Part shown: piece after piece, positions 1 through 42,120 of the stretch
How the letters are laid out: each line of letters begins with the position of its first letter
How positions within the stretch are numbered: the stretch's first letter is position 1
From: a virus
Taxonomy: Duplodnaviria; Heunggongvirae; Uroviricota; Caudoviricetes
DNA: 42,120 nucleotides
Strand: one strand, 5' to 3'
IMG/VR virus record: IMGVR_UViG_2534681763_000019
Made by a program: the position numbers and the translations under genes
Notes under the pieces: generated by a model
The model's database searches: none
What the model was told of the DNA's origin: nothing
What the model saw: only the letters and a program-made list of their open reading frames with translations

Positions 1-483
1 ATGACGAAGAAAAAAGCACATAAACCTGGTTCAGCGACCATCGCGCTTAACAAGCGCGCCCGTCACGAATACTTTATCGAAGAAGAGTTCGAAGCGGGAC
101 TTGCCCTGCAAGGCTGGGAGGTTAAATCCCTGCGCGCAGGAAAAGCCAATATCAGCGACAGCTACGTCCTTCTGCGTGACGGAGAGGCATTTCTGTTTGG
201 CGCTAACATCACGCCAATGGCCGTGGCCTCCACGCATGTGGTGTGCGATCCTACCCGTACCCGCAAGTTACTTCTCAACCAGCGCGAACTGGACTCATTG
301 TACGGTCGCGTCAATCGAGAAGGCTATACCGTAGTGGCGCTCTCCCTGTACTGGAAAAATGCCTGGTGCAAAGTGAAAATCGGCGTCGCCAAAGGTAAAA
401 AACAGCACGATAAACGTTCAGATATCAAAGAACGCGAATGGCAGGTGGATAAAGCACGTATCATGAAAAACGCCCACCGTTAA
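1..483 (+). CDS. smpB: SsrA-binding protein SmpB
   Basis: 160-aa ORF whose translation ([28 protein letters not shown]...) I recognise as enterobacterial SmpB; lies directly upstream of a tmRNA gene as in the conserved smpB-ssrA arrangement. Confidence 0.95.
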
Positions 484-697
484 ACCTGCACTCCAATTAT
501 TGACCAGTTCCTCACCGCGCCTCCCTCTCCGGCGGCGCGAATGAACATCTTATTGGCTATCACATCCGACACAAATGTTGCCATCCCATTGCTTAATCGA
601 ATAAAAATCAGGCTACATGGGTGCTAAATCTTTAACGATAACGCCATTGAGGCTGGTCATGGCGCTCATAAATCTGGTATACTTACCTTTACACATT

Positions 698-1060
698 GGG
701 GCTGATTCTGGATTCGACGGGATTTGCGAAACCCAAGGTGCATGCCGAGGGGCGGTTGGCCTCGTAAAAAGCCGCAAAAAATAGTCGCAAACGACGAAAA
801 CTACGCTTTAGCAGCTTAATAACCTGCTTAGAGCCCTCTCTCCCTAGCCTCCGCTCTTAGGACGGGGATCAAGAGAGGTCAAACCCAAAAGAGATCGCGT
901 GGAAGCCCTGCCTGGGGTTGAAGCGTTAAAACTTAATCAGGCTAGTTTGTTAGTGGCGTGTCCGTCCGCAGCTGGCAAGCGAATGTAAAGACTGACTAAG
1001 CATGTAGTACCGAGGATGTAGGAATTTCGGACGCGGGTTCAACTCCCGCCAGCTCCACCA
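698..1060 (+). ncRNA. ssrA: tmRNA (transfer-messenger RNA)
   Basis: Starts GGGGCTGATTCTGGATTCGACGGG, contains the tag reading frame gcaaacgacgaaaactacgctttagcagcttaa (ANDENYALAA-stop) and ends in the tRNA-like GGTTCAACTCCCGCCAGCTCCACCA; 363 nt. Confidence 0.93.
1016..1060. repeat. attL: 45-bp ssrA 3'-end direct repeat (left prophage boundary)
   Basis: ATGTAGGAATTTCGGACGCGGGTTCAACTCCCGCCAGCTCCACCA is repeated exactly at 36277-36321; the interval between the copies carries a complete P2/186-like prophage with int next to the right copy. Confidence 0.8.
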
Positions 1061-1070
1061 AATAAATCAA

Positions 1071-1103
1071 GGGGTTACGTGAAAGCGTAGCCCCTTTTTC
1101 TTT
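1071..1103 (+). terminator. Rho-independent terminator after ssrA
   Basis: Stem GGGGTTACG / CGTAGCCCC (one G-U pair) with loop TGAAAG, followed by TTTTTCTTT. Confidence 0.5.
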
Positions 1104-1183
1104 GGTAGTGGCGGCAAAATGGCGACAAACTTTTGCGTCTATCTTGCCTGTCGCCATCTTGAAATCATGCAAAGAGGTTTCAC

Positions 1184-1666
1184 ATGGAAGAACTTCACTT
1201 TGTTTACATCAATGCAAATGGTCGTATCGGTGTTCACTCTATACAGGGCATCAGTTATAGCGAAAATCATATACAGGGCATTTGTAAGAACACCGATCGA
1301 ATAAAAACCTTCCGAAAAGACCGCATTCTTAAACAGTACGATTCACCAGAACAAGCCATTCAGGAATGCGCGTCATTCCTCCCCGAAAACTACTCACATC
1401 TCACTAAGCAGTCTGGTCCGAAAAAAAATACATTCGATGTGTGTTTCACCGGATTTAAGAAAGCAGATAAAGAAAGATTGGTTGATAAGGCGAATGAACA
1501 AGGATTAACGGTAAGAACCTCTGTAACCCAAAGCCTTCAGATGCTCTGTTGCGGTTACAATGCAGGCCCATCAAAAGTATCGGCAGCCAGGATGAAAGGC
1601 ACAATCATCATAGATGAGCCTGGCTTTATACATTTTCTTGAAACGGGTGAGATCCCAGATGAATAA
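1184..1666 (+). CDS. Small protein with WYL-like N-terminus and BRCT-like C-terminus (prophage-end moron)
   Basis: 160-aa ORF with RBS aaagagg 8 nt upstream. N-terminal segment ...GRIGVHSIQGISYSENHIQGICKNTDRIKTFRKDRI fits the WYL pattern ending in FRxDRI; C-terminal segment FDVCFTGF...GLTVRTSVTQ...GYNAGPSKVSAARMKGTIIIDEPGF fits the BRCT fold pattern of ligase-type BRCT domains. GC is lower than the phage core. Confidence 0.6.
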   Translation: MEELHFVYINANGRIGVHSIQGISYSENHIQGICKNTDRIKTFRKDRILKQYDSPEQAIQECASFLPENYSHLTKQSGPKKNTFDVCFTGFKKADKERLVDKANEQGLTVRTSVTQSLQMLCCGYNAGPSKVSAARMKGTIIIDEPGFIHFLETGEIPDE

Positions 1667-1695
1667 AAACCTGCCGTAGCAGGTTCTCTTTCTCA
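1667..1695. terminator. Bidirectional hairpin terminator between convergent genes
   Basis: ACCTGC-CGTA-GCAGGT hairpin flanked by A-rich and T-rich runs, between the + gene ending at 1666 and ogr ending at 1693. Confidence 0.45.
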
Positions 1696-1911
1696 AAAAT
1701 TCATATGCCCCTGACCACCTGGCAATGGATGTGGAGGAGCAGTAGCAATCAGTGCGGGTGTCACAATAAACCGGACCACTGTTTCATGGGTAACAAAAGT
1801 GCTCCCGCAGTTAATATTTTGGCACTGGCAGTAACGCTCTTTGGTGCTTTCAGTTACTTGAAAACTGCTCCTTGTGTGTGCCGCATGACCACACTTTGGA
1901 CAATTCATCAT
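1693..1911 (-). CDS. ogr: Ogr/B-family zinc-finger late transcription activator
   Basis: Translation from the internal Met (MMNCPKCGHAAHTR...KERYCQCQNINCGSTFVTHETV...PHPLPGGQ) matches the Cys4 zinc-finger pattern of P2 Ogr / 186 B; it sits between D and the att site as in P2. Confidence 0.8.
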   Translation of the reverse strand: MMNCPKCGHAAHTRSSFQVTESTKERYCQCQNINCGSTFVTHETVVRFIVTPALIATAPPHPLPGGQGHMNF

Positions 1912-1979
1912 ATCCAGATCCCTACCTTTGCTATCAGAATCATTGTAATGATACACAAAATACCAATATTGAGAACCTT

Positions 1980-3080
1980 TTATTCCATTTCAAGATCATC
2001 AATCTTCACTTCGAGTTCAATACTGGTTGTAAAACCGTTATCCGGGCTGACGGTATGTGTCAGAGTCGTAATGGTCCATTCCGCATCATCTATCGGCTGT
2101 TTAAAACCACTGACTTTCACTGGCATTTCCGTGTAGAGATCTGCCCGACCTTCCGCCAGTTGTAGCGAGAATGACGCAACGCCGCGTTGCAGGCGTTCCC
2201 ACTGCATTTTCGCTGCCCGTTCAGCGTTGCTCCGGTTGGCATAAGTGCGATTAAGTACCAGCACGTTTTCATCCGTACCCACCAGGTAATCGCCCTGCTT
2301 CGCTTCCGGCTCTTTCTTCTGATTCTTAGTCCTGCGCTTACGCTTCACCGTTGTGCTTTCTTTCTTCGCGGGTTCGCGGGTATGCAACCAACTGGCAATT
2401 ACGCCCGTATAGGCTCCGCGATCTGCCAGGGTAAAGCGGTGACTGTCGCCGTCCTTACGTGTGATAGTGATCACCGGTAGTGGTTTACCGCTGGCACTTT
2501 TACCCTGTCCCTGCCGGATGAATAACAGATTGCCATTTTTCACCGACGCAATAGCACCGTACTGGCGCGCCAGCCGCATCAAAAAACTGCCGTCACTCTC
2601 ATTAGTCTGGTCTATATGCTCCACGGGTTTATCCGACAAGTCTTTAGCCAGTGCCATCTTCAGTTTGTGCCGCGCGGCTATTTCCTTCACCACTTCCCCG
2701 ACCGTGGTCTTGTGCCACGACTTTTCACGGCGGGTATTCAGCGTTTCCCGAAAATCAGCACTTCGCGCCCGGATAGTCAGGCGGTCCGGTGCGCCAGTGT
2801 GTTCAATCTCGTCCACCGTGAATGCCCCTTTCGGGAAAAGCGGCTGCCCCTTCCAACCCAGCGCCAGCGTAATGACCGCACCACGGCGCGGCAGCACGAT
2901 TTTTCCGTCAGCGTCGTCCAGCTCCAGATCAAGCTGGTCCGCTTCAAAGCCCCGGTTATCCGTCAGCGTAAGCCCCATCAGGCGGTTGTCCAGCACAGTA
3001 GTGATATCCCTGCCCTCAATACTGATGCTGAATGCGGGAGTTTTGTTGCCCTTATTAAGCAGTTCAGAGCTGAAATTCAC
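1980..3080 (-). CDS. D: Tail protein D (late control gene D family)
   Basis: 366-aa ORF at the P2 gpD position (last tail gene before ogr); 4-nt overlap with upstream U. Confidence 0.85.
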   Translation of the reverse strand: MNFSSELLNKGNKTPAFSISIEGRDITTVLDNRLMGLTLTDNRGFEADQLDLELDDADGKIVLPRRGAVITLALGWKGQPLFPKGAFTVDEIEHTGAPDRLTIRARSADFRETLNTRREKSWHKTTVGEVVKEIAARHKLKMALAKDLSDKPVEHIDQTNESDGSFLMRLARQYGAIASVKNGNLLFIRQGQGKSASGKPLPVITITRKDGDSHRFTLADRGAYTGVIASWLHTREPAKKESTTVKRKRRTKNQKKEPEAKQGDYLVGTDENVLVLNRTYANRSNAERAAKMQWERLQRGVASFSLQLAEGRADLYTEMPVKVSGFKQPIDDAEWTITTLTHTVSPDNGFTTSIELEVKIDDLEME

Positions 3081-3562
3081 GACAGCAGCCCTCCCACCGT
3101 TTTACTGATATCGCTTAAAGCAGATGTTGCCGTTTCCTGCAGATTATTCAGTTGCGCACTGAGATCACCGAACATATCGGACAGGGATTCATCCACTCGT
3201 TTGAGCGACAGGGTGAACTCAATCCGGCGCGGCATACCGTCGCGGAAAAACTCCGTTTTAGTCTGATTCAGTCCCTCAATCACATACATGCCGTAAATCG
3301 TGCCGCTGCCTTCAATCAGGGGCCATGCTTTCCCCTGTTCTGCCATCTGCTCCAGTGCCAGCAACGACAGCCTGCCGCCTGTTATCTCCGGCATAAGAAC
3401 GCCAGAAAGCGTCAGCATGTCGTTATCCGGTCCCAGAAACTGCGTTGACGGGCGTCGGTTAACCCGGCTGTTTGCCGCATGTCGCCAGCTGCGTTGATAC
3501 TGCAGTTCCTGATACGGAACGGTGCGCAGCATAAACACGTACAATCCCAGCACCATCATCAT
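3077..3562 (-). CDS. U: Tail protein U
   Basis: 161-aa ORF between tape measure and D, translationally coupled on both sides; P2 gpU position and size. Confidence 0.85.
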   Translation of the reverse strand: MMMVLGLYVFMLRTVPYQELQYQRSWRHAANSRVNRRPSTQFLGPDNDMLTLSGVLMPEITGGRLSLLALEQMAEQGKAWPLIEGSGTIYGMYVIEGLNQTKTEFFRDGMPRRIEFTLSLKRVDESLSDMFGDLSAQLNNLQETATSALSDISKTVGGLLS

Positions 3563-6500
3563 GCGTCGTATCCCCCCTGATCGCTGTAGTTACTCCTGGC
3601 TTTTGCCTTCAGCCTGCGTTCACGTTCATCAAGCTGGCGTGCCACCTCCCGCGCAATATCCTGCGCACTTTGTCCTGGCTGCGTCTGAATGATGATCTGC
3701 GTCGGTGCCTCAATCCGTTGAACGAGCGGCACAGTGGCTGCGCGACTCACAATTGCTTCTCCACCTTTCGCGGGAAGTGCCAAAGGGTGCAACGGTGGAA
3801 GCTCTGCTGGCGCGGCAGCAACGCCCATCATTCCGGCAACAACGGCAGCCAGTGCAGCTGTATTTCTCCGGCTGGTCACATTTGCCGGGCCGTTAACAAT
3901 TTCCGGCCCGTTTTCACCGACGATGCCAAACTGCCCGCGCGGGATATACCCGCCGCTGTCATACAACCCCGCAAAGCCATATCCCCATGACGGAAAACCA
4001 CCCGATGTCATCATCACTTTACCGTCTGCATTCACCGTCGCAGGTTGCTGACGCGTCACGCTTTCCGGCAGTTTTGCCTTTGCGGCTTCTTTACTGACAA
4101 TGCCGAGTTTTTCCAGCAACCAGGATACGCCGGATTTGAGGGAGTCCAGCGGATGCATAACCATATTCAGCCCTTCCGCCAGCGCCTCCCCGAATCGTCG
4201 CCCCATTTCCGCTGCGCTCTGCAGTTCGGCAGAAGTCGACTTAACGGGTGTCAGCAGATCAGTAAACCAGCCCCACAACGCCTGCACTTTATCGCCAATC
4301 CACTGGAACACAGGCTTAAGTGGTTCGAACGCGGCACTGACGGGACCTGCCGCTGCTTTGAATCCCTCCACCACACCACCGAGAAACGCGGTGATGGGTT
4401 GCCAGTATTTCCAGACAACCAGCGCCACACCCGCCAGTGCAGTAACCACAAGACCTATCGGACTGAGCAGAGCACCTAACAGACCAGACACGGCATACAG
4501 GGCAACGCGCAGCATCGCCAGTGGACCAGATGCCAGTACTCGCAGCACCGTGCCTGCGGCGGCCAGTCCACCGCGCAGTACCGCCAGAGGATTCATAAAC
4601 ATCACAGCAACAGCACGTAAACCGGATAATCCAGACCGCAAAAGTGCAACCGGCGCACCTGCTACAGTTTTCAGGACATTTCCCGTCAGTGATGCCGTGC
4701 GGCGCAAAGACGACAACGGCGCAGTAAGTAAACCTGCGGCGTTGCCCGATGAAGCAAGCCCGCGTCGCAGCAGTGCCAGTGGTGCGCCAGCCAGCCAGGA
4801 CAACGCGCTGCTGGTTCGAGTTACTGCTGCCGTAACGGAAGATAACGTTTTGATACCCAACACAGAGAATCCCAGACGGATCACTGCCAGCGGCCCCAGC
4901 ACTGCAGCCAGCGCCACCGCTAAGGTGCCGAGGCCGACGGTAACCGCAGCCACAACAGCCGATGCTTTCATCAGTGTGCCTGTCAGTTCCGGGTTAGCTT
5001 CCACCCAGCGACGCAACGCCCCCGTGACGCTTTTCACCGTGTACAGAATATCCATCAGCGGCTGGCGCAGCGTTTCGCCCAGGCTGCTGAAGGTGTTCTG
5101 CGCTCCGGTTTTGGCCAGCAACCACTGCGCAGAAAGTGAATCCTTGTTAATGTCGGATTCTTTCTGCATGGAGCCGAGCGCATCATTGCCCGCTGTCAGT
5201 TTTAACTGACGCTGCAGTTCCGGCAGGTTGTTTGCCAGTTTCGCCGCGTCATCGCCAAACTCTTTACCAAACAACATAGTCATGGCAGACAGGCGCTTGT
5301 CCTGCGGCAGCGCGTTTACCTTCTCCAGCACGCGCTGGATGGTTCCCATCGCATCCTTCGTCATCTGCTTTTCAATCACTTCAGGATTGAGTTTCAGCAG
5401 ATTCATCCCTTCAAAGAAACTCTTGCTTTGCATGGTGGCAATGGACAATTCACGCACCATCGCGTTTGCTGCACTGGCTGCAACCTCTGGCGCAGCGCCC
5501 AGTGTCAGGAAGGTGGAACCCAGCGCCGCCGCTTTACGATAATCCAGACGGTCAGCCACACCGCCCAGACGTTGCATCACATCAATGATGTCTGCCCCTT
5601 TCGACATGGCGTTATCATCCAGATAGTTCAGCGCATCACCGAGCTGTTCAATATTGCGGGTGGGGATTTTGTAGAGCTGGGCGATTTTCCCCAGACTTTC
5701 TGACAGTTCATCCGCTGGCAGCTCAAAGGCTGTTGCCGCCTTTGCTGCCGTACTGGCGAAGGCCAGCAGGTCACGTTTCTGATCTTCCCAGCTGTCGTCA
5801 GGGTTTGCGACGTTCATGCGCGCACCACCTTCAACCAGTGCAGCGAAGTCCACCGCACCGTTTTCCATCGGCAACTGTTCGCTGGCAGCCTTGATGGCAT
5901 CCTGCATTTCATAAAAACGTGCAGTGCGGTTGCCATTATCGTCACGCAGACCATTGACCTGCTTTGCCACACCTTTCATGGCATCTTCCATGCTGGTATA
6001 GCTTTTTACTGCCGCCATCACTGGCGCACCCATTGCCAGCCCTGCAGCCGTGGTGGTGGCTCCGGCACCTGCAATACGATCACGCACCTCCAGCGAACGG
6101 GCATAACTGGCACGCGCTGCATTCATCCTGCGCTGAGCTTCCCCCAGTCGCTTCAGCCGCGCCTCCTGTTTCGAAAGTTCCTGGTTATAACGTGATGTTT
6201 CACGGGCTAAACGGGCAGTTGCTCCCGCATCGTCTTTCGCAGAAATTCCCGCCCGGTACAGTTCAGCACGCACAAGCGCCGTCTGCTGCTGCAGCTTTTT
6301 CTTGCGTTCTTCCAGGCGCTGAACAGCCAGCCGTTGACGGCCCAGAGCAACAACCTGACGTTGCGAAGGCGGCCCCATCGCTCCCAGTTCCTGACTGAGC
6401 AAATTTGCACGCTGGCGGGCATAGTTCAGACTGTCGCCTAATTTCTGATTTTCTGCCTGCAGCTTTCGGAAGCTGTCCAGACTGCTCCCGGCCTGATCAA

Positions 6501-6636
6501 GCTGCTTTATTGCATCGCGGGATTTTTTGACAGCAGCAGCCAGTTCTCTTGAACTGGCCTGCGCAGATCGAAATGGGCGGGTGAGCTTGTCAACCGCATT
6601 AAGAATGACCTGCAGACGCAGGTTGTTATCACTCAT
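3559..6636 (-). CDS. T: Tail tape measure protein
   Basis: 1025-aa ORF with coiled-coil N-terminal half and Gly/Ala/Leu-rich repetitive hydrophobic segments; located after E/E' as in P2. Confidence 0.88.
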   Translation of the reverse strand: MSDNNLRLQVILNAVDKLTRPFRSAQASSRELAAAVKKSRDAIKQLDQAGSSLDSFRKLQAENQKLGDSLNYARQRANLLSQELGAMGPPSQRQVVALGRQRLAVQRLEERKKKLQQQTALVRAELYRAGISAKDDAGATARLARETSRYNQELSKQEARLKRLGEAQRRMNAARASYARSLEVRDRIAGAGATTTAAGLAMGAPVMAAVKSYTSMEDAMKGVAKQVNGLRDDNGNRTARFYEMQDAIKAASEQLPMENGAVDFAALVEGGARMNVANPDDSWEDQKRDLLAFASTAAKAATAFELPADELSESLGKIAQLYKIPTRNIEQLGDALNYLDDNAMSKGADIIDVMQRLGGVADRLDYRKAAALGSTFLTLGAAPEVAASAANAMVRELSIATMQSKSFFEGMNLLKLNPEVIEKQMTKDAMGTIQRVLEKVNALPQDKRLSAMTMLFGKEFGDDAAKLANNLPELQRQLKLTAGNDALGSMQKESDINKDSLSAQWLLAKTGAQNTFSSLGETLRQPLMDILYTVKSVTGALRRWVEANPELTGTLMKASAVVAAVTVGLGTLAVALAAVLGPLAVIRLGFSVLGIKTLSSVTAAVTRTSSALSWLAGAPLALLRRGLASSGNAAGLLTAPLSSLRRTASLTGNVLKTVAGAPVALLRSGLSGLRAVAVMFMNPLAVLRGGLAAAGTVLRVLASGPLAMLRVALYAVSGLLGALLSPIGLVVTALAGVALVVWKYWQPITAFLGGVVEGFKAAAGPVSAAFEPLKPVFQWIGDKVQALWGWFTDLLTPVKSTSAELQSAAEMGRRFGEALAEGLNMVMHPLDSLKSGVSWLLEKLGIVSKEAAKAKLPESVTRQQPATVNADGKVMMTSGGFPSWGYGFAGLYDSGGYIPRGQFGIVGENGPEIVNGPANVTSRRNTAALAAVVAGMMGVAAAPAELPPLHPLALPAKGGEAIVSRAATVPLVQRIEAPTQIIIQTQPGQSAQDIAREVARQLDERERRLKAKARSNYSDQGGYDA

Positions 6637-7065
6637 CGTTGGCCCCGCTTCTCTGAATCGCTTTATACCGCCATTCCAGCACTTCGGTCAGCGGCATAAC
6701 GTCAGTAACGGATGGCGGCCAGTGAAAAATGGTGGCGATATCTGCCACCAGATCGTCAACCGTCAGGCTGTCGGTAAACCGGCAAGCACCGACTTCTTCA
6801 ACAAAAAAGTGACAACCTCAACCGACATGGCAGTGAGATCTGCCGGGTCCATCTCTGCAATTTCCTGTGCAGTCAGTGCCGGACTGGAGATGCGGGGGAT
6901 CACGGTCATCATCGCGTTTACATCCATATCCATAATGGCCTGCAGGCGTGTACCGCGCAGCGCACCGGACTGCGGTTTACGCAGCACAATTTCGGTGATT
7001 TCTGTTTTACCGCGCTTGATGGGGGTATCCAGTTGAATGGTCTTTTCAGTCTGCTTATCACTCAT
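6629..7065 (-). CDS. E+E' -1 frameshift fusion product (predicted)
   Basis: My manual translation shows the -1 frame after the slippery site staying open until a stop at 6629-6631, overlapping the T start codon, as for P2 E+E'. Confidence 0.6.
6763..7065 (-). CDS. E: Tail chaperone E (zero-frame product)
   Basis: 100-aa ORF directly upstream of the tape measure gene; contains the T6G slippery heptamer near its 3' end. Confidence 0.8.
   Translation of the reverse strand: MSDKQTEKTIQLDTPIKRGKTEITEIVLRKPQSGALRGTRLQAIMDMDVNAMMTVIPRISSPALTAQEIAEMDPADLTAMSVEVVTFLLKKSVLAGLPTA
6802..6808 (-). other. Programmed -1 ribosomal frameshift slippery heptamer TTTTTTG
   Basis: Minus strand reads T_TTT_TTG in the E zero frame, the same slippery heptamer used by P2 E/E' and analogous tail chaperone pairs. 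Confidence 0.6.
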
Positions 7066-7119
7066 TTTTCTGTCCTGTAAATTGGGTTCTGGCGCGGCAT
7101 TCCGCGCCGTTCAGATACA

Positions 7120-7635
7120 TCAGAGGCCGAGGGCGTTGCGGTGCGCTTCCATCAGGTCCACACCGTCCACAATTTCCACCATGTTGATAAGGTCCACTTC
7201 ATAGAGCACCTCACCATTGATAGTCAGCTTCGCGTAACTGTTGGTACTGGTCACTTTGGTGGTGTTGCTTTCGCCCGTCTTCCACTCGCCGGAGTCCACT
7301 TCTTTGTGACGTCCACGCACCACAAGCTCCACGGCCTGTACTTCCCCGGTATCATCACGCTGGATAGAGCCGGTAAAGCGCAACTGGATGCCATCCACCG
7401 TGGCTTTGCCCATCTGTTTAAACAGCAGCAGTTCAGTACCACCAATGGAAAATTCTGTGTCCAGAGCACTGTCATCAAGCCCCAGATCCACATCCACTGC
7501 ACCCGGCATTCCGCCGCCGCGATACTTCTCATATTTGCGGGTGAATTTCGGCAGCGTCAGCGACTCTACGATCCCCTGCCAGTTGTTCCCGTCGTTAAAC
7601 AGGTTCAGATGTTTTAATTTGCGTGGTAAAGCCAT
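7120..7635 (-). CDS. FII: Tail tube protein FII
   Basis: 171-aa ORF immediately downstream of the sheath gene; P2 FII position and size. Confidence 0.85.
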   Translation of the reverse strand: MALPRKLKHLNLFNDGNNWQGIVESLTLPKFTRKYEKYRGGGMPGAVDVDLGLDDSALDTEFSIGGTELLLFKQMGKATVDGIQLRFTGSIQRDDTGEVQAVELVVRGRHKEVDSGEWKTGESNTTKVTSTNSYAKLTINGEVLYEVDLINMVEIVDGVDLMEAHRNALGL

Positions 7636-7644
7636 GTTGTCCCC

Positions 7645-8817
7645 TTACGCGCTGACCTGGCTGGCAAAATTCACCAGGTACTGATCGGTGATGCGCTGGC
7701 GCAGCATCAGATTTTCAAGTGGCGGCACTGGCGTGTAGTCATAGTCGATGGTGAGTTTTCCGGCTTTCAGCGTGTCTTTGTCGTTCACCGACTCATCCAG
7801 CCAGCAATCACCACCAATGAGATAGCCCTGACTGACCAGGCTGCGCATTTTGGCGCGGATACCTTCGATAATGTCGCGGGCCAGCGACGGGTTAAGCGGT
7901 TTATCCACTGCCCACATGTGCGCTTCTGCCATTGTGTCCGTCAGCACCTGCGCCGTGCGGGTGTAGTTTTCGAAGGCAAAGAGCGGGTCATCACTCAGGC
8001 AGCGGGAACCCCAGAAGCGGAAACCGTCTTTACGCACAAGCGTGGTGACGTCGTTCTGGTTCAGCAGACCTGCATCGGTTGCCGGGTCCTGCAGATCCCA
8101 GAACACATCTGCAGAAATTCCGGTGACACCGTTCACGCCCACGTTGGACAGGCTTTTGTGCCACCCGGTCTGCTCATCAATTTTGGCACGCAGACCAAGC
8201 GCACGGGCGGTGGCATATGCCGTTGCTTCGGCATTCAGCACCGTGTCCCAGCCAGTAAAGTCGGGCCAGATCAGCATTCCTTCGCGCTGGCTGAAGTTTT
8301 CACGGTAAGTGATCGCCTCCTGTACCGTCTTGCAGCCATACGCTGACAGGTAAGCAAACCCACGCAGGCTTTGCGCCACGCTCAGCAACTCAGTCGCAAC
8401 GGCTTTGTTATCGTGACCTGGCACGCCGAGAATGCGCGGTTTAACGCCGAGCTGTGACTGGGCAGATAGCAGGGCTTTCATGCCTGTTTTTTTACCTTCA
8501 GCAGTCACAGCGCCGATGATATTGGTCGTGGTTTCGTCTTCCGTTTCACCCTGCGGCACACGCACAACAACGGTCACGGGTTTTGCCTGGTCAGCGATGG
8601 CATCCAGCGAACGGGCCAGAGTACCGGACTCACCCGCTTTACCGCTGGCAGTCAGCACATCAGTGATCAGCACGGGTTTATTAAGAGGAAACATTTTTGC
8701 ATCGGCATCATCGCCCGTGCAGACCATACCCACGATGGCGGTGCTCACCGTGGTAATGGATCGGGTGCCTTCGTTGACTTCAACAACGCGCACCCCGTGG
8801 TGGTAATCCTGAGCCAT
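7645..8817 (-). CDS. FI: Contractile tail sheath protein FI
   Basis: 390-aa ORF upstream of the tube gene; P2 FI position and size. Confidence 0.88.
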
Positions 8818-8949
8818 AAGGCAGTCTCTCCGGTAGTAGAGGGGGTCTGCCTATGTTCTGGTTGATACGAGCAGGATGCACGTTATGTGGTTTGTATGAA
8901 AAATGGCACAACGGCGGATACAGGAATCCCCGCAGACGCGGGGATGTAT

Positions 8950-9417
8950 TCAGACTTCTGGTGATAAAGGCCAGACTATATCCGGGGCATCACTTACATT
9001 AATATTTTCAAGTAACTCAAGATAATCCAGCATCGCATTAAATCTGGTTGTCTCCATTTCGTTCAGCCTGCCAAGCTGTAATTTTGATGGCCATTGTTTT
9101 TCATTAATCAGGTTGTTAGCCTCATTAATGCGCATCTGTTTCATCATTTCTGCCTGTTCCACCTGTTCCTCATGGGTCAATGGTGGACGTTCTTCCCATG
9201 ATGGCTGGTTATCAGTGCCTGCAACCATTTTGTACCCTTCCCGATAACCAAGATAAAACTCCTGATAGACTGCATCACTTACCTCAATACAGTCATCCGG
9301 CCACGCATCGAGAGCATCGTAATAATCAGATTTCAGTTCACTGTTATAAAATGCATTTCTTGATGGACTGTAAAAATAACTCATCAGACCCCCTCCGCAA
9401 TAAACCCAATATTCCAT
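8950..9417 (-). CDS. G: Tail fiber assembly chaperone
   Basis: 155-aa ORF immediately downstream of, and overlapping, the tail fiber gene; lower GC than the core, typical of mosaic fiber modules. Confidence 0.7.
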   Translation of the reverse strand: MEYWVYCGGGLMSYFYSPSRNAFYNSELKSDYYDALDAWPDDCIEVSDAVYQEFYLGYREGYKMVAGTDNQPSWEERPPLTHEEQVEQAEMMKQMRINEANNLINEKQWPSKLQLGRLNEMETTRFNAMLDYLELLENINVSDAPDIVWPLSPEV

Positions 9418-11114
9418 CCACCGTTATCTCCGGTGATGCTCAGAGTAAAGCCAGTTGCAGTAATAGCTGTAATGGCGACACCCTCAACACTCCCACCGTG
9501 TGACGAACGGAAAACGGGGATCACGTACCAGCACTGACGGGCAAATGGTGTCGGAAAATTCACCTGATACTCTTTATTCACCACACCAGTTGCCCCGGAA
9601 AAATAACTGTTAAAAAACTGCTTCAGCACACCGCCAGTTATTCGGTGATGATTGCTGCCAAATGAAAATTCATCTTCACAAACACCCCGACGCCATAGTG
9701 TTGTATTGTCTTTAACCGTATCAGAGCCGCTGAAACGGTGATACATTTCCCCTGCTCCGGTGATGAAAATCTGCGCGCGTCTGTTCTTGTTATACGCAGC
9801 CTGAAAACCTGCACCATTCGATGGCACTTCATCTGCATTACCTGAATATGCAAGAAACTGTGAAACCTCACCCATTTCGTAGTTATTATTGCTACCGATT
9901 CCGTATGCTCCCTGTTGCAGAGCACTTTCAGCCTTATCAACCGTCGGTTTAAGTCCCAGATTCTGAATAAACAAAGTCGGGTCAGGAATATCAGCACCAT
10001 TGCGGTCCTTTGCCAGTCTCGCGCTGGCGTTGTCCATCGCAATTTTTACCGCTTTCAATGTCGCCGCAACATTTTCTGACACGCTGTTTACCTCGTTCCC
10101 CAGTTGCACCATTCCTTTAACACTCACTGATGCTTCTGGATAATGTGCACTGGTGAACACCTGATTCCACGGTGTTTCATCATCGGCAATTTTCGATAAC
10201 ATGCTGAATCGACAGTACATCTTGCCATCATTAGCGACATAAATTTGTGCACGTCGATTGTCGTTGTAACAGGCCTGGAAACCAGCACCATGTGTTGGCA
10301 CTTCTGGATAGCCGACAGCTGTACCATAAGCAAAAAATTGCGATTTGGTTCCCATGGTTTTCAGATAAGCCAGGCCAATTCCATAATCTCCTGGCTGAAT
10401 CGCTGATGCAGCTTTATCAACAGTCGTTTTCAATCCCAGATTCTGAACAAACAGTGCCGGATTGGGAATATCAGAACCATTGCGGTCTTTTGCCAGTCTG
10501 GCGCTGGCATTATCCATCGCTATTTTCACTGCTTTTGGCGTTGCAGCGACTGTTTCATCATTGCTTTCCACACCGCTATACAGACGTACAAATCCCTTTT
10601 CTGTCAAAGACGCAGAAGGATGGCGGCGCGATTGCTCATGAATTTCTATTTGTTGATCTACATAATGACGGGTTGCCAGCACGACAGCAGGGTCGATTTT
10701 CAGGGTGATATTGTCCGTGCTGCTGGTAATCAGCACCATGCGCACGGTCTGGGTGCGCCCGCTGCCTTCAGCCAGTTGCGGCTTATAGCTTTCCGGGCAG
10801 TTGCCCACGGCAATCAATGCCCCGGACTCATCAAACAAGCCCACTTCACGTATCCACCAACCGCCCTCGTTTTCAGGGATCACCTGTTCGGCAATAATCT
10901 GACTGCTGTTCTGCGGGTCGATATAGAGCATATTCAGCGCAGCCCGGCGTTTCTCATTTACCAGTGCAGTCTGCTTTGAGTCTGGCGTTGGCAATACTCC
11001 GCCGCCATCGCCGACCGCCATATGGGTAATTTTTAGCGGCACACCGAGCGCGGCGGCGCTGGCAAGTTTCGCCGCGCCAATATCCGTCAGCAGGGTATAA
11101 AATTTTGTGCTCAT
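9384..11114 (-). CDS. H: Tail fiber protein
   Basis: 576-aa ORF downstream of baseplate gene I; conserved N-terminus, then two tandem ~118-aa repeats and a divergent C-terminus. Confidence 0.85.
   Translation of the reverse strand: MSTKFYTLLTDIGAAKLASAAALGVPLKITHMAVGDGGGVLPTPDSKQTALVNEKRRAALNMLYIDPQNSSQIIAEQVIPENEGGWWIREVGLFDESGALIAVGNCPESYKPQLAEGSGRTQTVRMVLITSSTDNITLKIDPAVVLATRHYVDQQIEIHEQSRRHPSASLTEKGFVRLYSGVESNDETVAATPKAVKIAMDNASARLAKDRNGSDIPNPALFVQNLGLKTTVDKAASAIQPGDYGIGLAYLKTMGTKSQFFAYGTAVGYPEVPTHGAGFQACYNDNRRAQIYVANDGKMYCRFSMLSKIADDETPWNQVFTSAHYPEASVSVKGMVQLGNEVNSVSENVAATLKAVKIAMDNASARLAKDRNGADIPDPTLFIQNLGLKPTVDKAESALQQGAYGIGSNNNYEMGEVSQFLAYSGNADEVPSNGAGFQAAYNKNRRAQIFITGAGEMYHRFSGSDTVKDNTTLWRRGVCEDEFSFGSNHHRITGGVLKQFFNSYFSGATGVVNKEYQVNFPTPFARQCWYVIPVFRSSHGGSVEGVAITAITATGFTLSITGDNGGWNIGFIAEGV
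9729..10079. repeat. Tail fiber internal repeat, copy 2
   Basis: Encodes residues ~346-462 (VAATLKAVKIAMDNASARLAKDRNGADIPDPTLFIQNLGLK...NRRAQIFI...RFS); offset 480 nt from copy 1. Confidence 0.7.
10203..10559. repeat. Tail fiber internal repeat, copy 1
   Basis: Encodes residues ~186-304 (VAATPKAVKIAMDNASARLAKDRNGSDIPNPALFVQNLGLK...NRRAQIYV...RFS); DNA is roughly 75-80% identical to copy 2 by eye. Confidence 0.7.
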
Positions 11115-11716
11115 GGATTCACTCTCATTGTGTCAATAACATGGACCGCCCCGCCTTCATGCGCGGTGCCGCCAGAAATAATTGTTTCGTTGATATACGG
11201 ATAGATCGTGATTTCTTCGCCAAGATAGCTGGCGGCTCCCACCCAATGCGGGCCGCTGGTCTGCAGGTTGATGGACATGCCGATCATGTGACGGCTGCAT
11301 GGTTTGGCATCGCTTATCAGTCGCTCAAGTTCCAGATAGGTATCTTCAGTGATGCCCTGGTCCTGCACGCCGATATCCAGACGAAACGTGCCCGGTGTCT
11401 CTCCGGTCTGCCACCACTCAATAATGCGGATCAGAAAGCCGAACGGCTCCACCACCCGCCGCACGGCACTGGTGGTCCCTTTATGCTGATGAATATAAAA
11501 AGCATCCTTCACCACCTGGCGCTTGACACTTTCTGTCCAGTCCTCGTCCCAGCGATCCACAGAGAACGCCCAGGCGAGATAAGGCAGGAAACTGACCGGA
11601 CAGGTCGCCGGATTCCACAAGTCACGAAGCGGCACCTGCAGATCAGAAATCCCGCTGCAGGTTTGCGCCAGTCGGCGCTCCAGTGGTGTTGAACCCGGTG
11701 GCAGCAGACTATTCAT
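11111..11716 (-). CDS. I: Baseplate/tail fiber attachment protein I
   Basis: 201-aa ORF between J and H; P2 gpI position. Confidence 0.8.
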   Translation of the reverse strand: MNSLLPPGSTPLERRLAQTCSGISDLQVPLRDLWNPATCPVSFLPYLAWAFSVDRWDEDWTESVKRQVVKDAFYIHQHKGTTSAVRRVVEPFGFLIRIIEWWQTGETPGTFRLDIGVQDQGITEDTYLELERLISDAKPCSRHMIGMSINLQTSGPHWVGAASYLGEEITIYPYINETIISGGTAHEGGAVHVIDTMRVNP

Positions 11717-12656
11717 CCGTTCCTCCGTTGGTTACGCTCCACTGCGTACATGATGCCGCCTGTGTTTTGTTCAGGACCACATCCGCCAGAGGAGAAGCCA
11801 GCTCTACACGCTGCACTCCCTCAACATGAAGGGCGGCAAAGATGGCGCTACGGCGAATATCCCGACCAAGACGCGTCTGACTGGCGATGTACTTCTGCAG
11901 GCTGGCTTTTGCCGCTGCCATTACCGGCTCTGCTTCCGGTCCCGGATAGAGAAAAATAGTGGCTTCCACGCGGTACGGGATGATTTCTGCGCTGCGAACC
12001 GTCAGACGGTCAGCCACCGGGCGGACGTTCTCACTGTTCAGGGCTTTCTCCACCACATCCAGCAGGTCTTTTTCTGCAGTTCCATCGCCTTCGCGGCTAA
12101 GGACAGTCAGCACCACCTCTGCAGGTGCCGGGCTGGTTGCACTGGCATCCGCCACCCGACCGTCGGCGCTTCGGGCATGAAATTCATAAGCTGCAGTTGG
12201 CCCCGCAACAGAAAGCCCTTCAAAGGCTGCAGGCACACGCAGGCGTAACGCTTCATCGCTTTCCATCACAGCCGCAACGGGTGGCACTGCGTCATTATCA
12301 GCAGGCGTCACCGTCAGGCGTTTCACGTTGTAGTTGGCAGCGAGCTGGTCAAGATCGCCGCCCATCGCGTAAGCCACCATCACAGCATGCGCGGCTTCGT
12401 TAATGCGCTGGCGCAGAAGCAACTCACGGTAAGCGTTCTCCTGAAGCAATTTGGTGACGGGTTCAGATTCCAGTTCCAGCGTGCGGATCACTGCTTCCTG
12501 CTCATCTTTCGGATGAAGCGCAACAAATTCGGCCTTGCGTTCGGCAAGCAGCGTCTCAAAGTCCGGCACATCCACAATCTGCGGCGCAGGCAACTGCGAA
12601 AGGTCAATCACTGCCATTCTCTGCTCCTGTTGATACGGAAAGGGAAACAGGTACAC
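11709..12656 (-). CDS. J: Baseplate assembly protein J
   Basis: 315-aa ORF in the W-J-I order. Confidence 0.8.
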   Translation of the reverse strand: MYLFPFPYQQEQRMAVIDLSQLPAPQIVDVPDFETLLAERKAEFVALHPKDEQEAVIRTLELESEPVTKLLQENAYRELLLRQRINEAAHAVMVAYAMGGDLDQLAANYNVKRLTVTPADNDAVPPVAAVMESDEALRLRVPAAFEGLSVAGPTAAYEFHARSADGRVADASATSPAPAEVVLTVLSREGDGTAEKDLLDVVEKALNSENVRPVADRLTVRSAEIIPYRVEATIFLYPGPEAEPVMAAAKASLQKYIASQTRLGRDIRRSAIFAALHVEGVQRVELASPLADVVLNKTQAASCTQWSVTNGGTDE

Positions 12657-12963
12657 CGTTATTCCGCCGCCCGGTCAGCTCCACCACCATAGAACCGTCA
12701 AAGTTGCTGTTGATGGTGATGGAATCCAGCGTCAGCCGTGGCTCCCAGCGACTCAGCGCCACATACACTGCCGACATGACCTGCAGGCGTAATGCCGGAT
12801 TTTGTGGCTGATCTATTAAAACCGACAGGAGGGAACCATATTCCCGGCGGGCAATGCGGCTACCCTGCGGTGTCAGCAGAATGTCCCGCACCGACTGGCG
12901 CAGATGATCAATATCAGTAATGACTTTGCCGCTGGTATTGTTCATCCCGCTATAAAGCGTCAT
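12604..12963 (-). CDS. W: Baseplate protein W
   Basis: 119-aa ORF between V and J. Confidence 0.8.
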   Translation of the reverse strand: MTLYSGMNNTSGKVITDIDHLRQSVRDILLTPQGSRIARREYGSLLSVLIDQPQNPALRLQVMSAVYVALSRWEPRLTLDSITINSNFDGSMVVELTGRRNNGVPVSLSVSTGAENGSD

Positions 12964-13604
12964 ACCGGGCCTCCGGTTGTATCGCCGCCTTTCAGGACAC
13001 CAGTATGCTGATGCGCATCAACCACAATCCCGTTAGAACTCATCGCACCGCCGCCCTGGGTAACGCCACCATTGATCACTACTTCGCTGTTAATTCGCGT
13101 GCGGTCAGCCTCCAGCACAAACTCACTGGTTTTCATGGTGATATTGTCAGCGGCCTCAATGACCATTGATTTGATGCCCCTGACATACCAGCGCCCGGTG
13201 GCGGGTTCGTATTCAAACCAGCTACCGTCAGGATGTTCTGTCACGCAGGCGTCCGCCGACGTCGACGGTGGTGCGAACTGATTCGAATAGACAGCGGGCA
13301 GCGCAAAGGCAGTCTCCAGATTACCGCCCAGACTCAGCAGCACCACCTGCTCACCTTCCGATGGTCGCCACCATGTGCGGGCATTACCGGCACGCAGCGT
13401 CAGCCAACTGATCCAGTTAGTTTCAAGGTCGCCCGTTTTCACCCGGCAAAGCCAGTTCTCCCGGTCCACTTCGGTGACTACACCAGTGCGGATCAGATTG
13501 GTGATAAGGCGCATGATTTCGGTTAATTGTGCGTTCATGCTGACAATATTGTTTCTTAAACTGAGTGATTGCATCGAAGTGGTTTTGTATGATTGCAGGC
13601 ACAA
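12960..13604 (-). CDS. V: Baseplate spike/assembly protein V
   Basis: 214-aa ORF heading the V-W-J-I baseplate operon, coupled to W by a 4-nt overlap. Confidence 0.8.
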   Translation of the reverse strand: MCLQSYKTTSMQSLSLRNNIVSMNAQLTEIMRLITNLIRTGVVTEVDRENWLCRVKTGDLETNWISWLTLRAGNARTWWRPSEGEQVVLLSLGGNLETAFALPAVYSNQFAPPSTSADACVTEHPDGSWFEYEPATGRWYVRGIKSMVIEAADNITMKTSEFVLEADRTRINSEVVINGGVTQGGGAMSSNGIVVDAHQHTGVLKGGDTTGGPV

Positions 13605-13623
13605 GTTGTAACTAAGGAGGCGA

Positions 13624-14064
13624 TTGATGAAATCTTGGAAAAACCGAGGATTTAAAAAAAGGGTTCTTGAATATGTTTACTGTTTCTCCGCTGCTCCATT
13701 TTTAGCCATGTTCTACACGTTGTCAGAAAACCAGCTGACAATGTTTATAATTTTCTTCACTGTGAGTTTTTATCTCACTCTGATGGCATCCGTTTTTTTA
13801 ACAAAACGAGGATTTAACAAAGTATTCAAAGAATTCTTTAATTTATTATGGAACTATGAAACGGCCTTCGTTTTTTGCTATGGCCTTTATACTTATCTTT
13901 ATAGAATTGATGGGCAGAAAACTTTATCAAACCTCCTTACCATTATGTTTTCAGCTCACCCATGGACACTTATTTTCGGCATCGGACTCTTGGTTTTCAC
14001 AGTAATTTTCAGGTTTGCTCTGAGTGTTGCTGACTTGCTAGTTGAAGTTAAGTCAGATATATAA
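13624..14064 (+). CDS. AT-rich small membrane protein (moron between S and V)
   Basis: 146-aa ORF on the opposite strand to all flanking tail genes, strong RBS (taaggagg), markedly low GC, about four hydrophobic helices (FSAAPFLAMFYTL, FIIFFTVSFYLTLMASVFL, FVFCYGLYTYLY, WTLIFGIGLLVFTVIF). Confidence 0.65.
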   Translation: MMKSWKNRGFKKRVLEYVYCFSAAPFLAMFYTLSENQLTMFIIFFTVSFYLTLMASVFLTKRGFNKVFKEFFNLLWNYETAFVFCYGLYTYLYRIDGQKTLSNLLTIMFSAHPWTLIFGIGLLVFTVIFRFALSVADLLVEVKSDI

Positions 14065-14088
14065 TGAAACAATACAACCATAGAATTT

Positions 14089-14538
14089 TTAGCTATTTAC
14101 CAGCCAATCACATAATATATCCTTGGTGAAATCTAAAACATCTTTGTTGCTTCCTAACAATTTCCGCTCTGCATAACGGACCTCAGGTCCTTTGCGACTG
14201 ACGCGATCACGCAAGCCGTAATGGTGAACGCGTGCAATGCGCTGCACCTTACCTTCAAACTGTACGCTGGCAGAATCAGCGCTGGCGGCAGTTTTCAGGT
14301 ATTTTGTGGTACGAAGCTTTGTAAACATCTGGCGTTTGATGCGCCCCTTTTTACTGCGTGCTGTTACCCGTCGCGGTTCATAGCTGCTGCCGTCAGGGTT
14401 GCGCTGCATCCTGATATTCTGCTGCTGTGTCCGGCGCAGTTCCTGCGCCAGCTGACGCATCATGCGAATTCTTGCGGCTGGCTCCAGATTCGCCAGCAAG
14501 GCACTCAGCCAGTCGTCCACTTTCTGCAGTTCAGCCAC
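14089..14538 (-). CDS. S: Tail completion protein S
   Basis: 149-aa ORF downstream of R with 8-nt overlap. Confidence 0.8.
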   Translation of the reverse strand: MAELQKVDDWLSALLANLEPAARIRMMRQLAQELRRTQQQNIRMQRNPDGSSYEPRRVTARSKKGRIKRQMFTKLRTTKYLKTAASADSASVQFEGKVQRIARVHHYGLRDRVSRKGPEVRYAERKLLGSNKDVLDFTKDILCDWLVNS

Positions 14539-14983
14539 GTTTCACCGTCCACATTTCTTCAGGTTCATCGGGTTCCGTTATCGCTTCAACGCTCGACACA
14601 CTTCCGTCAGTGCTGACCAGCACACGTTCCGTCAGTTGCAGGTTCAAGCTGATATCACAGACATCGTTGCGCAGAATATCCACCTCAAAGGTGAATAGTT
14701 TTTCCCGTAACGCCGGGTTATTGATGGCATCGGGCTGGTTATCCCTCAGCCACAGCAAAACCGGGGCCATCAACAGATTCTGGTCGCCGCTGAAATCCTC
14801 AATCACCGCGTTCAGGGTGTAACGGTACTCCCACGACATGGAGCTGGCCCCCGTGGCAACCAGCGAACCGTTATCCACAAACAGATGCAGTTTGTCCGGG
14901 TTATTGCGGACATAAGGCACCGCTTTATTGAGGGCGTGGCGCAGGGATTGTGGTTTGTTCACTGTTTCGCTCCTGACAGGCAA
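14531..14983 (-). CDS. R: Tail completion protein R
   Basis: 150-aa ORF between the lysis cassette and S. Confidence 0.8.
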   Translation of the reverse strand: MPVRSETVNKPQSLRHALNKAVPYVRNNPDKLHLFVDNGSLVATGASSMSWEYRYTLNAVIEDFSGDQNLLMAPVLLWLRDNQPDAINNPALREKLFTFEVDILRNDVCDISLNLQLTERVLVSTDGSVSSVEAITEPDEPEEMWTVKRG

Positions 14984-15215
14984 TAATCATGTCCACTTTG
15001 TCTGCACAGACCGCCCAGGCGGCCTCCGTTTCATCCAGCAACGCGTTCAGATCACCGTTAGTGCGCAGCGCTGTCTGATCCAGCCGACACGGCGTCACTC
15101 GCGGACAACCACTGACGGTAAGCTGCACCTCCGGTGAGTGCCGGACGTTCCCGCAGCCGGATAATGTCAGCAGGCAAAGGAATATCAGCCCAGCGGCGTA
15201 AATCCTCGTTCTCAC
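14925..15215 (-). CDS. lysC: LysC / Rz1-like outer-membrane spanin lipoprotein (overlapping frame)
   Basis: 96-aa ORF in an alternative frame overlapping the 3' part of lysB and the 5' end of R; signal peptide with lipobox LTLSGC; Pro-rich C-terminus. Confidence 0.55.
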   Translation of the reverse strand: MRTRIYAAGLIFLCLLTLSGCGNVRHSPEVQLTVSGCPRVTPCRLDQTALRTNGDLNALLDETEAAWAVCADKVDMIIACQERNSEQTTIPAPRPQ

Positions 15216-15486
15216 GTTTCAGTTCCTCGATCCGGTGTTGTCGTTGTCTCAGCAGCGCGCTGGTCTGTTCTGATTCGGCATAGAGCCGCGCCTGCTCCCG
15301 GTTATTGGTTTCAGTCAGAATGGACAGGCTGATAAGCTGGCTGTTGCTCTTTGCCAGTGCCTGGCTTTTGCTCTGCAGCTCGTCTGCCTGCGTGCTAATG
15401 GTCTGGCTGGCATCAGCCAGCCGCCACGCCTGCCAGCCCAGCGCCGCCAGTAATAACGCCAGCACAACCAGCAGCAACCGGTTCAT
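15058..15486 (-). CDS. lysB: LysB / Rz-like inner-membrane spanin
   Basis: 142-aa ORF with N-terminal TM segment (LLLVVLALLLAALGW) followed by coiled-coil sequence; follows lysA. Confidence 0.7.
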   Translation of the reverse strand: MNRLLLVVLALLLAALGWQAWRLADASQTISTQADELQSKSQALAKSNSQLISLSILTETNNREQARLYAESEQTSALLRQRQHRIEELKRENEDLRRWADIPLPADIIRLRERPALTGGAAYRQWLSASDAVSAGSDSAAH

Positions 15487-15932
15487 GCTGCTACCTGTTG
15501 CGCCATCTGATTACGGGTGATCCAGAAGGCAATAACGGTCAGTAGATAAAAGACCAGGGTAATAGCCCACCCCGTCCAGGCGAGACTTACGACAATCAGC
15601 AATCGCATCCCCCAGCTGATAAATACGTTTTCTTTTCGGGTTATTGTCTTCAGCAAAGATGCCCTCAACTCCTGCCAGAGCGGGCCATTCTTAATTAACG
15701 CAGCCAGTGCTACCGGAATTACCGCCCATGTCAGCAGACAGGCTACCCAGACACCGGACGCTGCCAGTACCGGAAAAATCCCCTGCGGATACACCATTGC
15801 TTCGATTAACAGCCCCATCCATAACATCAGAAACAGCCCGCTGATTACTTTCTTTTTCATTTCAGTTTGCTCCCTGTAAACACCAGGCCATCTCCCGCGC
15901 ACGGCGGTTATCCAGCCCCTGATTAAACACAC
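15483..15932 (-). CDS. lysA: LysA-like membrane protein (lysis timing)
   Basis: 149-aa ORF with multiple hydrophobic helices between endolysin and lysB. Confidence 0.65.
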   Translation of the reverse strand: MCLIRGWITAVRGRWPGVYREQTEMKKKVISGLFLMLWMGLLIEAMVYPQGIFPVLAASGVWVACLLTWAVIPVALAALIKNGPLWQELRASLLKTITRKENVFISWGMRLLIVVSLAWTGWAITLVFYLLTVIAFWITRNQMAQQVAA

Positions 15933-16374
15933 CTTTCACATAAACCCAGCGCGGCAACTGTCGGCACGCATCCGCCCAGCGCCGCTGATTGAGCAATTTC
16001 ACCAGCGTGGAGCTGCAGGCATTGCCTGTCCCCACGTTGAAGGCAAACGACACCACCGAGTCATACACCTTTTGTGGCGGCTGTTGCTTCACACATCTTT
16101 CCAGCGCCCGCTCCACACGCAGCACGTTGGAGATCAGCCCTTCCGCTGCCTGTCGTTCCGTAATGGTTTTGCCTGGAATGACGCCAGATGTATTACCAAT
16201 GCCGTCGGTCCAGACACCCGCGCTGCACTGATACGGCTGCAGACGACAGCCTTCGTAATCGGCAATCAGTTTCAGCCCCTCCACGGAGGTGTGAAGCTGC
16301 TGAAAACCCGGCAGCGTGGCAGCAATAGCCAGCACGGCCCCGACAAGGCAGCGTTTAACGATTGATGGATTCAT
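15862..16374 (-). CDS. K: Endolysin (phage lysozyme)
   Basis: 170-aa ORF after the holin; translation (...LKLIADYEGCRLQPYQCSAGVWTDGIGNT...) resembles phage lysozymes. Confidence 0.8.
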   Translation of the reverse strand: MNPSIVKRCLVGAVLAIAATLPGFQQLHTSVEGLKLIADYEGCRLQPYQCSAGVWTDGIGNTSGVIPGKTITERQAAEGLISNVLRVERALERCVKQQPPQKVYDSVVSFAFNVGTGNACSSTLVKLLNQRRWADACRQLPRWVYVKGVFNQGLDNRRAREMAWCLQGAN

Positions 16375-16570
16375 AGTCCTCCCGCGAGATCTGCCCGTCG
16401 CGCAGAAGCTGGTAGGCTTTGTGTTTGTAGTACCAGTTGATAGCCAGCATCAGCACACCAATCATCAGGCCGCCCAGCGTTGAGGCATCCTTGATGGACA
16501 AATCGCCCAGCCAGGCCAGCACGACGGCGATGCAATACGTGATAAAGGCGCTGATTCGCTCAAGCGTCAT
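16355..16570 (-). CDS. Holin
   Basis: 71-aa ORF with two hydrophobic helices and a charged C-terminus, immediately upstream of the endolysin. Confidence 0.7.
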   Translation of the reverse strand: MTLERISAFITYCIAVVLAWLGDLSIKDASTLGGLMIGVLMLAINWYYKHKAYQLLRDGQISREDYESINR

Positions 16571-16573
16571 AAT

Positions 16574-16777
16574 TCAGTCCCATAGCTGGACGGTCTGCAC
16601 GGTGGTGGTGGTCGGAATGTCCGGCAGCTCCACCTGCAGCCCGTGAGGTAAAAAGGGGCCGTATTCGGCAAGCCCCGGATTTGCCTTCAGTACCTGCTCC
16701 GTGACACCCTGCGTGCGCCCGTAATGACGCCAGCAAAGTGCGTCCACCGTGTCATACTGATGCGCACGCACTTTCAT
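16574..16777 (-). CDS. X: Tail protein X
   Basis: 67-aa ORF between L and the holin; P2 gpX position and size. Confidence 0.75.
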   Translation of the reverse strand: MKVRAHQYDTVDALCWRHYGRTQGVTEQVLKANPGLAEYGPFLPHGLQVELPDIPTTTTVQTVQLWD

Positions 16778-17304
16778 CAGATAAGCTCCACTGTGCAGTG
16801 CGGCGCATCCTGCACCCGGCTGATGGCCCTGCGGGCGTCACGCCATAAATCACCGCTTGCTTCCGCCAGTTCCTCGCCCCGCTTCGCACCGGATGCCGTG
16901 GCGTCATAGTCCTGGTAACGTTCGTTGAGCATGGCGCGTGCCCAGCAGTAAACCGCGTTGAAATAGTGCTGAACGCGCTCACTTTTGCCGTCCAGCTGTT
17001 CCGCCGGAACCTCTGCCAGCGAGGCATACCCCAGCATCTGCTGGCATCTGCGAAACTCATACAGCTCTGCGTTGACCTCCGAAATTGCCGACAGCGCAAC
17101 CTGCTTTAAACGCGGCTGCGTCACCGTACCGTCAGTGCGCATCACACTGCGGAACTCCGACAGATCCACATCAGGCCAGAACGGCGTATTCCTGATGATT
17201 TCCGCCTGTTCCGGAGCCTGTTCTGGCGCAACAAACTTCATGCTGCTTTCTCCTGAGATAGAGGGCGGTGGACGGGGTTTTGATGTGGCAGTGCCTTTCG
17301 CCAC
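16777..17304 (-). CDS. L: Head completion/stabilisation protein L
   Basis: 175-aa ORF downstream of M (true start may be the internal Met MKFVAPEQ). Confidence 0.8.
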   Translation of the reverse strand: MAKGTATSKPRPPPSISGESSMKFVAPEQAPEQAEIIRNTPFWPDVDLSEFRSVMRTDGTVTQPRLKQVALSAISEVNAELYEFRRCQQMLGYASLAEVPAEQLDGKSERVQHYFNAVYCWARAMLNERYQDYDATASGAKRGEELAEASGDLWRDARRAISRVQDAPHCTVELI

Positions 17305-17336
17305 CCCGTGCCGCCCGTGCGCGGGGGCACGTTCTG

Positions 17337-17987
17337 TCAGCGGCTGTCATTGCGCAGTCTGCGCTCCAGCTGCTGTTTGTCTTTTTTCACGCCACAGCGG
17401 GGATCGAGCTGTAACGCATGGTTGAGATGATTAAGGGCGGAAGCCGGATTACTTTCACTCAGGACAGCGCCAATCGCTTTATGCAGACGCGCCCGTGACT
17501 GGTCCGGCATGTCCAGACCGTCTGTTAGCTCCAGCGTCTGCAGCAACAGATCGACATCAAAGCCGGTAGTGGCAAGCATTGCGCTCTGTGCCGCGTCTGC
17601 CATTTCCTCTGCCAGCACGGTTTGCACATTGCGGTTACCCAGCGGCATCACCCAGCCATGACGCAGGGCATGACGCCCGATCTCCAGCGCCCCGGCATAA
17701 TCTCCGGCATCAATGCGCCACAGCATCACGTACATCAGCACGTCATCCTGTTGAGCGCCTCCGGCAGCCAGAACACCCTCTGCCCAGGCGGCGTATTTCG
17801 GCAGCAGCTCCACCTTGATTTCCGCTTTTTTGACCGTGGACTGAACGCCCTTGAGACGGCGGCGATCTTCCGCCAGTTGCAGCAGCATCAGGTCATAGCC
17901 CGACGCGTGGCGAACGCTGCCGCCCTCACGGGCGGCCTGTTCAGCCTGAACGCGCAGGCGATGCTGCCGTGCGGGACTCAGGCTCAT
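17337..17987 (-). CDS. M: Terminase endonuclease (small) subunit M
   Basis: 216-aa ORF downstream of the capsid gene, in the O-N-M-L order. Confidence 0.8.
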   Translation of the reverse strand: MSLSPARQHRLRVQAEQAAREGGSVRHASGYDLMLLQLAEDRRRLKGVQSTVKKAEIKVELLPKYAAWAEGVLAAGGAQQDDVLMYVMLWRIDAGDYAGALEIGRHALRHGWVMPLGNRNVQTVLAEEMADAAQSAMLATTGFDVDLLLQTLELTDGLDMPDQSRARLHKAIGAVLSESNPASALNHLNHALQLDPRCGVKKDKQQLERRLRNDSR

Positions 17988-17990
17988 GAA

Positions 17991-19049
17991 TTACGCTCCG
18001 GTTTCTGCTGCGGCGGCGCTAAAATCGCCAATCTGGATGTTTTCCACCAGTGCAGCGCAGCGGTAGTCCTCAACCACATAGGCTTCGTTAACGGATTCAA
18101 AGTTTTCAATCCGGTCACGTTTCGGGTTGTCGATAACTGAACGGCGGCGGGTGTCTTCCTGCCAGTAGATGGACAGGTTATCCAGACGGGTGATCAGCAG
18201 TGCATTCGGCGGGAAGAACGGCGCACGCACGGCCTGCAGGCCACCCATGCGTTTCTGACTGATGATCATATCGGCAGCCAGTTTTTCACTGTTTTCCTGC
18301 TCTTTGTTGACCAGCGGGAAATACTTGTCAGACAGCAGTTCACGACCGCAAATCACCACCAGATCGTCATCGTCCTGGTAGACCACGTCGATAAGCTCAT
18401 TGACGGCATCCATCACCACAGCGTCCAGGTTGGCATATTCGCCACCTTTACCGACTTTCACCGCGCCCGGTGTGGTTTCACCGCCCGTGGTGGTGCTGCC
18501 CATGACGTGATCCGGTGCATCCTCACGGATTTTCTGCAGCCAGCCTTTGTTCACATCCTGCAGCAGCGGGTTTTCGCTACGGTTGGAGGTTTTCGCACGC
18601 TTCACGCCGTTAAAGCCGATCATGATGCGGTCCAGTGCCTGACGTTTCACGATGGCGTTACGGATACGCACCTGGAAATCCTGAAACTTCGCCCACAGGT
18701 CCAGCTTCGCGTAGGTCAGCACCGTGTCAAAGTTGGTCTGTTCGCATTTGTATTCCACATCGACCATCAGCGTCGGATCGACAGGTTCTCGCTCTTTCGC
18801 GGTGGTATCAGTGGTTCCGGCAATGGTGCTGCCAACACCCAGCCCCAGCAACTGACCAGACTGCTCAGTCACTGGCGTGACGTTAATCAGCGTCAGGAAA
18901 GAGGCGGACTGCTGGATCTGGTCTTCCAGCGTCTGCTGCACGGACGGCTCTACGGTGAACTTGCTGGACAGTTCTTCAACTGCCACACCGTTCAGACGCG
19001 CCAGCTGCTGCAGGTAAGCGTTAAAAGCAAAGCGGGTATTCTTCTTCAT
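17991..19049 (-). CDS. N: Major capsid protein N
   Basis: 352-aa ORF following the scaffold gene. Confidence 0.85.
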   Translation of the reverse strand: MKKNTRFAFNAYLQQLARLNGVAVEELSSKFTVEPSVQQTLEDQIQQSASFLTLINVTPVTEQSGQLLGLGVGSTIAGTTDTTAKEREPVDPTLMVDVEYKCEQTNFDTVLTYAKLDLWAKFQDFQVRIRNAIVKRQALDRIMIGFNGVKRAKTSNRSENPLLQDVNKGWLQKIREDAPDHVMGSTTTGGETTPGAVKVGKGGEYANLDAVVMDAVNELIDVVYQDDDDLVVICGRELLSDKYFPLVNKEQENSEKLAADMIISQKRMGGLQAVRAPFFPPNALLITRLDNLSIYWQEDTRRRSVIDNPKRDRIENFESVNEAYVVEDYRCAALVENIQIGDFSAAAAETGA

Positions 19050-19065
19050 CGGGTTTTGTGCTCCG

Positions 19066-19899
19066 TCAGCAATTGGTCAGAATGTCAGCGGGGGCGTTAC
19101 CGCCTGTTGCACGCTGGCGGTAGTCCTGGCGGCTGTCTTCATGACTCAGCTTATTCACCAGTTCGTTAAAGGCGGTCTGCTGTGCCTGCAGGGCAGTCTC
19201 CAGCTCAGACAGGCGTTCTTCCTGCTCAGACAGGGATTTTTCGGTGCGCGCACTCAGGTTCTGCTGCTCAGTGGCGACCAGTTCCACGGCCTTATGCACA
19301 TCAGAGAACCGGGCGTCATCGGACTGCTCTTTTTTGGTGAACAGCGCCGTGACACGGGCAAACAGGGACGGTTTGTCATCCTGGATTTCTTCCAGTTCGA
19401 TCACCGTTTCCTCTGCAGCGGTAAAAAGATTGGCGGGATTCTGCTTGCGGTTTGCCAGCGGGTTATGGGCTGCACTGGCGCTGAATGTCAGCATTTCAGT
19501 GCCCAGACTGGCAGGGTCATCAGTGGCAGCCAGGCCGACCAGGTAGGCTTTGCCCGTATCAGCAAACTTCGGGCTGACTTCCATAGAGGTGAATAATTTC
19601 TGGCCTTTTTTCACCAGTTCCACCAGGGACTCCGTTGGCTCAACGTCGGCATACAGCGCCATCTTGCCTGCCAGCGGGCCTTCCGTGATTTCTTCAGCAA
19701 ACAGCGCCGTCACCTTGCCGTAACGGTTAAAGGTGCTGTCCGGGAGATAAGACTTGATGTGCTCAAGGTTAATCAGCGCGGTATACACCGCCGGGTTGTA
19801 GCTGGCTGCCATCTGTTCCAGCCATTCACGCTGGATTTCGCGTCCGTCGGTGGTGGCACCTTCCACCCCGATGCGAAAACGCTTTGCTTTCACTGTCAT
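19066..19899 (-). CDS. O: Capsid scaffolding protein O
   Basis: 277-aa ORF heading the O-N-M-L operon, divergent from P; coiled-coil-rich C-terminal half. Confidence 0.85.
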   Translation of the reverse strand: MTVKAKRFRIGVEGATTDGREIQREWLEQMAASYNPAVYTALINLEHIKSYLPDSTFNRYGKVTALFAEEITEGPLAGKMALYADVEPTESLVELVKKGQKLFTSMEVSPKFADTGKAYLVGLAATDDPASLGTEMLTFSASAAHNPLANRKQNPANLFTAAEETVIELEEIQDDKPSLFARVTALFTKKEQSDDARFSDVHKAVELVATEQQNLSARTEKSLSEQEERLSELETALQAQQTAFNELVNKLSHEDSRQDYRQRATGGNAPADILTNC

Positions 19900-20041
19900 G
19901 AGCCGTGCTCCGTTAGAAATAACTTACTGGAGCCTTATGGTTGCGGTGATGGGGGTAGTGAAACAATGCGCGGTATTTGTACCGACAACCACACAAACCG
20001 CAGGCGGGGAAAGCCTTCATTCAAGGCTGTAGGTTTGTGCC

Positions 20042-21808
20042 ATGAACACCACACTGACACCCGCAGATCTCGATCCCCGTCGGCAGGCCATGCTGCTGTA
20101 CTTTCAGGGATACCGCGTAGCCCGCATTGCTGAAATGCTGGGCGAGAAAGTTGCAACCGTTCACAGCTGGAAAAAACGCGACAAGTGGGGTGACTATGGG
20201 CCGCTGGATCAGATGCAGCTCACCACCGCCGCACGCTACTGCCAGCTCATTATGAAGGAGCACAAAGAAGGGAAAGATTTCAAAGAGATTGACCTGCTGG
20301 CGCGCCAGTCGGAACGCCACGCGCGGATCGGCAAGTTTAACAATGGCGGTAACGAAGCCGACTTAAACCCTAACGTCGCCAACCGCAACAAAGGCCCACG
20401 CCGTCAGCCGGAAAAGAACGTTTTCACCGATGAACAAATTGAGAAGCTGGAAGAAATTTTCCATTCCTCCATGTTCAACTACCAGCGCCACTGGTGGGAA
20501 GCCGGAAAAACCAACCGCATCCGCAACCTGCTGAAGTCTCGCCAGATCGGCGCGACCTTCTATTTTGCCCGTGAAGCCCTGATTGACGCCCTGCTGACCG
20601 GACGTAACCAGATTTTCCTTTCCGCCAGCAAGGCACAGGCCCACGTCTTTAAGCAGTACATCATCGACTTCGCCAAAGAAGTGGAGGTGGAGCTGAAAGG
20701 CGATCCGATGGTGCTTCCTAACGGGGCCACGCTTTACTTCCTCGGCACCAATGCCCGCACGGCCCAGAGTTATCACGGCAACCTGTATCTGGATGAATAT
20801 TTCTGGATCCCAAAATTCCAGGAGTTGCGCAAAGTGGCTTCCGGTATGGCTATTCACAAGAAATGGCGGCAGACCTATTTTTCCACACCATCCAGTCTGA
20901 CCCACAGTGCTTATCCGTTCTGGTCCGGTGCGCTGTTCAACCGTGGGCGCAACAAAGCTGACAAGGTGGACATCGACCTGTCCCACAGCAATCTGGCCCC
21001 CGGCCTGCTGTGCGCAGACGGGCAATACCGCCAGATAGTCACCGTGGAAGATGCGGTGCGCGGCGGCTGTAACCTGTTCGACCTTGACCAGTTGCGCATG
21101 GAGTACAGCCCGGACGAATACCAGAACCTGCTGATGTGCGAGTTTGTTGACGATCTCGCGTCCGTGTTCCCGCTCAGCGAGCTGCAGGCGTGCATGGTGG
21201 ACAGCTGGGAAGTCTGGACCGACTTTCATGCACTGGCTCTGCGCCCGTTTGGCTGGCGCGAAGTGTGGATCGGTTATGACCCGGCAAAAGGTACGCAGAA
21301 CGGCGACAGCGCCGGGTGCGTGGTGGTGGCACCGCCAGCCGTGCCTGGTGGTAAGTTCCGCATTCTTGAGCGTCACCAGTGGCGCGGGATGGACTTCCGC
21401 GCCCAGGCTGACGCCATCAAAAAACTGACCGAGCAGTACAACGTGACCTACATCGGCATCGACTCGACCGGCGTCGGCCACGGGGTTTACGAGAACGTGA
21501 AAGCGTTTTTTCCAGCCGTCCGGGAGTTTGTCTACAACCCCAACGTTAAAAACGCTCTGGTACTCAAGGCCTACGACATTATCAGCCACCGCCGTCTGGA
21601 GTTTGACGCCGGGCACACCGACATTGCGCAGTCATTCATGGCAATCCGTCGCGCCACCACCGCCAGTGGCAACCGCCCAACCTATGAAGCCAGCCGCAGC
21701 GAAGAAGCCAGCCACGCCGATCTGGCCTGGGCAACAATGCACGCACTGTTTAACGAACCGCTGCAGGGCGAGTCCGCCAATACCAGCAATATTGTGGAGA
21801 TTTTTTGA
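20042..21808 (+). CDS. P: Terminase ATPase (large) subunit P
   Basis: 588-aa ORF divergent from O and coupled by 4-nt overlap to Q; P2 gpP size and position. Confidence 0.88.
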   Translation: MNTTLTPADLDPRRQAMLLYFQGYRVARIAEMLGEKVATVHSWKKRDKWGDYGPLDQMQLTTAARYCQLIMKEHKEGKDFKEIDLLARQSERHARIGKFNNGGNEADLNPNVANRNKGPRRQPEKNVFTDEQIEKLEEIFHSSMFNYQRHWWEAGKTNRIRNLLKSRQIGATFYFAREALIDALLTGRNQIFLSASKAQAHVFKQYIIDFAKEVEVELKGDPMVLPNGATLYFLGTNARTAQSYHGNLYLDEYFWIPKFQELRKVASGMAIHKKWRQTYFSTPSSLTHSAYPFWSGALFNRGRNKADKVDIDLSHSNLAPGLLCADGQYRQIVTVEDAVRGGCNLFDLDQLRMEYSPDEYQNLLMCEFVDDLASVFPLSELQACMVDSWEVWTDFHALALRPFGWREVWIGYDPAKGTQNGDSAGCVVVAPPAVPGGKFRILERHQWRGMDFRAQADAIKKLTEQYNVTYIGIDSTGVGHGVYENVKAFFPAVREFVYNPNVKNALVLKAYDIISHRRLEFDAGHTDIAQSFMAIRRATTASGNRPTYEASRSEEASHADLAWATMHALFNEPLQGESANTSNIVEIF

Positions 21809-22836
21809 TGGGAAAGAGTAAGAAGAACCGCGCTGCGTCGACGAAACAGATTCAGCATAAAAGCCAGACTTCAGCCGAAGCATTCAGCTTCGGTGATCCC
21901 GTTCCTGTTCTGGACCGCCGCGAATTGCTGGACTATGTGGAATGCGTACAGATGGATCGCTGGTATGAGCCGCCCGTCAGCTTTGACGGACTGGCACGAA
22001 CCTTCCGCGCCGCCGTGCATCACAGCTCACCGATTGCGGTGAAATGCAACATTCTGACCAGCACCTACATCCCTCACCCGCTGCTCAGCCAGCAGGCTTT
22101 TTCACGTTTTGTGCAGGACTATCTGGTATTCGGTAACGCCTACCTGGAGAAACGCACGAATCGATTCGGTGAAGTTATCGCCCTTGAGCCTGCGCTGGCA
22201 AAATACACCCGACGCGGATTAGATCTGGATACCTACTGGTTTGTGCAATACGGCATGACTACGCAGCCGTATCAGTTCACGAAAGGCAGCATCTTTCATC
22301 TGATGGAACCGGATATCAACCAGGAGATCTACGGCCTGCCCGGTTATCTTTCTGCCATTCCGTCAGCCCTGCTCAACGAGTCCGCCACGCTGTTCCGCCG
22401 CAAGTATTACATTAACGGCAGTCATGCAGGCTTCATCATGTACATGACCGATGCAGCGCAGAACCAGGAGGATGTGAACAACCTCCGCAATGCGATGAAA
22501 AGCGCCAAAGGTCCAGGCAACTTCCGCAACCTGTTTATGTACTCACCTAACGGCAAAAAGGATGGTCTTCAGATTATCCCGTTGTCAGAAGTCGCGGCGA
22601 AGGATGAATTTCTGAATATCAAAAATGTCAGCCGCGACGACATGATGGCTGCGCACCGCGTGCCGCCGCAAATGATGGGGATTATGCCTAATAATGTTGG
22701 AGGGTTTGGGGATGTAGAGAAAGCTAGTAAGGTTTTTGTTATAAATGAACTGATACCTTTACAAAAACGGTTACAAGAACTAAATTATTGGATAGATGAA
22801 GATATAATCCAATTTGAAGATTATAGTTTAACTTAA
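21805..22836 (+). CDS. Q: Portal protein Q
   Basis: 343-aa ORF downstream of P. The last ~150 nt are sharply AT-rich compared with the rest of the gene. Confidence 0.85.
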   Translation: MMGKSKKNRAASTKQIQHKSQTSAEAFSFGDPVPVLDRRELLDYVECVQMDRWYEPPVSFDGLARTFRAAVHHSSPIAVKCNILTSTYIPHPLLSQQAFSRFVQDYLVFGNAYLEKRTNRFGEVIALEPALAKYTRRGLDLDTYWFVQYGMTTQPYQFTKGSIFHLMEPDINQEIYGLPGYLSAIPSALLNESATLFRRKYYINGSHAGFIMYMTDAAQNQEDVNNLRNAMKSAKGPGNFRNLFMYSPNGKKDGLQIIPLSEVAAKDEFLNIKNVSRDDMMAAHRVPPQMMGIMPNNVGGFGDVEKASKVFVINELIPLQKRLQELNYWIDEDIIQFEDYSLT

Positions 22837-22873
22837 ATAATGATAACACAGGGCCTAGAATCGGCCCTAAAAA

Positions 22874-23545
22874 TTAAAAACCAAGCTCATCTCTGATTCT
22901 TGGGAATTTTTTCATTACTCGAATATCAGTTAATAAATGCCAACGCCAAAAAACAGAAAATGGATATGATACATTACACATTGGCTTTAGCTTATTCTTG
23001 GCCTCTTGGATTTCTTGTTCTGTGCTTCGATCACTGACAAGTTTCATTCTCCAACCAGTAAAGTAAAACAATTCATCTTGTAACTTCTCTGAGAGATTTG
23101 CTCTTGTAATGCCCCTCAACCCCGTACTCGAAGAGTTAAAACACTTATCTAATAATTTGACTGTATTTAAAACCTTTCTACTTGGTCTTTTTCTTCTTGG
23201 GTATACTTGAACACCACTCGTTATAGCGTTCCCTGCGAGATGAACAATCTCACTGAAAACATCAACATCACTCTTTGTGCAATCAAGTAAGTTTTCAAAA
23301 GAATCACTTTTAATACTATTGCATCGACTGCAAGCTAAAAATAGATTGTTCCAATCATATTTGAGCTCATCAAGATCACGATGTGGAATAAAATGTTCTA
23401 TCTCTGGATCCATAAGATTACCTTGCTCACAGAGATAACATTTTCCATGAAATATTTCGTCTAAAGCATTTACAACTGTTTTATGGTTATATACTTTTCT
23501 CGACAAGCATTGAGGTGCAGGAATATTTCTAGTAACATTAAACAT
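22874..23545 (-). CDS. HNH endonuclease, Septu PtuB-like
   Basis: 223-aa ORF with HNH signature (HGKCYLCEQ...EIEHFIPH...WNNLFLACSRCNSIKSD); RBS aaagggaag; overlaps the upstream ATPase gene by 8 nt; very low GC. Confidence 0.7.
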   Translation of the reverse strand: MFNVTRNIPAPQCLSRKVYNHKTVVNALDEIFHGKCYLCEQGNLMDPEIEHFIPHRDLDELKYDWNNLFLACSRCNSIKSDSFENLLDCTKSDVDVFSEIVHLAGNAITSGVQVYPRRKRPSRKVLNTVKLLDKCFNSSSTGLRGITRANLSEKLQDELFYFTGWRMKLVSDRSTEQEIQEAKNKLKPMCNVSYPFSVFWRWHLLTDIRVMKKFPRIRDELGF

Positions 23546-24776
23546 CGTCTTCCCTTTCGCTATAATCTAAATATTTACTCTTAGCGATCATAAAAGCTGC
23601 TTTTGAACTTTTATCAAGAAAATCAATACTCTTCTGTAACGTTTTCATTATAGAATGAAATCTATCGTCGAAGACATTATTTTCTACTAAAGTCATTAAT
23701 TCTTTAACTAATGCATTTAGCTTATCCGAAGATACATCCTCACCCAACAATCCCTTTATAATTGCTGTGTAAGAATACAATGATAAATCACCCATCTGAT
23801 CCAATGTTGAGAGATTAAATATAATCGCATCAGATACTGATTGGATTACGAAAGGTGAATGCGTAGAAACAATAAATTGTATTTGCGGAAAAGATGATGA
23901 AAAAAAACTAAATACTTTCTTTTGCAATGTTACATGAAGATGAGCATCAATTTCATCAATAAGTACTATCCCTGTCATATCATGTTTTCTGATTTTATCA
24001 AGCTCTGCTTTTATCAATAAATCAGTATAAATAGAAAGAATTGATGAAAAACCAGATGACAACTTATCAAGTCCAAATGGTTCCTTATTATTTTGTAAAA
24101 GATAGATTTTCAACTTGTCGAGATCAAAATCCATTCTAATACTTTCATCTTCAAAAAGTTCTTTTAAGTCATCATTAATACTCTCAATAATATCAAAGGC
24201 TCTTTTATAGTCATCATCCTTGCCCACTCCCTTACTGACTAAAGCATAATTCCACAATGTAACTATGTATCTTTCAAAATACATACCAGCATCAATCTTA
24301 GAATTATTTCTCTGTGCGTTCCCATACTCAGTTAACAACAAATCGAGGCTGCTAATCTTACCATCATTTTTTATTTTCGCTTCTCGAATAGCAGGAAATA
24401 ATCTTATAATTGATTTTTTCTTTTTTGCAGCAACCCTGAAATCAACCACATCATTAAAAGTAATATCAAAGCTCTCAAATTCTTTTAATTTTTCTTTCAG
24501 TCTCTCAATTTCTTCGTTTAAATAGCTATAATTACCATCCCCTCTATTTGAATACTTTAAGTTTTCTTGACTGGAATTCAATTCCTTTTGTAGCTGCTCC
24601 TTAGTATAAGGATCATGTGAATTAATCGATTTTTCTATAAACTCATAAATATTCTCGATCAACCTAGTTTTACCAGAGCCATTATCTCCTGATATTATTA
24701 GATTCTTACCATCAAGATTTAATGTGTAAGGCTCATCGTTCCTTTTAAAGAAGATAGTTTCGATGAAATGTCGCAT
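23538..24776 (-). CDS. ABC-type (AAA_15/21-like) ATPase, Septu PtuA-like
   Basis: Walker A GDNGSGKT, signature-like LSSGFSS, Walker B IVLIDEIDAHLH, H-loop STHSP. Start placed at the second Met (GGAGG 4 nt upstream); the ORF track starts 15 nt earlier at 24791. Confidence 0.7.
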   Translation of the reverse strand: MRHFIETIFFKRNDEPYTLNLDGKNLIISGDNGSGKTRLIENIYEFIEKSINSHDPYTKEQLQKELNSSQENLKYSNRGDGNYSYLNEEIERLKEKLKEFESFDITFNDVVDFRVAAKKKKSIIRLFPAIREAKIKNDGKISSLDLLLTEYGNAQRNNSKIDAGMYFERYIVTLWNYALVSKGVGKDDDYKRAFDIIESINDDLKELFEDESIRMDFDLDKLKIYLLQNNKEPFGLDKLSSGFSSILSIYTDLLIKAELDKIRKHDMTGIVLIDEIDAHLHVTLQKKVFSFFSSSFPQIQFIVSTHSPFVIQSVSDAIIFNLSTLDQMGDLSLYSYTAIIKGLLGEDVSSDKLNALVKELMTLVENNVFDDRFHSIMKTLQKSIDFLDKSSKAAFMIAKSKYLDYSEREDDV

Positions 24777-24866
24777 TATTCCTCCCGTCATACTTAATAG
24801 CTTTTAGATAATATGACATTACATGTTAGATTTCATCCGTTTTGTGAACATATCCACTGCCGCGCG

Positions 24867-24885
24867 CTCGTATCCCCGCCACGCC
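24867..24885. other. Putative cos (cohesive end) core
   Basis: Plus strand CTCGTATCCCCGCCACGCC is the reverse complement of GGCGTGGCGGGGATACGAG, sharing the first 13 nt with the 186/P2 cohesive end as I recall it (GGCG[T/A]GGCGGGGAAAGCA.). Orientation relative to Q matches the P2 left end. Confidence 0.4.
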
Positions 24886-25228
24886 TGCCCGCTTTATGTA
24901 GTGGTTTTCATGCGCCTGCATGACATAAGCAAAAGCCCGCCACTCCTGGCAGGCCTCAGCAAAAACGATCCTCTAACGATCATGCGATCTCATTCGTCAT
25001 AGTCATGCACAGCCAAGGGAAGCGTAAATCCGTATCTGAATGACCGCTGAAAAGCTAATCATACGGGTTTACAAAGATGAAAGTCCGCTGTGAGCGAAAA
25101 GCGGATATTTCCATTGTTTTATCTTGATCTAGTAAAAACAATACCCTCTTTACAAACAAAAATAATGAGTTACTATTTGCAGCACCTTTTAACCCAAAGG
25201 TTTATAATTAAAAAGGAATGGCATACCG

Positions 25229-25882
25229 ATGAATAAATACAAACTTTTCGCACAGCTATCAAGATATTCATTTGAAGCGCAGATTGATGATTTCGAAAAA
25301 TATATCCTAGGAGCAGGCGGCCAAAACAGAGTTGACTTATCGGAATTAAAAAAAGCATATGAAGATGAAAAAAAGAATGCTCCTGACGATTATATTAATT
25401 ACTTAGAAGACTATTATTCAGAGCAATATGATTTCTTAGTTAACATACAACCAAATATTTTTAATAAATCTGCTTTGGTATCTTTATACTCATGCTTAGA
25501 GCACAACCTAAACGACTATTGCAATATATGTCAAAGGATTGTAAACACCAATATATCAGTAACCGATTTTAATGGTGATGGCATCCACAAAGCAAAAAGA
25601 TATTTAACAAAATTAATGGATATAAACTTTGGCCTGTCACAAGAGTGGCGATTCATGACAGAGTTTAACAAAGTAAGGAATTGCATAGTTCATGCTAATG
25701 GAGACATTAAAAAAATGAGCACAGCTGTAGCCTTAAAAGATATCATTGATAAAACACCTACTCTTTCATTAAACAATGAAAATAATATAATAATCTCCTT
25801 AAATTATTTAAAAGATACTATCACAAAAATTAGAAAACTCTTTCAATGGTTATATACACATCTGGATCAATCATCGAAATGA
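25229..25882 (+). CDS. Hypothetical protein with HEPN-like R-x4-H motif
   Basis: 217-aa ORF, very AT-rich, with C-terminal motif KVRNCIVHANGD (R-x4-H) typical of HEPN RNase domains; sits at the old/tin-equivalent position between cos and A. Confidence 0.55.
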   Translation: MNKYKLFAQLSRYSFEAQIDDFEKYILGAGGQNRVDLSELKKAYEDEKKNAPDDYINYLEDYYSEQYDFLVNIQPNIFNKSALVSLYSCLEHNLNDYCNICQRIVNTNISVTDFNGDGIHKAKRYLTKLMDINFGLSQEWRFMTEFNKVRNCIVHANGDIKKMSTAVALKDIIDKTPTLSLNNENNIIISLNYLKDTITKIRKLFQWLYTHLDQSSK

Positions 25883-26134
25883 ATACGATAACATCTCAGT
25901 TTGTTATTGGTCTATTTTTGAAAACAGCTATCGATGATATTAGTCTGTTCTTCGTCAATTAATATGCAATCCGTTCATGACACAGGGCTGCTGTTACAGC
26001 CCTGACAACCTTAGACTTCAATCGATTCAGAGATCTCTAACGCATCATCACCCGTTGAACTCACAGCGATAAGTAGACGCTGGCGGCAATAACACAGAAG
26101 TGTAGCGGGAATTTGAACCACATAATTTGGTTTG

Positions 26135-27001
26135 TTAGATGGCTTTGCTTCGATATTCAATTTCTAAAATCGCCTTTGTCATTGCCGCAATAGTTATAGC
26201 TTCTACCATAGTCAATTCAGGCTTGTTCAAGCTTCCGTGTCCAGCAGTAGGTAATTTGTTACGTAAATCATAAATATCTTTAACAGCATCAATAAGATTC
26301 TTAGGTAATTTTGACATTTTTTCGAACTGTTTAAAAAAACCACCCAATGACTCATTTGCCACATTCGGGTTTTGAGTGATTTCCTTAGCCATAGTTTCTA
26401 AAACATTAGAGGCTGCGTGCAGTGCACCTGCCGGATCATTATTATCCAAGCAATTATTCATTCTATCTATTTGCTGAACGATATTTGGGTGCAATCTCTT
26501 TAAGTAATCACTAGCCAATTCTTCATTGAAATTTTTGACACTTTCAAAAACATCGCAATCTAAATAAAATTTAGGATTGACTGACATCCATGTATATTTC
26601 CAATCATTTTCTAAATTATCTTTTTCCGCAATACGCCTGCCAGTGTCCTGATCTATCTCATCAACATATTTACACATATAATCGGCGTAGTAGTGTAAAT
26701 ATCTAAATGATATTTCTGGGCAAAAATTACTAACTGATGCAAGGCCGCCATATTCTTTTGTAGTAACTGTAGGGACTTCTTCATCACATAAAGATGAGAA
26801 AGTGGTTCTTTCCCAAAATTCGCCCAACTCTTTTTCTTTCCTAGTTGCCATACCAGCTATCATATTGATGCTTGAGAGCAAAACTACACTCTGATAGTAT
26901 CGAGGACATCTGTATGAACTAGCATATGGGCATATTGATGATGCTTTACGATTAATACGCTCTTTTTCCCACCAATTTTTATCAGGAATAATTCTTTGCA
27001 T
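26135..27001 (-). CDS. Hypothetical protein (accessory cargo)
   Basis: 288-aa ORF, AT-rich, convergent with the HEPN-like gene, Cys/Tyr-rich N-terminus and helical C-terminus with LRNKLPTAGHGS; no family assignable by eye. Confidence 0.5.
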   Translation of the reverse strand: MQRIIPDKNWWEKERINRKASSICPYASSYRCPRYYQSVVLLSSINMIAGMATRKEKELGEFWERTTFSSLCDEEVPTVTTKEYGGLASVSNFCPEISFRYLHYYADYMCKYVDEIDQDTGRRIAEKDNLENDWKYTWMSVNPKFYLDCDVFESVKNFNEELASDYLKRLHPNIVQQIDRMNNCLDNNDPAGALHAASNVLETMAKEITQNPNVANESLGGFFKQFEKMSKLPKNLIDAVKDIYDLRNKLPTAGHGSLNKPELTMVEAITIAAMTKAILEIEYRSKAI

Positions 27002-27489
27002 AATTTAGCTACTATCTCACGAGTGAATGAATGTTTAGCCTTCTGCACAGTTTATCAGTTCCGGCATGCCTACTGCTACCCCACTGATTCAACTTCAAGT
27101 TATGAGTTAAAGCGATTCGGTTTCGCTAGATGACACACTAGTGTTAATTTATGGATAAAAATTTATCACTTAAAATTAACTAATGCCTGTTGCGACCAAA
27201 AGTGTGCTGGAATATTATTTTCGTCTGGCCTATTATCAAGCTAATTATCCAAATTAGAGTTACTCTCATTCATCAGCAACAAATAAATACACCTGTTCAC
27301 TTTCTCAAAGTGTTCCTGTTTTATTTTTAAAGCAAACAACGCCGCCTATTCGTCCGAATGTACAACAAACATCAGGTTCTGACACAAAGTGGACGATCAC
27401 TTATCAAAATGACCGCCCACCTTACACCTCATTTCACTCGTTGCCCAAACTCCCCCCAACAGGATAAATCCTCTTGGGGGCAACGTTTC

Positions 27490-27723
27490 TTAATGCAGCC
27501 AGCTGTCGTCTTCCCACACCTTCTGCATAATTTTCAGCACTTGTTTTCTTTCTTCGTCCAGTTGCAGTACGGTCAGTTCCACACCGTTAGAGCTACCTTT
27601 GCGGATACGAATTACCGTTTTGGGATACAGGGGGCGCAGATTGCGGTAAAGCTCGGATTCAAGGGCATCCAGGGTAGACTGGCTAATCTTCTGCTCTTTA
27701 TCGATCATTATTTCAATGCGCAT
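27490..27723 (-). CDS. DinI-like protein (Tum-region)
   Basis: Translation from the internal Met (MRIEIMIDKEQ...IMQKVWEDDSWL) follows the DinI pattern (MRIEV... ...ETWESADDWF); the ORF track's longer N-terminal extension was not used. Confidence 0.65.
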   Translation of the reverse strand: MRIEIMIDKEQKISQSTLDALESELYRNLRPLYPKTVIRIRKGSSNGVELTVLQLDEERKQVLKIMQKVWEDDSWLH

Positions 27724-27733
27724 AAAAGTCACC

Positions 27734-27922
27734 TCAGCTGATGACATCCATTGAGCGGTTGTATTCGTGGGTTCTGATTTTTGCCATGAGTTCATCAGTC
27801 AATTCAGAAACCCACTGCAGAGCCAGCCCCTTCTCTTCATCACTACACTCACTAGCCGCTACAAGCTTAAGAAAAAAATCAATGCGCTGGAGCTTCAAAG
27901 ACTCCAAAAAATAGTCCTGCAT
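27734..27922 (-). CDS. Small hypothetical protein, first gene of LexA-box operon
   Basis: 62-aa ORF from MQDYFLESL... with a strong RBS (AGGAGGAAAG) 4 nt upstream; the longer 96-aa ORF-track version would read through the LexA box. Confidence 0.5.
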   Translation of the reverse strand: MQDYFLESLKLQRIDFFLKLVAASECSDEEKGLALQWVSELTDELMAKIRTHEYNRSMDVIS

Positions 27923-27963
27923 CTTTCCTCCTATAACACCACGAGCAATACTGTATACATGAC

Positions 27964-27983
27964 CACTGTTTATATTTACAGTA
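27964..27983. promoter_or_regulatory. LexA (SOS) box CACTGTTTATATTTACAGTA
   Basis: CTGT-N8-ACAG with AT-rich spacer, 17/20 to consensus TACTGTATATATATACAGTA; overlapped by -10-like TATAAT/TATACT elements; a half-site (CTGTATACATGA) lies just upstream. Confidence 0.55.
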
Positions 27984-28075
27984 TATAATAATCTTACTGA
28001 TGTAAAACGTTTTTTTACGTTCATCAGCCTGATATGCCTGGTATTATTAAGAGCACGAATTGTTAATCCGCGTAA

Positions 28076-30514
28076 TTAATACAGGTTCCGCCACTTATCA
28101 TCTTCCTGTAAACGCTGATTCCGATAGAAGATACGCAGGCCAGCCCCTGACGGAATACTGCCTCCGCGAAGGAGTAAATCGACCTCTTTCTCGCTGCCAT
28201 CAAATCCTCTGGACTTCAGTTCATAGACGAGCTGCTGTCGCTGATGGTCTGTAATTCGCTGTTTGTAGTCTTTGCGCCGTTTCGGTTTCACCTGGCGTAA
28301 CCTTGCAGCCAGTTCCCGACGCTCTTTTTTGCTCATACTGTGCAGATAATCGTGCAACTCCTTGTCATCCTGGCGGGTAATGTCAGTTCTGGTGTCCCCA
28401 TCAGCTGATTTATCTTTCTCCTGTTGGTTCAAATTTTCAGCAAGGGGACAGTTATTGCCACGAGTCCGAGTCCGAGTCCGAGTCCGAGTCCAAGGGGCGC
28501 AAGCGCCCTTGTCGGCTGCCGCCTCCTGAACGTCAACGGCCTTACGAACCATTTTCCACTTCACTGCATGAGTGCAGATCTTGCCCTCTGCAATGGGTGA
28601 CCAGATGCCATAAATACGAATACCGTGATCGCCATAGGCGGTCGGCTCTTCGTTGATTTCATAAGCAGTTCTGATGAGGTGATATTTGCGGGGAACCAGT
28701 ACGCCGCCCTGCTTCATGATGTAGGTGGCAAAACAACCAGCATCAGCAGCAGCCAGGATTGCATCAAGGCGCGGGTTATCCAGTACCGGCGCACCTGCTT
28801 TTTTGTCCCCCTGCTGCCTTGCCGCCTGACCAGCCAGCAATCGCAGTTCACGGTAAGCCTGACGCCCCGGAATGCCAAAGAAGCGGAATTGCTGAACACG
28901 ATGCAGAGACGCCCAAGCATTAACGTATTCAGCGTTATCACGCAGGGATTTACCCGTTTCCTTGCTGATCTCGCCAGCCAGACCACGCCCGTCAATGTTC
29001 TTACTGATGTATTTCGCGATGTAGCTTGTTGGCGTACCTTTGCGCGGGTTTATCAGCTCGGACTTAAAGCGTGGTCCCGTGTTATTACCCAGCTCCTCGC
29101 GGTCTTCACGAATGGCAAACTTACGCAACAAAGCAGTAATGGCGCGGCGATCTTTTTTGCGCATAAAACACAACAGGTGCCAGTGAACTGTACCGTCGTG
29201 ATGCGGCTCAGCCACCCGCACGCCATACCAGCGCAACCCGGCTTTGTGCATCGCCTTACGAAATGCAGCAAACATACCGACCAGATAATCACTGCTTTGT
29301 CTTACCGTCGCATTTGTCCAGGTTGGGTTGGGCCTGCCGTTATTTAGCGTGGAATGGAAACGTGACGGACAGGTGATGGTGTAGAAAACGGCGCAGTCAC
29401 CGCGCATTTCCGCGATAAGCTCCAGACCTTTAACACAGGCCATCATCTCATTGCGGCGATGCGCAGGGTTGCTGCTGCTGGCGTTTACCACATCCTCCAT
29501 GTCCAGCGTGTCGCCGTCTTCGTTCACCAGTTCATGAGAACGGAAAAACTCCAGCGACTTACGGCGCTGCTCACGTTTATGCATCACGGCTTCATAGCTG
29601 ACATAAGGAGATGCTTTTTTGCTAACCAGGCAGACAGCGCGCAACTGCTCTTCCCGCCATTCGCAACGCATCTTCCATAATTTCCGATACCACCAGTCGG
29701 CGCACAACATACGCGCCAGCGAACCCGGAATGAGTTCATAGGGCACGGGTTTACGGCGGTTTCTTTTCCGACGGAGTTGCTCAAACGCAGGCGGGATAAC
29801 ATCCAGACGCAGGGTTTCCGCTGCCACCTTTTCCCACGTCTTGCGGATTTCTTCTGGCTTAACGTCATCGGTGGCATACAAATCACCACAAGCGGCATCA
29901 AGGCACATGCTCATATGCGCAGCAACAAGGGTAGACAGACGCTTCACCTGATCCTGACTCATTTCAGGCAGGATCAGCAGGCCGTCCAGCCCTTCATGGC
30001 TTGCCATAAAGCGAAAAGAAGTGGATAGCTGACAGTCGCGTACATGCTCCAGTCGTTCCAGACATGGCTTAATCGTCTCACGCAAATAGCGGGAATAAGC
30101 CTTTGGCCTGCCCAGGCTGCTGAAGTATTCAATACGTTGCATCAGCGGCTTGCTGATATGGGAAGGCTGGGCATTGACGTCCGCCAGAATGACCATATCT
30201 GGATTAAAACGCTGCTGCTCATGCGCCAGCTTTGCCCGGCTAATGAGTTTATCCTGCTCCATTTCGCGTTGGACAGGATCACGGGATTCATTAAAGAAAT
30301 AACGCTCCCAGACCTGATCACTCAGTGCCTCGCGGCGCAGTTGTTCCAGCTCGTTATCGACAGCGTACAGAGTGATCAGGTTTGAAAGCGCAGAAACCGG
30401 CGCAACTTCCGCCGGGTCCAGATAAGGGTTAATGGCCTTTTTCGGGCTGTTCCATGAGAATGCTGCGGCGACCTCGTTAAAGCCGCTGCAGTTGTTCATA
30501 TCAGCATGGCTCAT
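28076..30514 (-). CDS. A: Replication initiation protein A (rolling-circle nickase)
   Basis: 812-aa ORF with HUH-like motif (TVHWHLLCF); largest early gene, coupled to the upstream dam gene by 4-nt overlap. Confidence 0.85.
28461..28491. repeat. Hexanucleotide tandem repeat (CGAGTC)x5 inside gene A
   Basis: cgagtccgagtccgagtccgagtccgagtcc; encodes (TR)5 in the A protein and contains five tandem GAGTC pentamers. Confidence 0.9.
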
Positions 30515-31368
30515 GCACGCACTCCGTACACGGCAGAACTATCCACTCCACGCGAAGGATCAAATCCCACCCAGCAGCGCGGCCCGGAAACAGCGATGAT
30601 TTCTGTTGCAGATTTACTCTCACCAGCTGCTACGCCGATGCTGCGTTTTGCCTTGATGTAGTGGTGAGTAAAATTGCGATACAGCGAACGGATCAGGGAT
30701 GTGTCACTGTTAGAAACAATGACCGGATGTCCTTCTGATGACCGATGTTCAAGAACGGATGCCAGGTGATACTGGTCATCTTCAGTGAAACCATCAGTGT
30801 GATAGCCGGAAAACGTACCGTCATACGGCGGATCGCAATACACCACATCCCCCACCTGCAGCATCGCCAGCGTTTCATCAAAGCTCGCGCAGATAAACGT
30901 TGCCCGCTTGGCTTTCTCTGCAAATGCGCGAATTTCTTTTTCAGGGAAATACGGATTTTTATAATTACCGTAGGGAATATTGAAATGCCCGCTCTTGTTA
31001 TAGCGACATAAACCACGGTAACCGTGACGATTGAGATACAGGAAATATACCGCTTTCATGAAATCAGTAATTTCAGTTGAGTAATTAAACTCCTGCCTTA
31101 TGTTGTAATAAGCCACCTCCCTGTTTGCGATCTCAAATAAAACTCTGGCGCGAGATATAAACGATTCACAATCAGCGGCAACCTTTTTATAGAGGTTGAT
31201 TAAATCAGGATTAATATCCGCAACCAGATAACTGGGATAATCCGTCTCCATCATCACAGCACAGGAACCCGCGAAAGGTTCAACCAGTCGCGGGCCAGCA
31301 GGAAGATGTTTTTTCAGTTCTGACATTATGGCAGTTTTATTTCCCGCCCATTTCAGGATGGTGCTCAT
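30511..31368 (-). CDS. dam: DNA adenine methyltransferase (Dam-like, orphan)
   Basis: Translation from [11 protein letters not shown]... has the Dam-family N-terminus (WAGNK...EPFAGS) and catalytic DPPY; start overlaps the upstream stop as ATGA; no cognate restriction gene adjacent. Confidence 0.8.
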
Positions 31369-31592
31369 ACAGCACCTCCGTTGTAATGTTTGCCTTTCAG
31401 CTCTGCGATTTCCTGACAGGTAATGCAAAGCTGCACACCCGGAATGGCACGGCGGCGTGCTGGCGGAATTGGCGCTTCACACTCAATGCAAAGCACGCGG
31501 GACACGCCCGGCGTTTTGGCACGGGCAGCATGGATATGACGCTGGCGTTCTTCTTCAACGCGCTGCTGTACGAGATCCATTGCATCAGCCAT
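31365..31592 (-). CDS. TraR/DksA-family C4 zinc-finger protein
   Basis: 75-aa ORF with CIECEAPIP...CITCQ (C-x2-C ... C-x2-C). Confidence 0.65.
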   Translation of the reverse strand: MADAMDLVQQRVEEERQRHIHAARAKTPGVSRVLCIECEAPIPPARRRAIPGVQLCITCQEIAELKGKHYNGGAV

Positions 31593-31831
31593 TAGTGGAT
31601 CTCCTGCGCTTCGTTCTGGATTGCTTCAGCAGTCACACGAAGCAGTTCTGCCGCTTCGACGTGGTTTAGCTGGCGGGATGTGATATGACACGCCAGGCTA
31701 TCAAGGCGAGCTGCCATTGCTTCAGCCCTTGCCCGGCGTTCTTCCAGACGAGCCTCTGTCAGTAAAATATTAAGCCCTGCGTCATCCGGTCCGGTTTTGG
31801 TCGTGAGGGTTTCAATATTACGCATAATCAA
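31592..31831 (-). CDS. Hypothetical early protein
   Basis: 79-aa ORF in the early operon, helical/Ala-rich. Confidence 0.5.
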   Translation of the reverse strand: MIMRNIETLTTKTGPDDAGLNILLTEARLEERRARAEAMAARLDSLACHITSRQLNHVEAAELLRVTAEAIQNEAQEIH

Positions 31832-31892
31832 TTCTCCTGAATTTAGATAAAGGGATACCCGGCGGGTTTACGCCATTAATTTCATTAGTTGG

Positions 31893-32234
31893 TTAATTCG
31901 GCATGGTTAGCCGTCTGGGAAATAAGCTCACCACTGCACGAAAATGATTCATTGCTTTAATCAACTCCCGCTTTTCGTCAGTGGTCAGCTCATTAATGCT
32001 GATGCTATGACGTTCAGCTGGAATTTTTGCCATAAAGAATATAGCAGCCAGTGCCCGTTTATTTTGTTCGTTATTGATATCCCGTGGATCACGCATATCT
32101 TTAATAAACCGCTCAAGCTCTGACTCAATATTCAGGCCAAATACTTTCGCCCTTAACTCCGCAATGTGATTAAGTCCATTCAGGCGTTCACCGGGGCTTA
32201 ATGGAACAGTCGCCGCAGCGCTTTCAATAGCCAT
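31893..32234 (-). CDS. Hypothetical early protein
   Basis: 113-aa ORF in the early operon. Confidence 0.5.
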   Translation of the reverse strand: MAIESAAATVPLSPGERLNGLNHIAELRAKVFGLNIESELERFIKDMRDPRDINNEQNKRALAAIFFMAKIPAERHSISINELTTDEKRELIKAMNHFRAVVSLFPRRLTMPN

Positions 32235-32316
32235 TTATGCATCCCCACAACACATCTACTAAAAAATTTTTGATATGATCCATTACCAACATATTGATAG
32301 CTAGAAGGAATCATCA

Positions 32317-32565
32317 ATGTTGAACCCGGTTGAAAGAGAGCGTATAGAGCAACTTGAAAACGAGATCTCCAGTCTTCGCGATGAGGTTGCTGTTCAACGA
32401 ATTCTTGTTTCAGGTCTGATCCACTCCTTATTTCGAACTGACTCAGCAAATCAATCAGCATTTTTTGAGCTCCTCCGCGAAGAATTAAACAAACTTCCTT
32501 TAGGTTCGGTTAAACAACAAGAATTCACTCATCTGATACAGACACTGATAGATCGTTACCGATAA
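32317..32565 (+). CDS. Hypothetical coiled-coil protein, opposite strand within early region
   Basis: 82-aa ORF with RBS (aaggaa) 7 nt upstream and a plausible promoter (TTGATA...TATTGAT); looks more protein-like than the antisense ORF 32198-32461. Confidence 0.4.
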   Translation: MLNPVERERIEQLENEISSLRDEVAVQRILVSGLIHSLFRTDSANQSAFFELLREELNKLPLGSVKQQEFTHLIQTLIDRYR

Positions 32566-32780
32566 ATATTTCGCCGATAACGTTCAAGAGGTGATGTCTT
32601 TATACGCATCACTTCTTGTACTTTTTCACCACGTATAAAGGTTCCATCCTTTAGCGTGAAAAAGTAGCTACCATCGCCCGACAACGACGGATAGCAACAG
32701 AGCAAATCATCTTCAGGTACTGAATAATTCTCCCCTCTGTAACGAAAGTGATAAACCACTTCATTTTCTGCCGCATACAT
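32556..32780 (-). CDS. Hypothetical early protein
   Basis: 74-aa ORF downstream of cII; an out-of-frame ORF (32651-32977) overlaps its 5' end so boundaries are uncertain. Confidence 0.4.
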   Translation of the reverse strand: MYAAENEVVYHFRYRGENYSVPEDDLLCCYPSLSGDGSYFFTLKDGTFIRGEKVQEVMRIKTSPLERYRRNIYR

Positions 32781-32954
32781 TTGGACTTTCTCCGTTTCCT
32801 CGTGATCAATTCAGACAGCAATTCATCTTGTGAACGGCACGGATGCCAGCGTTTACCATCCTCACCCATGATCCAGCCGTGACCGTAGTGCATTGCCGGG
32901 CTTTGTTTTACCAGCAGCGATGCAAATGATGGTTCTTTCGTCAGCATAAGCACC

Positions 32955-33464
32955 TCACAGCAAACCGAATGAAGCACCGAGGCCAGTCACGGTATCAACT
33001 GCACTCGCCATCGCAGGATTAGCCTGTAAACGGGCCTGCAATGAAACAGCCGCCAGCGCCATCAGTCGTGTTACAGAGTTAATGCTGCTGATAGCATCAC
33101 GACGACCGGCACAGGTTTTTACATCGCCAGATACCGCACCTGCAGCAACACGCCCGATCTCTGCGGTTGCACTCATGACGTAATGTGGCAGTTTCTCTTT
33201 TGCCACCTCATTAATCGGTACACATGGCAGACAATGAATCTGTGCCAGAAAACCATCTACCAGCGTTGAATCTTCAGTCAGATCGGTAAGCAGCCAGATT
33301 TCTGGTGCGGTTAATAAATGAGGCTGAGCTGGGTTCAGCTTGTTCCGCAGAATCTGCACATTCATGCCTGCACGTTCTGCCAGTTGCACCAGGTTGTGAC
33401 GCAGTGCAAAAGCCCTACAGGCTTCATCGAAATGCGGATGTTTGGAAATCTTGTAATCAAACAT
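32955..33464 (-). CDS. cII: CII-like lysogeny establishment regulator (186 family)
   Basis: 169-aa ORF, same length as 186 CII, with strong resemblance to my recollection of it ([20 protein letters not shown]...[16 protein letters not shown]...); follows apl as in 186. Confidence 0.7.
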
Positions 33465-33496
33465 GGTGCCCCCTTAGAAAGTTCCCATAATTGAAC

Positions 33497-33739
33497 TTAC
33501 TTACCAACAATGACGCGGAAGTTGGAATGACCGAGGGATTCACGGACCTGATCAGTTTTGTACATCAGATAACGAAGGCTTACGCGGCCTTTATTTTTTT
33601 CTTTCTTGACCATGTACTTAGCAAGTTGACCATGGTGAATTTTTTGGTAAACAGAGCCACGGGAAATGCCCTCCCACTCTGCGAACTCTGCAGGCGTAGC
33701 CATCTCTTTTGGTACACGAATTGAAATATCAGTACTCAT
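33497..33739 (-). CDS. apl: Apl/Cox-like excisionase-repressor (HTH)
   Basis: 80-aa ORF, first gene of the rightward early operon divergent from cI; HTH-like segment ATPAEFAEWEGISRGSVYQKI. Confidence 0.65.
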   Translation of the reverse strand: MSTDISIRVPKEMATPAEFAEWEGISRGSVYQKIHHGQLAKYMVKKEKNKGRVSLRYLMYKTDQVRESLGHSNFRVIVGK

Positions 33740-33860
33740 AGTGCAGTATCTCTTACTTTGTGTGCGTGTTAGTTCGTTTTAGCTCGTCTCTTTAACTCTC
33801 ATATCAAGAGACATGAAGACATTACGATCTTGATTCAAGATTGTCAAATGGAGATTACCA
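33740..33860. promoter_or_regulatory. Lysis-lysogeny switch region (divergent promoters and operator-like palindromes)
   Basis: Intergenic region between divergent apl and cI; contains palindrome TCTTGATTCAAGA and inverted repeat ATCAAGA...TCTTGAT. Confidence 0.5.
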
Positions 33861-34493
33861 ATGTTAAACATCAGAATGGGTTCCGATACGGGAGGTAAGG
33901 CAGCTATTGAGAGGCTGCTTGAGGCTTATGGATTCACAACTAAGCAGGCATTAAGCGAGCACCTGAATGTCTCAAAAAGTACTATGGCAAACAGAGTGTT
34001 ACGTGACAGTTTTCCTGCTGACTGGATAATTCAGTGTGCACTAGAAACCGGTGTTTCGTTACTTTGGTTAGCCACAGGACAGGGAAGCATGAAAGAAGGA
34101 TACGAGCCTGAGAAAAGATCTCATAACGAGAACAAACAAGCAATTAAACCGTTATCCAAACTCATAACTCCATCTATTCCTAAAGGAACCTTGGAAAATG
34201 GACAACTCAGTATTGATGAAGAGATTTTCCTAGACCACAGCATATTACCTGCAGATTATGAAGAATCGATGTTCTTAGAAACCCCTACTGATTGTTATCT
34301 CATCGATAAATCAGTTAAACAAGTCAGCAATGGATTCTGGCTTATCAATATTGATGGAATGATTATTATTGCAAAAATCATGCGGATTCCCGGCAATAAG
34401 ATTGTAGTAAATCAAGATGAAGCATCTTTCGAGTGCTCTGCTGATGATGTGGAAGTTATTGGGCGTGCAGTCAAAGTAATAAAGAGTATCTAA
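33861..34493 (+). CDS. cI: CI-like immunity repressor
   Basis: 210-aa ORF divergent from apl and directly upstream of int; N-terminal HTH-like segment (LSEHLNVSKSTMANRV). Confidence 0.7.
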   Translation: MLNIRMGSDTGGKAAIERLLEAYGFTTKQALSEHLNVSKSTMANRVLRDSFPADWIIQCALETGVSLLWLATGQGSMKEGYEPEKRSHNENKQAIKPLSKLITPSIPKGTLENGQLSIDEEIFLDHSILPADYEESMFLETPTDCYLIDKSVKQVSNGFWLINIDGMIIIAKIMRIPGNKIVVNQDEASFECSADDVEVIGRAVKVIKSI

Positions 34494-34495
34494 AC

Positions 34496-35512
34496 ATGAC
34501 TGTCAGAAAACAGCCAAACGGTAAATGGTTGTGCGAGTGCTATCCCAATGGACGCAATGGCAAGCGCGTGCGTAAGCAATTTGCTACGAAAGGCGAAGCC
34601 ATTGCTTTTGAAAGCTTCACAATGGAAGAAGTGAACAAAAAACCATGGCTGGGGGAAAAGGAAGATCGGCGACACCTATCAGAATTAATTGAGCAGTGGT
34701 ATTCCCTGTATGGTCAAACACTCGCAGACCCCAAGCGCCTCATGGCGAAACTTAGAATTATCTGTAATGGTCTAGGCGATCCCATCGCTTCAGAACTGAC
34801 AGCCGGTGACTTTACGAAATACCGCGAAGCACGGTTAAAAGGTGAAGTACGAAATGAAGATGGCACGTTTATGTCGCCCGTTAAGCCCCGCACGGTAAAC
34901 CTTGAACAGCGCAATCTATCATCTGTTTTTGGTACACTGAAAAAGTTGGGCCACTGGTCAGCCTCCAACCCGCTTGCTGGGCTGCCAACATTTAAAATTG
35001 CTGAGAGTGAATTGGCGTTCCTGACCCCGGAAGAAATTAAACGTCTGCTGGATGCCTGCGCCGATTCTCAAAGCTCCAGCCTGCTTTTGATTGCAAAAAT
35101 ATGCCTGGCCACCGGCGCACGCTGGAGCGAAGCCGAAAACCTGCAGAGTCATCAGGTATCAAAATACCGTATCACTTATACCAAGACCAAAGGCAAGAAA
35201 AACCGAACTGTGCCTATTTCTAAGGATTTATATGAAGAACTGCCTAAGAATAGGGGGAAGTTATTCACCCCATGCAGAAAAGCCTTTGAGCGTGCAGTAA
35301 AGCGGGCTGGTATCGATCTGCCAGAGGGTCAATGTACTCACGTTCTGCGTCATACATTCGCTAGCCATTTTATGATGAATGGTGGAAACATATTGGTTTT
35401 GCGGGATATCCTAGGACATTCAGATATAAAAATGACCATGGTCTATGCACACTTCGCCCCAGACCATTTAGAAGATGCCGTAACTAAAAATCCTTTATTT
35501 AATTTGAGGTAA
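34496..35512 (+). CDS. int: Tyrosine integrase (P2/186 family)
   Basis: 338-aa ORF with tyrosine-recombinase C-terminal motifs (ATGARWSE...HVLRHTFASHF...LGHSDIKMTMVYAH); adjacent to attR. Confidence 0.88.
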   Translation: MTVRKQPNGKWLCECYPNGRNGKRVRKQFATKGEAIAFESFTMEEVNKKPWLGEKEDRRHLSELIEQWYSLYGQTLADPKRLMAKLRIICNGLGDPIASELTAGDFTKYREARLKGEVRNEDGTFMSPVKPRTVNLEQRNLSSVFGTLKKLGHWSASNPLAGLPTFKIAESELAFLTPEEIKRLLDACADSQSSSLLLIAKICLATGARWSEAENLQSHQVSKYRITYTKTKGKKNRTVPISKDLYEELPKNRGKLFTPCRKAFERAVKRAGIDLPEGQCTHVLRHTFASHFMMNGGNILVLRDILGHSDIKMTMVYAHFAPDHLEDAVTKNPLFNLR

Positions 35513-35522
35513 GTAGTAATTT

Positions 35523-36191
35523 ATGAATAGCGAACTAGAGTTACTTATAAAAATATTATTCCCTTCCCTATCTGCCATTATATCCTTATTAGGGCTTAAA
35601 ACAGGGTGGACTTATAAAAAAGACAAACTATTCACATCACGTAAAAACATTAGCGAATTTTCATATCAGATGTATAAAAGCAGTGAAGATCCGACCTTCA
35701 AAAAACTGGCGGAAGATTACGGCATTGCTGCATTAACCAAAGATAACACATTGACAAAAAAACAAAGATTAATATTACTCAACACAACAAACCCCGTTAG
35801 CGATATAGATAATTATTCCAAATGTCAAAGTCTAATTTCCATTACCACCCATAAAGAAATATTCGCATGGAATAAAAAAAGATATAAATACAGCATATAT
35901 AGAAAATTAATAAAAATCATAACAACTCTAATTTACTTCATGAGCAGTCTCATCGTAGCACTTCCTTTCAGTTATTCTGTTGTAGTAAGTGCTAAGATGA
36001 TGGAGAAGATAAACCATCTAACTACTTGGCAATACTTTGGTTTAAGCAGCTATTTTGTGGTATCGGGAGTAGCAATATGCTTTATCTGCCTAGATAAGCT
36101 CTCCAAGATTAAGATCGCCGAGAGATTAATCGTTTCGAATAGGCGTTTAGGCGACAAATGCAGTGGCGGCACTTTGGCGGCAGAAAGTTAA
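35523..36191 (+). CDS. AT-rich membrane protein (moron between int and attR)
   Basis: 222-aa ORF, very low GC, hydrophobic helices (LFPSLSAIISLLGL, IITTLIYFMSSLIVALPF, YFGLSSYFVVSGVAICFICL). Confidence 0.6.
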   Translation: MNSELELLIKILFPSLSAIISLLGLKTGWTYKKDKLFTSRKNISEFSYQMYKSSEDPTFKKLAEDYGIAALTKDNTLTKKQRLILLNTTNPVSDIDNYSKCQSLISITTHKEIFAWNKKRYKYSIYRKLIKIITTLIYFMSSLIVALPFSYSVVVSAKMMEKINHLTTWQYFGLSSYFVVSGVAICFICLDKLSKIKIAERLIVSNRRLGDKCSGGTLAAES

Positions 36192-36276
36192 AAACCCATA
36201 AAACGGACAGACACCGTATAAATCTAACCAACTGAAAATCAAAGCAAATCATTGTTTTTACAGACATTGAAATGCT

Positions 36277-36321
36277 ATGTAGGAATTTCGGACGCGGGTT
36301 CAACTCCCGCCAGCTCCACCA
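36277..36321. repeat. attR: second copy of the 45-bp ssrA 3'-end repeat
   Basis: Exact copy of 1016-1060; followed by a terminator and a P4-like integrase gene. Confidence 0.8.
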
Positions 36322-36356
36322 CTTTTTAGTTGTTTGAAGTTCAATGAAGTCTACTA

Positions 36357-36390
36357 AGCCCACACAGCACAAGCTCTGCGGGCTTTTTTA
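36357..36390 (+). terminator. Rho-independent terminator downstream of attR
   Basis: Imperfect hairpin AGCCCACACAGC / GCTCTGCGGGCT followed by TTTTTTA. Confidence 0.5.
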
Positions 36391-36444
36391 CGTCTATTGT
36401 CGTCCAGTGAGAATTGCTGAGAACTACGAGTTATGGCACCCTGA

Positions 36445-37716
36445 ATGGGACCCACTAAGAAGGGTCCAAAAACCGAGGGTCCCAAAATGGCAAAAATCGC
36501 TAAGAAGCTCACTGACACTGAAATCAAAAGCACCAAGCCAGCCGATAAAGAAATCAACTTGTTTGACGGTGATGGTCTGATTCTACGAATCGCTCCTTTG
36601 GCGAAAGGAGGCAAGAAAAATTGGTATTTCAGGTATGCAGTACCAGTGAGCAAGAAAAGAACCAAAATGAGCCTTGGGACATATCCTCACCTTACCCTTG
36701 CAAGAGCCAGAGCCTTACGTGATGAATATCTCTCCTTTCTGGCAAATGGTGTTGATCCCCAAATCCATAACAACGATAAGGCGAAGGCATTAAAGAGTGC
36801 TACTGAGCACACTCTCCAAGCCGTAGCGCGGAAATGGTTAGATGAGAAGGTAAAGACATCAGGTATCTCACAAGACCATGCAGCAGACATCTGGCGCAGC
36901 TTAGAGAGAAATGTCTTTCCCGGTCTGGGTAATGTCCCTATCAATGAGATCCGACCTAAGCTCTTAAAACAACACCTTGATCCTATTGAGCAACGAGGCG
37001 TATTGGAAACTCTACGCCGTATCATTTCACGTCTGAATGAAATCTTCCGGTGGGCAGCTACTGAAGAACTTATTGAGTTCAACCCGGCTGACAACCTTGG
37101 TCAAAGATTCAGTAAACCAAAAAAGCAAAATATGCCTGCCCTTCCCCCAAGCGAATTGCCAAGGTTTATGGAATCTTTGACGAATGCGTCAATCCGGTTG
37201 GAAACACGTATGCTAATTGAATGGCAATTGTTGACATGGGTTCGTCCGGGTGAAGCCGTTCGCGCAAGGTGGTCTGATATTGATACAACCAACAGCATTT
37301 GGAACATTCCTGCTGATTTCATGAAAATGAAAAAGCTTCACAAAGTTCCTTTGAGTAAAGAAGCTTTGCGCATCCTTGAATTAATGAAATCAATAAGTGG
37401 GCATAGAGAATGGGTTTTCCCCAGCATAAAAGCGCCTCTTAATCATATGCATGAACAAACAGCCAACGCAGCTATCATCCGAATGGGGTTCGGAGGCGAG
37501 CTTGTAGCTCACGGTATGCGTTCTATTGCACGAACAGCGGCAGAGGAGGCTGGTAAATTCAGAGCTGAAGTTCTTGAGGCAGCGCTTGCCCACTCGAAAA
37601 AAGATGAAATTATCGCAGCATACAATCGTGCAGAATATCTGATAGAGCGACAGAGTTTGATGCAATGGTGGAGTGATTACGTTCAAGCTCAAAGATCAAA
37701 TGCTCTGGTAGCCTAA
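36445..37716 (+). CDS. P4/CP4-57-like tyrosine integrase
   Basis: N-terminus (MAKIAKKLTDTEIKSTKP...LFDGDGL...WYFRY) follows the P4-family integrase pattern (probable start at the internal Met, 36487); C-terminus has recombinase motifs (ELVAHGMRS...ALAHS...AYNRAEY); sits beside the ssrA att remnant like intA of CP4-57. Confidence 0.85.
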   Translation: MGPTKKGPKTEGPKMAKIAKKLTDTEIKSTKPADKEINLFDGDGLILRIAPLAKGGKKNWYFRYAVPVSKKRTKMSLGTYPHLTLARARALRDEYLSFLANGVDPQIHNNDKAKALKSATEHTLQAVARKWLDEKVKTSGISQDHAADIWRSLERNVFPGLGNVPINEIRPKLLKQHLDPIEQRGVLETLRRIISRLNEIFRWAATEELIEFNPADNLGQRFSKPKKQNMPALPPSELPRFMESLTNASIRLETRMLIEWQLLTWVRPGEAVRARWSDIDTTNSIWNIPADFMKMKKLHKVPLSKEALRILELMKSISGHREWVFPSIKAPLNHMHEQTANAAIIRMGFGGELVAHGMRSIARTAAEEAGKFRAEVLEAALAHSKKDEIIAAYNRAEYLIERQSLMQWWSDYVQAQRSNALVA

Positions 37717-37754
37717 GTATCAGAATAGCTAATATAATCCTGAAGGTAAAGAAA

Positions 37755-38171
37755 ATGGAAACCCTATTCAAAGTTTTTGAAAAATTTAGTTCCAGACCAC
37801 TTTTTTTTATTTTTTTCGGACTCTCACTTTGTGAATTTTTTCAGAAACAATCTGTTCTGATGAATCCATCAGCAGATAACATCGCGAAATTATTCGCAGC
37901 CATGATATTAGTTGTTTTTTTTACTTGGGGATTTGAATGGCTAATCTTCAAGTTCAATGTAAACCTTGAACCTCATGATCAAGGCGATATTGGACCAACA
38001 ATTGGAACGGCTACTTTAGCTGTATACTTAGTTTATGCCTTTCACTTTCTCAGTGAAAATCCTGAAGCATTAAATTTAAAGTTATTAACTAACTCTGGCT
38101 TTATATACAGCACAACTCTATTATTATTCTCATTAGAATGCATGAAGCTTAGAAGACTTAAACAAAAATAA
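37755..38171 (+). CDS. Small hydrophobic protein
   Basis: 138-aa AT-rich ORF with 3-4 hydrophobic helices, directly downstream of the integrase. Confidence 0.5.
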   Translation: METLFKVFEKFSSRPLFFIFFGLSLCEFFQKQSVLMNPSADNIAKLFAAMILVVFFTWGFEWLIFKFNVNLEPHDQGDIGPTIGTATLAVYLVYAFHFLSENPEALNLKLLTNSGFIYSTTLLLFSLECMKLRRLKQK

Positions 38172-38242
38172 ACAACATCATTGTGATGATAAATATAAAA
38201 TAGGCATGGCGAAAAAAAATCACCACGCCTAAAATATAATAA

Positions 38243-40009
38243 TTATGGTAGCATCATTGATACATAATCCACACCAATCCTTGAGCTATACTGAGACGCT
38301 ATAGCCTGATATCTTTCTGCATAACCAGTTCTCAGTTGAGATTTAAGTTTGAGTCGGACAGGAACATTTTGCACGTTGCCATCCATATTACTTAAAAACA
38401 CGGCAGAAATAATATTTTTTTCTTCGCCATCAACTGTTGTTCCATGATTCAACACCACCATATAATCAACAACAGGAAGCGTTTTATCCCCTTCGAAAAT
38501 AGAGAGATATTTTCTTTGATTTTTATGCATTACATATATATATTTCGAATGTTCAGCAAATGGCAATGCTTTACTCTGACTGGCGTTAAAAAGCTCCAGA
38601 ACTTTAATGAGCCTGTGCGGACTTAATCTTACATGGTGAGGGTCGTTACCCTGAGTAGGAACCAAATCACATGCCGCAGATACACATAAATACCATTTGT
38701 TCGACTCTGTATCAAAGAAAATAGTGCCAGTAGAAATATGACCATCTTCAAAATTCTTTGAAGACAAATTCATATTTAAAGCATGATACATTTCGTGATA
38801 AGTATCATTATTTGATGGCAGATCCATTTTTGAAGAGCAATATTGGAGCAATGCAGCAACTCCGCTGTTAGCGTATTCATTTGAATAGCTATCAAAAACA
38901 CTTTTGATAAATTCATCCAGCGTATTATTATTTTTAAGTCTTTGATAAAGCTCTTCTGATAAATTACCAAATACAAAGTCAATATTTCTACATCTAATAT
39001 CAGGCGAGTCTGATTTTAATATCTCATTTAACCACGCAGCTTGACCGTAATGATCGTTAGCCAAATGATTTACAAAAGATAAAGCCTCAGCTTCGATTGC
39101 ATTCTGAATTTCAGATTTTATTAACTGATAATAAGATGGTTTCCATTCAATGAGAGAATCATTGAGAGTTTGCCAAATCCTATCTCCATCGTTTTCATGA
39201 TCATCTTGAACCTTATGAAATAGGGAGACAAAGATATTACCACATTGAATCCATTTTACTCCGCTTTCATCACCCCGAATGACATTGCCAGATGTGTTGC
39301 TAGAAATAATTGCATTTCTAGACACAGCATATTCTGCAATCATTTTTGCAATGAAGTTTTTATCCTTTTGATCCTCCAACACAGCATCATCATGTATTAA
39401 TCTTTTAATTCTTCTACAAGGCTTACTGTCTTTAATATAGGCTATTGTTTCATCTCTTGTGAGAGCTTTATTACCATTATCATTTAAGTTCGGTAATACA
39501 ACGTCTTCCCAATAACTTTGGACATCTTCATTATCGTAGTCAATGATCAAGCTGTTGATATCCAGAGCACCTTTGAGAGTCGATGATATCTGCATCCAAA
39601 CCGTTTCTAAATTCTCTCTAGTATATATTACAATCATATTTAAATGATCGGAGTCTTTCAAATCTTGTAATAGTTTAAGTGTTTTATCAGGTGCATTATT
39701 ATCAAGATGATAATCTACAATAATAAGATCTGATTTTCTAATCCGATCCACATCGAAATTAACAGAACCATTGTCAACATCACAAATCATATTTTTAGAT
39801 TGTAAAAAGCTCTCAAGAGTAGCGGCTCGTTTAGATGAGTCAATTTTGTTGTAGTCTAAATCAACTTCGTTATTCAACGCCCTGATTGATTCAGAATACG
39901 TCAGAAAATCGTCATCAATCATGACAACGGAACGAATTGCATTTTCGCAGAAAGTTTTCTGGACAAGAGAATTATAATTTGCCACTGTCATATTAGAACT
40001 CCACTCCAT
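38243..40009 (-). CDS. Receiver (REC)-domain protein with large uncharacterised C-terminal domain
   Basis: 588-aa ORF. N-terminus has receiver-domain hallmarks: acidic pocket VVMIDDD, phospho-Asp-like DLIIVDYHL, conserved Thr MIVIYT. No HTH evident in the ~450-aa C-terminal region. Start overlaps the upstream kinase-like gene by 17 nt. Confidence 0.7.
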   Translation of the reverse strand: MEWSSNMTVANYNSLVQKTFCENAIRSVVMIDDDFLTYSESIRALNNEVDLDYNKIDSSKRAATLESFLQSKNMICDVDNGSVNFDVDRIRKSDLIIVDYHLDNNAPDKTLKLLQDLKDSDHLNMIVIYTRENLETVWMQISSTLKGALDINSLIIDYDNEDVQSYWEDVVLPNLNDNGNKALTRDETIAYIKDSKPCRRIKRLIHDDAVLEDQKDKNFIAKMIAEYAVSRNAIISSNTSGNVIRGDESGVKWIQCGNIFVSLFHKVQDDHENDGDRIWQTLNDSLIEWKPSYYQLIKSEIQNAIEAEALSFVNHLANDHYGQAAWLNEILKSDSPDIRCRNIDFVFGNLSEELYQRLKNNNTLDEFIKSVFDSYSNEYANSGVAALLQYCSSKMDLPSNNDTYHEMYHALNMNLSSKNFEDGHISTGTIFFDTESNKWYLCVSAACDLVPTQGNDPHHVRLSPHRLIKVLELFNASQSKALPFAEHSKYIYVMHKNQRKYLSIFEGDKTLPVVDYMVVLNHGTTVDGEEKNIISAVFLSNMDGNVQNVPVRLKLKSQLRTGYAERYQAIASQYSSRIGVDYVSMMLP

Positions 40010-41711
40010 TGAACTGGATCACAAAATTAGCGCCATCTTTTATTAAATAGTTATCGCCTTCATCAGGTTCTGAATACCATATTTTATGATGTGCAACAGC
40101 AAGGTTTTCTCGACATAGATACAGACCTACCCCATGTCCATTTGCTCTTTTGCTATAAAATAGTTCAAATAGTCGCGGGATATCATCGGTATCAATTGCC
40201 GGACCAGAATTTGCTATGATAACCAAAGAATTCACAAAACCAATCTTTATGAGCCTATTATTTGACAGACTGACCCAATACATTGCATTGTTGATAATAT
40301 TAGTAAAAACAGGATAGATCCTTGATGGTATATCTGTTATTGCGATTTGCTTAAACTCTTCACTAAATTCAATAGTTATTCGTTGCCGTTCGAAACGCTC
40401 CCCAAAGAACTTCAGGACATAATCCATGATATTTTTTCCAGTTATTCTCTGCCTGGATTGATAACCTGATATTTTCAAAGGTGATAAGAAACGTATTTGT
40501 TGAGTAAGCGATCTGTGAGCATTTAACGCCAATGAAAAACCAGGGTGTTCTTTTACAGAAGTAGGAAGAGAGTTTAGTCCTCTGGTTACCATAGAATCCA
40601 TTTCTTCAAGTTCATGAGATATTATCTCAACACTAATACCTAACTGTGCAAGCGCGTTTAAACTTTTAGCTTTTTCTTCAAAATATGAGCGTTCTTCTTC
40701 AGATAATGAGAATGCTGAATCTAAGTTTATACCTTCAAATAATCTATCGAGACCTTTTATTATTGATTGATATTTGAAAGTTAGGGTATCAACTGACTCA
40801 ACATATAAACTATCGAGCAAATTAAACACATTTTCAATTTGTGAATCATTATCTATTGAATCAACAACTGATATAGTTTTAGCATAATAATCACTTCGAT
40901 CAACCTTTATTTCATCGGCCCATTTTTTTAAAAGAGAATGTATCTTCTCCTCTATCGTGTTATTAAACTTAGTTAGTTTAGAATTAATAATACCTTGATT
41001 TTTTTCAAGGTGATTTTTCGCTGACAATGAAGGCTCAAGTTTATTTAATTCAGAATCAAGTTTATTAATTGCTAACTTCATTTGTAGAATATACGCAGAG
41101 AACTCATTAAATTTATCTCTGTAGTCTCTATATTTCTCTTCATACATTCCAAGTTTTGGAGGTTTGATAGGCGTTTTAATTTCACTGCGCAACGCATCTA
41201 AGTTTGTAAGATCACTGTCTATAATTTTAAGATAGTTTAAATCTAACGAACCATCAGTTTTATCAAGCTTAGTTTTCAGCCTTTTAACAGCCTCCAAGGA
41301 AGCATCAAGAACTGGTGTCTGATTCTTCAAAGCTTCTGAAAAACTTTTTTGTGTTGATTTTCGAGCTTGTTGTTGAGCAGATTTTCTTAACTCTTTTTCA
41401 CGCTTAACTTGTTCTAAAAGCTCTTTACGGTCATCAGAACGTGAACCAAAAAATCTATCAGCAAGTTCAGTTAACAAATTAGATATAATAGTTTTCAGTT
41501 CTCTTGCAGCCTGGTTTCTTATGAATCCCTCTCTCCCCGACTTATCTTTCAGCTCTTTATTACTGGATTGAGTAATTCCAATATAACCAAAAATCCTTCT
41601 ATTAGACCAATAATATCGCCCTGCATTCCATGAACGTCTTTCTTCTATCTGGAAGAAATCATTATCTACTCGACCATAAGGTAATACTCTCAAGCTATCC
41701 CTAAAAATCAT
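39993..41711 (-). CDS. Soluble histidine-kinase-like protein (DHp + HATPase_c), 5' end possibly truncated by IS3
   Basis: 572-aa ORF. H-box-like IISHELEEM, N-box FTNIINNAMYW, G1-like IIANSGPAID, G2-like ANGHGVGLY; long coiled-coil-rich region upstream; no TM segments. The same frame stays open upstream of the first Met to the IS3 end at 41832. Confidence 0.7.
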   Translation of the reverse strand: MIFRDSLRVLPYGRVDNDFFQIEERRSWNAGRYYWSNRRIFGYIGITQSSNKELKDKSGREGFIRNQAARELKTIISNLLTELADRFFGSRSDDRKELLEQVKREKELRKSAQQQARKSTQKSFSEALKNQTPVLDASLEAVKRLKTKLDKTDGSLDLNYLKIIDSDLTNLDALRSEIKTPIKPPKLGMYEEKYRDYRDKFNEFSAYILQMKLAINKLDSELNKLEPSLSAKNHLEKNQGIINSKLTKFNNTIEEKIHSLLKKWADEIKVDRSDYYAKTISVVDSIDNDSQIENVFNLLDSLYVESVDTLTFKYQSIIKGLDRLFEGINLDSAFSLSEEERSYFEEKAKSLNALAQLGISVEIISHELEEMDSMVTRGLNSLPTSVKEHPGFSLALNAHRSLTQQIRFLSPLKISGYQSRQRITGKNIMDYVLKFFGERFERQRITIEFSEEFKQIAITDIPSRIYPVFTNIINNAMYWVSLSNNRLIKIGFVNSLVIIANSGPAIDTDDIPRLFELFYSKRANGHGVGLYLCRENLAVAHHKIWYSEPDEGDNYLIKDGANFVIQFNGVEF

Positions 41712-41832
41712 TAGTCCTGCATACTTTTTGGCCTTAAGATCAAAGTGGGAATGTTCACGTTCAGTATGTGATGTATTTTGTGAAAGGAATTCAAACGTTC
41801 CTATCTGAAGCTCAAATGGGCCGACCCCTGCG

Positions 41833-42120
41833 TGATCCTACCCACGTAATATGGACACAGGCCTAAGCGAGGTTCTTGTTTTCAAATTGTTCCGGACTGA
41901 GGCCGCCACACCAACTGTGCCGCCGCCACCGATTGTAATCACATTCGATATAATTAAACACCGTTGCCCGCATTATTTCCCGGCTGATAAAGTGTTCTCC
42001 ATGGATACATTCCACTTTCAGCGAATGAAAGAAGCTTTCCACGCAGGCATTATCGTAGCAGCAACCTTTTGCGCTCATACTTCCACGCAGATTATGCCGC
42101 TTCAGTTGCGCCTGATAATC
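41833..42120 (-). mobile_element. IS3 (partial; right inverted-repeat end, element continues beyond the window)
   Basis: Terminal sequence TGATCCTACCCACGTAATATGGACACAGGCCTAAGCG matches my recollection of the IS3 right inverted repeat; encodes the C-terminus of the IS3-family OrfB transposase. Confidence 0.8.
41863..42120 (-). CDS. IS3-family transposase OrfB, C-terminal part (truncated by window edge)
   Basis: ORF-track 71-aa fragment (...[23 protein letters not shown]...[12 protein letters not shown]) with the frame open to the window edge; DDE transposase C-terminus. Confidence 0.8.

Follow-up and report, generated by a model that had tools for sequence, protein, structure and literature searches.

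The Salmonella phages Fels-2 and SopEPhi integrate into ssrA, the tmRNA gene (PMC3448106; PMC10107115), and their att core provides for perfect restoration upon excision (PMC10107115). A consensus for the arm repeats of 186-type integrases, tgccGCCActt, has been published (PMC3448106). A catalogue of tandem arrays of integrated elements at tDNAs shows the strongest enrichment for the tmRNA gene as target (PMC4383910). The locus described here occupies a 42,120-nucleotide stretch of DNA (the window; IMG/VR record IMGVR_UViG_2534681763_000019) and very probably represents a Fels-2-like phage integrated in the 3' end of ssrA beside an older, resident remnant of a CP4-57-like island. The features that define the target gene and its repeat are as follows.

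1-483, listed as plus: host gene smpB (RefSeq annotation of the matching genome)
698-1060, plus strand: intact ssrA (tmRNA) gene (ARAGORN; Rfam RF00023, 295.8 bits)
1016-1060, plus strand: attL core, 45-bp identity block (repeat comparison; empty-site strain)
36277-36321, plus strand: attR core, the displaced original 45 bp of the ssrA 3' end and also the left junction of the island (repeat comparison; empty-site strain)

A single full tmRNA gene, encoding the tag ANDENYALAA, is detected by ARAGORN and likewise by Rfam. Its last 45 bp, ATGTAGGAATTTCGGACGCGGGTTCAACTCCCGCCAGCTCCACCA, occur as exactly two perfect copies in the same orientation, as the initial annotation had stated, and the match breaks off at each edge (G versus T on the 5' flank, A versus C on the 3' flank). 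The two cores match at 45/45 positions and lie 35.26 kb apart (about 35.2 kb between the copies), and no other long direct repeat spans the region; our own arithmetic puts the number of exact 45-mer pairs expected by chance in 42 kb at about 1e-18. Neither the window nor the 8 kb that follow it in the matching genome contain a third or degenerate copy.

The initial annotation read the repeats as attL and attR of a prophage and proposed comparison with prophage-free strains and with P2-family attP sequences; both comparisons bear the reading out. In E. coli 94-3024, ssrA directly abuts the island, and the sequence to the left of attL runs through the core straight into the sequence to the right of attR, which is the BOB' configuration of an empty site. 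Conversely, the attP reconstructed from the P arm, core, and P' arm exists as one piece in the genome record of phage Cartapus (90.7% identity), where ssrA identity, anchored at the 3' end, covers exactly 45 bp and forms the same core, contiguous with both arms. An attP is annotated at the equivalent place in the Fels-2 record. As in phages of the Fels-2/SopEPhi type, attP holds the ssrA 3' end and the integrase is close to that of Fels-2; as in elements catalogued by Islander, an intact tDNA and a displaced 3' fragment in the same orientation enclose a tyrosine integrase. For annotation purposes, the prophage ends can be set at 1061-36321 or, equivalently, 1016-36276. By analogy with the attP annotation of phage 186, crossover probably falls in the heptamer ATGTAGG (1016-1022) at the 5' end of the 45-bp block; this position is carried over from 186 only, since the target is the tmRNA gene here and tRNA-Ile in 186. 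The identity of the 45 bp leaves the crossover point unreadable from the sequence.

Both cores are followed by terminator-like hairpins, and candidate integrase arm sites lie on either side.

1069-1105, plus strand: phage-borne intrinsic terminator for the regenerated ssrA, in the P' arm (hairpin and T-run)
1107-1116, plus strand: 186-type Int arm-site motif AGTGGCGGCA, P' arm (motif match)
36162-36171, plus strand: 186-type Int arm-site motif AGTGGCGGCA, P arm (motif match)
36356-36390, plus strand: island-borne terminator-like hairpin (hairpin and T-run)

The AGTGGCGGCA motifs flank the core on both sides and fit the published 186-type arm-repeat consensus. The first hairpin (1069-1096) is strong, with a 12-bp stem, a T-run, a folding energy of -19.8 kcal/mol, and a z-score of -4.6, and in Cartapus the core is followed by the same terminator sequence as in the P' arm of the prophage. 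The second (36356-36385) is weaker, with an imperfect stem and a T-run (z -1.3 for a 79-nt stretch). The suggestion that each copy has its own terminator thus stands for the hairpins and T-runs, with the second being weak. The 36356-36390 hairpin would be the ssrA terminator where the prophage is absent, homologous to that of CP4-57 in K-12.

These features very probably reflect the following history. A temperate Fels-2-like phage would have entered the ssrA 3' end of E. coli through site-specific recombination by its tyrosine recombinase, using an attP in which the ssrA 3' end is present as a 45-bp copy between arm-type Int sites. Recombination between attP and attB would rebuild an intact tmRNA gene at attL, now with a phage-borne terminator on its 3' side, because attP brings its own 45-bp copy of the gene end. 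Since the incoming phage supplies both gene end and terminator, ssrA would stay functional; its last 45 bp are now phage-supplied or indistinguishable from the phage copy. The original 45 bp would have been pushed to attR, still joined to the DNA that earlier lay downstream of ssrA. That neighbor, an earlier user of ssrA, would be a resident integrative element that resembles CP4-57 and encodes a P4-family integrase; an IS3 element has since cut it to its integrase gene and three others, without a distal att site. Because the two cores are identical, excision should not damage the tmRNA gene and should restore ssrA perfectly; excision of CP4-57 in K-12, by contrast, deletes T357 of ssrA (PMC10107115).

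The interval between the repeats is a P2/186-family prophage, as first annotated, and can be refined to a Fels-2-like member of the Peduoviridae that joins a P2-type virion module to a 186-type lysogeny module.

1184-1666, plus strand: 160-aa BRCT-like protein (phrog_2561), kept beside attP in relatives (RefSeq annotation, phrog)
1693-1911, minus strand: ogr/B late-gene activator, zinc finger (Pfam Ogr_Delta, 9e-21)
1980-19899, minus strand: P2-type late genes D, U, T, E/E', FII, FI, tail fibre and assembly, I, J, W, V, S, R, lysis cassette, X, L, M, N, and O (RefSeq annotation)
20042-22836, plus strand: terminase ATPase (P) and portal (Q) (RefSeq annotation)
22874-24776, minus strand: predicted Septu type I defence pair, PtuB (22874-23545) and PtuA (23538-24776) (PADLOC; Pfam HNH and AAA_21)
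24861-25011, no strand: cos region (93.4% match to the joined Cartapus ends)
25229-27001, both strands: two orphan low-GC cargo genes, 217 aa (plus strand, Rx4H motif) and 288 aa (minus strand, weak Abi_C match) (domain and defence searches)
27490-27983, minus strand: SOS module with a LexA-box-like site (27964-27983), a 62-aa ORF, and a DinI/Tum-like gene (Pfam; compare the 186 p95/tum annotation)
28076-33739, minus strand: early genes for gpA replication endonuclease, dam, DksA-like, DUF2732, DUF5347, the fil pseudogene, cII, and excisionase (RefSeq annotation, Pfam, phrog)
33497-33739, minus strand: Cox/Apl-like excisionase (phrog_575 Cox-like excisionase)
33861-34493, plus strand: CI repressor, 186 type (Pfam Phage_CI_repr and Phage_CI_C)
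34496-35512, plus strand: prophage tyrosine integrase (Pfam Int_N and Phage_integrase)
35523-36191, plus strand: 222-aa predicted membrane protein, cargo in the int-attP slot (RefSeq annotation, prediction)

The virion and lysis genes Q, P, O, N, M, L, X, holin, lysozyme, LysB/C, R, S, V, W, J, I, H, G, FI, FII, E/E', T, U, and D are annotated at full length, with one orphan gene on the opposite strand inside the late block (13627-14064). Nucleotide identity of the late region to Peduoviridae genomes is 93-98% over about 80%, and that of the late genes to Cartapus is 93-98% over most of the block. The closest catalogued relatives of the prophage are Elveevirus Cartapus and Wadgaonvirus 500465-1. 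The cos region falls between the portal and early genes, and a putative cos site is annotated at Cartapus positions 1-59; the literal P2 cos 19-mer is not found with up to 3 mismatches. The lysogeny module is of the 186 rather than the P2 type (Pfam Phage_CI_repr, Phage_CI_C, Phage_CP76, and DinI): it comprises a two-domain CI, CII, an excisionase resembling Apl/Cox, and a Tum/DinI-like gene under SOS control, and gpA matches the rolling-circle replication endonuclease family Phage_GPA (1.5e-127). The integrase is 92% identical to that of Fels-2, 95% to that of Cartapus, and 55% to that of 186, and the catalytic R...HxxR...H...Y motifs are visible in the Fels-2 and 186 alignments. Its gene is near the right repeat copy, as initially annotated, but not directly adjacent, since the 222-aa cargo gene lies between.

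The prophage looks complete and apparently intact, in agreement with the initial annotation: it carries a cos site together with every late gene, ogr, gpA, cI, cII, int, and the Cox/Apl-like gene, the essential genes at full length, and its sole pseudogene is fil (32792-32947). fil is non-essential in 186. The prophage is probably still inducible through its LexA box and Tum/DinI-like module, and Int with the Cox/Apl-like protein would allow it to excise. It is unlikely that the prophage is instead a locked-in cryptic remnant whose repeats are merely a historical scar. The fil pseudogene and the segments unlike Cartapus (tail fibre, lysA, and cargo slots) are what such decay might leave, yet int, gpA, ogr, cI, cII, the Cox/Apl-like gene, cos, and every P2 essential late gene are full length, the att cores match perfectly, and the shared segments are 93-98% identical to the Cartapus phage genome record.

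To the right of attR, the initial annotation had reported a P4/CP4-57-like integrase gene immediately after the repeat, and this gene is indeed present.

36487-37716, plus strand: P4-family integrase of the island remnant (Arm-DNA-bind_3, Phage_int_M, Phage_integrase)
37755-41711, both strands: island cargo, a 138-aa ORF (plus), a Response_reg_2 protein (38243-39991, minus), and a HEF_HK/HATPase_c protein (39993-41711, minus) (RefSeq annotation, Pfam)
41863-42120, minus strand: IS3 transposase gene, extending past the window end (RefSeq annotation)

The integrase carries Arm-DNA-bind_3, central, and catalytic domains, scores 440.3 bits against NCBIfam NF007246 (cutoff 434), and is 48% identical to CP4-57 IntA of K-12 and 34% to P4 Int. 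The element on the right is a remnant of about 5.5 kb, cut short by an IS3 that lies directly against a 5'-deleted ygaQ. No further ssrA fragment occurs to the right of attR up to gabP with 2-3 errors allowed, and the P4 satellite genes (alpha primase/helicase, sid, psu, delta, epsilon, and Vis/AlpA) and cos are absent from 36322-41862. The tandem arrangement first described at one tmRNA site holds for two elements and both integrase types, but it comprises a prophage and a relic rather than two mobile elements, since the second is truncated by IS3 and lacks both a distal att site and the P4 satellite genes.

Population data most likely place the island before the prophage. Among 5426 complete E. 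coli genomes, 560 carry the island at 80% coverage or more, 165 have this attL junction, and 51 have the identical tandem junction. The sequential occupation proposed at the outset is supported by these frequencies (560 versus 51) and by the empty-site strain. Structure by itself leaves arrival order unproven, because the 45-bp fragment still holds the shorter P4-type target. It is nevertheless very improbable that the Fels-2-like phage came first and the P4-family-integrase island later entered the displaced 45-bp fragment at attR. That fragment keeps the entire P4-type target (about 23 bp, T-loop to CCA), and the right-end repeat of CP4-57 in K-12 spans just this part of ssrA, but prophage-free strains join the island to full ssrA by the identical junction, the island is about 10 times commoner than the tandem state, it has decayed through IS3 truncation and lacks a distal att site, and it also occurs beside unrelated prophages. 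Together, these observations point to an old resident island at which several phages arrived later. Least credible of all, with almost no probability, is a functional helper-satellite unit in which a P4-like satellite exploits the adjacent P2-family prophage: a P4-family integrase does adjoin such a prophage, but the alpha primase, sid, psu, delta, epsilon, AlpA/Vis, and cos are all missing from 36322-41862, the island offers only int, the 138-aa ORF, and the HK-like/RR-like pair, it has no distal att, and the same remnant is found without any P2-like neighbor.

The sole mildly novel material lies in the uncharacterised cargo genes. PADLOC matches to the Septu genes are full length (PtuB, 1.8e-82; PtuA, 7.1e-122), and the adjacency of genes for a PtuA ATPase and a PtuB HNH nuclease, which overlap by 8 bp, predicts a type I system; the pair occupies the slot between the portal gene and cos and has a GC content of about 33%. 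In Cartapus, the int-attP slot holds a RES-domain gene instead of the 222-aa membrane protein. A Response_reg_2/HEF_HK domain pair has been described elsewhere (PMC8011034). A tentative and rather doubtful joint reading is that the 217-aa Rx4H (HEPN-like), 288-aa Abi_C-like, and 222-aa membrane proteins and the Response_reg_2/HEF_HK pair are new genes of anti-phage or inter-element conflict, that int-attP is a further variable slot of Fels-2-like phages, and that selection for the HK-like/RR-like pair would account for the retention of the decayed island at ssrA by about 10% of E. coli genomes. The same reading treats this pair as the sole payload of the island remnant.

The prophage compares closely with Fels-2 and SopEPhi (Peduoviridae), with which it shares the target gene, the 3'-end sublocation, and a lysogeny module of CI, CII, Cox/Apl-like protein, Dam, and gpA in the same organization. 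It differs in host (E. coli rather than Salmonella), in its identity block (45 bp versus the 24+23 bp annotated for Fels-2), and in carrying Septu, a membrane protein, and two orphan genes as cargo. Coliphage 186, at ileY, has the same attP order (ogr/B, terminator, arm sites, tDNA 3' fragment, arm sites, small ORF, int, cI) and the same arm-repeat motif, and its tDNA fragment is likewise 45 nt, from anticodon loop to CCA, although of a tRNA-Ile gene.

The island resembles CP4-57 of K-12 in having a P4-family integrase gene directly 3' of ssrA and a homologous, element-supplied terminator downstream of it. CP4-57, however, is 22 kb long with alpA and a degenerate right repeat (psaA), whereas the island has neither and carries other cargo. 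The same block (intA, a hypothetical gene, and genes for a 582-aa and an HK-like protein; Int 91.6-99.8% identical) is already annotated as a "remnant integrative element" in GenBank AJ304858, beside the Stx1 prophage CP-1639, and recurs in LN997803 beside phage phi467. In both records it adjoins a prophage that is integrated in ssrA but is not P2-like (erf, ssb, XerC-type integrase), and phi467 has left a shorter ssrA fragment than is seen here.

The displaced 45 bp mark the boundary with the older relic. For annotation, the prophage is thereby also set apart from an island that is unrelated to it and that tools for finding prophages could fuse to it. The locus is a clean, fully resolved example of tDNA-targeting elements stacking at the tmRNA gene, and it leaves current understanding unchanged. 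It shares with the arrays of Islander and of Williams, 'Traffic at the tmRNA gene', the layout of intact tDNA, first island, displaced fragment, and second island, each island with an integrase (PMC4383910); its second element has an integrase but no distal fragment of its own and so falls outside the strict definition, by which each array member has both. A prophage beside an island remnant at ssrA is already known, well documented, recurrent, and ordinary.

The two 45-bp copies of the ssrA 3' end that bracket the prophage are its att cores, a conclusion on which three independent lines agree: an empty site, a contiguous attP and the integrase. The final 45 bp of ssrA are present in exactly two copies in the window, in the same orientation, at 1016-1060 (left) and 36277-36321 (right), with sharp identity edges on both sides, as first reported from the sequence. 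By our arithmetic, the chance expectation for an exact 45-mer pair in 42 kb is about 1e-18; across 5426 complete E. coli genomes, 269 extra copies of the 45-mer are found. Five complete genomes are 100% identical to the window over the tested segments (four of the five are ETEC or human isolates), and ETEC-2265 (NZ_CP023346, 2964528-3006647) shows 3 SNPs relative to it.

Selected features of the window
1-483: smpB
698-1060: ssrA (tmRNA), the single full gene in the window
1184-1666, plus strand: 160-aa BRCT-like protein, phrog_2561, weak PDC-S48 match
22874-24776, minus strand: PtuB HNH (223 aa) and PtuA ATPase (412 aa), overlapping by 8 bp
25229-25882, plus strand: 217-aa orphan gene, low-GC, Rx4H motif RNCIVH, weak RTasHEPN match
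26135-27001, minus strand: 288-aa orphan gene, low-GC, weak Abi_C C-terminus
27490-27922, minus strand: 62-aa ORF and DinI-like gene
35523-36191, plus strand: 222-aa predicted multi-pass membrane protein, phrog_21256 (function unknown)
38243-41711, minus strand: adjacent Response_reg_2 (PF19192, 582 aa) and HEF_HK/HATPase_c (PF19191, 572 aa) genes

The empty site is seen in E. coli 94-3024, a strain lacking the prophage, in which ssrA is joined straight to the sequence found 3' of the right copy; a three-way alignment gives attB as attL left flank, core and attR right flank. The reconstructed attP (36021-36321 plus 1061-1360) gives a single contiguous match to the related phage record Cartapus (90.7% identity), in the order P arm, core, P' arm. 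In Cartapus the stretch of ssrA identity, anchored at the 3' end, is exactly 45 bp long and precedes the same hairpin as in the window, and the Fels-2 record has attP annotated at the equivalent spot. The prophage Int shares 92% identity with Fels-2 Int, 95% with Cartapus Int and 55% with the Int of coliphage 186; integration in ssrA is reported for both Fels-2 and SopEPhi (PMC3448106; PMC10107115). The 186-type arm motif, with the published consensus tgccGCCActt (PMC3448106), flanks the core on both sides as AGTGGCGGCA, at 36162 and 1107. Phage 500465-1 was considered as an excised replicon with a free attP and rejected, the record being another integrated prophage with host recN-smpB-ssrA flanks. 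The RefSeq phage record NC_049342.1 ('Escherichia phage 500465-1') takes in recN, bamE, ratA, smpB and the ssrA region of the host, and so represents a prophage with flanking chromosome, not a clean phage genome.

The element between the cores is a P2/186-family prophage, as the initial annotation held. RefSeq annotation of an identical genome places a complete P2-type late region between the copies, along with ogr, gpA, dam, cII, a Cox/Apl-like excisionase, a 186-type CI repressor and the tyrosine integrase, and Pfam and PHROG scans agree with this gene list. About 80% of the late region's length is 95-97% identical to Peduoviridae records, and in the early region identity to RE2010, Cartapus and related phages is 91-95%. 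Compared block by block with Cartapus, all backbone segments show 93-98% identity, and gaps are limited to the tail fibre, one lysis gene and cargo slots. Because the late and early gene sets and cos are present and fil is the sole annotated pseudogene, the prophage appears complete on its annotation.

The cos region (24861-25011) is placed by its homology with the ends of Cartapus. The prophage does not conserve the canonical P2 cos 19-mer, which is absent at up to 3 mismatches, and a looser cos core motif matched only the O-P intergenic region and was judged a chance match. cos sits in the middle of the cargo block, away from the portal gene, and accessory genes therefore lie on both its sides. 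Between the portal gene and cos lies a Septu type I pair, in a low-GC segment (~33%). The last ~55 bp of the portal gene (22780-22836) are AT-rich and Cartapus identity ends at 22784, placing a cargo-replacement breakpoint inside the 3' end of that gene. The complete four-gene cargo block is confined to five of the 5426 E. coli genomes.

Between cos and the DinI-like gene, neither product of the convergent 217-aa and 288-aa genes matches a PHROG or NCBIfam family, or PADLOC strongly; other E. coli prophages carry the pair at ~99% identity. Both are HEPN-like orphans and candidate single-gene abortive-infection genes. PADLOC gave no match for the 288-aa protein, the 222-aa protein or the island's HK-like/RR-like pair. 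A LexA-box-like palindrome, CACTGTTTATATTTACAGTA at 27964-27983, has no second instance in the window (0 expected by chance); with the 62-aa ORF and DinI-like gene behind it, the unit resembles p95/tum, a module of phage 186 under SOS control. The int-attP slot, which holds the 222-aa gene here, contains a 401-aa RES-domain protein in Cartapus, orf69 in 186 and nothing in Fels-2, and on these differences appears to be a variable cargo position. The phrog_2561 protein is annotated variously as 'DNA ligase' or 'exonuclease', and both Cartapus and 500465-1 keep its gene beside attP, towards ogr.

A P4/CP4-57-like integrase was likewise correctly recognized immediately after the right copy: the gene at 36487-37716 has P4-family architecture, passes NCBIfam NF007246 and shares 48% identity with K-12 IntA and 34% with P4 Int. 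Beyond it lie only a 138-aa ORF and the Response_reg_2/HEF_HK-HATPase pair, followed by IS3 and a 5'-truncated ygaQ. The island gene content includes no P4 satellite genes and no AlpA, and a P4-satellite reading was rejected on these grounds; a third ssrA fragment marking the far end is absent through 8 kb past the window, with substitutions and indels allowed. The pair is the only payload of an island found in at least 560 E. coli genomes; such two-component-like modules have been described bioinformatically only, tied to R-M/paraMORC contexts (PMC8011034). The island block, integrase gene included, is labelled "remnant integrative element" in GenBank AJ304858, where it lies next to the ssrA prophage CP-1639, and it also flanks phage phi467.

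A sister variant in strain 65COLEC has a closely related left junction (core and int start) of 92% nucleotide identity and the same integrase annotation, then different cargo, IS3, and intact ileY and ygaQ. Relative to K-12 and 65COLEC, the window strain lacks the ileY tRNA gene (the phage 186 attB) and 5' ygaQ; since 65COLEC keeps both, they were lost. The layout suggests that an IS3-associated deletion took both, along with the island's right end. IS3 adjoins the truncated ygaQ (window 41863-42120; 41863-44179 in the longer stretch), and its boundary rests on the transposase gene, as no IS3 terminal inverted repeats were found.

The interpretation of sequential occupation by two elements is supported, with the second element refined from a mobile island to a relic. 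Among 5426 complete genomes, the island (at least 80% coverage) occurs in 560, the attL junction of this prophage in 165, the attR-island junction in 51 and the exact cargo in 5. That the island arrived before the prophage is a well-supported inference, because the island has decayed and also lies beside unrelated prophages. The prophage-plus-remnant arrangement at ssrA is already known and recurrent. Tandem arrays at tDNAs number 125 among 3919 catalogued islands, and enrichment is highest for the tmRNA gene as target (PMC4383910).

Each copy is followed by a terminator-like hairpin, in line with the terminators proposed. Behind the regenerated ssrA at attL stands the strong phage-borne terminator at 1069-1096 (-19.8 kcal/mol, z -4.6); the displaced copy retains an island-borne hairpin (36356-36385), a weaker homologue of the hairpin supplied by CP4-57 in K-12. 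The attP of 186 carries a 45-nt tDNA fragment, from anticodon loop to CCA, whose 3' end faces ogr/B; the crossover heptamer annotated in it corresponds to the anticodon loop and lies at the fragment's 5' end, nearest int. As the window shares this orientation and 45-nt length, strand exchange most likely falls, by analogy, in ATGTAGG (1016-1022 and 36277-36283). As the cores do not differ from each other, excision should leave the tmRNA intact; loss of CP4-57, in contrast, deletes T357 of ssrA (PMC10107115).

What the first reader, a model, noticed from the sequence alone, without database searches (positions are those of the whole stretch)
13624..14064. AT-rich membrane-protein moron inserted between tail genes S and V on the opposite strand
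All flanking late genes are on the minus strand with GC above 50%. This 146-aa ORF is on the plus strand, strongly AT-rich, has its own strong RBS and encodes about four TM helices. Such morons in tail clusters often encode superinfection-exclusion or host-interaction functions expressed from the prophage.
Basis: seen in the sequence. Interest (0 to 1): 0.45.

Follow-up and report, generated by a model that had tools for sequence, protein, structure and literature searches.

The report
Accessory membrane gene in prophage tail-cluster
A small, AT-rich gene for a four-helix membrane protein sits backwards between two tail genes of a P2/186-like prophage, in a slot already known to hold swappable accessory genes; the protein family is undescribed and is most likely a phage-exclusion factor, but the arrangement itself is ordinary.

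Summary
A 145-aa ORF (ATG 13627–14064, + strand; GC 0.35) lies between baseplate gene V and tail-completion gene S, both on the − strand at GC 0.52–0.56, in a 186/P2-like prophage integrated at ssrA. It has an AAGGAGG ribosome-binding site and four predicted membrane helices, N-in/C-in.

It is one allele of an exchangeable cassette (about 13539–14164). The cassette runs from V's start codon into the last ~25 codons of S and keeps the Ogr/Delta-type TGT-N12-ACA activator site of the V promoter. This is the known "orf30" variable region of P2-like phages. Most close relatives have the slot empty; others carry FRG, TIR, DUF6216 or unknown genes.

The protein belongs to a small undescribed family (29 clusters, Enterobacteriaceae only). 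It has no Pfam, NCBIfam, PADLOC or PDB match and appears in no deposited phage genome. Every copy examined lies in this slot or in a decayed remnant of it. It is under purifying selection, far more divergent than its flanks, and stays intact in three decayed prophages.

The most likely function is an inner-membrane phage-exclusion protein expressed from the prophage. That is inferred, not shown. Verdict: a new member of a known kind, of modest interest.

The parts
12960..13538 (-). gpV baseplate spike gene, first gene of the V late operon. The true start is ATG 13538; the 214-aa ORF reaching 13604 is an upstream in-frame extension.
   Evidence: PF04717 6.4e-18 plus Apex motif. RefSeq annotates 579 bp. 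All loci align up to the CAT at 13536-13538.
13539..14164 (.). The exchangeable cassette: the V-promoter region, the cargo gene and the last ~25 codons of S. This is the stretch with no homology to empty-slot phages or to phages with other cargo.
   Evidence: blastn breakpoints at 13538 and at 14152-14189 against four comparators. S residues 121 to the end are 45-54% identical while residues 1-120 are 81-89% identical. The GC trough is shown.
13586..13603 (.). TGTATGATTGCAGGCACA, a TGT-N12-ACA dyad of the type bound by Ogr/Delta/B late activators. It is centred about 56 bp upstream of V's ATG.
   Evidence: It is the only conserved element between V's ATG and the cargo in 15 loci with 8 or more different cargos, including the empty site. 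P2 annotates an activator-binding site at the same relative place. The identification as an Ogr site rests on established knowledge of P2 late promoters.
13565..13593 (+). Candidate sigma-70 promoter for the cargo gene: GTGATT-N17-TATGAT, matching 8 of 12 positions. Its -10 element overlaps the left half of the activator dyad.
   Evidence: The same arrangement (GTGATT/GTGAAT/ATGAAT-N17-TATGAT or TAAGAT) recurs in L001, L002, L003, L108, L109 and L111 despite ~50% protein divergence. It falls below the threshold of the consensus scan, so it is inferred and not shown.
13614..13620 (+). Shine-Dalgarno sequence AAGGAGG, 6 nt upstream of ATG 13627.
   Evidence: Read directly from the sequence.
13627..14064 (+). 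Cargo gene encoding a 145-aa predicted four-helix inner-membrane protein (N-in/C-in). Family-invariant residues are K68, N72, W75, N76, F83, L122 and R129. Nearly invariant residues are G62, E78 and P112, and position 136 is D or E in nearly all members.
   Evidence: Annotated in RefSeq as hypothetical protein WP_024169309.1.
14089..14538 (-). gpS tail-completion gene, last gene of the O late operon. It converges on the cargo gene with a 24-bp gap, and no intrinsic terminator is detectable.
   Evidence: PF05069 1.9e-39. Folding 14040-14130 on the - strand gives z = 0.23. No terminator was found there in the scan.

Best explanation
SHOWN: Window 13539-14164 is one allele of a horizontally exchanged accessory cassette. 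It occupies the known 'orf30' variable slot of P2/186-like phages, between the end of the O late operon (R, S) and the start of the V late operon. Cassettes are swapped by homologous recombination in the conserved V 5' end and the body of S. Each cassette carries its own copy of the V-promoter region, with the TGT-N12-ACA activator site preserved. This allele encodes a 145-aa protein with four predicted transmembrane helices. The protein belongs to a small, previously undescribed family confined to Enterobacteriaceae and found only in this slot or in decayed remnants of it.

INFERRED: The gene is transcribed in the lysogen from its own weak sigma-70 promoter, whose -10 element overlaps the activator dyad. 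It is probably damped by H-NS because of its AT-richness. During late lytic growth it is probably shut down, both by activator and RNA polymerase occupancy at the V promoter and by antisense read-through from S.

The protein inserts in the inner membrane with both termini in the cytoplasm. Its conserved polar residues, N72/W75/N76/E78 on helix 3 and R129/D136 on helix 4, cluster at the cytoplasmic leaflet.

Most likely it protects the lysogen against other phages by acting at the inner membrane. My preferred mechanism is superinfection exclusion, meaning a block of genome entry after adsorption, in the manner of T4 Imm, P22 SieA, HK97 gp15 or Kunado/YmfE. Rough probabilities: cassette/moron anatomy about 0.9; some anti-phage function about 0.5; a Sie-type entry block specifically about 0.35-0.4. 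The confidence value given for this explanation refers to the full statement, including the inferred exclusion function.
For: Anatomy.

Non-core status: the slot is empty in 72 of 79 close IMG/VR relatives and in 29 of 47 evenly sampled E. coli loci. The other 18 hold nine or more size classes of cargo. This cargo is in 6 of 5,426 E. coli genomes and in none of 50,697 deposited phage genomes.

Alternative cargos: all are AT-rich (GC 0.30-0.37) and seven of eight are opposite-strand. They include defence-type genes: an FRG protein matching PADLOC PDC-S15 at 8.5e-32, and a TIR protein matching PDC-S66 with weaker SpbK and ThsB hits.

A real, selected gene: dN/dS is 0.12-0.53 and there are invariant polar residues.

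Fast divergence: cargo identity is 25-50% where V and S(1-120) are 81-89% identical, which is the pattern expected of genes in an arms race.

Retention after prophage decay in three independent cases. Kosakonia has V reduced to a frameshifted fragment. Lelliottia has partial V and S. L118/L119 are rearranged remnants. The ORF is intact in all three, and the TGT half of the dyad is mutated in the first two. This argues for a benefit to the host rather than to the virion.

Topology: four hydrophobic peaks and a positive-inside charge pattern.

Published context: the orf30 region is an HGT region (PMC3091744). A defence hotspot exists within P2 tail genes (PMC13586616). H-NS binds and silences DUF6216, another cargo of this slot, in the BL21 P2-like prophage, and a single prophage membrane protein, Kunado, acts as a likely Sie (bioRxiv 10.64898/2026.09.05.749240). 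The same prophage carries Septu in its classical hotspot.
Against: There is no experimental evidence of expression or phenotype. There is no sequence, profile or fold similarity to any known exclusion or defence protein. The structure model has low confidence (pLDDT 54-61), so the clustering of conserved residues is argued from topology only. The promoter match is weak (8/12) and was not called by the consensus scan. Guilt by location is modest, since only two of eight alternative cargos match defence models. Slot fidelity is explained well enough by recombination through flanking homology and says nothing about function. Small membrane proteins can do many other things.
Confidence: 0.4

Rival explanations
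1. It is an abortive-infection membrane effector. The protein stays inert in the membrane and, on infection, forms a pore or depolarises the cell, killing it before phage release (RexB-like logic).
For: It has the same size and helix count as lambda RexB (144 aa, 4 TM). Conserved intramembrane or interfacial charged residues (E78, R129, D/E136) would suit a gated oligomeric pore. One relative (L095) has a second membrane-protein gene fused upstream with a 4-bp overlap, which hints at a two-component version.
Against: No sensor partner is present in this window; the cassette has a single gene. hhalign probability against RexB is 0.2%. There are no PADLOC hits. A 145-aa protein that both senses and kills would be unusual.
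Confidence: 0.12
2. It is an orphan immunity protein against a membrane-targeting toxin such as a pore-forming colicin, a microcin, or a T6SS or CDI effector. The prophage carries it as a competitive asset.
For: From general knowledge, A-type pore-forming colicin immunity proteins are small, AT-rich, four-helix inner-membrane proteins with cytoplasmic termini. The predicted topology here is the same. Retention in decayed prophages fits any host-beneficial function.
Against: There is no Pfam hit to colicin or other immunity families for any of 15 members, even at E<=1. No toxin gene is adjacent in any of about 30 loci. The family is confined to a phage slot and is not found on colicin plasmids or in T6SS or CDI loci.
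Confidence: 0.1
3. It is a lysogenic-conversion gene unrelated to phages. It would alter envelope physiology, stress tolerance or host colonisation, which could matter in the ETEC strains that carry it.
For: Five of the six E. coli genomes with the gene were isolated from humans or are of unstated source; ETEC-2265 is from diarrhoeal stool and the sixth is from chicken meat. The gene is retained in decayed prophages. Other P2-like slots carry O-antigen acyltransferase-type morons (L094 and L095).
Against: No enzymatic or transporter domain is present. The very rapid sequence divergence is more typical of conflict genes than of physiological ones. The family spans environmental Enterobacter, Leclercia, Kosakonia and Citrobacter and is not specific to pathogens.
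Confidence: 0.15
4. It is an accessory gene for the phage's own lytic cycle, such as a lysis-timing or antiholin-like membrane protein, or an assembly factor.
For: It lies within the late gene cluster. P2 LysA is also a small multi-helix membrane protein.
Against: It lies on the opposite strand to both late operons, and its start is separated from the late promoter's direction of transcription. It is absent from most close relatives. It stays intact where the virion genes have decayed. hhalign probability against LysA is 0.3%.
Confidence: 0.05
5. It is not a functional gene but a chance ORF in AT-rich filler DNA.
For: AT-rich DNA gives hydrophobic, Phe/Ile/Leu-rich translations. No function is known.
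Against: There are 29 homologue clusters of constant length, with seven invariant and six nearly invariant positions at 18-86% identity. dN/dS is 0.12 for a pair with dS 0.63. It has a strong RBS. The ORF is intact in decayed prophages.
Confidence: 0.02

Closest known systems
Phage P2 Orf30 and the 'orf30 region' of P2-like phages (one of three classical variable/HGT regions, with the TO region and the Z/fun region)
   Same: Same slot between S and V, and same opposite-strand orientation. The start codon lies a few tens of bp beyond the activator site of the V promoter. Both are AT-rich (P2 orf30 GC 0.34), non-essential and predicted membrane proteins (PMC3091744, PMC6823313).
   Different: There is no sequence relationship (hhalign probability 0.2%). 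The sizes differ, 261 aa against 145 aa. P2 has an annotated terminator between S and orf30, and none is detectable here.
Prophage-encoded superinfection-exclusion inner-membrane proteins: T4 Imm, P22 SieA, HK97 gp15 (a moron inside a tail gene cluster), Kunado/YmfE of e14
   Same: These are small proteins with no enzymatic domain, predicted to be inner-membrane proteins, encoded as AT-rich accessory genes of temperate phages and acting from the prophage. Kunado sits in an H-NS-silenced, divergently transcribed AT-rich locus (bioRxiv 10.64898/2026.09.05.749240).
   Different: There is no detectable homology (YmfE hhalign probability 0.5%; no PHROG or PADLOC hits). No phenotype is known. The properties of Imm, SieA and gp15 are from my own knowledge and were not tested here.
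Lambda RexB
   Same: 144 aa against 145 aa, four transmembrane helices, and expressed from a prophage.
   Different: There is no RexA-like partner and no homology.
Other cargos of the same slot: FRG-domain protein (PADLOC candidate PDC-S15), TIR-domain protein, DUF6216, and several unknown proteins
   Same: Same cassette boundaries, the same AT-richness and mostly the same orientation. DUF6216 in the BL21 P2-like prophage is H-NS-bound and de-repressed in delta-hns delta-stpA (bioRxiv 10.64898/2026.09.05.749240).
   Different: The proteins are unrelated, and some are soluble.

Membership tests
Moron / accessory cassette of the P2-like 'orf30' (S-V) variable region | Lies between the last gene of the O operon (S) and the first gene of the V operon | tested here: met
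Moron / accessory cassette of the P2-like 'orf30' (S-V) variable region | Non-core: absent from, or replaced in, closely related phages | tested here: met
   72 of 79 slots are empty. 29 of 47 are empty, with nine or more other cargos. An empty site is seen in Klebsiella phage 4LV2017.
Moron / accessory cassette of the P2-like 'orf30' (S-V) variable region | Atypical (low) GC compared with the flanking phage genes | tested here: met
   0.347 against 0.52-0.56.
Moron / accessory cassette of the P2-like 'orf30' (S-V) variable region | Autonomous transcription unit with its own promoter and terminator | tested here: inconclusive
   It is opposite-strand with a strong RBS. The promoter-like element matches 8/12 and is conserved within the subfamily but is below the scan threshold. 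No terminator was found.
Moron / accessory cassette of the P2-like 'orf30' (S-V) variable region | Expressed from the repressed prophage | not testable with these tools
   Needs RNA-seq or 5'-RACE of a lysogen.
Superinfection-exclusion membrane proteins (Imm, SieA, gp15, Kunado) | Small integral inner-membrane protein | tested here: met
   Prediction only: four hydrophobic peaks, a positive-inside pattern and four long helices.
Superinfection-exclusion membrane proteins (Imm, SieA, gp15, Kunado) | Homology to a characterised member | tested here: not met
   No hits in Pfam, PHROGs, PADLOC, NCBIfam or PDB. YmfE hhalign probability 0.5%. These proteins do not form one homologous family, so this does not exclude the mechanism.
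Superinfection-exclusion membrane proteins (Imm, SieA, gp15, Kunado) | Blocks phage genome entry without blocking adsorption | not testable with these tools
   Needs plating-efficiency, adsorption and DNA-entry assays.
Lambda Rex-type abortive infection | RexB-homologous four-helix protein | tested here: not met
   hhalign probability 0.2%.
Lambda Rex-type abortive infection | Adjacent RexA-like sensor gene | tested here: not met
   Single-gene cassette. Only L095 has a second gene, and it also encodes a membrane protein.
Known or candidate defence systems in PADLOC-DB v2 | Match to any of 5,027 models | tested here: not met
   No hits at E<=1 for the window protein or P0003, and none at E<=0.01 for P0015.
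Pore-forming colicin immunity proteins | Pfam immunity-family match and linkage to a toxin gene | tested here: not met
   No such Pfam hit in 15 members. No toxin gene in any locus.
P2 Orf30 / DUF6216 families | Sequence homology | tested here: not met
   hhalign probability 0.2% against Orf30. No DUF6216 hit.

The most novel reading that the evidence does not exclude
The family is a dedicated, slot-resident exclusion module of P2/186-like phages. Its promoter is physically interlocked with the Ogr/Delta-activated V promoter, the -10 element lying inside the activator dyad. The gene would therefore be on in the lysogen and switched off automatically once late genes fire. The protein would block genome entry, or tape-measure and spike penetration, of rival contractile-tailed phages at the cytoplasmic face of the inner membrane, through the conserved N72/W75/N76/E78 and R129/D136 patch. 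That would make it a new single-protein defence family and a worked example of promoter-level coupling between a moron and a late operon.
Probability: 0.2. Interest if true: 0.55.

Novelty: new member of a known kind. Interest (0 to 1): 0.3.

Why it matters
The S-V (orf30) slot of P2-like phages has been known for two decades as a place where foreign genes accumulate. Functional work on P2 hotspots, however, has concentrated on the old/tin and Z/fun loci. This analysis sets out the cassette's exact limits and shows that the late-promoter activator site is preserved inside every cassette. It also identifies a compact, undescribed membrane-protein family that lives only in this slot and survives prophage decay. 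If the family proves to be an exclusion factor, it adds a single-gene defence that current tools (PADLOC, Pfam, PHROGs) cannot recognise, and it marks the slot as a third easily mined defence reservoir in P2-like prophages. If it does not, the finding remains a well-delimited but ordinary moron.

Tried and rejected
- Pfam, PHROGs, NCBIfam and PADLOC scans of the protein and of 15 family members gave nothing meaningful. The best results were a PHROG hit at 0.039 and scattered single-member transmembrane noise.
- A profile search of PDB sequences gave no hits at E<=10.
- AlphaFold2 with 5 and then 37 sequences gave pLDDT 54 and 61, too low for a trustworthy fold.
- Foldseek against PDB and BFVD gave best E-values of 9.5 and 2.6, which are meaningless. 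The afdb50 library was not available.
- hhalign against lambda RexB, P2 LysA, P22 GtrA, P2 Orf30 and YmfE/Kunado all gave probabilities below 1%.
- Searches of deposited phage genomes, by blastn with the window insert and by tblastn with three family members, found no match.
- Rfam found no known RNA in 13300-14300.
- Repeat search found only short chance matches at the boundaries, so there is no sign of transposition or att-type insertion.
- The + strand terminator-like hairpin at 13717-13744 lies inside the ORF, and the number of such hits is at chance level.
- No terminator was found after S.
- The genome-contig scan was limited by its peptide pattern and returned only one locus.
- A literature search for the protein accession found nothing.

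Full report
**1. What is there**

The ORF reported at 13624-14064 on the + strand exists. The likely start is ATG 13627, giving 145 aa. AAGGAGG at 13614-13620 lies 6 nt upstream. RefSeq annotates the identical gene in ETEC-2265 as a 145-aa hypothetical protein, WP_024169309.1. All homologues start at that position.

The ORF has GC 0.347 and GC3 0.37. Its neighbours V, S, R and W have GC 0.52-0.56 and GC3 0.55-0.65. In 300-bp windows GC falls to 0.33-0.34 across 13600-14099, against 0.52-0.61 on both sides.

The flanking genes are gpV (PF04717 plus Apex motif), gpS (PF05069), gpR and gpW, all on the − strand.

The window as a whole is a 186/P2-like prophage integrated beside the tmRNA gene (tmRNA at 698-1060). 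It carries ogr, the tail, lysis, head and replication genes, CII, CI and an integrase.

**2. It is a real gene belonging to a small undescribed family**

- A word-indexed search of 5.8 billion proteins found four clusters.
- An exhaustive profile search of 1.84 billion cluster representatives found 11.
- A second profile search found 29 clusters at 90% identity. All are from Enterobacteriaceae (Escherichia, Citrobacter, Enterobacter, Leclercia, Kosakonia, Scandinavium), all are labelled hypothetical, and none has a Pfam domain.

Members are 141-188 aa and 18-86% identical to the window protein. Invariant residues are K68, N72, W75, N76, F83, L122 and R129. Nearly invariant residues are F48, G62, E78, A80, Y85 and P112. 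Position 136 is acidic in nearly all members.

dN/dS is 0.12 for a pair with dS 0.63, 0.53 for the closest pair, and 0.2-0.3 for saturated distant pairs.

Hydropathy averaged over the family gives four peaks, at roughly residues 16-28, 43-55, 76-90 and 115-133. Mean K+R counts are 2.5 for the N-terminus, 0.6 for loop 1, 3.2 for loop 2 and 1.35 for loop 3. That fits an N-in/C-in four-helix topology.

AlphaFold2 gives four long helices, but only at pLDDT 54-61. I therefore use only its secondary structure. On this topology the conserved polar residues lie at the cytoplasmic ends of helices 3 and 4; this is an inference.

**3. It is one allele of a swappable cassette in a known slot**

Homology to an empty-slot phage (Klebsiella phage 4LV2017) and to loci with other cargos ends exactly at V's ATG (13538). 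It resumes at 14152-14189, inside S. Consistent with this, S residues 1-120 are 81-89% identical between loci, while residues 121 to the end are only 45-54% identical wherever the cargo differs.

Between V's ATG and the cargo start, the only element conserved in 15 loci with at least eight different cargos, and in the empty site, is a TGT-N12-ACA dyad (window 13586-13603). This is the recognition pattern of the Ogr/Delta/B late activators (established knowledge). P2 annotates an activator-binding site at the same relative position.

No repeats or mobility genes flank the cassette. Exchange by homologous recombination in V and S is therefore the parsimonious mechanism.

In P2 itself the slot holds the non-essential, opposite-strand, AT-rich Orf30. 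The literature lists orf30, together with the TO and Z/fun regions, as the three regions of horizontally acquired genes in P2-like phages (PMC3091744). Phage R18C carries yet another ORF there (PMC6823313). A 2026 survey reports a defence hotspot within the P2 tail genes (PMC13586616).

**4. Occupancy of the slot**

Of the 79 IMG/VR contigs closest by gpS, 72 have an empty slot of 72-78 bp and seven carry cargo of five size classes.

In complete E. coli genomes the flanks occur in 1,047 of 5,426 genomes. In an evenly spaced sample of 47 loci with both flanks, 29 were empty and 18 occupied. The cargos were DUF6216, an FRG-domain protein, a TIR-domain protein, several unknowns and this gene.

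This cargo is present in six genomes and in none of 50,697 deposited phage genomes. That holds by DNA and tblastn for the window gene, and by tblastn for two other subfamily members.

The eight alternative cargos retrieved all have GC 0.30-0.37. Seven of the eight are opposite-strand, and six of those seven start 86-104 bp from V's ATG (the L103 cargo starts about 250 bp away). The FRG protein matches the PADLOC candidate PDC-S15 at 8.5e-32. The TIR protein matches PDC-S66, with weaker matches to SpbK and ThsB. Several others, and P2 Orf30, are predicted membrane proteins.

**5. The family is confined to this slot and outlives the prophage**

Every intact locus examined has V divergent upstream and S convergent downstream: the window, L001-L004, L092-L095, and 18 of 20 IMG/VR loci. 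This includes phages whose V and S are only 56-67% identical to the window's. In L004 only the S side is visible, because the contig is short.

The apparent exceptions are remnants of the same slot.

- The Kosakonia cowanii chromosomal copy has a frameshifted V fragment (codons 1-80) ending 88 bp upstream, and a weak S-like match (E = 0.076) downstream.
- Lelliottia L107 keeps only partial V and S, with an FRG gene next door.
- L118 and L119 have at most a faint match to the first 17 codons of V (E = 0.04 and 0.36). The family gene there abuts a truncated terminase and a portal gene.

In the first two remnants the TGT half of the dyad is mutated while the ORF is intact. Retention through prophage decay in three independent lineages argues that the gene benefits the host cell.

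In one relative (L095) a 208-aa membrane-protein gene precedes the family gene with a 4-bp overlap.

**6. Expression (inferred)**

The consensus scan finds no + strand promoter. A weaker GTGATT-N17-TATGAT element (13565-13593; 8 of 12 positions) has its −10 overlapping the left half of the dyad. It recurs, as GTGATT, GTGAAT or ATGAAT followed by N17 and TATGAT or TAAGAT, in subfamily loci that are only ~50% identical in protein.

No intrinsic terminator follows S or the cargo gene. Late transcription from the O operon would therefore run antisense through the gene.

A preprint reports H-NS ChIP peaks on the DUF6216 gene of the BL21 P2-like prophage, with de-repression in delta-hns delta-stpA (bioRxiv 10.64898/2026.09.05.749240). 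E. coli B-lineage genomes carry DUF6216 in this very slot (H76-H77). By analogy, the equally AT-rich gene here may be H-NS-damped.

**7. Function**

Homology gives nothing. No hits were found in Pfam, PHROGs, NCBIfam, PADLOC or PDB. hhalign probabilities against lambda RexB, P2 LysA, P22 GtrA, P2 Orf30 and YmfE/Kunado are all below 1%. Fold searches gave no significant match.

The case for an anti-phage role at the membrane is circumstantial:

- it sits in an accessory slot that also holds defence-type cargos;
- it is opposite-strand and apparently autonomous;
- it is a small membrane protein with no enzymatic domain;
- its divergence (25-50% identity) far exceeds that of its flanks (81-89%);
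- its distribution is rare and patchy;
- it is retained after prophage decay;
- there is recent precedent in Kunado, a single prophage membrane protein that blocks T5-like phages after adsorption.

I favour a superinfection-exclusion (entry-block) mechanism at about 0.35-0.4, and any anti-phage role at about 0.5. The rivals are an abortive-infection pore, an orphan toxin-immunity protein, a phage-unrelated conversion function and a lytic-cycle accessory. All are listed with tests that would separate them.

**8. Verdict**

The arrangement is a textbook accessory cassette in a slot already described for P2-like phages, so it is a new member of a known kind.

Four things are new here: the precise cassette limits, including the 3' end of S; the preserved activator dyad; the definition of an undescribed, slot-restricted membrane-protein family with a clear conserved motif; and its survival in decayed prophages. 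Interest is modest (0.3), because function remains untested.

Noticed in passing
window 22874-24776 (- strand), within the AT-rich block at about 22.8-27.6 kb: The classical portal-gpA (old/tin) hotspot of this prophage carries a clear Septu system: PtuA 7.1e-122 and PtuB 1.8e-82 in PADLOC. Two further unknown ORFs lie nearby: 25229-25882 on the + strand, with a weak RTasHEPN hit at 5e-05, and 26135-27001 on the - strand.
   Followed up: partly
window 14089-14164 (3' end of gpS): The last ~25 codons of the essential tail gene S belong to the swapped cassette. They co-vary with the cargo (45-54% identity, against 81-89% for the rest of S) and are AT-rich. S therefore tolerates wholesale replacement of its C-terminal tail.
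   Followed up: partly
L089 5870-6000 (Kosakonia) and L107 2740-2868 (Lelliottia): In decayed prophage remnants the TGT half-site of the late-activator dyad is mutated while the cargo ORF stays intact. In L107 the change creates a better sigma-70 match upstream of the cargo, TCAACA-N17-TATCAT at 9 of 12 positions.
   Followed up: partly
L095 5378-6498: This is a two-gene version of the cassette. A 208-aa predicted multi-helix membrane protein with no database hits overlaps the start of the family gene by 4 bp.
   Followed up: partly
L097 616-1416: The TIR-domain cargo of the same slot is the only one found on the same strand as the late genes. It would be co-transcribed with them or read through from S.
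   Followed up: no
window 13641-13659 and 13803-13821: An imperfect 19-nt direct repeat inside the ORF encodes the two basic cytoplasmic motifs, NRGFKK before helix 1 and KRGFNK before helix 3, spaced 54 codons apart. It may be a trace of an internal two-helix duplication or it may be chance. It is not conserved in the more distant homologues.
   Followed up: no
window 35523-36191 and 36445-41711: Beyond the prophage integrase (34496-35512) lies an AT-rich 222-aa ORF with no Pfam hit. After it comes a second integrase, of the P4 type with an arm-binding domain, at 36445-37716. That integrase heads a further AT-rich island encoding a Response_reg_2 protein and an HATPase_c/HEF_HK protein. This looks like a tandem island at the ssrA site carrying a two-component-like conflict system.
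   Followed up: no
L094 459-1505 and L095 1-997: Related prophages carry an Acyl_transf_3 gene, resembling an O-antigen acyltransferase, in the Z/fun position between the tail-fibre assembly and sheath genes.
   Followed up: no
window 12960-13604: The mechanical ORF for gpV extends 22 codons upstream to a TTG at 13604, running across the activator dyad. The conserved start is ATG 13538. The dyad is centred about 56 bp upstream of that ATG, which implies a very short or absent leader for V, as in the P2 annotation.
   Followed up: partly

What the first reader, a model, noticed from the sequence alone, without database searches (positions are those of the whole stretch)
22680..27489. Accessory hotspot between Q and A spans the cos site; compositional break lies inside the 3' end of Q
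GC content drops abruptly within the last ~150 nt of the portal gene and stays low to about 27.5 kb. In P2 the cos site lies within about 100 bp of the Q stop, whereas here about 2 kb of cargo separates Q from the cos-like motif at 24867-24885, and further cargo occupies the old/tin-equivalent side. The portal C-terminus is encoded by cargo-like DNA, suggesting hotspot exchange by recombination inside conserved flanking genes. This is the classic P2-family defence hotspot region, here loaded with at least four candidate genes.
Basis: partly seen in the sequence, partly recalled or inferred. Interest (0 to 1): 0.45.

Follow-up and report, generated by a model that had tools for sequence, protein, structure and literature searches.

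The report
Phage defence hotspot includes portal-gene tail
This is the known anti-phage gene hotspot around the DNA-packaging (cos) site of a P2-family prophage, and the last ~145 bases of the essential portal gene travel with the swappable defence genes, which suggests how the genes are exchanged.

Summary
The window holds a 186/Fels-2-like P2-family prophage, 100% identical to five E. coli genomes over 21800-28100. GC falls from 0.53 to 0.29 at about 22690, inside portal gene Q. It stays at 0.31-0.36 to about 27.4 kb, except for a GC 0.55 cos island (24861-25010). The Q side carries a Septu operon (ptuA/ptuB). The A side carries two convergent HEPN-fold genes.

I compared 85 related loci with 52 different Q-side cargoes.
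- The Q tail follows the cargo. Same-cargo pairs are 98% identical in the tail and 95% in the adjacent Q body. Different-cargo pairs are 67.5% (maximum 83%) against 92%.
- Every cargo joins cos at the same nucleotide (24861).
- Linkage switches within the 25 bp that hold cos. The cos island follows the A-side cargo, not the Q-side cargo.
- Phages without Q-side cargo (P2, 186, two survey loci) have GC-normal tails.

The best reading is two terminal modules uncoupled by cos, each swapped by one homologous crossover. On the left that crossover falls in Q.

The hotspot itself is well known (1996-2026). I did not find the portal-tail linkage or the break at cos in the papers I could read.

The parts
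21808..22836 (+). Portal gene Q (342 aa), the conserved left flank of the hotspot
   Evidence: Pfam Phage_portal, E 1.6e-16. RefSeq annotation in the identical ETEC-2265 locus. 90-95% nt identity to relatives up to about 22690.
22691..22836 (+). Cassette-linked AT-rich tail of Q (last ~48 codons). The boundary is uncertain by about 15-30 nt.
   Evidence: GC 0.288, GC3 0.17. Same-cargo pairs are 0.984 identical and different-cargo pairs 0.675. The identity profiles cross at 22675-22705. pS is saturated and pN/pS is 0.32.
22849..22869 (.). GC-rich hairpin between the convergent Q and ptuB stop codons; a likely bidirectional terminator
   Evidence: Terminator-like hit and sequence. Function is inferred.
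22874..23545 (-). ptuB, the Septu HNH nuclease (223 aa)
   Evidence: PADLOC PtuB, E 1.8e-82, full length. Pfam HNH, E 1.3e-7. CxxC...HFIPH...CxxCN motifs are visible in the translation.
23538..24791 (-). ptuA, the Septu ABC/SMC-type ATPase (417-aa ORF; the RefSeq start at 24776 gives 412 aa). It overlaps ptuB by 8 nt.
   Evidence: PADLOC PtuA, E 7.3e-122. Pfam AAA_21, AAA_15 and SMC_N. Walker A GDNGSGKT, signature LSSGF and Walker B VLIDEID are present.
24861..24885 (.). Near-invariant CGCGCG plus the 19-nt cos-like cohesive-end sequence (24867-24885). This is the sharp right edge of the Q-side cargo.
   Evidence: All 52 cargo types join at the same nucleotide (boundary 24861). 15/19 identity to the 186 cos and 14/19 to the P2 cos, with shared flanks. 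Cleavage was not tested.
24861..25010 (.). cos island (GC 0.55), conserved in all relatives and linked to the A-side module
   Evidence: blastn boundaries. Identity is 0.99 when the right cargo is the same and 0.87-0.91 when it differs, whatever the left cargo. A conserved hairpin lies at 24889-24904.
25229..25882 (+). 217-aa stand-alone HEPN-like protein; candidate abortive-infection RNase
26135..27001 (-). 288-aa protein with a Cys-rich N-terminal domain and a C-terminal HEPN/Abi_C-like domain
   Evidence: Foldseek hits to HEPN structures 1ufb, 1o3u and 5yep (prob 0.98-1.0, TMt 0.53-0.67). Weak Pfam Abi_C, E 0.0017. Invariant C24, C32, C94, C149, H171; near-invariant R247 and H255. Homologues occur from Enterobacterales to Vibrio and Pseudomonas.
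25011..27489 (.). A-side (old/tin- and orf97-equivalent) cargo segment, type R3
   Evidence: About 99% identical in L004, L005, L006 and L069, which carry three other Q-side cargoes. Absent from 22 of 71 loci.
27490..27723 (-). DinI-like gene (homologue of the C-terminal domain of 186 Tum), the conserved right flank
   Evidence: Pfam DinI, E 3.7e-20. 40% identity to 186 Tum. Homology with all relatives resumes at the stop codon, 27492.
27966..27981 (.). LexA-box-like palindrome CTGTTTATATTTACAG upstream of the small-ORF/dinI operon
   Evidence: The only CTGT-N8-ACAG match in the window. It lies at the position equivalent to the LexA-controlled p95 promoter of 186.
28076..30514 (-). Replication endonuclease gene A, the outer conserved flank
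   Evidence: RefSeq annotation and ORF translation.

Best explanation
The region is the cos-flanking accessory (anti-phage defence) hotspot of a 186/Fels-2-like P2-family prophage. It consists of two independently exchangeable terminal modules.

The left module becomes the left end of the packaged linear genome. It runs from about 6 bp beside the cos cut, through a Septu ptuA-ptuB operon transcribed towards Q, and into the last ~145 nt of the portal gene.

The right module becomes the right end of the packaged genome. It comprises the ~130-bp cos island plus two convergent HEPN-fold genes, and it ends at the dinI/tum stop codon.

Cos cutting and re-annealing uncouple the two ends. A single homologous crossover in the conserved backbone is then enough to swap a whole module between co-resident P2-like genomes. 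On the left, the nearest usable homology is inside Q.

The stretch of Q nearest the cargo is too close to be recombined away. It has therefore been inherited with each cassette for a very long time. It has diverged to synonymous saturation and drifted AT-rich, but it still encodes a functional portal C-terminus.

Shown: the composition, the gene identities, both boundaries, and the linkage patterns.
Inferred: the recombination route, the cause of the AT drift, and the defence activity of the genes.
For: Identity of the hotspot. Relatives share only Q, the cos island and dinI-A. The literature describes this locus.

Cargo. Septu HMMs match at E 1e-122 and 1e-82. Both A-side genes have HEPN folds.

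Tail-cargo linkage.
- 53 same-cargo pairs: tail identity 0.984, adjacent Q body 0.952.
- 3517 different-cargo pairs: tail 0.675 (maximum 0.83), adjacent body 0.919.
- In 33 same-cargo pairs from diverged backgrounds, identity equals the background up to about 22675, then rises to 0.97-0.995.

Co-divergence with Septu orthologues. Tail/ptuB/ptuA identities are 90/93/91% (Salmonella), 90/90/86% (Enterobacter), 79/79/75% (Citrobacter) and 74/72/70% (IMG/VR loci). The Q body stays at 80-88% throughout.

Age of the tails. Tail pS is 0.84 (saturated) against 0.28 in the body. Synonymous divergence rises as a gradient from about 22600.

Cargo-less phages. P2, 186, L068 and L086 have GC-normal tails.

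The cos boundary. All 52 cargo types join at the same nucleotide.

Linkage switch across the 25-bp cos.
- Same left cargo, different right cargo (21 pairs): the last 60 nt of left cargo are 0.96 identical, but island positions 26-75 are 0.89 (background level).
- Different left cargo, same right cargo (301 pairs): 0.30 and 0.99.

Independence of the two sides. The window's right cargo occurs with four different left cargoes.

No mobile-element signs. There are no flanking repeats and no recombinase gene.
Against: The recombination route was not observed. The 25 invariant bp at cos could also host rare homologous or other exchanges.

The A side shows almost no divergence creeping into dinI (0.971 against 0.952). 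The flank-hitchhiking picture is therefore asymmetric. I explain this only by inference: conserved intergenic blocks on that side may supply homology.

One P2-lineage locus (L177) carries Q-side cargo after the tQ terminator and has a GC-normal tail. An AT-rich tail is thus not an obligatory consequence of cargo.

The cause of AT enrichment is untested. It could be mutation bias without recombination, or import from low-GC donors.

The survey loci are the 80 best IMG/VR matches plus 10 chosen relatives, not a random sample.

No defence phenotype was tested.
Confidence: 0.75

Rival explanations
1. The AT-rich Q tails were imported together with the cassettes from P2-like phages of low-GC hosts. 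In this view crossovers are forced into the last strongly conserved Q motif (PPQMMGIMPNNVGGFGDVEKA), so the tails are donor DNA rather than locally diverged DNA.
For: Tail GC correlates with cargo GC (rho 0.44, p 0.001). The breakpoint lies next to the most conserved block of Q. The tails differ from each other about as much as P2 Q differs from this Q.
Against: Septu orthologues in Salmonella, Enterobacter and Citrobacter show the tail diverging gradually together with the cargo inside enterobacterial phages. Synonymous divergence rises as a gradient from about 22600 rather than as a step. No low-GC donor with a wholly AT-rich Q was found, although the genome-contig scan that looked for one returned nothing. 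This rival is not exclusive of the main explanation, because it concerns only the origin of the AT bias.
Confidence: 0.2
2. The portal C-terminus is under diversifying selection of its own, for example to escape portal-sensing defence systems or satellites. Its association with cargo would then be incidental.
For: The C-terminal ~35 residues vary strongly between phages. That portal proteins are sensed by some defence systems is my own knowledge and was not tested here.
Against: pN/pS is 0.32, below 1, and synonymous sites are saturated. GC3 shifts too, which protein-level selection does not explain. Linkage to cargo type is perfect: no different-cargo pair shares a tail. Cargo-less phages keep a GC-normal tail.
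Confidence: 0.05
3. The cargo was inserted by a mobile element or a site-specific recombinase (transposon, integron-like cassette, Xer-type site) that targets the cos-proximal spacer.
For: The junction at cos is razor-sharp and identical in all cargo types. I recall, but could not read, an older paper (Nilsson 2004) that proposed site-specific recombination for P2 variable regions.
Against: There are no direct or inverted flanking repeats. The cargo holds no transposase or recombinase gene. The Q-side boundary is a divergence gradient inside a gene, not a defined site. The 2026 survey found transposable elements almost absent from these hotspots.
Confidence: 0.03
4. The GC drop inside Q is ordinary local compositional noise or an annotation artefact, with the real Q ending earlier.
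For: None found.
Against: The tail lies outside the whole backbone distribution of 146-nt windows (0 of 2075). The ORF is colinear with P2 gpQ and 186 W to the last residues. The same feature recurs in all 50 cargo-bearing types.
Confidence: 0.01

Closest known systems
P2-family cos-proximal defence hotspot between gpQ and gpA (old/tin locus of P2; Rousset et al. 2022, PMC9122126; Vassallo et al. 2022, PMC9519451; Moura de Sousa et al. 2026, PMC13586616)
   Same: Same position, same flanking genes, adjacent to cos, AT-rich, extreme turnover of defence genes between near-identical phages. Rousset et al. also speculated that cohesive ends plus a second homologous event mediate the exchange.
   Different: Those papers treat Q-to-A as one locus and measure linkage on whole proteins, reporting little linkage with core genes. 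Here the locus resolves into two independently assorting arms split at cos. The left arm extends ~145 nt into Q.
Retrons Ec67/Ec86 in a 186-related prophage (Dodd & Egan 1996, Virology 219:115; known to me only through citations in PMC5694545, PMC6868368 and PMC7826664)
   Same: Foreign DNA occupies the same Q(W)-side slot between cos and the packaging gene. A retron St85 system sits there in relative L007.
   Different: That case was described as a replacement between cos and the terminator downstream of W. Here, and in 50 of 52 cargo types, the cassette-specific DNA runs past the terminator into the coding 3' end of the portal gene. L177 in the P2 lineage fits the 1996 description. I could not read the original paper.
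Septu type I (PtuA ATPase plus PtuB HNH nuclease; Doron et al. 2018)
   Same: Two overlapping genes, full-length matches to PADLOC PtuA/PtuB models, intact Walker A/B and HNH motifs.
   Different: Only a weak match to the retron-Ec78-associated PtuAB models of NCBIfam, and no retron RT or ncRNA nearby. Activity was not tested.
Phage 186 SOS operon p95-tum-orf97 next to cos
   Same: A DinI/Tum-like gene preceded by a LexA-box-like site. A non-essential cargo gene lies downstream on the same strand, between tum and cos.
   Different: The cargo is unrelated to Orf97. The Tum homologue here is the short DinI-like form. A second, convergent HEPN gene is present.
Stand-alone HEPN abortive-infection and toxin proteins (HepT toxins, Abi_C/AbiJ-type, prophage HepS)
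   Different: No significant sequence-family membership. The 288-aa protein has R-x7-H rather than the canonical spacing, plus a novel Cys-rich N-terminal domain. No partner antitoxin is evident.
Hitchhiking divergence of genes that flank hypervariable loci under balancing selection (for example gnd beside the O-antigen cluster). This is an analogy from my own knowledge.
   Same: Divergence at neutral sites peaks at the variable locus and decays with distance into an otherwise conserved gene.
   Different: Here it occurs in a phage structural gene, over only about 150-250 nt. One boundary is fixed by a packaging site.

Membership tests
P2-family cos-flanking defence hotspot | Lies between portal gene Q and replication gene A of a P2-like (Peduoviridae) prophage | tested here: met
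   Gene order N-O / P-Q / cargo / cos / cargo / dinI / A, with a full P2-type late-gene set.
P2-family cos-flanking defence hotspot | [quoted passage not shown] | tested here: met
   The cos-like 19-mer at 24867-24885 lies 6 bp from the left cargo and about 125 bp from the right cargo.
P2-family cos-flanking defence hotspot | Gene content varies between otherwise near-identical phages | tested here: met
   52 Q-side types among 85 loci and 23 A-side types among 71 loci, with a Q body about 92-95% identical.
P2-family cos-flanking defence hotspot | Cargo confers anti-phage defence | not testable with these tools
   Supported only by homology (Septu HMMs, HEPN folds).
Septu (type I) | PtuA: AAA_15/AAA_21 ABC-type ATPase matching PtuA profiles | tested here: met
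   PADLOC PDLC00268, E 7.3e-122, residues 6-413 against profile positions 1-409 of 411. Pfam AAA_21 and AAA_15 score above their cut-offs.
Septu (type I) | PtuB: HNH nuclease matching PtuB profiles, adjacent and co-oriented | tested here: met
   PADLOC PDLC00331, E 1.8e-82, full length. Pfam HNH scores above its cut-off. The genes overlap by 8 nt on the minus strand.
Septu (type I) | Catalytic motifs intact | tested here: met
   GDNGSGKT, LSSGF, VLIDEID and STHSP in PtuA. CxxC, HFIPH and CxxCN in PtuB. All read from the translations.
Retron-associated PtuAB (retron Ec78 type) | Equivalog-level match plus an adjacent reverse transcriptase and msr-msd RNA | tested here: not met
   NCBIfam PtuA scores 86 bits against a cut-off of 500, and PtuB 24 against 150. 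There is no RT gene and no Rfam hit.
P2/186-type cos site | 19-nt cohesive-end sequence with conserved flanking core | tested here: met
   15/19 identity to 186 and 14/19 to P2, in register. Shared flanks gcgcg... and ...tgcccgctttatg..ggtttt.atgc. Conserved in 52 types.
P2/186-type cos site | Cleaved by terminase to give 5' cohesive ends | not testable with these tools
   Requires virion DNA end-mapping.
HEPN superfamily (217-aa protein) | Rx4-6H motif on a four-helix HEPN fold | tested here: met
HEPN superfamily / Abi_C (288-aa protein) | HEPN fold with a conserved R...H motif | tested here: inconclusive
   The fold criterion is met for the C-terminal ~120 aa (Foldseek prob 0.98-1.0, TMt 0.53-0.67). 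Pfam Abi_C scores 18.9 bits, below its cut-off of 24. The conserved R247 and H255 are spaced R-x7-H, which is not canonical.
Transposon / integron-like cassette | Flanking repeats, target duplication or a recombinase gene | tested here: not met
   No meaningful repeats. No such genes among the ORFs.

The most novel reading that the evidence does not exclude
The cos site acts as a built-in recombination breakpoint. It turns the two sides of the hotspot into independently assorting chromosome ends, each swappable by one crossover.

The portal-gene tail is then an ancient cassette-specific allele that has hitchhiked with each defence cassette. Its ancestral composition is known (GC3 about 0.65-0.8 in cargo-less phages). 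Its fall to GC3 about 0.33 would therefore show that the AT-richness typical of defence cassettes can arise in place, in DNA shielded from recombination, and need not reflect foreign low-GC origin.
Probability: 0.4. Interest if true: 0.65.

Novelty: new member of a known kind. Interest (0 to 1): 0.5.

Why it matters
How phage defence hotspots are exchanged so fast is explicitly open. Rousset 2022 offers only a speculation, and Moura de Sousa 2026 lists homologous, illegitimate and domain-mediated recombination as unresolved options.

This locus and its relatives give sequence-level footprints of the process. One junction is pinned to cos and the other is a crossover zone about 150 nt inside the portal gene. 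The two arms are unlinked.

This makes the mechanism directly testable by crosses. It also gives a practical marker, because the Q-tail sequence predicts the adjacent cassette. Finally, it warns that hotspot boundaries defined by gene calls miss part of the exchanged unit.

The cargo also adds two uncharacterised HEPN-fold candidates to test for defence.

Tried and rejected
- Chi sites (GCTGGTGG) as an explanation for the crossover zone: none anywhere in the window.
- Flanking direct or inverted repeats: only chance-level short matches.
- Rfam scan for a retron or other ncRNA across 22000-28200: no hits.
- Relic portal tails inside 52 cargo types (tblastn): none. The ancestral Q-cos spacer survives as only 27-39 nt next to cos in two types.
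- PtuA scan of genome contigs to look for a low-GC donor: no confirmed hits.
- Pfam, NCBIfam and PHROGs for the 217-aa and 288-aa proteins: nothing above threshold. Foldseek against the PDB for the 217-aa model: nothing significant.
- Homology of the 288-aa protein to 186 Orf97: none.
- Nilsson 2004 and Odegrip 2006 could not be read. Dodd & Egan 1996 is known only through citing papers. I therefore cannot exclude that the divergence of the portal 3' end was already noted there.
- The sigma-70 promoter scan was uninformative: 24 sites found against 21.8 expected.

Full report
**What the window is.** Positions 21800-28100 are 100% identical to five E. coli genomes, including ETEC-2265. The annotated locus shows a complete P2-family prophage of the 186/Fels-2 type, with CI, CII, Fil, a Tum/DinI-like gene, and ogr. 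The gene order is N and O (minus strand), P and Q (plus strand), cargo, cos, cargo, dinI-like gene, small ORF, and A (minus strand).

**Check of the observation.**
- GC is 0.53 in the Q body and 0.288 in the last 146 nt of Q. GC3 is 0.65 in the body and 0.17 in the tail (Fisher p = 3e-10). No 146-nt window of the structural backbone is as low (0 of 2075).
- The low-GC tract runs to about 27.4 kb. It is interrupted by a GC 0.55 island at 24861-25010.
- The reverse complement of the 19-mer at 24867-24885 is GGCGTGGCGGGGATACGAG. It matches the 186 cos at 15/19 and the P2 cos at 14/19, in the same register and with the same flanks.
- The Q stop is 2030 bp from this motif. In P2 the distance is 167 bp and in 186 it is 176 bp.

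**Cargo.**
- The Q side holds ptuA (23538-24791) and ptuB (22874-23545), which overlap and are transcribed towards Q. They match PADLOC Septu models over their full length (E 7e-122 and 2e-82), and their catalytic motifs are intact. They are not the retron-Ec78 type, and no ncRNA was found.
- The A side holds two convergent genes with no family assignment.
- The 288-aa protein has a C-terminal HEPN fold (Foldseek prob about 1.0), a weak Abi_C match, and a Cys-rich N-terminal domain.
- Both proteins are candidate abortive-infection RNases. This is an inference.
- The 288-aa gene lies downstream of, and on the same strand as, a dinI/tum-like operon. That operon is preceded by the only LexA-box-like site in the window (27966-27981). 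This mirrors the p95-tum-orf97 arrangement of 186, but the 288-aa protein is unrelated to Orf97.

**Boundaries against relatives.** blastn against ten annotated relatives shows three conserved pieces.
- Q is conserved up to about 22770-22840.
- A cos island starts at exactly 24861 in every relative.
- dinI-A is conserved from 27368-27492 onwards.

L004, L005 and L006 share the window's A-side cargo at about 99% identity but carry other Q-side cargo: another Septu, a P-loop NTPase, and an LPO_1073-family protein.

**Survey.** The Q protein retrieved 80 IMG/VR loci. With the relatives above, 85 loci contain both Q and cos.
- They carry 52 unrelated Q-side cargo types of 153-3491 bp.
- Same-cargo pairs (53) have tails 0.984 identical, while the adjacent 300 nt of Q are 0.952 identical.
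- Different-cargo pairs (3517) have tails 0.675 identical (maximum 0.83), while the adjacent Q is 0.919 identical. There is no exception.
- In 33 same-cargo pairs from diverged phage backgrounds, identity along Q equals the background level until about 22675. It then rises to 0.97-0.995. In different-cargo pairs it falls from 0.79 to 0.40 over the same stretch.
- Across types, amino acids are invariant up to about 22723. Tail pS is 0.84 (saturated) and pN/pS is 0.32. In the body pS is 0.28 and pN/pS is 0.04.
- Synonymous divergence already rises from about 22600.
- Tail GC3 averages 0.33 against 0.64 in the body, and tail GC correlates with cargo GC (rho 0.44).
- Cargo-less phages (P2, 186, L068, L086) have GC-normal tails.

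**Independent confirmation from Septu orthologues.** Septu orthologues found by protein search sit in the same slot in Salmonella, Enterobacter and Citrobacter prophages. Their Q tails track the identity of the cargo, not that of the Q body.

| Locus | Q tail | ptuB | ptuA | Q body |
|---|---|---|---|---|
| Salmonella (L103) | 90% | 93% | 91% | 83-86% |
| Enterobacter (L105) | 90% | 90% | 86% | 82-86% |
| Citrobacter (L107) | 79% | 79% | 75% | 82-86% |
| IMG/VR (L097, L098) | 74% | 72% | 70% | 80-88% |

**The cos side.** All 52 cargo types abut the same nucleotide...|CGCGCG + 19-mer. A-side cargo falls into 23 types among 71 loci, and 22 loci have none. Linkage flips within the 25 bp that contain cos.

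| Pair class | n | Last 60 nt of left cargo | Island positions 26-75 |
|---|---|---|---|
| Same left, different right | 21 | 0.96 | 0.89 |
| Different left, same right | 301 | 0.30 | 0.99 |
| Different left, different right (background) | 2151 | 0.30 | 0.905 |

The cos island therefore belongs to the right-end module, and the two arms assort independently.

**Mechanism (inferred).** In a cos phage the two sides of cos are the two ends of the packaged genome. Cutting and re-annealing uncouple them. One homologous crossover in the backbone then swaps a terminal module.

- On the left, the only available homology is Q. The part of Q nearest the cargo cannot be recombined away and has diverged with each cassette.
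- This matches, and sharpens, the speculation in Rousset 2022.
- It contrasts with the "little linkage with core genes" reported from whole-protein scores in 2026.
- There are no Chi sites, flanking repeats or recombinase genes.

**Caveats.**
- The A side shows almost no divergence entering dinI.
- One P2-lineage locus (L177) has Q-side cargo after the tQ terminator and a normal tail. That fits Dodd & Egan's 1996 description and shows that tail divergence is historical, not obligatory.
- The origin of the AT bias is unresolved. It could be in-situ drift or import from low-GC donors.
- The older primary papers could not be read.

**Verdict.** The hotspot is a known kind of system, and this locus is a new member of it: Septu plus two HEPN-fold genes. 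The portal-tail linkage and the linkage break at cos are fine-scale features that I did not find described in the papers I could read.

Noticed in passing
L177:5001-7958 (IMG/VR, P2 lineage): Of 80 P2-lineage loci, this is the only one with Q-side cargo (about 1.85 kb, GC 0.33, ORFs of 353 and 204 aa). The cargo begins after the tQ terminator, and the Q tail is P2-like with GC 0.51. The other 79 have no Q-side cargo.
   Followed up: partly
L109 and L110 (Klebsiella variicola), about 5001-7400: A Septu orthologue (PtuA 75% aa identity) is kept in a degraded P2-like remnant. Only a ~400-nt 3' fragment of Q remains beside ptuB, followed directly by gpD/ogr.
   Followed up: partly
window 27966-27981: The only CTGT-N8-ACAG (LexA-box-like) site in the window lies upstream of the small-ORF/dinI-like operon. 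This is equivalent to the SOS promoter p95 of 186. The 288-aa HEPN gene lies downstream on the same strand, so SOS read-through is possible.
   Followed up: partly
window 24889-24904: A hairpin followed by a T-run lies immediately on the A side of cos. It is conserved in P2 and 186 and is probably part of the 55-bp cos core.
   Followed up: no
window 13627-14064 (+): An AT-rich (GC about 0.42) hypothetical ORF sits in opposite orientation between the baseplate V and virion morphogenesis genes. This is the position of the P2 orf30-type accessory slot.
   Followed up: no
window 35523-36191 and 38243-41711: Further AT-rich islands lie beyond the integrase. One is a hypothetical gene (GC about 0.33). 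The other is a pair annotated 'response regulator receiver domain' plus 'ATP-binding protein', next to a second integrase-domain gene. This may be another defence island or a satellite.
   Followed up: no
window 28076-30514 (-), A protein near residue 660: The replication endonuclease contains a TRTRTRTR dipeptide repeat. A-gene lengths differ between relatives (794-812 aa).
   Followed up: no
L006:1509-2534: The portal gene of E. coli PEC422 is annotated as a pseudogene (internal stop), although its hotspot cargo is intact.
   Followed up: no
window 27369-27491 and 25011-25105: Two short blocks inside the A-side cargo are shared (82-94% identity) with several otherwise different A-side cargo types. 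They may supply the homology that keeps divergence out of dinI.
   Followed up: partly

What the first reader, a model, noticed from the sequence alone, without database searches (positions are those of the whole stretch)
25229..25882. HEPN-motif protein in the old/tin-equivalent slot
A 217-aa AT-rich ORF carries a C-terminal R-x4-H motif (VRNCIVH), the hallmark of HEPN ribonuclease domains found in abortive-infection and toxin proteins. No adjacent antitoxin-like partner is evident; the neighbouring 288-aa gene is convergent. It could act alone or with that neighbour.
Basis: partly seen in the sequence, partly recalled or inferred. Interest (0 to 1): 0.5.

Follow-up and report, generated by a model that had tools for sequence, protein, structure and literature searches.

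The report
Stand-alone HEPN gene in P2 prophage hotspot
An unannotated 217-residue gene in the variable "old/tin" region of an E. coli P2-like prophage is a real, conserved, single-domain HEPN (predicted RNase) protein that travels as a self-contained cassette between phages and other mobile elements, so it is a good but untested candidate for a one-gene anti-phage suicide nuclease.

Summary
ORF 25229-25882 (+, 217 aa, 30% GC) exists, is under purifying selection, and carries R150-N-x3-H155.

The motif alone is weak evidence: 12% of shuffles of the protein contain an Rx4H. Its conservation is not weak. R150, H155 and W140 are invariant, and E91 and N151 are present in 52 of 53 relatives at 22-36% identity.

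The gene lies on the old/tin side of a probable cos element in an ETEC P2-like prophage, beside a complete Septu system.

Close homologues sit alone, each with its own promoter-like site, in other prophage accessory-gene slots and in an ICE. I found no protein or RNA antitoxin.

Best reading: a solo HEPN abortive-infection RNase that works like HepS, ApeA or DARNA. It is a new member of a known kind. Function is untested.

The parts
25229..25882 (+). ORF217: stand-alone, expanded single-HEPN-domain protein (217 aa; WP_001404037)
25676..25693 (+). Codons for R150-N151-C-I-V-H155, the predicted catalytic Rx4H motif
   Evidence: R150 and H155 invariant, N151 in 52 of 53 relatives. The motif lies at the C-terminal end of helix 138-156 in the model, the position described for HEPN helix 3 (PMC3710099).
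25499..25501 (+). Codon for E91, the conserved acidic residue in the long helix 53-105 (HEPN helix 2 equivalent)
   Evidence: E in 52 of 53 relatives. A conserved acidic residue in helix 2 near the motif is a described HEPN feature.
25149..25176 (+). Promoter-like site TTTACA-16-TACTAT about 50 nt upstream of the ATG
   Evidence: Consensus scan. A -10-like TAcAAT aligns at the same place upstream of homologues in seven unrelated contexts. Function is inferred.
25213..25218 (+). Shine-Dalgarno-like AAGGAA, 10 nt before the ATG
   Evidence: Read from the sequence. AAGGA is conserved in most homologous loci.
25983..26004 (.). GC-rich hairpin CAGGGCTG-ctgtta-CAGCCCTG between the two convergent genes; likely a bidirectional terminator
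   Evidence: Read from the sequence. It belongs to the stretch that travels with ORF288 in Rac prophages. Other ORF217 copies carry their own hairpin plus T-run.
25899..25967 (.). ~70-nt spacer shared by the pair, by a solo-ORF217 locus (Enterobacter) and by solo-ORF288 loci (Rac prophages); the recombination junction between the two cassettes
   Evidence: Three-way DNA alignment. The match limits seen start at query position 1100, which is window 25899.
26135..27001 (-). ORF288 (context): separate AbiJ-like protein with a Cys-rich N-terminal domain and a C-terminal Abi_C-type HEPN carrying R247-x7-H255-G256
24854..25103 (.). Conserved P2-family non-coding element (context), a probable cos region, dividing the hotspot into a Q-side slot and an A-side (old/tin) slot
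   Evidence: Found in about 1,650 E. coli genomes and 78 phage records at 80-94% identity. It sits between different cargo in L051 and abuts DinI/A in a Yersinia phage. The minus strand at 24867-24885 matches P2 cosR at 14 of 19 positions.
22874..24791 (-). Septu system (context): PtuB HNH 22874-23545 and PtuA ATPase 23538-24791
   Evidence: PADLOC PtuA 7e-122 and PtuB 2e-82. Replaced by a KAP NTPase in the O25b:H4 prophage, which keeps ORF217 and ORF288.

Best explanation
ORF217 is a stand-alone, single-domain HEPN protein. It belongs to a large, uncharacterised clade on the edge of Pfam HEPN_RiboL-PSP and of the RT-associated HEPN model in PADLOC. It is carried as a self-contained accessory cassette (promoter, gene, terminator) on the old/tin side of cos in a P2-like prophage.

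Proposed mechanism:
1. The lysogen expresses the gene from its own promoter.
2. The protein sits as an inactive homo-oligomer.
3. A cue from an infecting phage releases the inhibition, and two R150/N151/H155 motifs, with E91 nearby, form a composite RNase site.
4. RNA cleavage, most likely of tRNA anticodon loops, arrests the cell and aborts the infection.

Shown here: the gene is real; the motif and the acidic residue are conserved; the fold is HEPN-like; the cassette is autonomous; no partner or antitoxin is detectable.

Inferred only: expression, oligomerisation, RNase activity, the RNA target, the trigger and the anti-phage phenotype.

My sub-probabilities:
- HEPN fold with an intact active site: 0.9
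- no obligatory partner: 0.75
- anti-phage role: 0.6
- tRNA as the target: 0.3
For: Motif and fold:
- R150, H155 and W140 are invariant, and E91 and N151 are in 52 of 53 relatives at 22-66% identity.
- PADLOC RTasHEPN matches the window protein at E 5e-5 and 47 of 53 relatives, best 7e-10.
- Pfam PF18735 matches 10 of 53 relatives, best 3e-7. UniRef names some 97-98% identical copies "RiboL-PSP-HEPN domain-containing".
- The AF2 model has pLDDT 87.5 and pTM 0.81, with Rx4H at the end of helix 138-156 followed by a loop, and an insert between the long helix and that helix. This is the canonical HEPN layout.

Autonomy:
- Homologues at 63-69% identity lie alone on the opposite strand between tail-fibre assembly and sheath genes (Morganella) and between gpS and gpV.
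- Others lie in lambdoid prophages and in an ICE.
- Each copy has an aligned -10-like element and its own terminator.
- dN/dS is 0.07-0.28 across these contexts.

No antitoxin:
- The upstream 48-aa ORF is not conserved.
- There is no Rfam match, so no match to an abiF-motif model, which I believe Rfam includes.
- There are no tandem repeats and no conserved leader structure.

Defence context:
- The gene sits in the P2 gpA-gpQ hotspot catalogued by Rousset 2022, where this exact locus is listed with the protein as "hypothetical".
- Septu lies next door.
- Distant relatives sit beside type IIG R-M, GmrSD, PDC-M30, PDC-M41, AbiJ, HNH and Tn3 genes.

Precedent for solo HEPN abortive-infection tRNases held inactive until triggered: HepS (PMC13043305), ApeA and DARNA.
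Against: - No experiment bears on this protein or on any member of its clade.
- The window protein gets no Pfam hit at E <= 1. Its PADLOC hit covers only 43 residues around the motif.
- In E. coli, ORF217 is always found next to ORF288 (9 of 9 complete genomes). Relatives in Bacillaceae also sit next to AbiJ-type genes. A partnership is therefore not excluded.
- A different "putative HEPN" from a P2 hotspot sits in Rousset 2022's table of additional tested systems (S2B) and is not among the systems the text reports as defensive. Location alone does not guarantee a measurable phenotype.
Confidence: 0.58

Rival explanations
1. ORF217 and the convergent OR288 neighbour (ORF288) form one two-gene HEPN-HEPN system. 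Two different HEPN proteins might hetero-oligomerise, or one might guard or back up the other, so neither is fully functional alone.
For: - ORF217 is next to ORF288 in all 9 E. coli complete genomes that have it, and in all the viral and metagenomic copies at >= 97% identity, while the gene on the other side changes from Septu to a KAP NTPase.
- Distant ORF217 relatives in Bacillus toyonensis and Priestia megaterium (34% identical to each other) both sit beside AbiJ/Abi_C proteins (48% identical to each other), in different gene orders.
- A Salmonella ORF288 homologue sits 122 bp downstream of a DUF4145 gene, which is another HEPN family.
- A ~70-nt spacer is shared by the pair and by both solo arrangements.
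- The Rac-type solo ORF288 copies are split into two ORFs.
- HEPN-HEPN operons have a precedent: Bxe_C0808 with AbiU2 in Table 1 of PMC3710099.
Against: - Intact ORF217 homologues under purifying selection sit alone between phage structural genes in at least three other slots.
- ORF288 occurs without ORF217 in 15 of the 24 E. coli genomes that have it. Its intact homologues in Pectobacterium, Shewanella and Pseudomonas have unrelated neighbours.
- The two genes are convergent, each with its own promoter side.
- The E. coli pairs are 99% identical, so they amount to a single acquisition.
- Only 3 of about 20 distinct contexts of the wider family have an Abi_C neighbour.
Confidence: 0.15
2. ORF217 is the toxin of an addiction or toxin-antitoxin module. 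Its antitoxin would be an unrecognised small protein or a non-coding RNA, as in AbiF (type III-like). Its main role would be stabilising the prophage rather than blocking other phages.
For: [quoted passage not shown]
- About 140 nt upstream of the ATG travels with the gene in all contexts.
Against: - No Rfam match at E <= 1 on either strand of 24600-27600.
- No tandem repeats.
- RNAalifold predicts no conserved pair in the leader across seven contexts.
- The only upstream ORF (48 aa, GTG start) is not conserved.
- No MNT-type or other small gene lies next to the solo copies.
- The solo HEPN defences HepS and ApeA show that no antitoxin is needed.
Confidence: 0.1
3. ORF217 has a HEPN fold but is not an anti-phage nuclease. 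It might be an RNA- or nucleotide-binding regulator, or an accessory gene serving another prophage or host function such as counter-defence, lysogenic conversion or virulence.
For: - P2 hotspots also hold non-defence cargo, such as partition systems and cytolethal distending toxin.
- Some HEPN families are non-catalytic, for example MtlR and sacsin.
- The window strain is an ETEC isolate.
- No PADLOC defence-system model claims the protein as a system of its own.
Against: - The complete catalytic signature (R, N and H, plus the helix-2 acidic residue) is kept at 52-53 of 53 relatives. That is not expected for a non-catalytic HEPN.
- Neighbours across phyla are dominated by defence and mobile-element genes.
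- The gene sits in accessory-gene slots that hold exclusion genes in P2 itself: old and tin, and Z/fun (my recollection of the P2 literature).
Confidence: 0.15
4. The motif is a chance match in a spurious or decaying AT-rich ORF.
For: An Rx4H occurs in 12% of shuffles of this protein. The window protein itself gets no Pfam hit.
Against: dN/dS is 0.07-0.28. There are 3,969 related 50%-identity clusters. R and H are invariant. The structure model is confident.
Confidence: 0.01

Closest known systems
HepS (Gifsy-1 prophage solo HEPN abortive-infection tRNase; Sargen et al., Nature 2026, PMC13043305)
   Same: Both are prophage-encoded single HEPN-domain proteins of almost the same size (218 vs 217 aa). 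Both sit in an accessory-gene slot with no partner or antitoxin gene and carry one Rx4H motif per protomer. HepS is the best model for how ORF217 would work: an inactive oligomer, activated by a phage protein, that cleaves tRNA anticodon loops.
Pfam PF18735 HEPN_RiboL-PSP (Ribo L-PSP-HEPN of Anantharaman et al. 2013)
   Same: This is the nearest curated sequence family. 10 of 53 relatives match it (best 3e-7), and UniRef labels near-identical copies with this name. [quoted passage not shown] One distant relative sits beside a DUF262/GmrSD_N gene, which fits the described "operon with ParB".
   Different: The window protein gets no hit at E <= 1. The two relatives examined in detail score 16-19 bits against a cut-off of 28.4. 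No fusion to endoRNase L-PSP was seen. The family has no experimentally characterised member that I could find.
PADLOC RTasHEPN (PDLC03820), probably the HEPN partner of UG22-type defence-associated reverse transcriptases (Mestre et al. 2022, PMC9226505; my link, not documented)
   Same: This is the best-matching defence-database model: E 5e-5 for the window protein, and 47 of 53 relatives match it.
   Different: No reverse transcriptase is near ORF217 or near any homologue examined. The match covers only 43 residues around the motif.
ApeA and DARNA (PD-T7-3): single-protein HEPN defences that cleave tRNA anticodon loops
   Same: One gene, a HEPN effector, abortive infection, and auto-inhibited oligomers activated by an infection cue. 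HEPN_Apea genes occur in the sister P4 hotspot.
   Different: Both are larger and carry extra sensor domains or pockets (DARNA is 456 aa). ORF217 has no PADLOC or Pfam match to either and is essentially a bare HEPN domain with inserts.
Lactococcal HEPN Abi proteins AbiD/AbiF (Abi_2) and AbiJ (Abi_C)
   Same: All are single-gene HEPN abortive-infection proteins on mobile elements. The neighbour ORF288 has the AbiJ architecture: a variable N-terminal domain followed by a C-terminal Abi_C HEPN.
   Different: ORF217 gets no Abi_2 or Abi_C hit. No match to an abiF RNA motif was found. ORF288's Abi_C score is below the Pfam cut-off, and its Cys-rich N-terminal domain matches none of the Pfam families searched.
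P2 old and tin (the exclusion genes in this slot of phage P2)
   Same: They occupy the same genomic position, between cos and orf91/gpA. They are AT-rich lysogenic-conversion genes that exclude other phages.
   Different: The proteins are unrelated: Old is an ATPase-TOPRIM nuclease and Tin is not a HEPN protein. There is no DNA similarity between this region and the right end of P2.

Membership tests
HEPN superfamily | Conserved Rx4-6H motif, commonly with a polar residue (N, H or D) after the R | tested here: met
   R150 and H155 invariant, N151 in 52 of 53 relatives at 22-66% identity.
HEPN superfamily | [quoted passage not shown] | tested here: met
HEPN superfamily | Conserved acidic residue in helix 2, close to the motif | tested here: met
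   E91 is present in 52 of 53 relatives and lies in the long helix 53-105.
HEPN superfamily | Metal-independent endoribonuclease activity from a dimeric composite site | not testable with these tools
   This needs purified protein and R150A/H155A controls. No multimer prediction was available.
Pfam PF18735 HEPN_RiboL-PSP | Score at or above the gathering cut-off (28.4 bits) | tested here: not met
   The window protein gets no hit at E <= 1. 10 of 53 relatives match at E <= 0.01, best 3e-7. The two relatives examined score 16.5 and 18.7 bits. The protein therefore belongs to a peripheral sister clade, linked to the family only transitively.
Pfam PF18735 HEPN_RiboL-PSP | Fusion to endoRNase L-PSP, or an operon with ParB/DUF262 | tested here: not met
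   No L-PSP domain in the window protein or in 10 longer relatives. One distant relative (L015/L034) has a DUF262/GmrSD_N-HNH neighbour. There is none in the window.
DRT / UG22-type RT + HEPN system (PADLOC RTasHEPN) | HEPN gene next to a UG/Abi reverse transcriptase | tested here: not met
   The profile matches at E 5e-5. No RT gene is present in the hotspot or next to any homologue examined.
AbiF/AbiD (Abi_2) HEPN with RNA antitoxin | Abi_2 domain plus an upstream abiF-motif ncRNA | tested here: not met
   No Abi_2 hit. No Rfam match at E <= 1. No repeats. No conserved leader structure.
HEPN-MNT (HepT/MntA) type VII toxin-antitoxin | Adjacent minimal nucleotidyltransferase antitoxin gene | tested here: not met
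   There is no such ORF next to ORF217 here or in the solo contexts. The structural resemblance to HepT is limited to the HEPN core.
HepS-type solo HEPN defence | Homology to HepS (STM14_3211) | tested here: not met
Septu | ORF217 as a third component of PtuA/PtuB | tested here: not met
   PtuA and PtuB are complete without it. ORF217 and ORF288 occur with a KAP NTPase in place of Septu, and ORF217 occurs without either. A conserved cos-like element separates them.
AbiJ / Pfam Abi_C (for the neighbour ORF288) | C-terminal Abi_C HEPN domain with a conserved R...H-G motif behind a variable N-terminal domain | tested here: inconclusive

The most novel reading that the evidence does not exclude
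The recurrent side-by-side placement of two different solo HEPN proteins reflects a real two-HEPN immune module. The observed cases are an ORF217-type gene with an AbiJ type in E. coli and, in rearranged order, in Bacillus and Priestia, and a DUF4145 gene with an ORF288 homologue in Salmonella. In such a module, distinct HEPN nucleases would hetero-oligomerise, or one would act as a tripwire for phage inhibition of the other. That would make the 25229-27001 cassette one system rather than two.
Probability: 0.15. Interest if true: 0.6.

Novelty: new member of a known kind. Interest (0 to 1): 0.4.

Why it matters
Solo HEPN proteins have recently proved to be complete immune systems, combining sensor and tRNase effector in about 200-450 residues (HepS, ApeA, DARNA). 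ORF217 represents a large clade with no studied member: about 4,000 clusters at 50% identity, spread from Enterobacteriaceae to Bacillaceae, cyanobacteria and Planctomycetes.

RefSeq calls the protein hypothetical. So does the published catalogue of P2 hotspots. PADLOC has no system model for it.

It is small and autonomous, and it moves between at least four prophage accessory-gene slots and an ICE. That makes it an easy cloning target. If it is active, it would add a defence family, and it would offer a minimal HEPN scaffold for asking how a bare HEPN domain senses infection.

The finding also shows that this one hotspot stacks three candidate systems (Septu and two HEPN genes) around the probable cos site.

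Tried and rejected
- Pfam, NCBIfam and PHROGs searches with ORF217 itself gave nothing meaningful.
- phmmer and a family-profile search against PDB sequences returned only coiled-coil noise.
- Foldseek against the PDB gave no hit below E 0.36. The afdb50 library was unavailable.
- RNA antitoxin or type III TA: no Rfam match, no tandem repeats and no consensus leader structure. Rejected.
- The upstream 48-aa GTG ORF (25090-25236) as an antitoxin: not conserved in other contexts. Rejected.
- ORF217 as part of Septu: rejected.
- Identity with the "putative HEPN" that Rousset 2022 tested (pFR103): it is a different protein.
- Extra domains in longer relatives: none were found.
- A profile of 53 diverse relatives was too divergent for the search for related loci. 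The closer alignment was used instead.
- Literature searches for RiboL-PSP, RTasHEPN and the WP accessions found no functional work.
- The neighbours of ORF288 homologues in Pectobacterium, Shewanella, Pseudomonas and Rac prophages were tested against the ORF217 and Abi_C HMMs. None matched.
- P2 cosR was not found at <= 3 mismatches. A 14-of-19 match sits inside the conserved element, but matches at that stringency also occur by chance.

Full report
**Observation.** The ORF at 25229-25882 (+) is present as described: 217 aa, ATG start, TGA stop. RefSeq annotates it as a hypothetical protein (WP_001404037) in five ETEC genomes that match the window at 100%. Its GC content is 30%, against 54% for the structural half of the prophage. 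VRNCIVH is residues 149-155, and it is the only Rx4-6H in the protein. The motif alone is not informative: 12% of shuffles of the protein contain an Rx4H and 32% an Rx4-6H. The gene is under purifying selection. Pairwise dN/dS is 0.07-0.28 between copies from seven genomic contexts, and third codon positions vary most.

**Setting.** The window is an E. coli P2-like prophage. Capsid, terminase and portal genes end at 22836. DinI-like, a small ORF and gpA follow from 27490. Dam, CII, the CI-type repressor and the integrase lie further on. Between portal and DinI lies the variable region that Rousset et al. 2022 defined as the P2 defence hotspot. Their Table S5A lists this exact arrangement with ORF217 as "hypothetical".

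The hotspot holds a complete Septu system, PtuB at 22874-23545 and PtuA at 23538-24791 (PADLOC 2e-82 and 7e-122). After that comes a non-coding element at about 24854-25103, then ORF217, then the convergent ORF288 at 26135-27001. The non-coding element is conserved at 80-95% in about 1,650 E. coli genomes and in 78 P2-like phage records. It sits between unrelated cargo in another genome: a retron on one side and a SIR2 gene plus an ATP-binding-protein gene on the other. It directly abuts DinI/gpA in a Yersinia phage. Its minus strand carries GGCGTGGCGGGGATACGAG, a 14-of-19 match to P2 cosR. I read it as the probable cos region.

On that reading ORF217 and ORF288 occupy the position that old and tin occupy in P2, between cos and orf91/A. 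Septu occupies a second sub-slot between cos and Q. The cos assignment is an inference, because matches at that stringency also occur by chance.

**What the protein is.** A word-indexed search found only close enterobacterial homologues and one Bacillus protein at 24% identity. R150, N151 and H155 are invariant in all of them. A profile search of 1.84 billion cluster representatives found 3,969 related clusters at E <= 1e-3, of which 1,713 are at E <= 1e-10. Nearly all are 200-250 aa and match over their full length.

In 53 diverse members (22-66% identity), W140, R150 and H155 are invariant. E91 and N151 are present in 52 of 53, and G158 in 50 of 53. PADLOC's RT-associated HEPN model matches the window protein (E 5e-5, residues 122-164) and 47 of the 53. 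Pfam HEPN_RiboL-PSP matches 10 of the 53 (best 3e-7), but it does not match the window protein, and the two relatives examined fall below its cut-off. UniRef names some near-identical copies "RiboL-PSP-HEPN domain-containing". So the protein belongs to a sister clade on the edge of that computationally defined family. Anantharaman et al. 2013 place that family near AbiD and AbiF.

**Structure.** The AlphaFold model is confident (pLDDT 87.5, pTM 0.81). It is all-alpha apart from one beta-hairpin. Its helices are 3-30, 38-48, 53-105, 119-130, 138-156, 166-175 and 191-215. The Rx4H sits at the end of helix 138-156 and runs into the following loop. E91 sits in the preceding long helix, and there is an insert between those two helices. 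That is the layout described for HEPN helix 3, helix 2 and the helix 2-3 insert.

**Autonomy.** Homologues at 63-81% identity occur in quite different places:
- alone on the opposite strand between the tail-fibre assembly gene and the sheath gene of a Morganella P2-like prophage, which is the Z/fun position of P2 (the P2 map is from my own knowledge);
- alone between gpS and gpV of another P2-like phage, the orf30 position;
- near the tail-tip and DinI genes of Salmonella and Enterobacter lambdoid prophages;
- inside a conjugative element in Pantoea.

The DNA alignment shows that about 140 nt of upstream sequence moves with the gene, including an aligned -10-like TAcAAT roughly 50 nt before the ATG. 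Several copies end in their own hairpin plus T-run. This is the anatomy of a self-contained accessory cassette.

The upstream 48-aa ORF is not conserved. There is no Rfam match in 24600-27600, so no match to an abiF-motif model, which I believe Rfam includes. There is no repeat array and no conserved leader structure. I therefore see no protein or RNA antitoxin.

Neighbours of distant relatives are type IIG R-M, GmrSD-like, PDC-M30A/B, PDC-M41B, AbiJ, HNH, TPR and Tn3 genes. That is defence-island and mobile-element company with no universal partner.

Its N-terminal ~170 residues have invariant C24, C32, C94, C149 and H171. In some Pseudomonas proteins the same N-terminal domain is joined to a different C-terminus. 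This is the AbiJ architecture of a variable N-terminal domain plus a HEPN domain.

ORF288 also occurs without ORF217. That is the case in 15 of the 24 E. coli genomes that carry it: on plasmids, in one divergent chromosomal copy, and in Rac-type prophages, where it is split into two ORFs. Outside E. coli it occurs with unrelated neighbours in Pectobacterium, Shewanella and Pseudomonas.

**A loose end in favour of a link.**
- ORF217 is next to ORF288 in every E. coli copy (9 of 9 genomes), although these are 99% identical and so amount to one acquisition.
- Two Bacillaceae relatives of ORF217 (34% identical to each other) both sit beside AbiJ proteins (48% identical), in different orders.
- A Salmonella ORF288 homologue sits just downstream of a DUF4145 gene, another HEPN family.
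- A ~70-nt spacer (25899-25967) is shared by the pair, by the Enterobacter solo-ORF217 locus and by the Rac solo-ORF288 locus.

This is more adjacency than I would expect from defence-island clustering alone. It rests on three or four events, so I keep it as the main rival at about 0.15.

**Mechanism.** I commit to a solo HEPN abortive-infection RNase. The protein would be made in the lysogen from its own promoter, kept inactive as a homo-oligomer, and activated by a phage cue. It would cleave RNA through a composite site built from two R150/N151/H155 motifs, with tRNA anticodon loops the most likely target.

Every step after "intact HEPN signature, autonomous cassette, no antitoxin" is inference by analogy. 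The analogues are HepS (a 218-aa Gifsy-1 solo HEPN, an inactive tetramer activated by tail-tip protein J, and an anticodon nuclease), ApeA and DARNA.

ORF217 is not a member of any of those families by sequence or by close structural match. The most variable surface stretches among close homologues are residues 25-39, 160-174 and 196-217, and they are candidate sensing regions.

**Verdict.** This is a new, untested member of a known kind, the single-gene HEPN defence or toxin. It is not a new kind of system. Interest is moderate. The clade is large, unnamed and experimentally accessible, and the two-HEPN adjacency deserves a proper statistical and genetic test.

Noticed in passing
window 24854-25103 (cos-like 19-mer on the minus strand at 24867-24885): A non-coding element is conserved at 80-95% in about 1,650 E. 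coli genomes and 78 P2-like phage records. It splits the hotspot into two independently swapping cargo slots. It contains GGCGTGGCGGGGATACGAG, a 14-of-19 match to P2 cosR, and two copies of CCCGCCAC(G/T)CCTG. It is probably the cos region.
   Followed up: partly
window 26135-27001 (-): ORF288 is an AbiJ-like HEPN protein. Its ~170-aa N-terminal domain has invariant C24, C32, C94, C149 and H171, which suggests possible metal binding, and matches no Pfam family. The same N-terminal domain is fused to a different C-terminus in Pseudomonas proteins P0066-P0070.
   Followed up: partly
window 25899-25967; L019 6680-6750; L002 about 6000-6070: A ~70-nt spacer between the convergent genes is shared by the pair, by an Enterobacter locus with ORF217 only and by Rac prophages with ORF288 only. 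The solo copies and the pair therefore share a recombination history.
   Followed up: partly
L002 6239-7105 (Rac-type prophage, 8 E. coli genomes): The ORF288 homologue (97% nt identity) is split into 114-aa and 150-aa ORFs. It lies convergent to a zeta-toxin-family gene and a 210-aa unknown gene.
   Followed up: no
L021 5136-6750 and L017 5068-7810 (Bacillus toyonensis, Priestia megaterium): Distant ORF217 relatives sit beside AbiJ/Abi_C proteins near integrases, in two different gene orders. The Priestia locus also has an HNH-like 213-aa gene and a 119-aa ORF.
   Followed up: partly
L053 1706-4867 (Salmonella prophage): An ORF288 homologue (87% identity) lies 122 bp downstream of a DUF4145 (HEPN-family) 232-aa gene and a GT4-conflict glycosyltransferase, next to tail-fibre genes.
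   Followed up: no
window 22874-24791 (-): A complete Septu system (PtuA and PtuB with overlapping genes) lies on the portal side of the cos-like element. In the O25b:H4 prophage it is replaced by a 551-aa KAP P-loop NTPase.
   Followed up: yes
window 13624-14064 (+): A 146-aa opposite-strand ORF lies between gpV and gpS, the orf30-type accessory slot. It has no Pfam or PADLOC hit. An ORF217 homologue occupies this same slot in another P2-like phage, L023.
   Followed up: no
window 36445-41711: Just past the P2 integrase lies a second, P4-type integrase (36445-37716). Beyond it is a 33-38% GC pair: Response_reg_2 (38243-40009, -) and HEF_HK + HATPase_c (39993-41711, -). This may be a separate island carrying a predicted conflict system, with no PADLOC hit.
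   Followed up: no
window 25229-25882 vs L003 6369-7022: All five nucleotide differences between the ETEC and O25b:H4 alleles of ORF217 are nonsynonymous (N2S, F15L, S39A, R141Q, D171N). This is not significant on its own.
   Followed up: partly
window about 28400-28440 (gpA, minus strand): The replication protein gpA contains a (Thr-Arg)5 repeat, [13 protein letters not shown], encoded by a short hexanucleotide repeat.
   Followed up: no
window 1184-1666 (+): A 160-aa ORF at the tail end of the prophage has a partial match to PADLOC candidate PDC-S48 (E 1.7e-7, C-terminal 70 residues only).
   Followed up: no

What the first reader, a model, noticed from the sequence alone, without database searches (positions are those of the whole stretch)
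26135..27001. 288-aa uncharacterised cargo protein convergent with the HEPN-like gene
Low-GC ORF with a Cys/Tyr/Trp-rich N-terminal region and a helical C-terminal region containing LRNKLPTAGHGS. I cannot place it in a family by eye. The C-terminus is vaguely reminiscent of abortive-infection (Abi) C-terminal regions, but the spacing (R-x7-HG) does not fit the canonical HEPN motif. Its hotspot position makes it a candidate defence or anti-defence gene.
Basis: inference. Interest (0 to 1): 0.45.

Follow-up and report, generated by a model that had tools for sequence, protein, structure and literature searches.

The report
AbiJ-like HEPN defence candidate, new sensor domain
This prophage cargo gene most likely encodes a stand-alone anti-phage "suicide" RNase of the AbiJ type. 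Its N-terminal half is an undescribed four-cysteine domain that hundreds of bacterial proteins attach to different cell-killing domains, so it looks like a new kind of immune sensor module.

Summary
The ORF is real: 26135-27001, minus strand, 288 aa, 35% GC against about 54% for the P2 backbone, and dN/dS of 0.16-0.36 against homologues.

This domain occurs in at least 546 protein clusters. There it is fused to TIR, SEFIR, HEPN, restriction-endonuclease, PLD and kinase domains, or to short membrane-type tails.

The gene travels alone. It is found in the P2 gpA-gpQ hotspot, lambdoid prophages (decayed copies), P1-like plasmids and chromosomal defence islands. The neighbouring HEPN gene is not a conserved partner.

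Best reading: a single-protein abortive-infection system with a new sensor domain and a HEPN RNase. No function has been shown experimentally. It is a new variant of a known kind. Interest 0.55.

The parts
26135..27001 (-). Complete gene: 288 codons plus stop at 26135-26137. It is a single-gene unit.
   Evidence: ORF listing. RefSeq CDS WP_016569949.1. dN/dS 0.16-0.36 against homologues. No conserved partner gene across contexts.
26507..27001 (-). N-terminal domain, residues 1-~165. Alpha+beta, with invariant W10, C24, C32, R34, W63, E74, C94-P95-E96 and C149. Proposed sensor/regulatory module, possibly metal-binding.
26930..26932 (-). Codon for Cys24, first of the four invariant Cys (C-P motif).
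   Evidence: Cys in 149 of 150 and 127 of 127 family members. Read from the sequence.
26906..26908 (-). Codon for Cys32 (C-P-R-Y motif).
   Evidence: Cys in 149 of 150 and 127 of 127 members.
26720..26722 (-). Codon for Cys94 (F-C-P-E motif).
   Evidence: Cys in 150 of 150 and 127 of 127 members.
26555..26557 (-). Codon for Cys149. It is followed by Pro in most members and by Asp here.
   Evidence: Cys in 148 of 150 and 127 of 127 members.
26138..26491 (-). C-terminal HEPN domain of the Abi_C/AbiJ type, residues 171-288. Proposed RNase effector.
26237..26263 (-). Predicted catalytic motif R247-N248-KLPTAG-H255, followed by G256.
   Evidence: R247 and H255 are invariant, and G256 nearly so, in all full-length homologues. 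The analogous R, N and H of the Abi_C protein SadR are required for RNase activity and defence (PMC13590631).
25983..26004 (.). Perfect 8-bp GC-rich hairpin (CAGGGCTG-6 nt-CAGCCCTG) in the 252-bp spacer between the two convergent genes. Possibly a shared terminator; weak evidence.
   Evidence: Inverted repeat search. There is no T-run and the terminator scan did not call it.

Best explanation
The gene most likely encodes a stand-alone, single-polypeptide abortive-infection (phage-exclusion) protein built like AbiJ.

The proposed mechanism has two parts:
- The C-terminal HEPN domain is a metal-independent endoribonuclease. Its active site (R247, N248, H255) would form when two HEPN domains pair.
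- The N-terminal four-cysteine domain would hold the RNase off in uninfected cells. On sensing an infection cue (a phage protein, nucleic acid or metabolite) it would permit dimerisation or oligomerisation. The RNase would then cut cellular and/or phage RNA and stop growth before the competing phage completes its cycle.

The resident P2-like prophage carries the gene as exclusion cargo in its cos-proximal gpA-gpQ hotspot, beside an independent Septu system and an independent small HEPN gene.

Shown computationally:
- the domain architecture
- the HEPN fold
- conservation of the motif
- the modular re-use of the N-domain with many effector domains
- mobile, defence-island contexts
- purifying selection

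Inferred only:
- RNase activity
- the trigger
- the sensor role of the N-domain and any metal binding
- the abortive-infection outcome
For: 2. Abi_C is the top Pfam hit for the query and for 8 of 26 homologues. One N-domain relative hits Abi_C at 2e-14.
3. R247, H255, K276 and E280 are invariant in the full-length homologues spanning several phyla (all 27 rows of the alignment). E282 and R284 are nearly so.
4. In the Abi_C protein SadR, the equivalent R, N and H residues are required for RNase activity and phage defence. Abi_C proteins show 2-6 variable residues in the motif (PMC13590631).
5. The N-domain is fused in other proteins to TIR (about 30 of 150), CAP12/Pycsar-type TIR, SEFIR, DpnII/MboI restriction endonuclease, PLD, protein kinase, GGDEF and Schlafen domains, to single transmembrane helices, or to a conserved amphipathic tail. 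This is the constant-sensor, swappable-effector pattern described for AbiJ-NTD1-5 (PMC3710099).
6. Contexts:
   - the P2 gpA-gpQ hotspot
   - between Gabija-like and DUF4297+ATPase genes in E. coli NCTC9064
   - between NACHT and KAP NTPase genes in Pseudomonas
   - a tail-fibre moron in a Salmonella prophage
   - P1-like phage-plasmids
   - neighbours of 12 distant homologues that include strong hits to PtuA, PD-T4-4, PD-Lambda-1, Old, GajA, AriA and type I R-M
7. No conserved neighbouring gene, so it acts as a single-gene unit.
8. dN/dS 0.16-0.36.
Against: - No experiment exists for this protein or any relative with the same N-domain.
- The Pfam Abi_C score is below the gathering threshold (18.9 against 24 bits).
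- The R-to-H spacing (7 residues) is outside the canonical Rx4-6H and at the extreme of the Abi_C range. The loop holding H255 is modelled with low confidence (pLDDT below 50 at residues 254-256).
- The HEPN-fused members lack R23, and the enterobacterial/Vibrio branch that includes this protein also lacks H145. Both residues are nearly invariant in the wider N-domain family (139 and 148 of 150). Its N-domain may therefore work differently.
- About 15 of the 150 family representatives are N-domain only, with no conserved neighbour. This fits less easily with a pure sensor role.
- The gene is rare (24 of 5426 E. coli genomes). It is decayed in 8 of them and truncated in one further assembly.
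- No antitoxin-like partner was found that would explain how a constitutive RNase is tolerated. Autoinhibition is assumed.
Confidence: 0.6

Rival explanations
1. The 288-aa protein and the convergent 217-aa HEPN protein (25229-25882) form one two-gene system, for example two RNases acting as a hetero-pair or a toxin with its regulator.
For: In E. coli complete genomes the 217-aa gene is found only where the 288-aa gene is also present (10 of 10 records). The pair stays together when the adjacent Septu system is replaced by GmrSD (L039).
Against: - The 288-aa gene occurs without the 217-aa gene in 15 of 25 E. coli records, and in every other genus examined, each time with different neighbours.
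- Distant homologues of the 217-aa protein on Halomonas and E. coli plasmids have no such partner.
- The genes are convergent and 252 bp apart, so they are separate transcription units.
- All co-occurrences are in 99-100% identical copies of one prophage lineage, so linkage by descent is enough to explain them.
Confidence: 0.08
2. It is a toxin used for stabilising mobile elements or for competition between them, such as an addiction module or plasmid/prophage exclusion. It would not be an infection-triggered immune sensor. The N-domain would serve as an intramolecular antitoxin or a stress sensor (redox or metal).
For: - It is carried on many kinds of mobile element (P2-like, lambdoid, P1-like phage-plasmid, plasmid, integrative islands).
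- HEPN domains are common toxin-antitoxin toxins (one search hits; PMC3710099).
- Four invariant Cys could form a redox- or metal-sensitive switch.
- SadR also restricts plasmid transformation.
Against: - There is no adjacent antitoxin-like gene in any context.
- The repertoire of fused effectors (TIR, SEFIR, Pycsar-type TIR, restriction endonuclease, PLD, transmembrane tails) and the neighbours (Septu, Gabija, PD-T4-4, Old, R-M) are those of anti-phage immunity.
- The two roles are not mutually exclusive.
Confidence: 0.17
3. The N-terminal domain is itself the conserved catalytic or toxic module, for example a metal- or Fe-S-dependent enzyme using E74, E96, D114 and D117. The C-terminal domains, including this HEPN, would be accessory targeting or RNA-binding modules.
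For: - The N-domain has invariant acidic residues and a DE-x-D motif besides the four Cys.
- N-domain-only proteins exist as solitary genes.
- Some HEPN domains are non-catalytic RNA binders (PMC3710099).
Against: - The HEPN catalytic R, N and H are invariant in all full-length homologues.
- The partners are overwhelmingly known killing domains (TIR, SEFIR, restriction endonuclease, PLD, transmembrane), which are effectors rather than targeting modules.
- There is no fold similarity to any enzyme.
Confidence: 0.1
4. It is an anti-defence or other phage-benefit gene, such as a lysogenic-conversion factor, or a decaying remnant with no current function.
For: It is prophage-encoded cargo. Pseudogenised copies are frequent: 8 of 24 E. 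coli genomes, plus L040.
Against: - It lies in chromosomal defence islands outside phages.
- It has a conserved RNase motif and is under purifying selection.
- tblastn at E<=0.01 found no homologue in 50,697 deposited phage records.
- The intact P2 copies are 99-100% identical across nine complete genomes from unrelated sources.
Confidence: 0.05

Closest known systems
AbiJ (Lactococcus lactis Abi-859) and the Abi_C (PF14355) family of HEPN abortive-infection proteins, as classified by Anantharaman et al. 2013 (PMC3710099)
   Same: Single polypeptide of about 280 aa. C-terminal HEPN domain of the Abi_C type with an R-polar-x(n)-H-G motif. A variable N-terminal domain that also occurs fused to TIR, restriction-endonuclease, PLD and kinase domains. 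Found in mobile elements and defence islands.
   Different: - The Abi_C Pfam score is below threshold. The PADLOC AbiJ model hits only 1 of 26 homologues, weakly.
- The N-terminal domain matches none of the Pfam AbiJ_NTD3/4/5 models.
- It carries four invariant Cys, a feature not mentioned for any AbiJ-NTD.
- The R-to-H spacer is 7 residues.
SadR of Staphylococcus aureus, an Abi_C-domain RNase (Nat Commun 2026, PMC13590631)
   Same: 266-aa stand-alone Abi_C protein on a mobile element. Its motif RNEYGDAH is essential for ssRNA cleavage and for phage and plasmid defence. It is the nearest experimentally characterised functional analogue.
   Different: Its spacer is one residue shorter (R-N-x5-H). 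Its N-terminal region is unrelated. No sequence similarity beyond the domain level was detected here.
AbiJ-NTD1 to NTD5 concept: sensor-like N-terminal domains shared between HEPN and other effector domains
   Same: The same architectural logic. One N-terminal domain recurs in front of HEPN, TIR, restriction-endonuclease, PLD and kinase domains, and was proposed to recognise phage components and release the toxin domain.
   Different: - This is a different domain as far as could be tested. It gives no hit to the NTD3/4/5 models.
- Its partner spectrum is dominated by TIR and short membrane-type tails.
- It lacks the DUF4145, Ymh and deoxyribosyltransferase fusions listed for NTD1.
- Identity with NTD1 or NTD2 could not be excluded, because no models or sequences were available.
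HepS (Gifsy-1 prophage HEPN protein; PDB 9oik), plus RnlA/LsoA
   Different: They belong to different HEPN subfamilies with different accessory domains. RnlA and LsoA need antitoxins, and no antitoxin-like partner is seen here.
PADLOC candidate PDC-S32 (single-gene phage-defence candidate)
   Same: Similar length (285-position model). The weak match is colinear over the C-terminal region (query 201-268 to model 199-263; best E 3.5e-4 among homologues).
   Different: Only the C-terminal part matches, and weakly. The N-terminal domain is not shared.

Membership tests
HEPN superfamily | All-alpha four-helix up-down HEPN fold | tested here: met
HEPN superfamily | Canonical Rx4-6H catalytic motif with a polar residue after R | tested here: not met
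   The motif is R247-N248-K-L-P-T-A-G-H255, which is R-x7-H. The polar N after R and the invariance of R and H are as expected, but the spacer is one residue longer than the canonical range.
Abi_C / AbiJ-type HEPN (PF14355) | Match to the Pfam Abi_C model above its gathering score | tested here: inconclusive
   - Query: E 0.0017, 18.9 bits against a cut-off of 24.
- 8 of 26 homologues hit at E<0.1.
- A 97%-identical cluster and a 52%-identical C-domain relative carry a precomputed PF14355 hit, which is 'faint' for the exact protein.
- One N-domain relative scores 2e-14.
Abi_C / AbiJ-type HEPN (PF14355) | R-polar-X(2-6)-H motif in the last ~120 residues, as defined for Abi_C proteins in PMC13590631 | tested here: met
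   R-N-X6-H at residues 247-255 of 288, at the upper edge of the reported 2-6 range. It is invariant across homologues.
Abi_C / AbiJ-type HEPN (PF14355) | RNase activity and phage-resistance phenotype | not testable with these tools
   No experimental data were found for this protein. Accession searches gave nothing in main texts. The locus is listed untested as 'hypothetical + hypothetical + DinI ...' in Table S5A of Rousset et al. 2022.
AbiJ-NTD3/4/5 N-terminal domains (Pfam AbiJ_NTD3, AbiJ_NTD4, AbiJ_NTD5) | Sequence match of the N-terminal domain to these models | tested here: not met
   No Pfam family covers residues 1-165 at E<=1 in the query, or at E<=0.001 in 150 family representatives.
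AbiJ-NTD1 / AbiJ-NTD2 (Anantharaman et al. 2013; no public model at hand) | Homology to the representative sequences (for example Bcep1808_2091 for NTD1) | not testable with these tools
   The alignments are not in the held supplement.

Indirect evidence against identity:
- NTD1 is described as about 140 aa and mostly helical, fused to DUF4145, Ymh and deoxyribosyltransferase domains. None of these fusions is seen among the 150 representatives.
- TIR fusions dominate here, and the paper never mentions cysteines.
Septu (PtuA/PtuB), the adjacent system | Being a PtuA ATPase or PtuB HNH component, or consistently linked to them | tested here: not met
   PtuA and PtuB are the separate genes at 23538-24791 and 22874-23545 (E 7e-122 and 2e-82). 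The target has no Ptu hit. It occurs without Septu in most contexts, and with GmrSD instead in L039.
Toxin-antitoxin HEPN/MNT or RnlA/RnlB-type modules | Adjacent cognate antitoxin gene | tested here: not met
   No conserved adjacent gene. The small upstream ORFs in three contexts are unrelated to each other, and none exists in the window.

The most novel reading that the evidence does not exclude
Residues 1-165 would represent a previously undescribed protein domain with a fold not seen in solved structures, organised around a Cys4 centre (Zn or Fe-S, with C-P motifs at the Cys ligands). On this reading the domain acts as an infection sensor or oligomerisation switch for a large family of single-protein bacterial immune systems. 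That family has at least 546 clusters at 50% identity. Its interchangeable outputs are TIR or SEFIR NADases, HEPN RNase, restriction-endonuclease or PLD nucleases, kinases and membrane-disrupting tails. This E. coli P2 prophage protein would be an experimentally tractable member of the family.
Probability: 0.4. Interest if true: 0.75.

Novelty: new variant of a known kind. Interest (0 to 1): 0.55.

Why it matters
If the reading is right, the gene adds an untested single-gene exclusion system to the P2 gpA-gpQ hotspot. It sits in an E. coli background where phage panels and genetics are routine.

The larger point is the N-terminal domain. It is confidently modelled, has no annotated family and no structural neighbour, and is attached to most of the classic immune effector domains across many phyla.

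Finding its trigger and cofactor would characterise hundreds of currently 'hypothetical' proteins at once. It would also test the long-standing, mostly untested proposal that AbiJ-type N-terminal domains are the phage-sensing parts of HEPN, TIR and nuclease suicide proteins.

Tried and rejected
- Phage records: tblastn of the protein against 50,697 phage genomes found no match.
- PDB by sequence: only chance-level hits (Cullin-3, a designed protein, FliH; E 0.2-1.4). Rejected.
- Pfam DUF5600 (E 0.04; 4 homologues at 0.007 or weaker) and the PHROG tape-measure hit: rejected as low-complexity helical noise.
- PADLOC PDC-S66, PDC-S35, bSEFIR and ThsB hits among N-domain relatives: the bSEFIR and PDC-S66 hits inspected map to the C-terminal TIR/SEFIR part, and only a minority of members match any of these models. 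No PADLOC model therefore appears to cover the N-domain.
- Genome collection: the scan with the single protein found nothing. The diverse N-domain alignment was too variable for pattern scanning. The closer alignment A1 worked.
- AlphaFold-database fold search: the library was not available.
- Literature: searches for the WP accessions and for motif strings (CPRYY, NFCPE and others) found nothing relevant.
- Alignments of AbiJ-NTD1-5: not in the held supplement.
- Conserved small upstream partner or antitoxin: the three candidate ORFs are unrelated to each other.
- Rfam scan of the cargo block 22800-28100: no RNA family.
- Promoter and terminator scans: counts were at shuffle expectation, so no regulatory claim is made.
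- C-domain profile search: found only close relatives and fragments, and did not bridge to classical AbiJ sequences.
Full report
**1. Observation**

The window is an E. coli P2-like prophage, 100% identical to NZ_CP025916 and four other complete genomes. Portal gene Q ends at 22836, and the DinI-like gene, a small ORF and replication gene A occupy 27490-30514. Between them lies a low-GC block of 34.3% GC, against 53.7% for the structural region. This is the cos-proximal gpA-gpQ locus that Rousset et al. 2022 defined as a defence hotspot in P2-like phages (PMC9122126).

The block holds three units:
- a Septu system: PtuB at 22874-23545 and PtuA at 23538-24791 (PADLOC E 2e-82 and 7e-122)
- a 217-aa gene at 25229-25882 (+) with a canonical HEPN motif, RNCIVH
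- the target, convergent with it, at 26135-27001 (-)

The target is a clean 288-codon ORF. It has 35.3% GC and 29% GC3. Its N-terminal 170 residues are enriched in Cys, Tyr and Trp (3.5%, 7.6% and 2.9%). LRNKLPTAGHGS lies at residues 246-257.

The ORF is a real gene:
- RefSeq annotates it as WP_016569949.1, hypothetical.
- Full-length homologues of 42-88% identity occur across Enterobacterales, Vibrio, Shewanella, Pseudomonas, Nitrosomonas, Burkholderiales, Desulfobacterota and Deferribacteres.
- dN/dS against five homologues is 0.16-0.36.

**2. The C-terminal half is an Abi_C-type HEPN domain**

Sequence models give only weak hits, but they agree with each other:
- Pfam Abi_C: E 0.0017, residues 227-279, 18.9 bits against a cut-off of 24. 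Eight of 26 homologues hit Abi_C.
- PADLOC PDC-S32: colinear, best E 3.5e-4. The PADLOC AbiJ model gives one weak hit.
- A 97%-identical cluster and a 52%-identical C-domain relative carry precomputed PF14355 hits. NCBI names a 97%-identical fragment 'abortive infection family protein'.

- HEPN toxins 5yep and 7ae2
- LsoA, the AbiA C-terminal domain, Csm6, the Gifsy-1 prophage protein HepS, and AbiV

In an alignment of 27 sequences, 26 of them full-length, R247 and H255 are invariant and G256 nearly so. H171, R180, K276 and E280 are also invariant, and H195, N199, E202, K206, E282 and R284 nearly so.

That is correct for the canonical definition (PMC3710099). However, a 2026 study of 2,815 Abi_C proteins defines their motif as R-polar-X-H, with X of 2-6 residues. 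The same study shows that R225, N226 and H232 of the Abi_C protein SadR (RNEYGDAH) are required for ssRNA cleavage and for phage defence (PMC13590631). Here the motif is R-N-X6-H, at the upper edge of that range.

I therefore file the C-terminal domain as an Abi_C-like HEPN domain with a probable RNase site. Two caveats apply. The Pfam threshold is not reached. The loop carrying H255 is modelled with low confidence.

**3. The N-terminal half is a separate, widespread, undescribed domain**

A profile of the family was searched against 1.84 billion cluster representatives. It found 656 proteins at E<=1e-3, 546 at E<=1e-10 and 193 at E<=1e-30. Of the best 150, all but a handful match only profile positions ~1-160.

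In these proteins the domain is almost always at the N-terminus. What follows it ranges from nothing to more than 400 residues. Pfam finds the following in those variable parts:
- TIR_2 in 19, TIR in 11, and CAP12/Pycsar-type TIR in 5
- DpnII/MboI restriction endonuclease in 3, and PLD in 2
- one protein each with a protein kinase, GGDEF, Schlafen AlbA_2, SEFIR, TPR repeats, and Abi_C (2e-14)

The PADLOC hits (bSEFIR, PDC-S66, PDC-S35, ThsB, TIR effectors) appear to map to these C-terminal parts rather than to the shared domain. This was checked for bSEFIR and PDC-S66.

Fifty-six of the 150 carry a tail of only 25-90 residues. This tail is often a single hydrophobic helix, or else a conserved basic amphipathic peptide (ELKPxxxGIxLNxKxLxxRxxxWWxRR). 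About 15 of the 150 are the domain alone.

The domain has the following conserved residues:
- invariant, among the 127 sequences of alignment A4: W10, C24, C32, R34, W63, E74, C94-P95-E96 and C149 (R34 is 142 of 150 and E74 146 of 150 among the representatives)
- nearly invariant: D114 and D117
- each of the four Cys is usually followed by Pro (142, 144, 149 and 100 of 150)

No Pfam, NCBIfam, PHROG or PADLOC model covers it. Every protein returned by a second database search with a name or precomputed Pfam field is 'hypothetical' with no domain.

As far as these tools reach, this is a domain without a described family or a structural neighbour. I could not read model coordinates, so a Cys4 metal site (Zn or Fe-S) is an inference. 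It rests on the invariance of the four Cys and their positions at helix starts.

**4. It is a solitary, mobile gene in defence contexts**

In 5,426 complete E. coli genomes the gene occurs in 24:
- nine carry it in this P2 hotspot
- eight carry a 97%-identical copy in a Rac-like lambdoid prophage, where it is broken by a stop after codon 114 and has R34Q
- one (NCTC9064) carries an 82%-identical intact copy between a Gabija-like nuclease/helicase pair and a DUF4297+ATPase pair
- six records are plasmids: the five ~95-102 kb records share an almost identical 69%-identical copy, and the one examined is a P1-like phage-plasmid with the gene next to IS3; the sixth is a 45-kb plasmid

Contexts outside E. 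coli:
- a Salmonella prophage tail-fibre moron, next to DUF4145 and a 'GT4-conflict' glycosyltransferase
- a Pectobacterium integrase-bounded island
- a Vibrio region with DUF2971 and ParDE
- a Pseudomonas island between NACHT and KAP NTPases

I took 133 neighbouring ORFs around 12 distant homologues. Among them are strong PADLOC matches to PtuA (5e-148), PD-T4-4 (4e-155, two loci), PD-Lambda-1 (2e-108, two loci), Old, GajA, AriA and type I R-M. There are also Pfam hits to Mrr, TIR, the DarT1-associated NADAR antitoxin, an LA2681-like HEPN domain and integrases.

No neighbouring gene recurs. Small ORFs upstream of the gene in three contexts are unrelated to each other, and none exists here.

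The 217-aa HEPN neighbour occurs in E. coli only with the target, in 10 of 10 records, all one 99-100% identical prophage lineage. The pair persists when Septu is replaced by GmrSD (L039). But the target is found without the 217-aa gene everywhere else, and distant homologues of the 217-aa protein lack such a partner. I therefore treat them as two independent single-gene units linked by descent.

The exact arrangement is catalogued as 'hypothetical + hypothetical + DinI + ...' in Table S5A of Rousset et al. 2022. It is not among the systems they report testing.

**5. Mechanism**

The best-supported reading is an AbiJ-like single-protein abortive-infection system. The HEPN domain is the effector, a metal-independent endoRNase. 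By established knowledge of HEPN enzymes, such a domain needs two R-x-H motifs brought together by dimerisation.

The N-domain is the constant module. It gates the effector by sensing an infection cue and/or by driving oligomerisation. This would explain why the same domain is found in front of TIR, SEFIR, restriction-endonuclease, PLD and membrane-active tails, all of which are activated by assembly.

This is the logic Anantharaman et al. proposed for AbiJ-NTD1-5 (PMC3710099). It is an inference here, not a result.

Points of doubt:
- The HEPN-fused members lack R23, and the enterobacterial/Vibrio branch also lacks H145. Both residues are nearly invariant in the wider family.
- Domain-only proteins exist as solitary genes.
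- Decayed copies are common.

The rivals are scored separately: a two-gene system with the neighbour, an element-stabilising toxin, the N-domain as the enzyme, and anti-defence or remnant.

**6. Comparison with known systems, and novelty**

The architecture and the effector are of a known kind (AbiJ and Abi_C; SadR as the characterised analogue). The protein itself is unannotated, below the family threshold and untested.

Its N-terminal domain does not match the available AbiJ-NTD models. Identity with AbiJ-NTD1 or NTD2, for which I had no sequences, cannot be excluded. The described size, fusion partners and lack of any mention of cysteines argue against it.

I rate the finding a new variant of a known kind. 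There is a substantial chance (about 0.4) that the N-domain is a new sensor-domain family of broad distribution.

**7. Verdict**

The Abi_C guess and the defence-candidate call hold. HEPN was wrongly doubted, and the N-domain was missed.
- Interest is 0.55. The effector is ordinary. The N-terminal domain makes the gene worth cloning.

Noticed in passing
window 22874-24791 (-): A complete Septu system sits next to portal gene Q. It comprises the PtuB HNH gene (22874-23545) and the PtuA ATPase gene (23538-24791), with overlapping reading frames. PADLOC E-values are 2e-82 and 7e-122.
   Followed up: partly
window 25229-25882 (+): A 217-aa protein with a canonical HEPN motif (RNCIVH) gives a weak hit to the PADLOC 'RTasHEPN' model (5e-5) and has no Pfam family. 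In E. coli it is found only in the nine genomes with this hotspot arrangement. Homologues of 25-37% identity sit on Leptospira, Bacillus, Priestia and Halomonas plasmids. It is probably a second, independent single-gene HEPN defence candidate.
   Followed up: partly
L039 (metagenome scaffold) versus window 22874-24791: In an otherwise colinear P2-like prophage, a GmrSD type IV restriction gene (593 aa) replaces the Septu pair while the 217-aa and 288-aa genes stay. This is an example of sub-module swapping inside the hotspot.
   Followed up: no
L002 6239-7105; seven further E. coli genomes; L040: Copies of the gene in Rac-like lambdoid prophages are pseudogenes, with a stop after codon 114 and an R34Q change in the invariant CPRY motif. 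They are annotated as two hypothetical proteins. One P2-hotspot copy (L040) is called as a 150-aa product only. This suggests recurrent inactivation, possibly because the protein is costly.
   Followed up: partly
L033 5978-6856 (pAPEC201602; four further ~95-102 kb E. coli plasmids carry an almost identical copy): A 69%-identical homologue lies on a P1-like phage-plasmid, directly next to an IS3 element and the ddrA/odaE region. The family therefore also rides on phage-plasmids.
   Followed up: partly
proteins P0046, P0064, P0077, P0093, P0112, P0152 and others: Many short members of the N-domain family end in a conserved ~35-residue basic peptide (ELKPxxxGIxLNxKxLxxRxxxWWxRR). Others end in a single hydrophobic helix. 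The peptide is an unannotated mini-module and may be a membrane-active effector.
   Followed up: no
window 28461-28491, within gene A (28076-30514, -): A perfect hexanucleotide tandem repeat (CGAGTC x5.2) encodes TRTRTRTR in the replication endonuclease. The length of gene A's product varies from 790 to 812 aa among otherwise near-identical prophages (L035-L040). This would fit repeat copy-number variation, though I did not check that the repeat is the cause.
   Followed up: partly
window 36445-41711: The P2-like prophage ends with CI at 33861-34493 and integrase at 34496-35512. Beyond it, a second integrase (36445-37716) precedes a 33%-GC pair on the minus strand: a Response_reg_2 (PF19192) protein of 588 aa and a HEF_HK/HATPase_c (PF19191) protein of 572 aa. 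This is an unusual kinase/receiver pair, in what looks like a second integrated island.
   Followed up: partly
window 13624-14064 (+): A 36%-GC patch inside the late (tail/baseplate) region holds a 146-aa multi-pass membrane protein, encoded opposite to the flanking structural genes. It looks like a moron at a second variable locus of P2-like phages.
   Followed up: no
window 27453-27480: A 13-bp near-perfect inverted repeat (CCCCCAACAGGAT / ATCCTCTTGGGGG) lies just downstream of the DinI-like gene. It probably acts as that gene's terminator and marks the boundary between conserved P2 sequence and the cargo block.
   Followed up: no

What the first reader, a model, noticed from the sequence alone, without database searches (positions are those of the whole stretch)
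27490..27990. LexA-box-controlled operon encoding a small protein and a DinI-like protein
A near-consensus SOS box (CACTGTTTATATTTACAGTA) overlaps promoter-like elements directly upstream of a 62-aa ORF with a strong RBS, followed by a DinI-like ORF. In 186-type phages SOS induction is mediated by a LexA-repressed antirepressor operon in this region, so this is the likely induction module. The DinI-like product could additionally modulate host RecA.
Basis: partly seen in the sequence, partly recalled or inferred. Interest (0 to 1): 0.4.

Follow-up and report, generated by a model that had tools for sequence, protein, structure and literature searches.

The report
Split Tum SOS induction module
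This is the well-known DNA-damage "wake-up" switch of a P2/186-family prophage: a host-LexA-repressed promoter drives a small antirepressor gene (tumA) and a DinI-like gene (tumB), so the finding is correct but ordinary.

Summary
A LexA box (27964-27983) is unique in the window. It overlaps the -10 hexamer of a promoter laid out like phage 186 p95. The box sits just downstream of the gpA replicase gene. Behind it come a 62-codon ORF (27922-27734, Shine-Dalgarno AGGAGG) and a 77-codon DinI-family ORF (27723-27490).

The 62-aa protein is 98.4% identical to Fels-2 STM2728. It is a remote homologue of the N-terminal half of the 186 antirepressor Tum. The DinI-like protein matches Tum's C-terminal half at 40% identity. 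This is therefore the "split tum" (tumA/tumB) already described for PSP3 and Fels-2.

Primers published for the delta-tum mutant of the E. coli HS prophage DuoHS bracket exactly this 62-codon ORF. That mutant no longer lyses after mitomycin C. The element also carries a 186-type CI repressor, the presumed target. The module occurs in 1125 of 5426 complete E. coli genomes.

I add three things:
- A second, overlapping LexA box (27949-27968), colicin-style, conserved across relatives.
- The small ORF, not the DinI-like one, is the antirepressor.
- An identical TumA travels with many different CI repressors that share mainly their DNA-binding domain.

Verdict: interpretation supported, already known, low interest.

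The parts
28001..28006 (-). -35 hexamer TTTACA of the SOS promoter (p95 analogue)
   Evidence: Read from the sequence. It lies 17 nt upstream of TACTGT, the same layout as the annotated 186 p95. Not flagged by the generic scan.
27978..27983 (-). -10 hexamer TACTGT, identical to the 186 p95 -10 and forming the left half-site of LexA box 1
27964..27983 (.). LexA box 1 (minus strand TACTGTAAATATAAACAGTG)
   Evidence: Unique consensus match, 0/100 shuffles. 23.2 bits, the top score in the window. Present at -61 from the start codon in 78 of 79 IMG/VR loci scanned and in Fels-2, SopEPhi, ST437phi4.1 and MLG42.
27949..27968 (.). LexA box 2 (minus strand CAGTGGTCATGTATACAGTA), offset 15 nt and sharing 5 nt with box 1; colicin-type double operator
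   Evidence: 12.8-15.2 bits. Only 4 of 42101 window positions reach 12 bits. Box 2 of Fels-2 is identical to the colE1 box 2 sequence that I entered from memory. It is kept, and stronger (16.7-19.9 bits), in SopEPhi, ST437phi4.1 and MLG42, whose flanks have diverged. Present at -46 in 78 of 79 IMG/VR loci scanned.
27927..27932 (-). Shine-Dalgarno AGGAGG of tumA
   Evidence: Sequence; 4 nt before the ATG; conserved in relatives.
27734..27922 (-). tumA: 62-aa antirepressor (homologue of the N-terminal half of 186 Tum)
   Evidence: phrog_698 E 3.6e-38. 186 Tum residues 7-44 hit the same PHROG (2.4e-5), and both proteins hit phrog_8554 and phrog_1993. hhalign aligns residues 3-43 to 3-43 at E 6e-5. 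98.4% identical to Fels-2 STM2728. The DuoHS delta-tum primers bracket it. AF2 predicts a helical hairpin, pLDDT 91.5.
27730..27735 (-). Shine-Dalgarno GAGGTG of tumB, overlapping the tumA stop codon (10-nt intergenic gap)
   Evidence: Sequence; conserved in relatives.
27490..27723 (-). tumB: 77-aa DinI-family protein (homologue of the C-terminal half of 186 Tum)
   Evidence: Pfam PF06183 E 1.9e-20. 40% identity to Tum 71-145. phrog_189. PDB DinI 1ghh/7ywa E 1.5e-5. NCBIfam DinI equivalog 41.3 bits against a cut-off of 111, so it is a paralogue.
27439..27485 (-). Stem-loop just after tumB; candidate, weak terminator (position analogous to 186 t95a)
   Evidence: -23.2 kcal/mol, z -3.0. It has no clear U-run. 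Similarity to relatives ends at the tumB stop codon.
27996..28028 (-). Imperfect palindrome between the gpA stop and the operator, overlapping the -35; possibly a terminator that insulates the SOS promoter from early lytic read-through
   Evidence: -12 kcal/mol, z -3.3. Kept in close relatives only. Gifsy SOS loci are likewise preceded by terminator-like palindromes (PMC3121763).
33861..34493 (+). 186-type CI immunity repressor, the presumed target of TumA
   Evidence: Pfam Phage_CI_repr 1.7e-30 and Phage_CI_C 7.2e-31. 32% identical to 186 CI over the full length. 96.7% identical to Salmonella phage RE2010 CI.
28076..30514 (-). gpA-like replication endonuclease directly upstream (context that fixes the synteny with 186/PSP3/Fels-2)

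Best explanation
This is the SOS induction operon of a Fels-2/186-type P2-like prophage, in the split tumA-tumB form.

In the lysogen, host LexA occupies two overlapping boxes. These cover the -10 hexamer and the start of the transcript, so the promoter is shut. DNA damage activates RecA, LexA cleaves itself, and the promoter fires. The 62-aa helical-hairpin protein TumA then binds the prophage's 186-type CI repressor and keeps it off its operators, so the lytic promoter is released. TumA probably binds CI's N-terminal DNA-binding domain. The co-transcribed DinI-like TumB probably binds RecA filaments and tunes how long or how strongly the SOS signal lasts. The double box probably sets a high damage threshold, as it does in colicin operons.

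Shown here: the sequence features, the homologies, the synteny and their conservation. [quoted passage not shown] Inferred: actual LexA occupancy, cooperativity between the two boxes, TumA's contact surface on CI, and TumB's effect on RecA.
For: - LexA box 1 is unique in the window and scores high.
- Box 2 lies at a 15-nt offset and is conserved in diverged relatives and in 78 of 79 IMG/VR loci scanned.
- The promoter layout equals 186 p95, and the locus sits after gene A as in 186, PSP3 and Fels-2.
- TumA is homologous to the Tum N-terminal half. TumB is 40% identical to the Tum C-terminal half and belongs to Pfam DinI.
- TumA is 98.4% identical to Fels-2 STM2728.
- PSP3 tumA is annotated 'UV induction of prophage'. 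PMC3121763 states that the upstream half carries the antirepressor activity.
- The DuoHS delta-tum primers match the borders of the 62-codon ORF. Both delta-tum and lexA(Ind-) block mitomycin C induced lysis.
- A 186-type CI and CII are present in the same element.
- ESSI-2-type phages keep a TumA-like gene with a LexA box but have no DinI gene, so TumA looks like the core part.
- Both ORFs are under purifying selection.
- CI NTD identity stays at 66% or more wherever TumA is identical, while the CTD falls to about 30%.
Against: - Nothing was measured on this sequence: no LexA binding, no transcript, no TumA-CI binding.
- TumA-to-186 Tum homology is remote (20% identity, hhalign probability 65%, BLASTP finds nothing). 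It is weak to PSP3 TumA (E 0.017).
- The PSP3 activity assignment is a personal communication cited second hand.
- In what I read of the DuoHS paper I did not check for complementation of delta-tum, and I cannot exclude an effect of the deletion on tumB translation.
- The generic promoter scan did not call the promoter, whose -10 matches only 3 of 6.
- Box 2 is weaker in this window (12.8 bits) than in most relatives.
- The link between TumA and the CI NTD rests on related genomes and may simply reflect mosaic recombination.
Confidence: 0.9

Rival explanations
1. The DinI-like protein (TumB) is the component that triggers induction, for example by acting on RecA or on CI, and the 62-aa protein is only an accessory.
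For: In 186 the DinI-like part belongs to the single Tum polypeptide and is also made separately from an internal GTG start. RefSeq and phage records name only the DinI-like gene and leave the small ORF as 'hypothetical'.
Against: The DuoHS delta-tum deletion removes only the 62 codons, leaves the tumB ribosome-binding site and ORF intact, and abolishes induction. PSP3 tumA is annotated for UV induction, and the literature assigns activity to the upstream half. ESSI-2-type phages have the LexA-controlled TumA-like gene but no DinI gene. Non-polar dinI deletions in Gifsy prophages did not change induction (PMC3121763).
Confidence: 0.05
2. The operon is SOS-regulated but serves the host as a 'moron' (tuning of SOS or mutagenesis by a DinI paralogue) rather than prophage induction. 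This particular prophage would then be induced otherwise, or not at all.
For: Chromosomal DinI is itself an SOS gene (own knowledge). The operon borders the variable cargo region that carries defence genes. Inducibility of this exact prophage was not tested.
Against: The module sits at the same place in 186, PSP3, Fels-2 and DuoHS, all reported as SOS-inducible through it. A full 186-type CI/CII switch is present. 186-type CI depends on an antirepressor rather than on RecA-stimulated cleavage, a point I hold from my own knowledge. In what I read, PMC3121763 showed non-cleavage for the Gifsy repressors and described Tum as acting by binding its repressor.
Confidence: 0.04
3. The LexA-like palindrome is a chance match in AT-rich intergenic DNA, and the two small ORFs are expressed constitutively or by read-through from gene A.
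For: The -10 is weak and the generic scan found no promoter.
Against: 0 of 100 shuffles gave a match. It is the top PWM score in 42 kb, with a second site at the exact colicin-type offset. Both boxes are retained in relatives whose surrounding intergenic sequence has diverged. The layout is identical to the annotated LexA site of 186 p95.
Confidence: 0.01

Closest known systems
tumA/tumB of Salmonella phage PSP3 and STM2728/STM2726.1 of Fels-2 (split tum); 'tum' of the E. coli HS prophage DuoHS
   Same: A two-gene operon directly after gene A: a small antirepressor ORF followed by a DinI-like ORF, under LexA control. TumA is 98.4% identical to Fels-2 STM2728. The double LexA box and ribosome-binding sites are shared with Fels-2. 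The DuoHS deletion primers match the window.
   Different: Essentially nothing relative to Fels-2 or DuoHS, except a different CI (73% NTD and 65% CTD identity to Fels-2 CI) and a slightly weaker box 2. Relative to PSP3, TumA is only marginally similar and PSP3 has a single box.
Phage 186 SOS operon (p95-tum-orf97) and the Tum antirepressor
   Same: Position after gene A. The LexA box begins at the -10 hexamer TACTGT. The N-terminal Tum domain and the DinI-like domain appear in the same order. The DinI-like part has its own ribosome-binding site and start in both. CI, CII, Fil and the integrase region are of the 186 type.
   Different: 186 fuses the two halves into one 146-aa protein and also makes a truncated DinI-like product. 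186 has one near-perfect box (27.5 bits) instead of two overlapping ones. 186 continues with orf97, whereas here unrelated cargo follows. The Tum N-domain is only about 20% identical.
Colicin operon operators (two overlapping SOS boxes)
   Same: Two 20-bp LexA boxes sharing about 5 bp. Box 2 begins CAGTGG and ends ACAGTA. Box 2 of Fels-2 is identical to the colE1 box 2 sequence that I entered from memory. PMC2994835 describes such double boxes as binding two LexA dimers and giving very tight repression, with no detectable basal expression.
   Different: Here the operator controls a prophage antirepressor, not a toxin/lysis operon. Cooperative LexA binding has not been shown here.
Gifsy-1/2/3 LexA-controlled dinI-antirepressor-irsA operons (GfoA, GftA)
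   Same: A LexA box, a DinI paralogue and a small antirepressor in one operon. The repressor is not cleaved, and induction works by sequestration (PMC3121763).
   Different: The gene order is reversed (dinI first). These are lambdoid phages with different repressors. Homology between TumA and GfoA/GftA was not tested.
Chromosomal E. coli DinI
   Same: Same Pfam family. Aligns over the whole length with PDB 1ghh/7ywa (E 1.5e-5), including the C-terminal W-E-D-D-x-W helix end.
   Different: Scores far below the NCBIfam equivalog cut-off (41.3 against 111 bits). By my own reading of the alignment, the C-terminal helix carries more lysines than DinI's. Any effect on RecA is untested.

Membership tests
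186-type SOS induction operon (tum; split tumA/tumB form) | LexA operator overlapping the promoter of the operon | tested here: met
   Box 1 scores 23.2 bits and is unique in the window. It starts at the -10 hexamer, as in the annotated 186 p95.
186-type SOS induction operon (tum; split tumA/tumB form) | Location immediately downstream of, and co-oriented with, the gpA replication gene | tested here: met
   gpA lies at 28076-30514(-) and tumA starts at 27922(-). The order is the same in 186, PSP3, Fels-2 and 813R9.
186-type SOS induction operon (tum; split tumA/tumB form) | Product homologous to the N-terminal (antirepressor) half of Tum | tested here: met
   Cross-hits to PHROGs 698, 8554 and 1993. 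hhalign E 6e-5 over residues 3-43. 98.4% identical to Fels-2 STM2728. BLASTP alone finds nothing.
186-type SOS induction operon (tum; split tumA/tumB form) | DinI-like C-terminal half or second gene | tested here: met
   Pfam DinI E 1.9e-20. 40% identity to Tum 71-145.
186-type SOS induction operon (tum; split tumA/tumB form) | Cognate 186-type CI repressor in the same element | tested here: met
   CI at 33861-34493(+) has Phage_CI_repr and Phage_CI_C domains and is 32% identical to 186 CI. CII is 68% identical to 186 CII.
186-type SOS induction operon (tum; split tumA/tumB form) | Antirepressor activity: binds CI and prevents operator binding; needed for SOS induction | not testable with these tools
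   Literature only: 186 Tum (cited in PMC3121763 and PMC7708051) and the orthologue deletion in E. coli HS.
186-type SOS induction operon (tum; split tumA/tumB form) | LexA binding and SOS-dependent transcription | not testable with these tools
   Requires a gel shift or footprint and a reporter or RNA assay.
DinI family (PF06183) | Sequence match above the Pfam gathering score | tested here: met
   73.4 bits against a cut-off of 24.2.
DinI proper (NCBIfam NF007893 equivalog) | Score above the equivalog cut-off | tested here: not met
   41.3 bits against a cut-off of 111. It is a phage paralogue, not the chromosomal DinI.
DinI family (PF06183) | Binding to RecA filaments and modulation of co-protease activity | not testable with these tools
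   Inferred from family membership only.
Colicin-type double SOS operator | Two LexA boxes overlapping by a few base pairs | tested here: met
   Boxes at 27964-27983 and 27949-27968 share 5 bp. The arrangement is conserved in relatives.
Colicin-type double SOS operator | Binding of two LexA dimers, giving tight and delayed expression | not testable with these tools
   Known for colicins (PMC2994835). Not measured for this promoter.

The most novel reading that the evidence does not exclude
TumA may be a broad-specificity antirepressor. The identical 62-aa protein occurs with at least 20 different CI repressors whose C-terminal domains are only 31-69% identical, while their N-terminal DNA-binding domains stay 66-83% identical. 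It may therefore recognise a conserved surface of the CI DNA-binding domain. If so, one SOS-induced P2-like prophage could induce co-resident heteroimmune relatives in trans; some E. coli genomes carry up to 3 copies of the module. The colicin-type double LexA operator would set a high damage threshold for that shared decision.
Probability: 0.3. Interest if true: 0.4.

Novelty: already known. Interest (0 to 1): 0.15.

Why it matters
The finding tells us how this prophage, which also carries a Septu defence system, is woken by DNA damage. It also gives the correct name to a gene that RefSeq still labels 'hypothetical protein' in roughly a fifth of complete E. coli genomes, including BL21(DE3) derivatives and E2348/69.

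For annotation, the useful points are these:
- The 62-codon ORF is tumA, the antirepressor.
- The longer 96-codon reading that some records annotate starts upstream of the SOS promoter, so the SOS transcript cannot encode it.
- The operator is a double LexA box.

Beyond that, the finding confirms textbook 186/Fels-2 biology and opens no new question. The only lead is the possible promiscuity of TumA towards different CI repressors.

Tried and rejected
- BLASTP of the 62-aa protein against 186 Tum found nothing. Homology appeared only with profiles.
- Pfam and NCBIfam have no family for TumA, and PDB sequence search found nothing.
- Foldseek of the AF2 helical-hairpin model against BFVD gave no hit at E <= 0.001 (best 0.43). 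The fold is too generic to be informative.
- The generic promoter and terminator scan found no promoter at the operator. It found only a weak terminator-like hairpin spanning the tumA/tumB junction, whose stability is no better than shuffled sequence (z -0.38). I rejected it as a terminator.
- The 96-codon (ATG 28024) and 101-codon (ATG 27795) extensions listed by the ORF finder were rejected. They start upstream of the promoter or inside tumA, lack a ribosome-binding site, and add nothing to the Pfam match.
- The plus-strand antisense ORFs (127, 73 and 57 aa) have no PHROG match, and the region has no Rfam match.
- Bunny, Liu and Roth 2002 (PMC151935), the primary source for the Fels-2 split tum, is not held in the library.
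- A literature search for 'TumA/TumB' returned only unrelated papers.
- The palindrome upstream of the -35 is not conserved in diverged relatives, so I assign it no firm role.
- I did not run the large protein-database searches, because the identification was already unambiguous.

Full report
**What is in the sequence**

All functional features of the finding lie on the minus strand. The gpA-like replication endonuclease gene ends at 28076 (ORF 30514..28076). About 50 nt downstream lies an imperfect palindrome (28028-27996; -12 kcal/mol, z -3.3). After that the order is as follows:

| Feature | Coordinates (minus strand) |
|---|---|
| -35 hexamer TTTACA | 28006-28001 |
| Spacer | 17 nt |
| -10 hexamer TACTGT | 27983-27978 |
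| Shine-Dalgarno AGGAGG | 27932-27927 |
| 62-codon ORF | 27922-27734 |
| Gap with GAGGTG overlapping the stop codon | 10 nt |
| 77-codon ORF | 27723-27490 |

A stem-loop without a clear U-tract follows at 27485-27439 (-23.2 kcal/mol, z -3.0).

**The LexA operator**

It is the only match in the window to the LexA consensus with up to 3 mismatches, and none of 100 shuffles gave a match. I built a symmetrised weight matrix from 17-19 E. coli LexA sites recalled from memory, so the matrix itself is my own knowledge, not a curated resource. With it the site scores 23.2-23.9 bits, the best in the 42 kb and in the upper half of the training sites.

A second site, CAGTGGTCATGTATACAGTA (27968-27949 on the minus strand), starts 15 nt downstream and shares 5 nt with the first. 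It scores 12.8-15.2 bits, and only 4 of 42101 window positions reach 12 bits.

The pair is conserved.
- Fels-2, 813R9 and 500465-1 have it.
- SopEPhi, Klebsiella phage ST437-OXA245phi4.1 and Yersinia phage MLG42 also have it. Their surrounding intergenic DNA has diverged, yet box 2 is stronger there (16.7-19.9 bits).
- Of the 80 IMG/VR loci with an identical TumA, 79 could be scanned, and 78 of them carry both boxes at -61 and -46. Most of the variation sits in the centre of box 2.
- Phages 186, PSP3, ESSI-2 and ESSI2_ev015 have a single, stronger box (22.7-28.8 bits).

Box 2 of Fels-2 is identical to the colE1 box 2 sequence that I entered from memory. [quoted passage not shown] These bind two LexA dimers and give very tight repression with no detectable basal expression (PMC2994835).

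The generic promoter scan did not call a promoter here. However, the -10 TACTGT, which doubles as the first half-site of the LexA box, together with a TTxACA -35, is exactly the layout annotated for the 186 p95 promoter.

**The two proteins**

The 77-aa product is a DinI-family protein.
- Pfam PF06183: E 1.9e-20, 73.4 bits against a cut-off of 24.2.
- PDB DinI 1ghh/7ywa: E 1.5e-5.
- 40% identical to residues 71-145 of 186 Tum.
- It scores far below the NCBIfam equivalog cut-off for chromosomal DinI (41.3 against 111 bits). It is therefore a phage paralogue.

The 62-aa product has no Pfam, NCBIfam or PDB match and no BLASTP hit to 186 Tum. Profiles do link it to the Tum N-terminal half.
- It matches phrog_698 at E 3.6e-38, and Tum residues 7-44 match the same profile positions at 2.4e-5.
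- Both proteins hit phrog_8554 (2.4e-8 and 1.4e-11) and phrog_1993 (0.0022 and 1e-22).
- hhalign of a six-member TumA alignment against Tum aligns residues 3-43 with 3-43 at E 6e-5.
- AlphaFold2 predicts a helical hairpin (helices 2-23 and 28-61, pLDDT 91.5).
- Substitution patterns against three diverged relatives show purifying selection on both ORFs.
- The plus-strand ORFs have no family match, and there is no Rfam match.

**What it is**

In 186 the two halves form one 146-aa antirepressor, Tum. The DinI-like half is also translated separately from an internal start.

The PSP3 record annotates two genes: tumA ('similar to 5' end 186 tum; UV induction of prophage') and tumB ('similar to dinI and 3' end of 186 tum'). 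Lemire et al. 2011 state that Fels-2 and PSP3 have tum split by a stop codon, and that in PSP3 the upstream gene carries the antirepressor activity (PMC3121763).

The window's TumA differs from Fels-2 STM2728 by one residue and is identical to that of many Klebsiella and E. coli P2-like phages.

The most direct evidence comes from the Phollow study of the E. coli HS prophage DuoHS. Its delta-tum construct fuses the start and stop codons using primers whose sequences match window 27920-27942 (1 mismatch) and 27714-27736 (exact). The deletion is therefore the orthologue of the 62-codon ORF alone, and it leaves the tumB ribosome-binding site and gene in place. Both that mutant and a lexA(Ind-) strain fail to lyse after mitomycin C.

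The same element in the window carries a 186-type switch.
- CI with Phage_CI_repr and Phage_CI_C domains, 32% identical to 186 CI.
- CII 68% identical to 186 CII.
- A Fil-like gene and an integrase.

ESSI-2-type phages have a LexA-controlled TumA-like gene and no DinI gene. This argues that TumA is the core component.

**Mechanism**

LexA occupies both boxes, which cover the -10 hexamer and the first 20 or so transcribed bases, and blocks RNA polymerase. SOS-induced self-cleavage of LexA frees the promoter. TumA sequesters CI, as shown for 186 Tum in work cited in PMC3121763 and PMC7708051, and the lytic promoter fires. TumB presumably acts on RecA filaments like DinI and modulates the signal. 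This last point is inferred from family membership and from the 186 record's note 'modulates SOS induction'.

The steps from LexA occupancy onward are inferred for this sequence. They rest on orthology to experimentally studied systems.

**An additional observation**

TumA is far more conserved than its presumed target. In a ten-phage alignment, phages with 84-100% identical TumA have CI N-terminal domains 68-100% identical to the window's, while C-terminal domains fall to 28%. Phages 186 and PSP3, which have a different Tum N-domain, have CI N-terminal domains only 39-48% identical.

At least 558 IMG/VR loci encode TumA relatives. The best 80 all have a 100% identical TumA. In the 70 of these where CI was found, CI falls into more than 20 identity classes, with the NTD at 66-100% (median 74%) and the CTD at 31-100% (median 38%). 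This fits TumA contacting the DNA-binding domain and perhaps acting on several heteroimmune repressors. The genomes are related and mosaic, however, so this is a lead and not a result.

**Frequency and annotation**

The module is present in 1125 of 5426 complete E. coli genomes, with up to 3 copies per genome. These include BL21(DE3) derivatives and E2348/69. It is always annotated 'DinI-like family protein | hypothetical protein | replication endonuclease'.

Similarity to relatives stops at the tumB stop codon. Downstream lies low-GC cargo that includes a Septu defence system.

**Verdict**

The module is already known (186 tum; PSP3 and Fels-2 tumA/tumB; DuoHS tum), so interest is low. The refinements are the double, colicin-type LexA operator, the assignment of antirepressor function to the small ORF, and the uncoupling of TumA from CI diversity.

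Noticed in passing
window 22874-24791 (minus strand): A Septu anti-phage system sits in low-GC (about 33%) cargo between the portal gene Q and tumB. PtuA is 417 aa (PADLOC PDLC00268, E 7e-122). PtuB is 223 aa with an HNH domain (PDLC00331, E 2e-82). Similarity to relatives ends at the tumB stop codon, so this is the variable cargo locus of P2-like phages.
   Followed up: partly
window 25229-25882 (+) and 26135-27001 (-): Two further low-GC cargo ORFs with only faint hits. The 217-aa ORF has a weak HEPN-like match (PADLOC RTasHEPN, 5e-5). The 288-aa ORF has a weak Abi_C match (Pfam, 0.0017, below cut-off). The 288-aa gene is co-oriented with the SOS operon, about 490 nt downstream of tumB, and a promoter-like site lies at 27239-27211. 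Read-through from the SOS promoter cannot be excluded.
   Followed up: partly
window 28461-28491: A perfect hexanucleotide repeat (CGAGTC x5.2) lies inside the gpA replicase gene and encodes [10 protein letters not shown]. 813R9, Fels-2, SopEPhi, ST437phi4.1 and MLG42 have a single TR at this position, so this is an in-frame microsatellite expansion particular to this prophage.
   Followed up: partly
window 38093-38112: A moderate LexA-like site (CTCTGGCTTTATATACAGCA, 15.8 bits) lies outside the prophage, inside the 3' end of a 138-codon ORF in another low-GC stretch. It was not examined further.
   Followed up: no
L010 (Escherichia phage ESSI2_ev015) 1201-1413 and L011 (Cronobacter phage ESSI-2) about 1201-1425: These P2-like phages carry a longer TumA-like ORF (70-74 aa, 41-49% identical) behind a single strong LexA box and have no DinI-like gene. 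In the ESSI-2 record the ORF is not annotated at all.
   Followed up: partly
L006 (Escherichia phage 500465-1) 1201-1731: tumA shows a short stretch of altered residues (…ERGWLCSGV…) consistent with a compensated frameshift. tumB has a 1-nt deletion after codon 4 that creates an early stop. The module may be decaying in that phage.
   Followed up: no
E. coli genome collection: The tumA orthologue is annotated 'hypothetical protein' in every listed RefSeq E. coli genome. Some phage records call it 'levan regulatory domain protein' or annotate a 96-codon version that starts upstream of the SOS promoter. This is a systematic annotation gap for an experimentally supported gene.
   Followed up: partly
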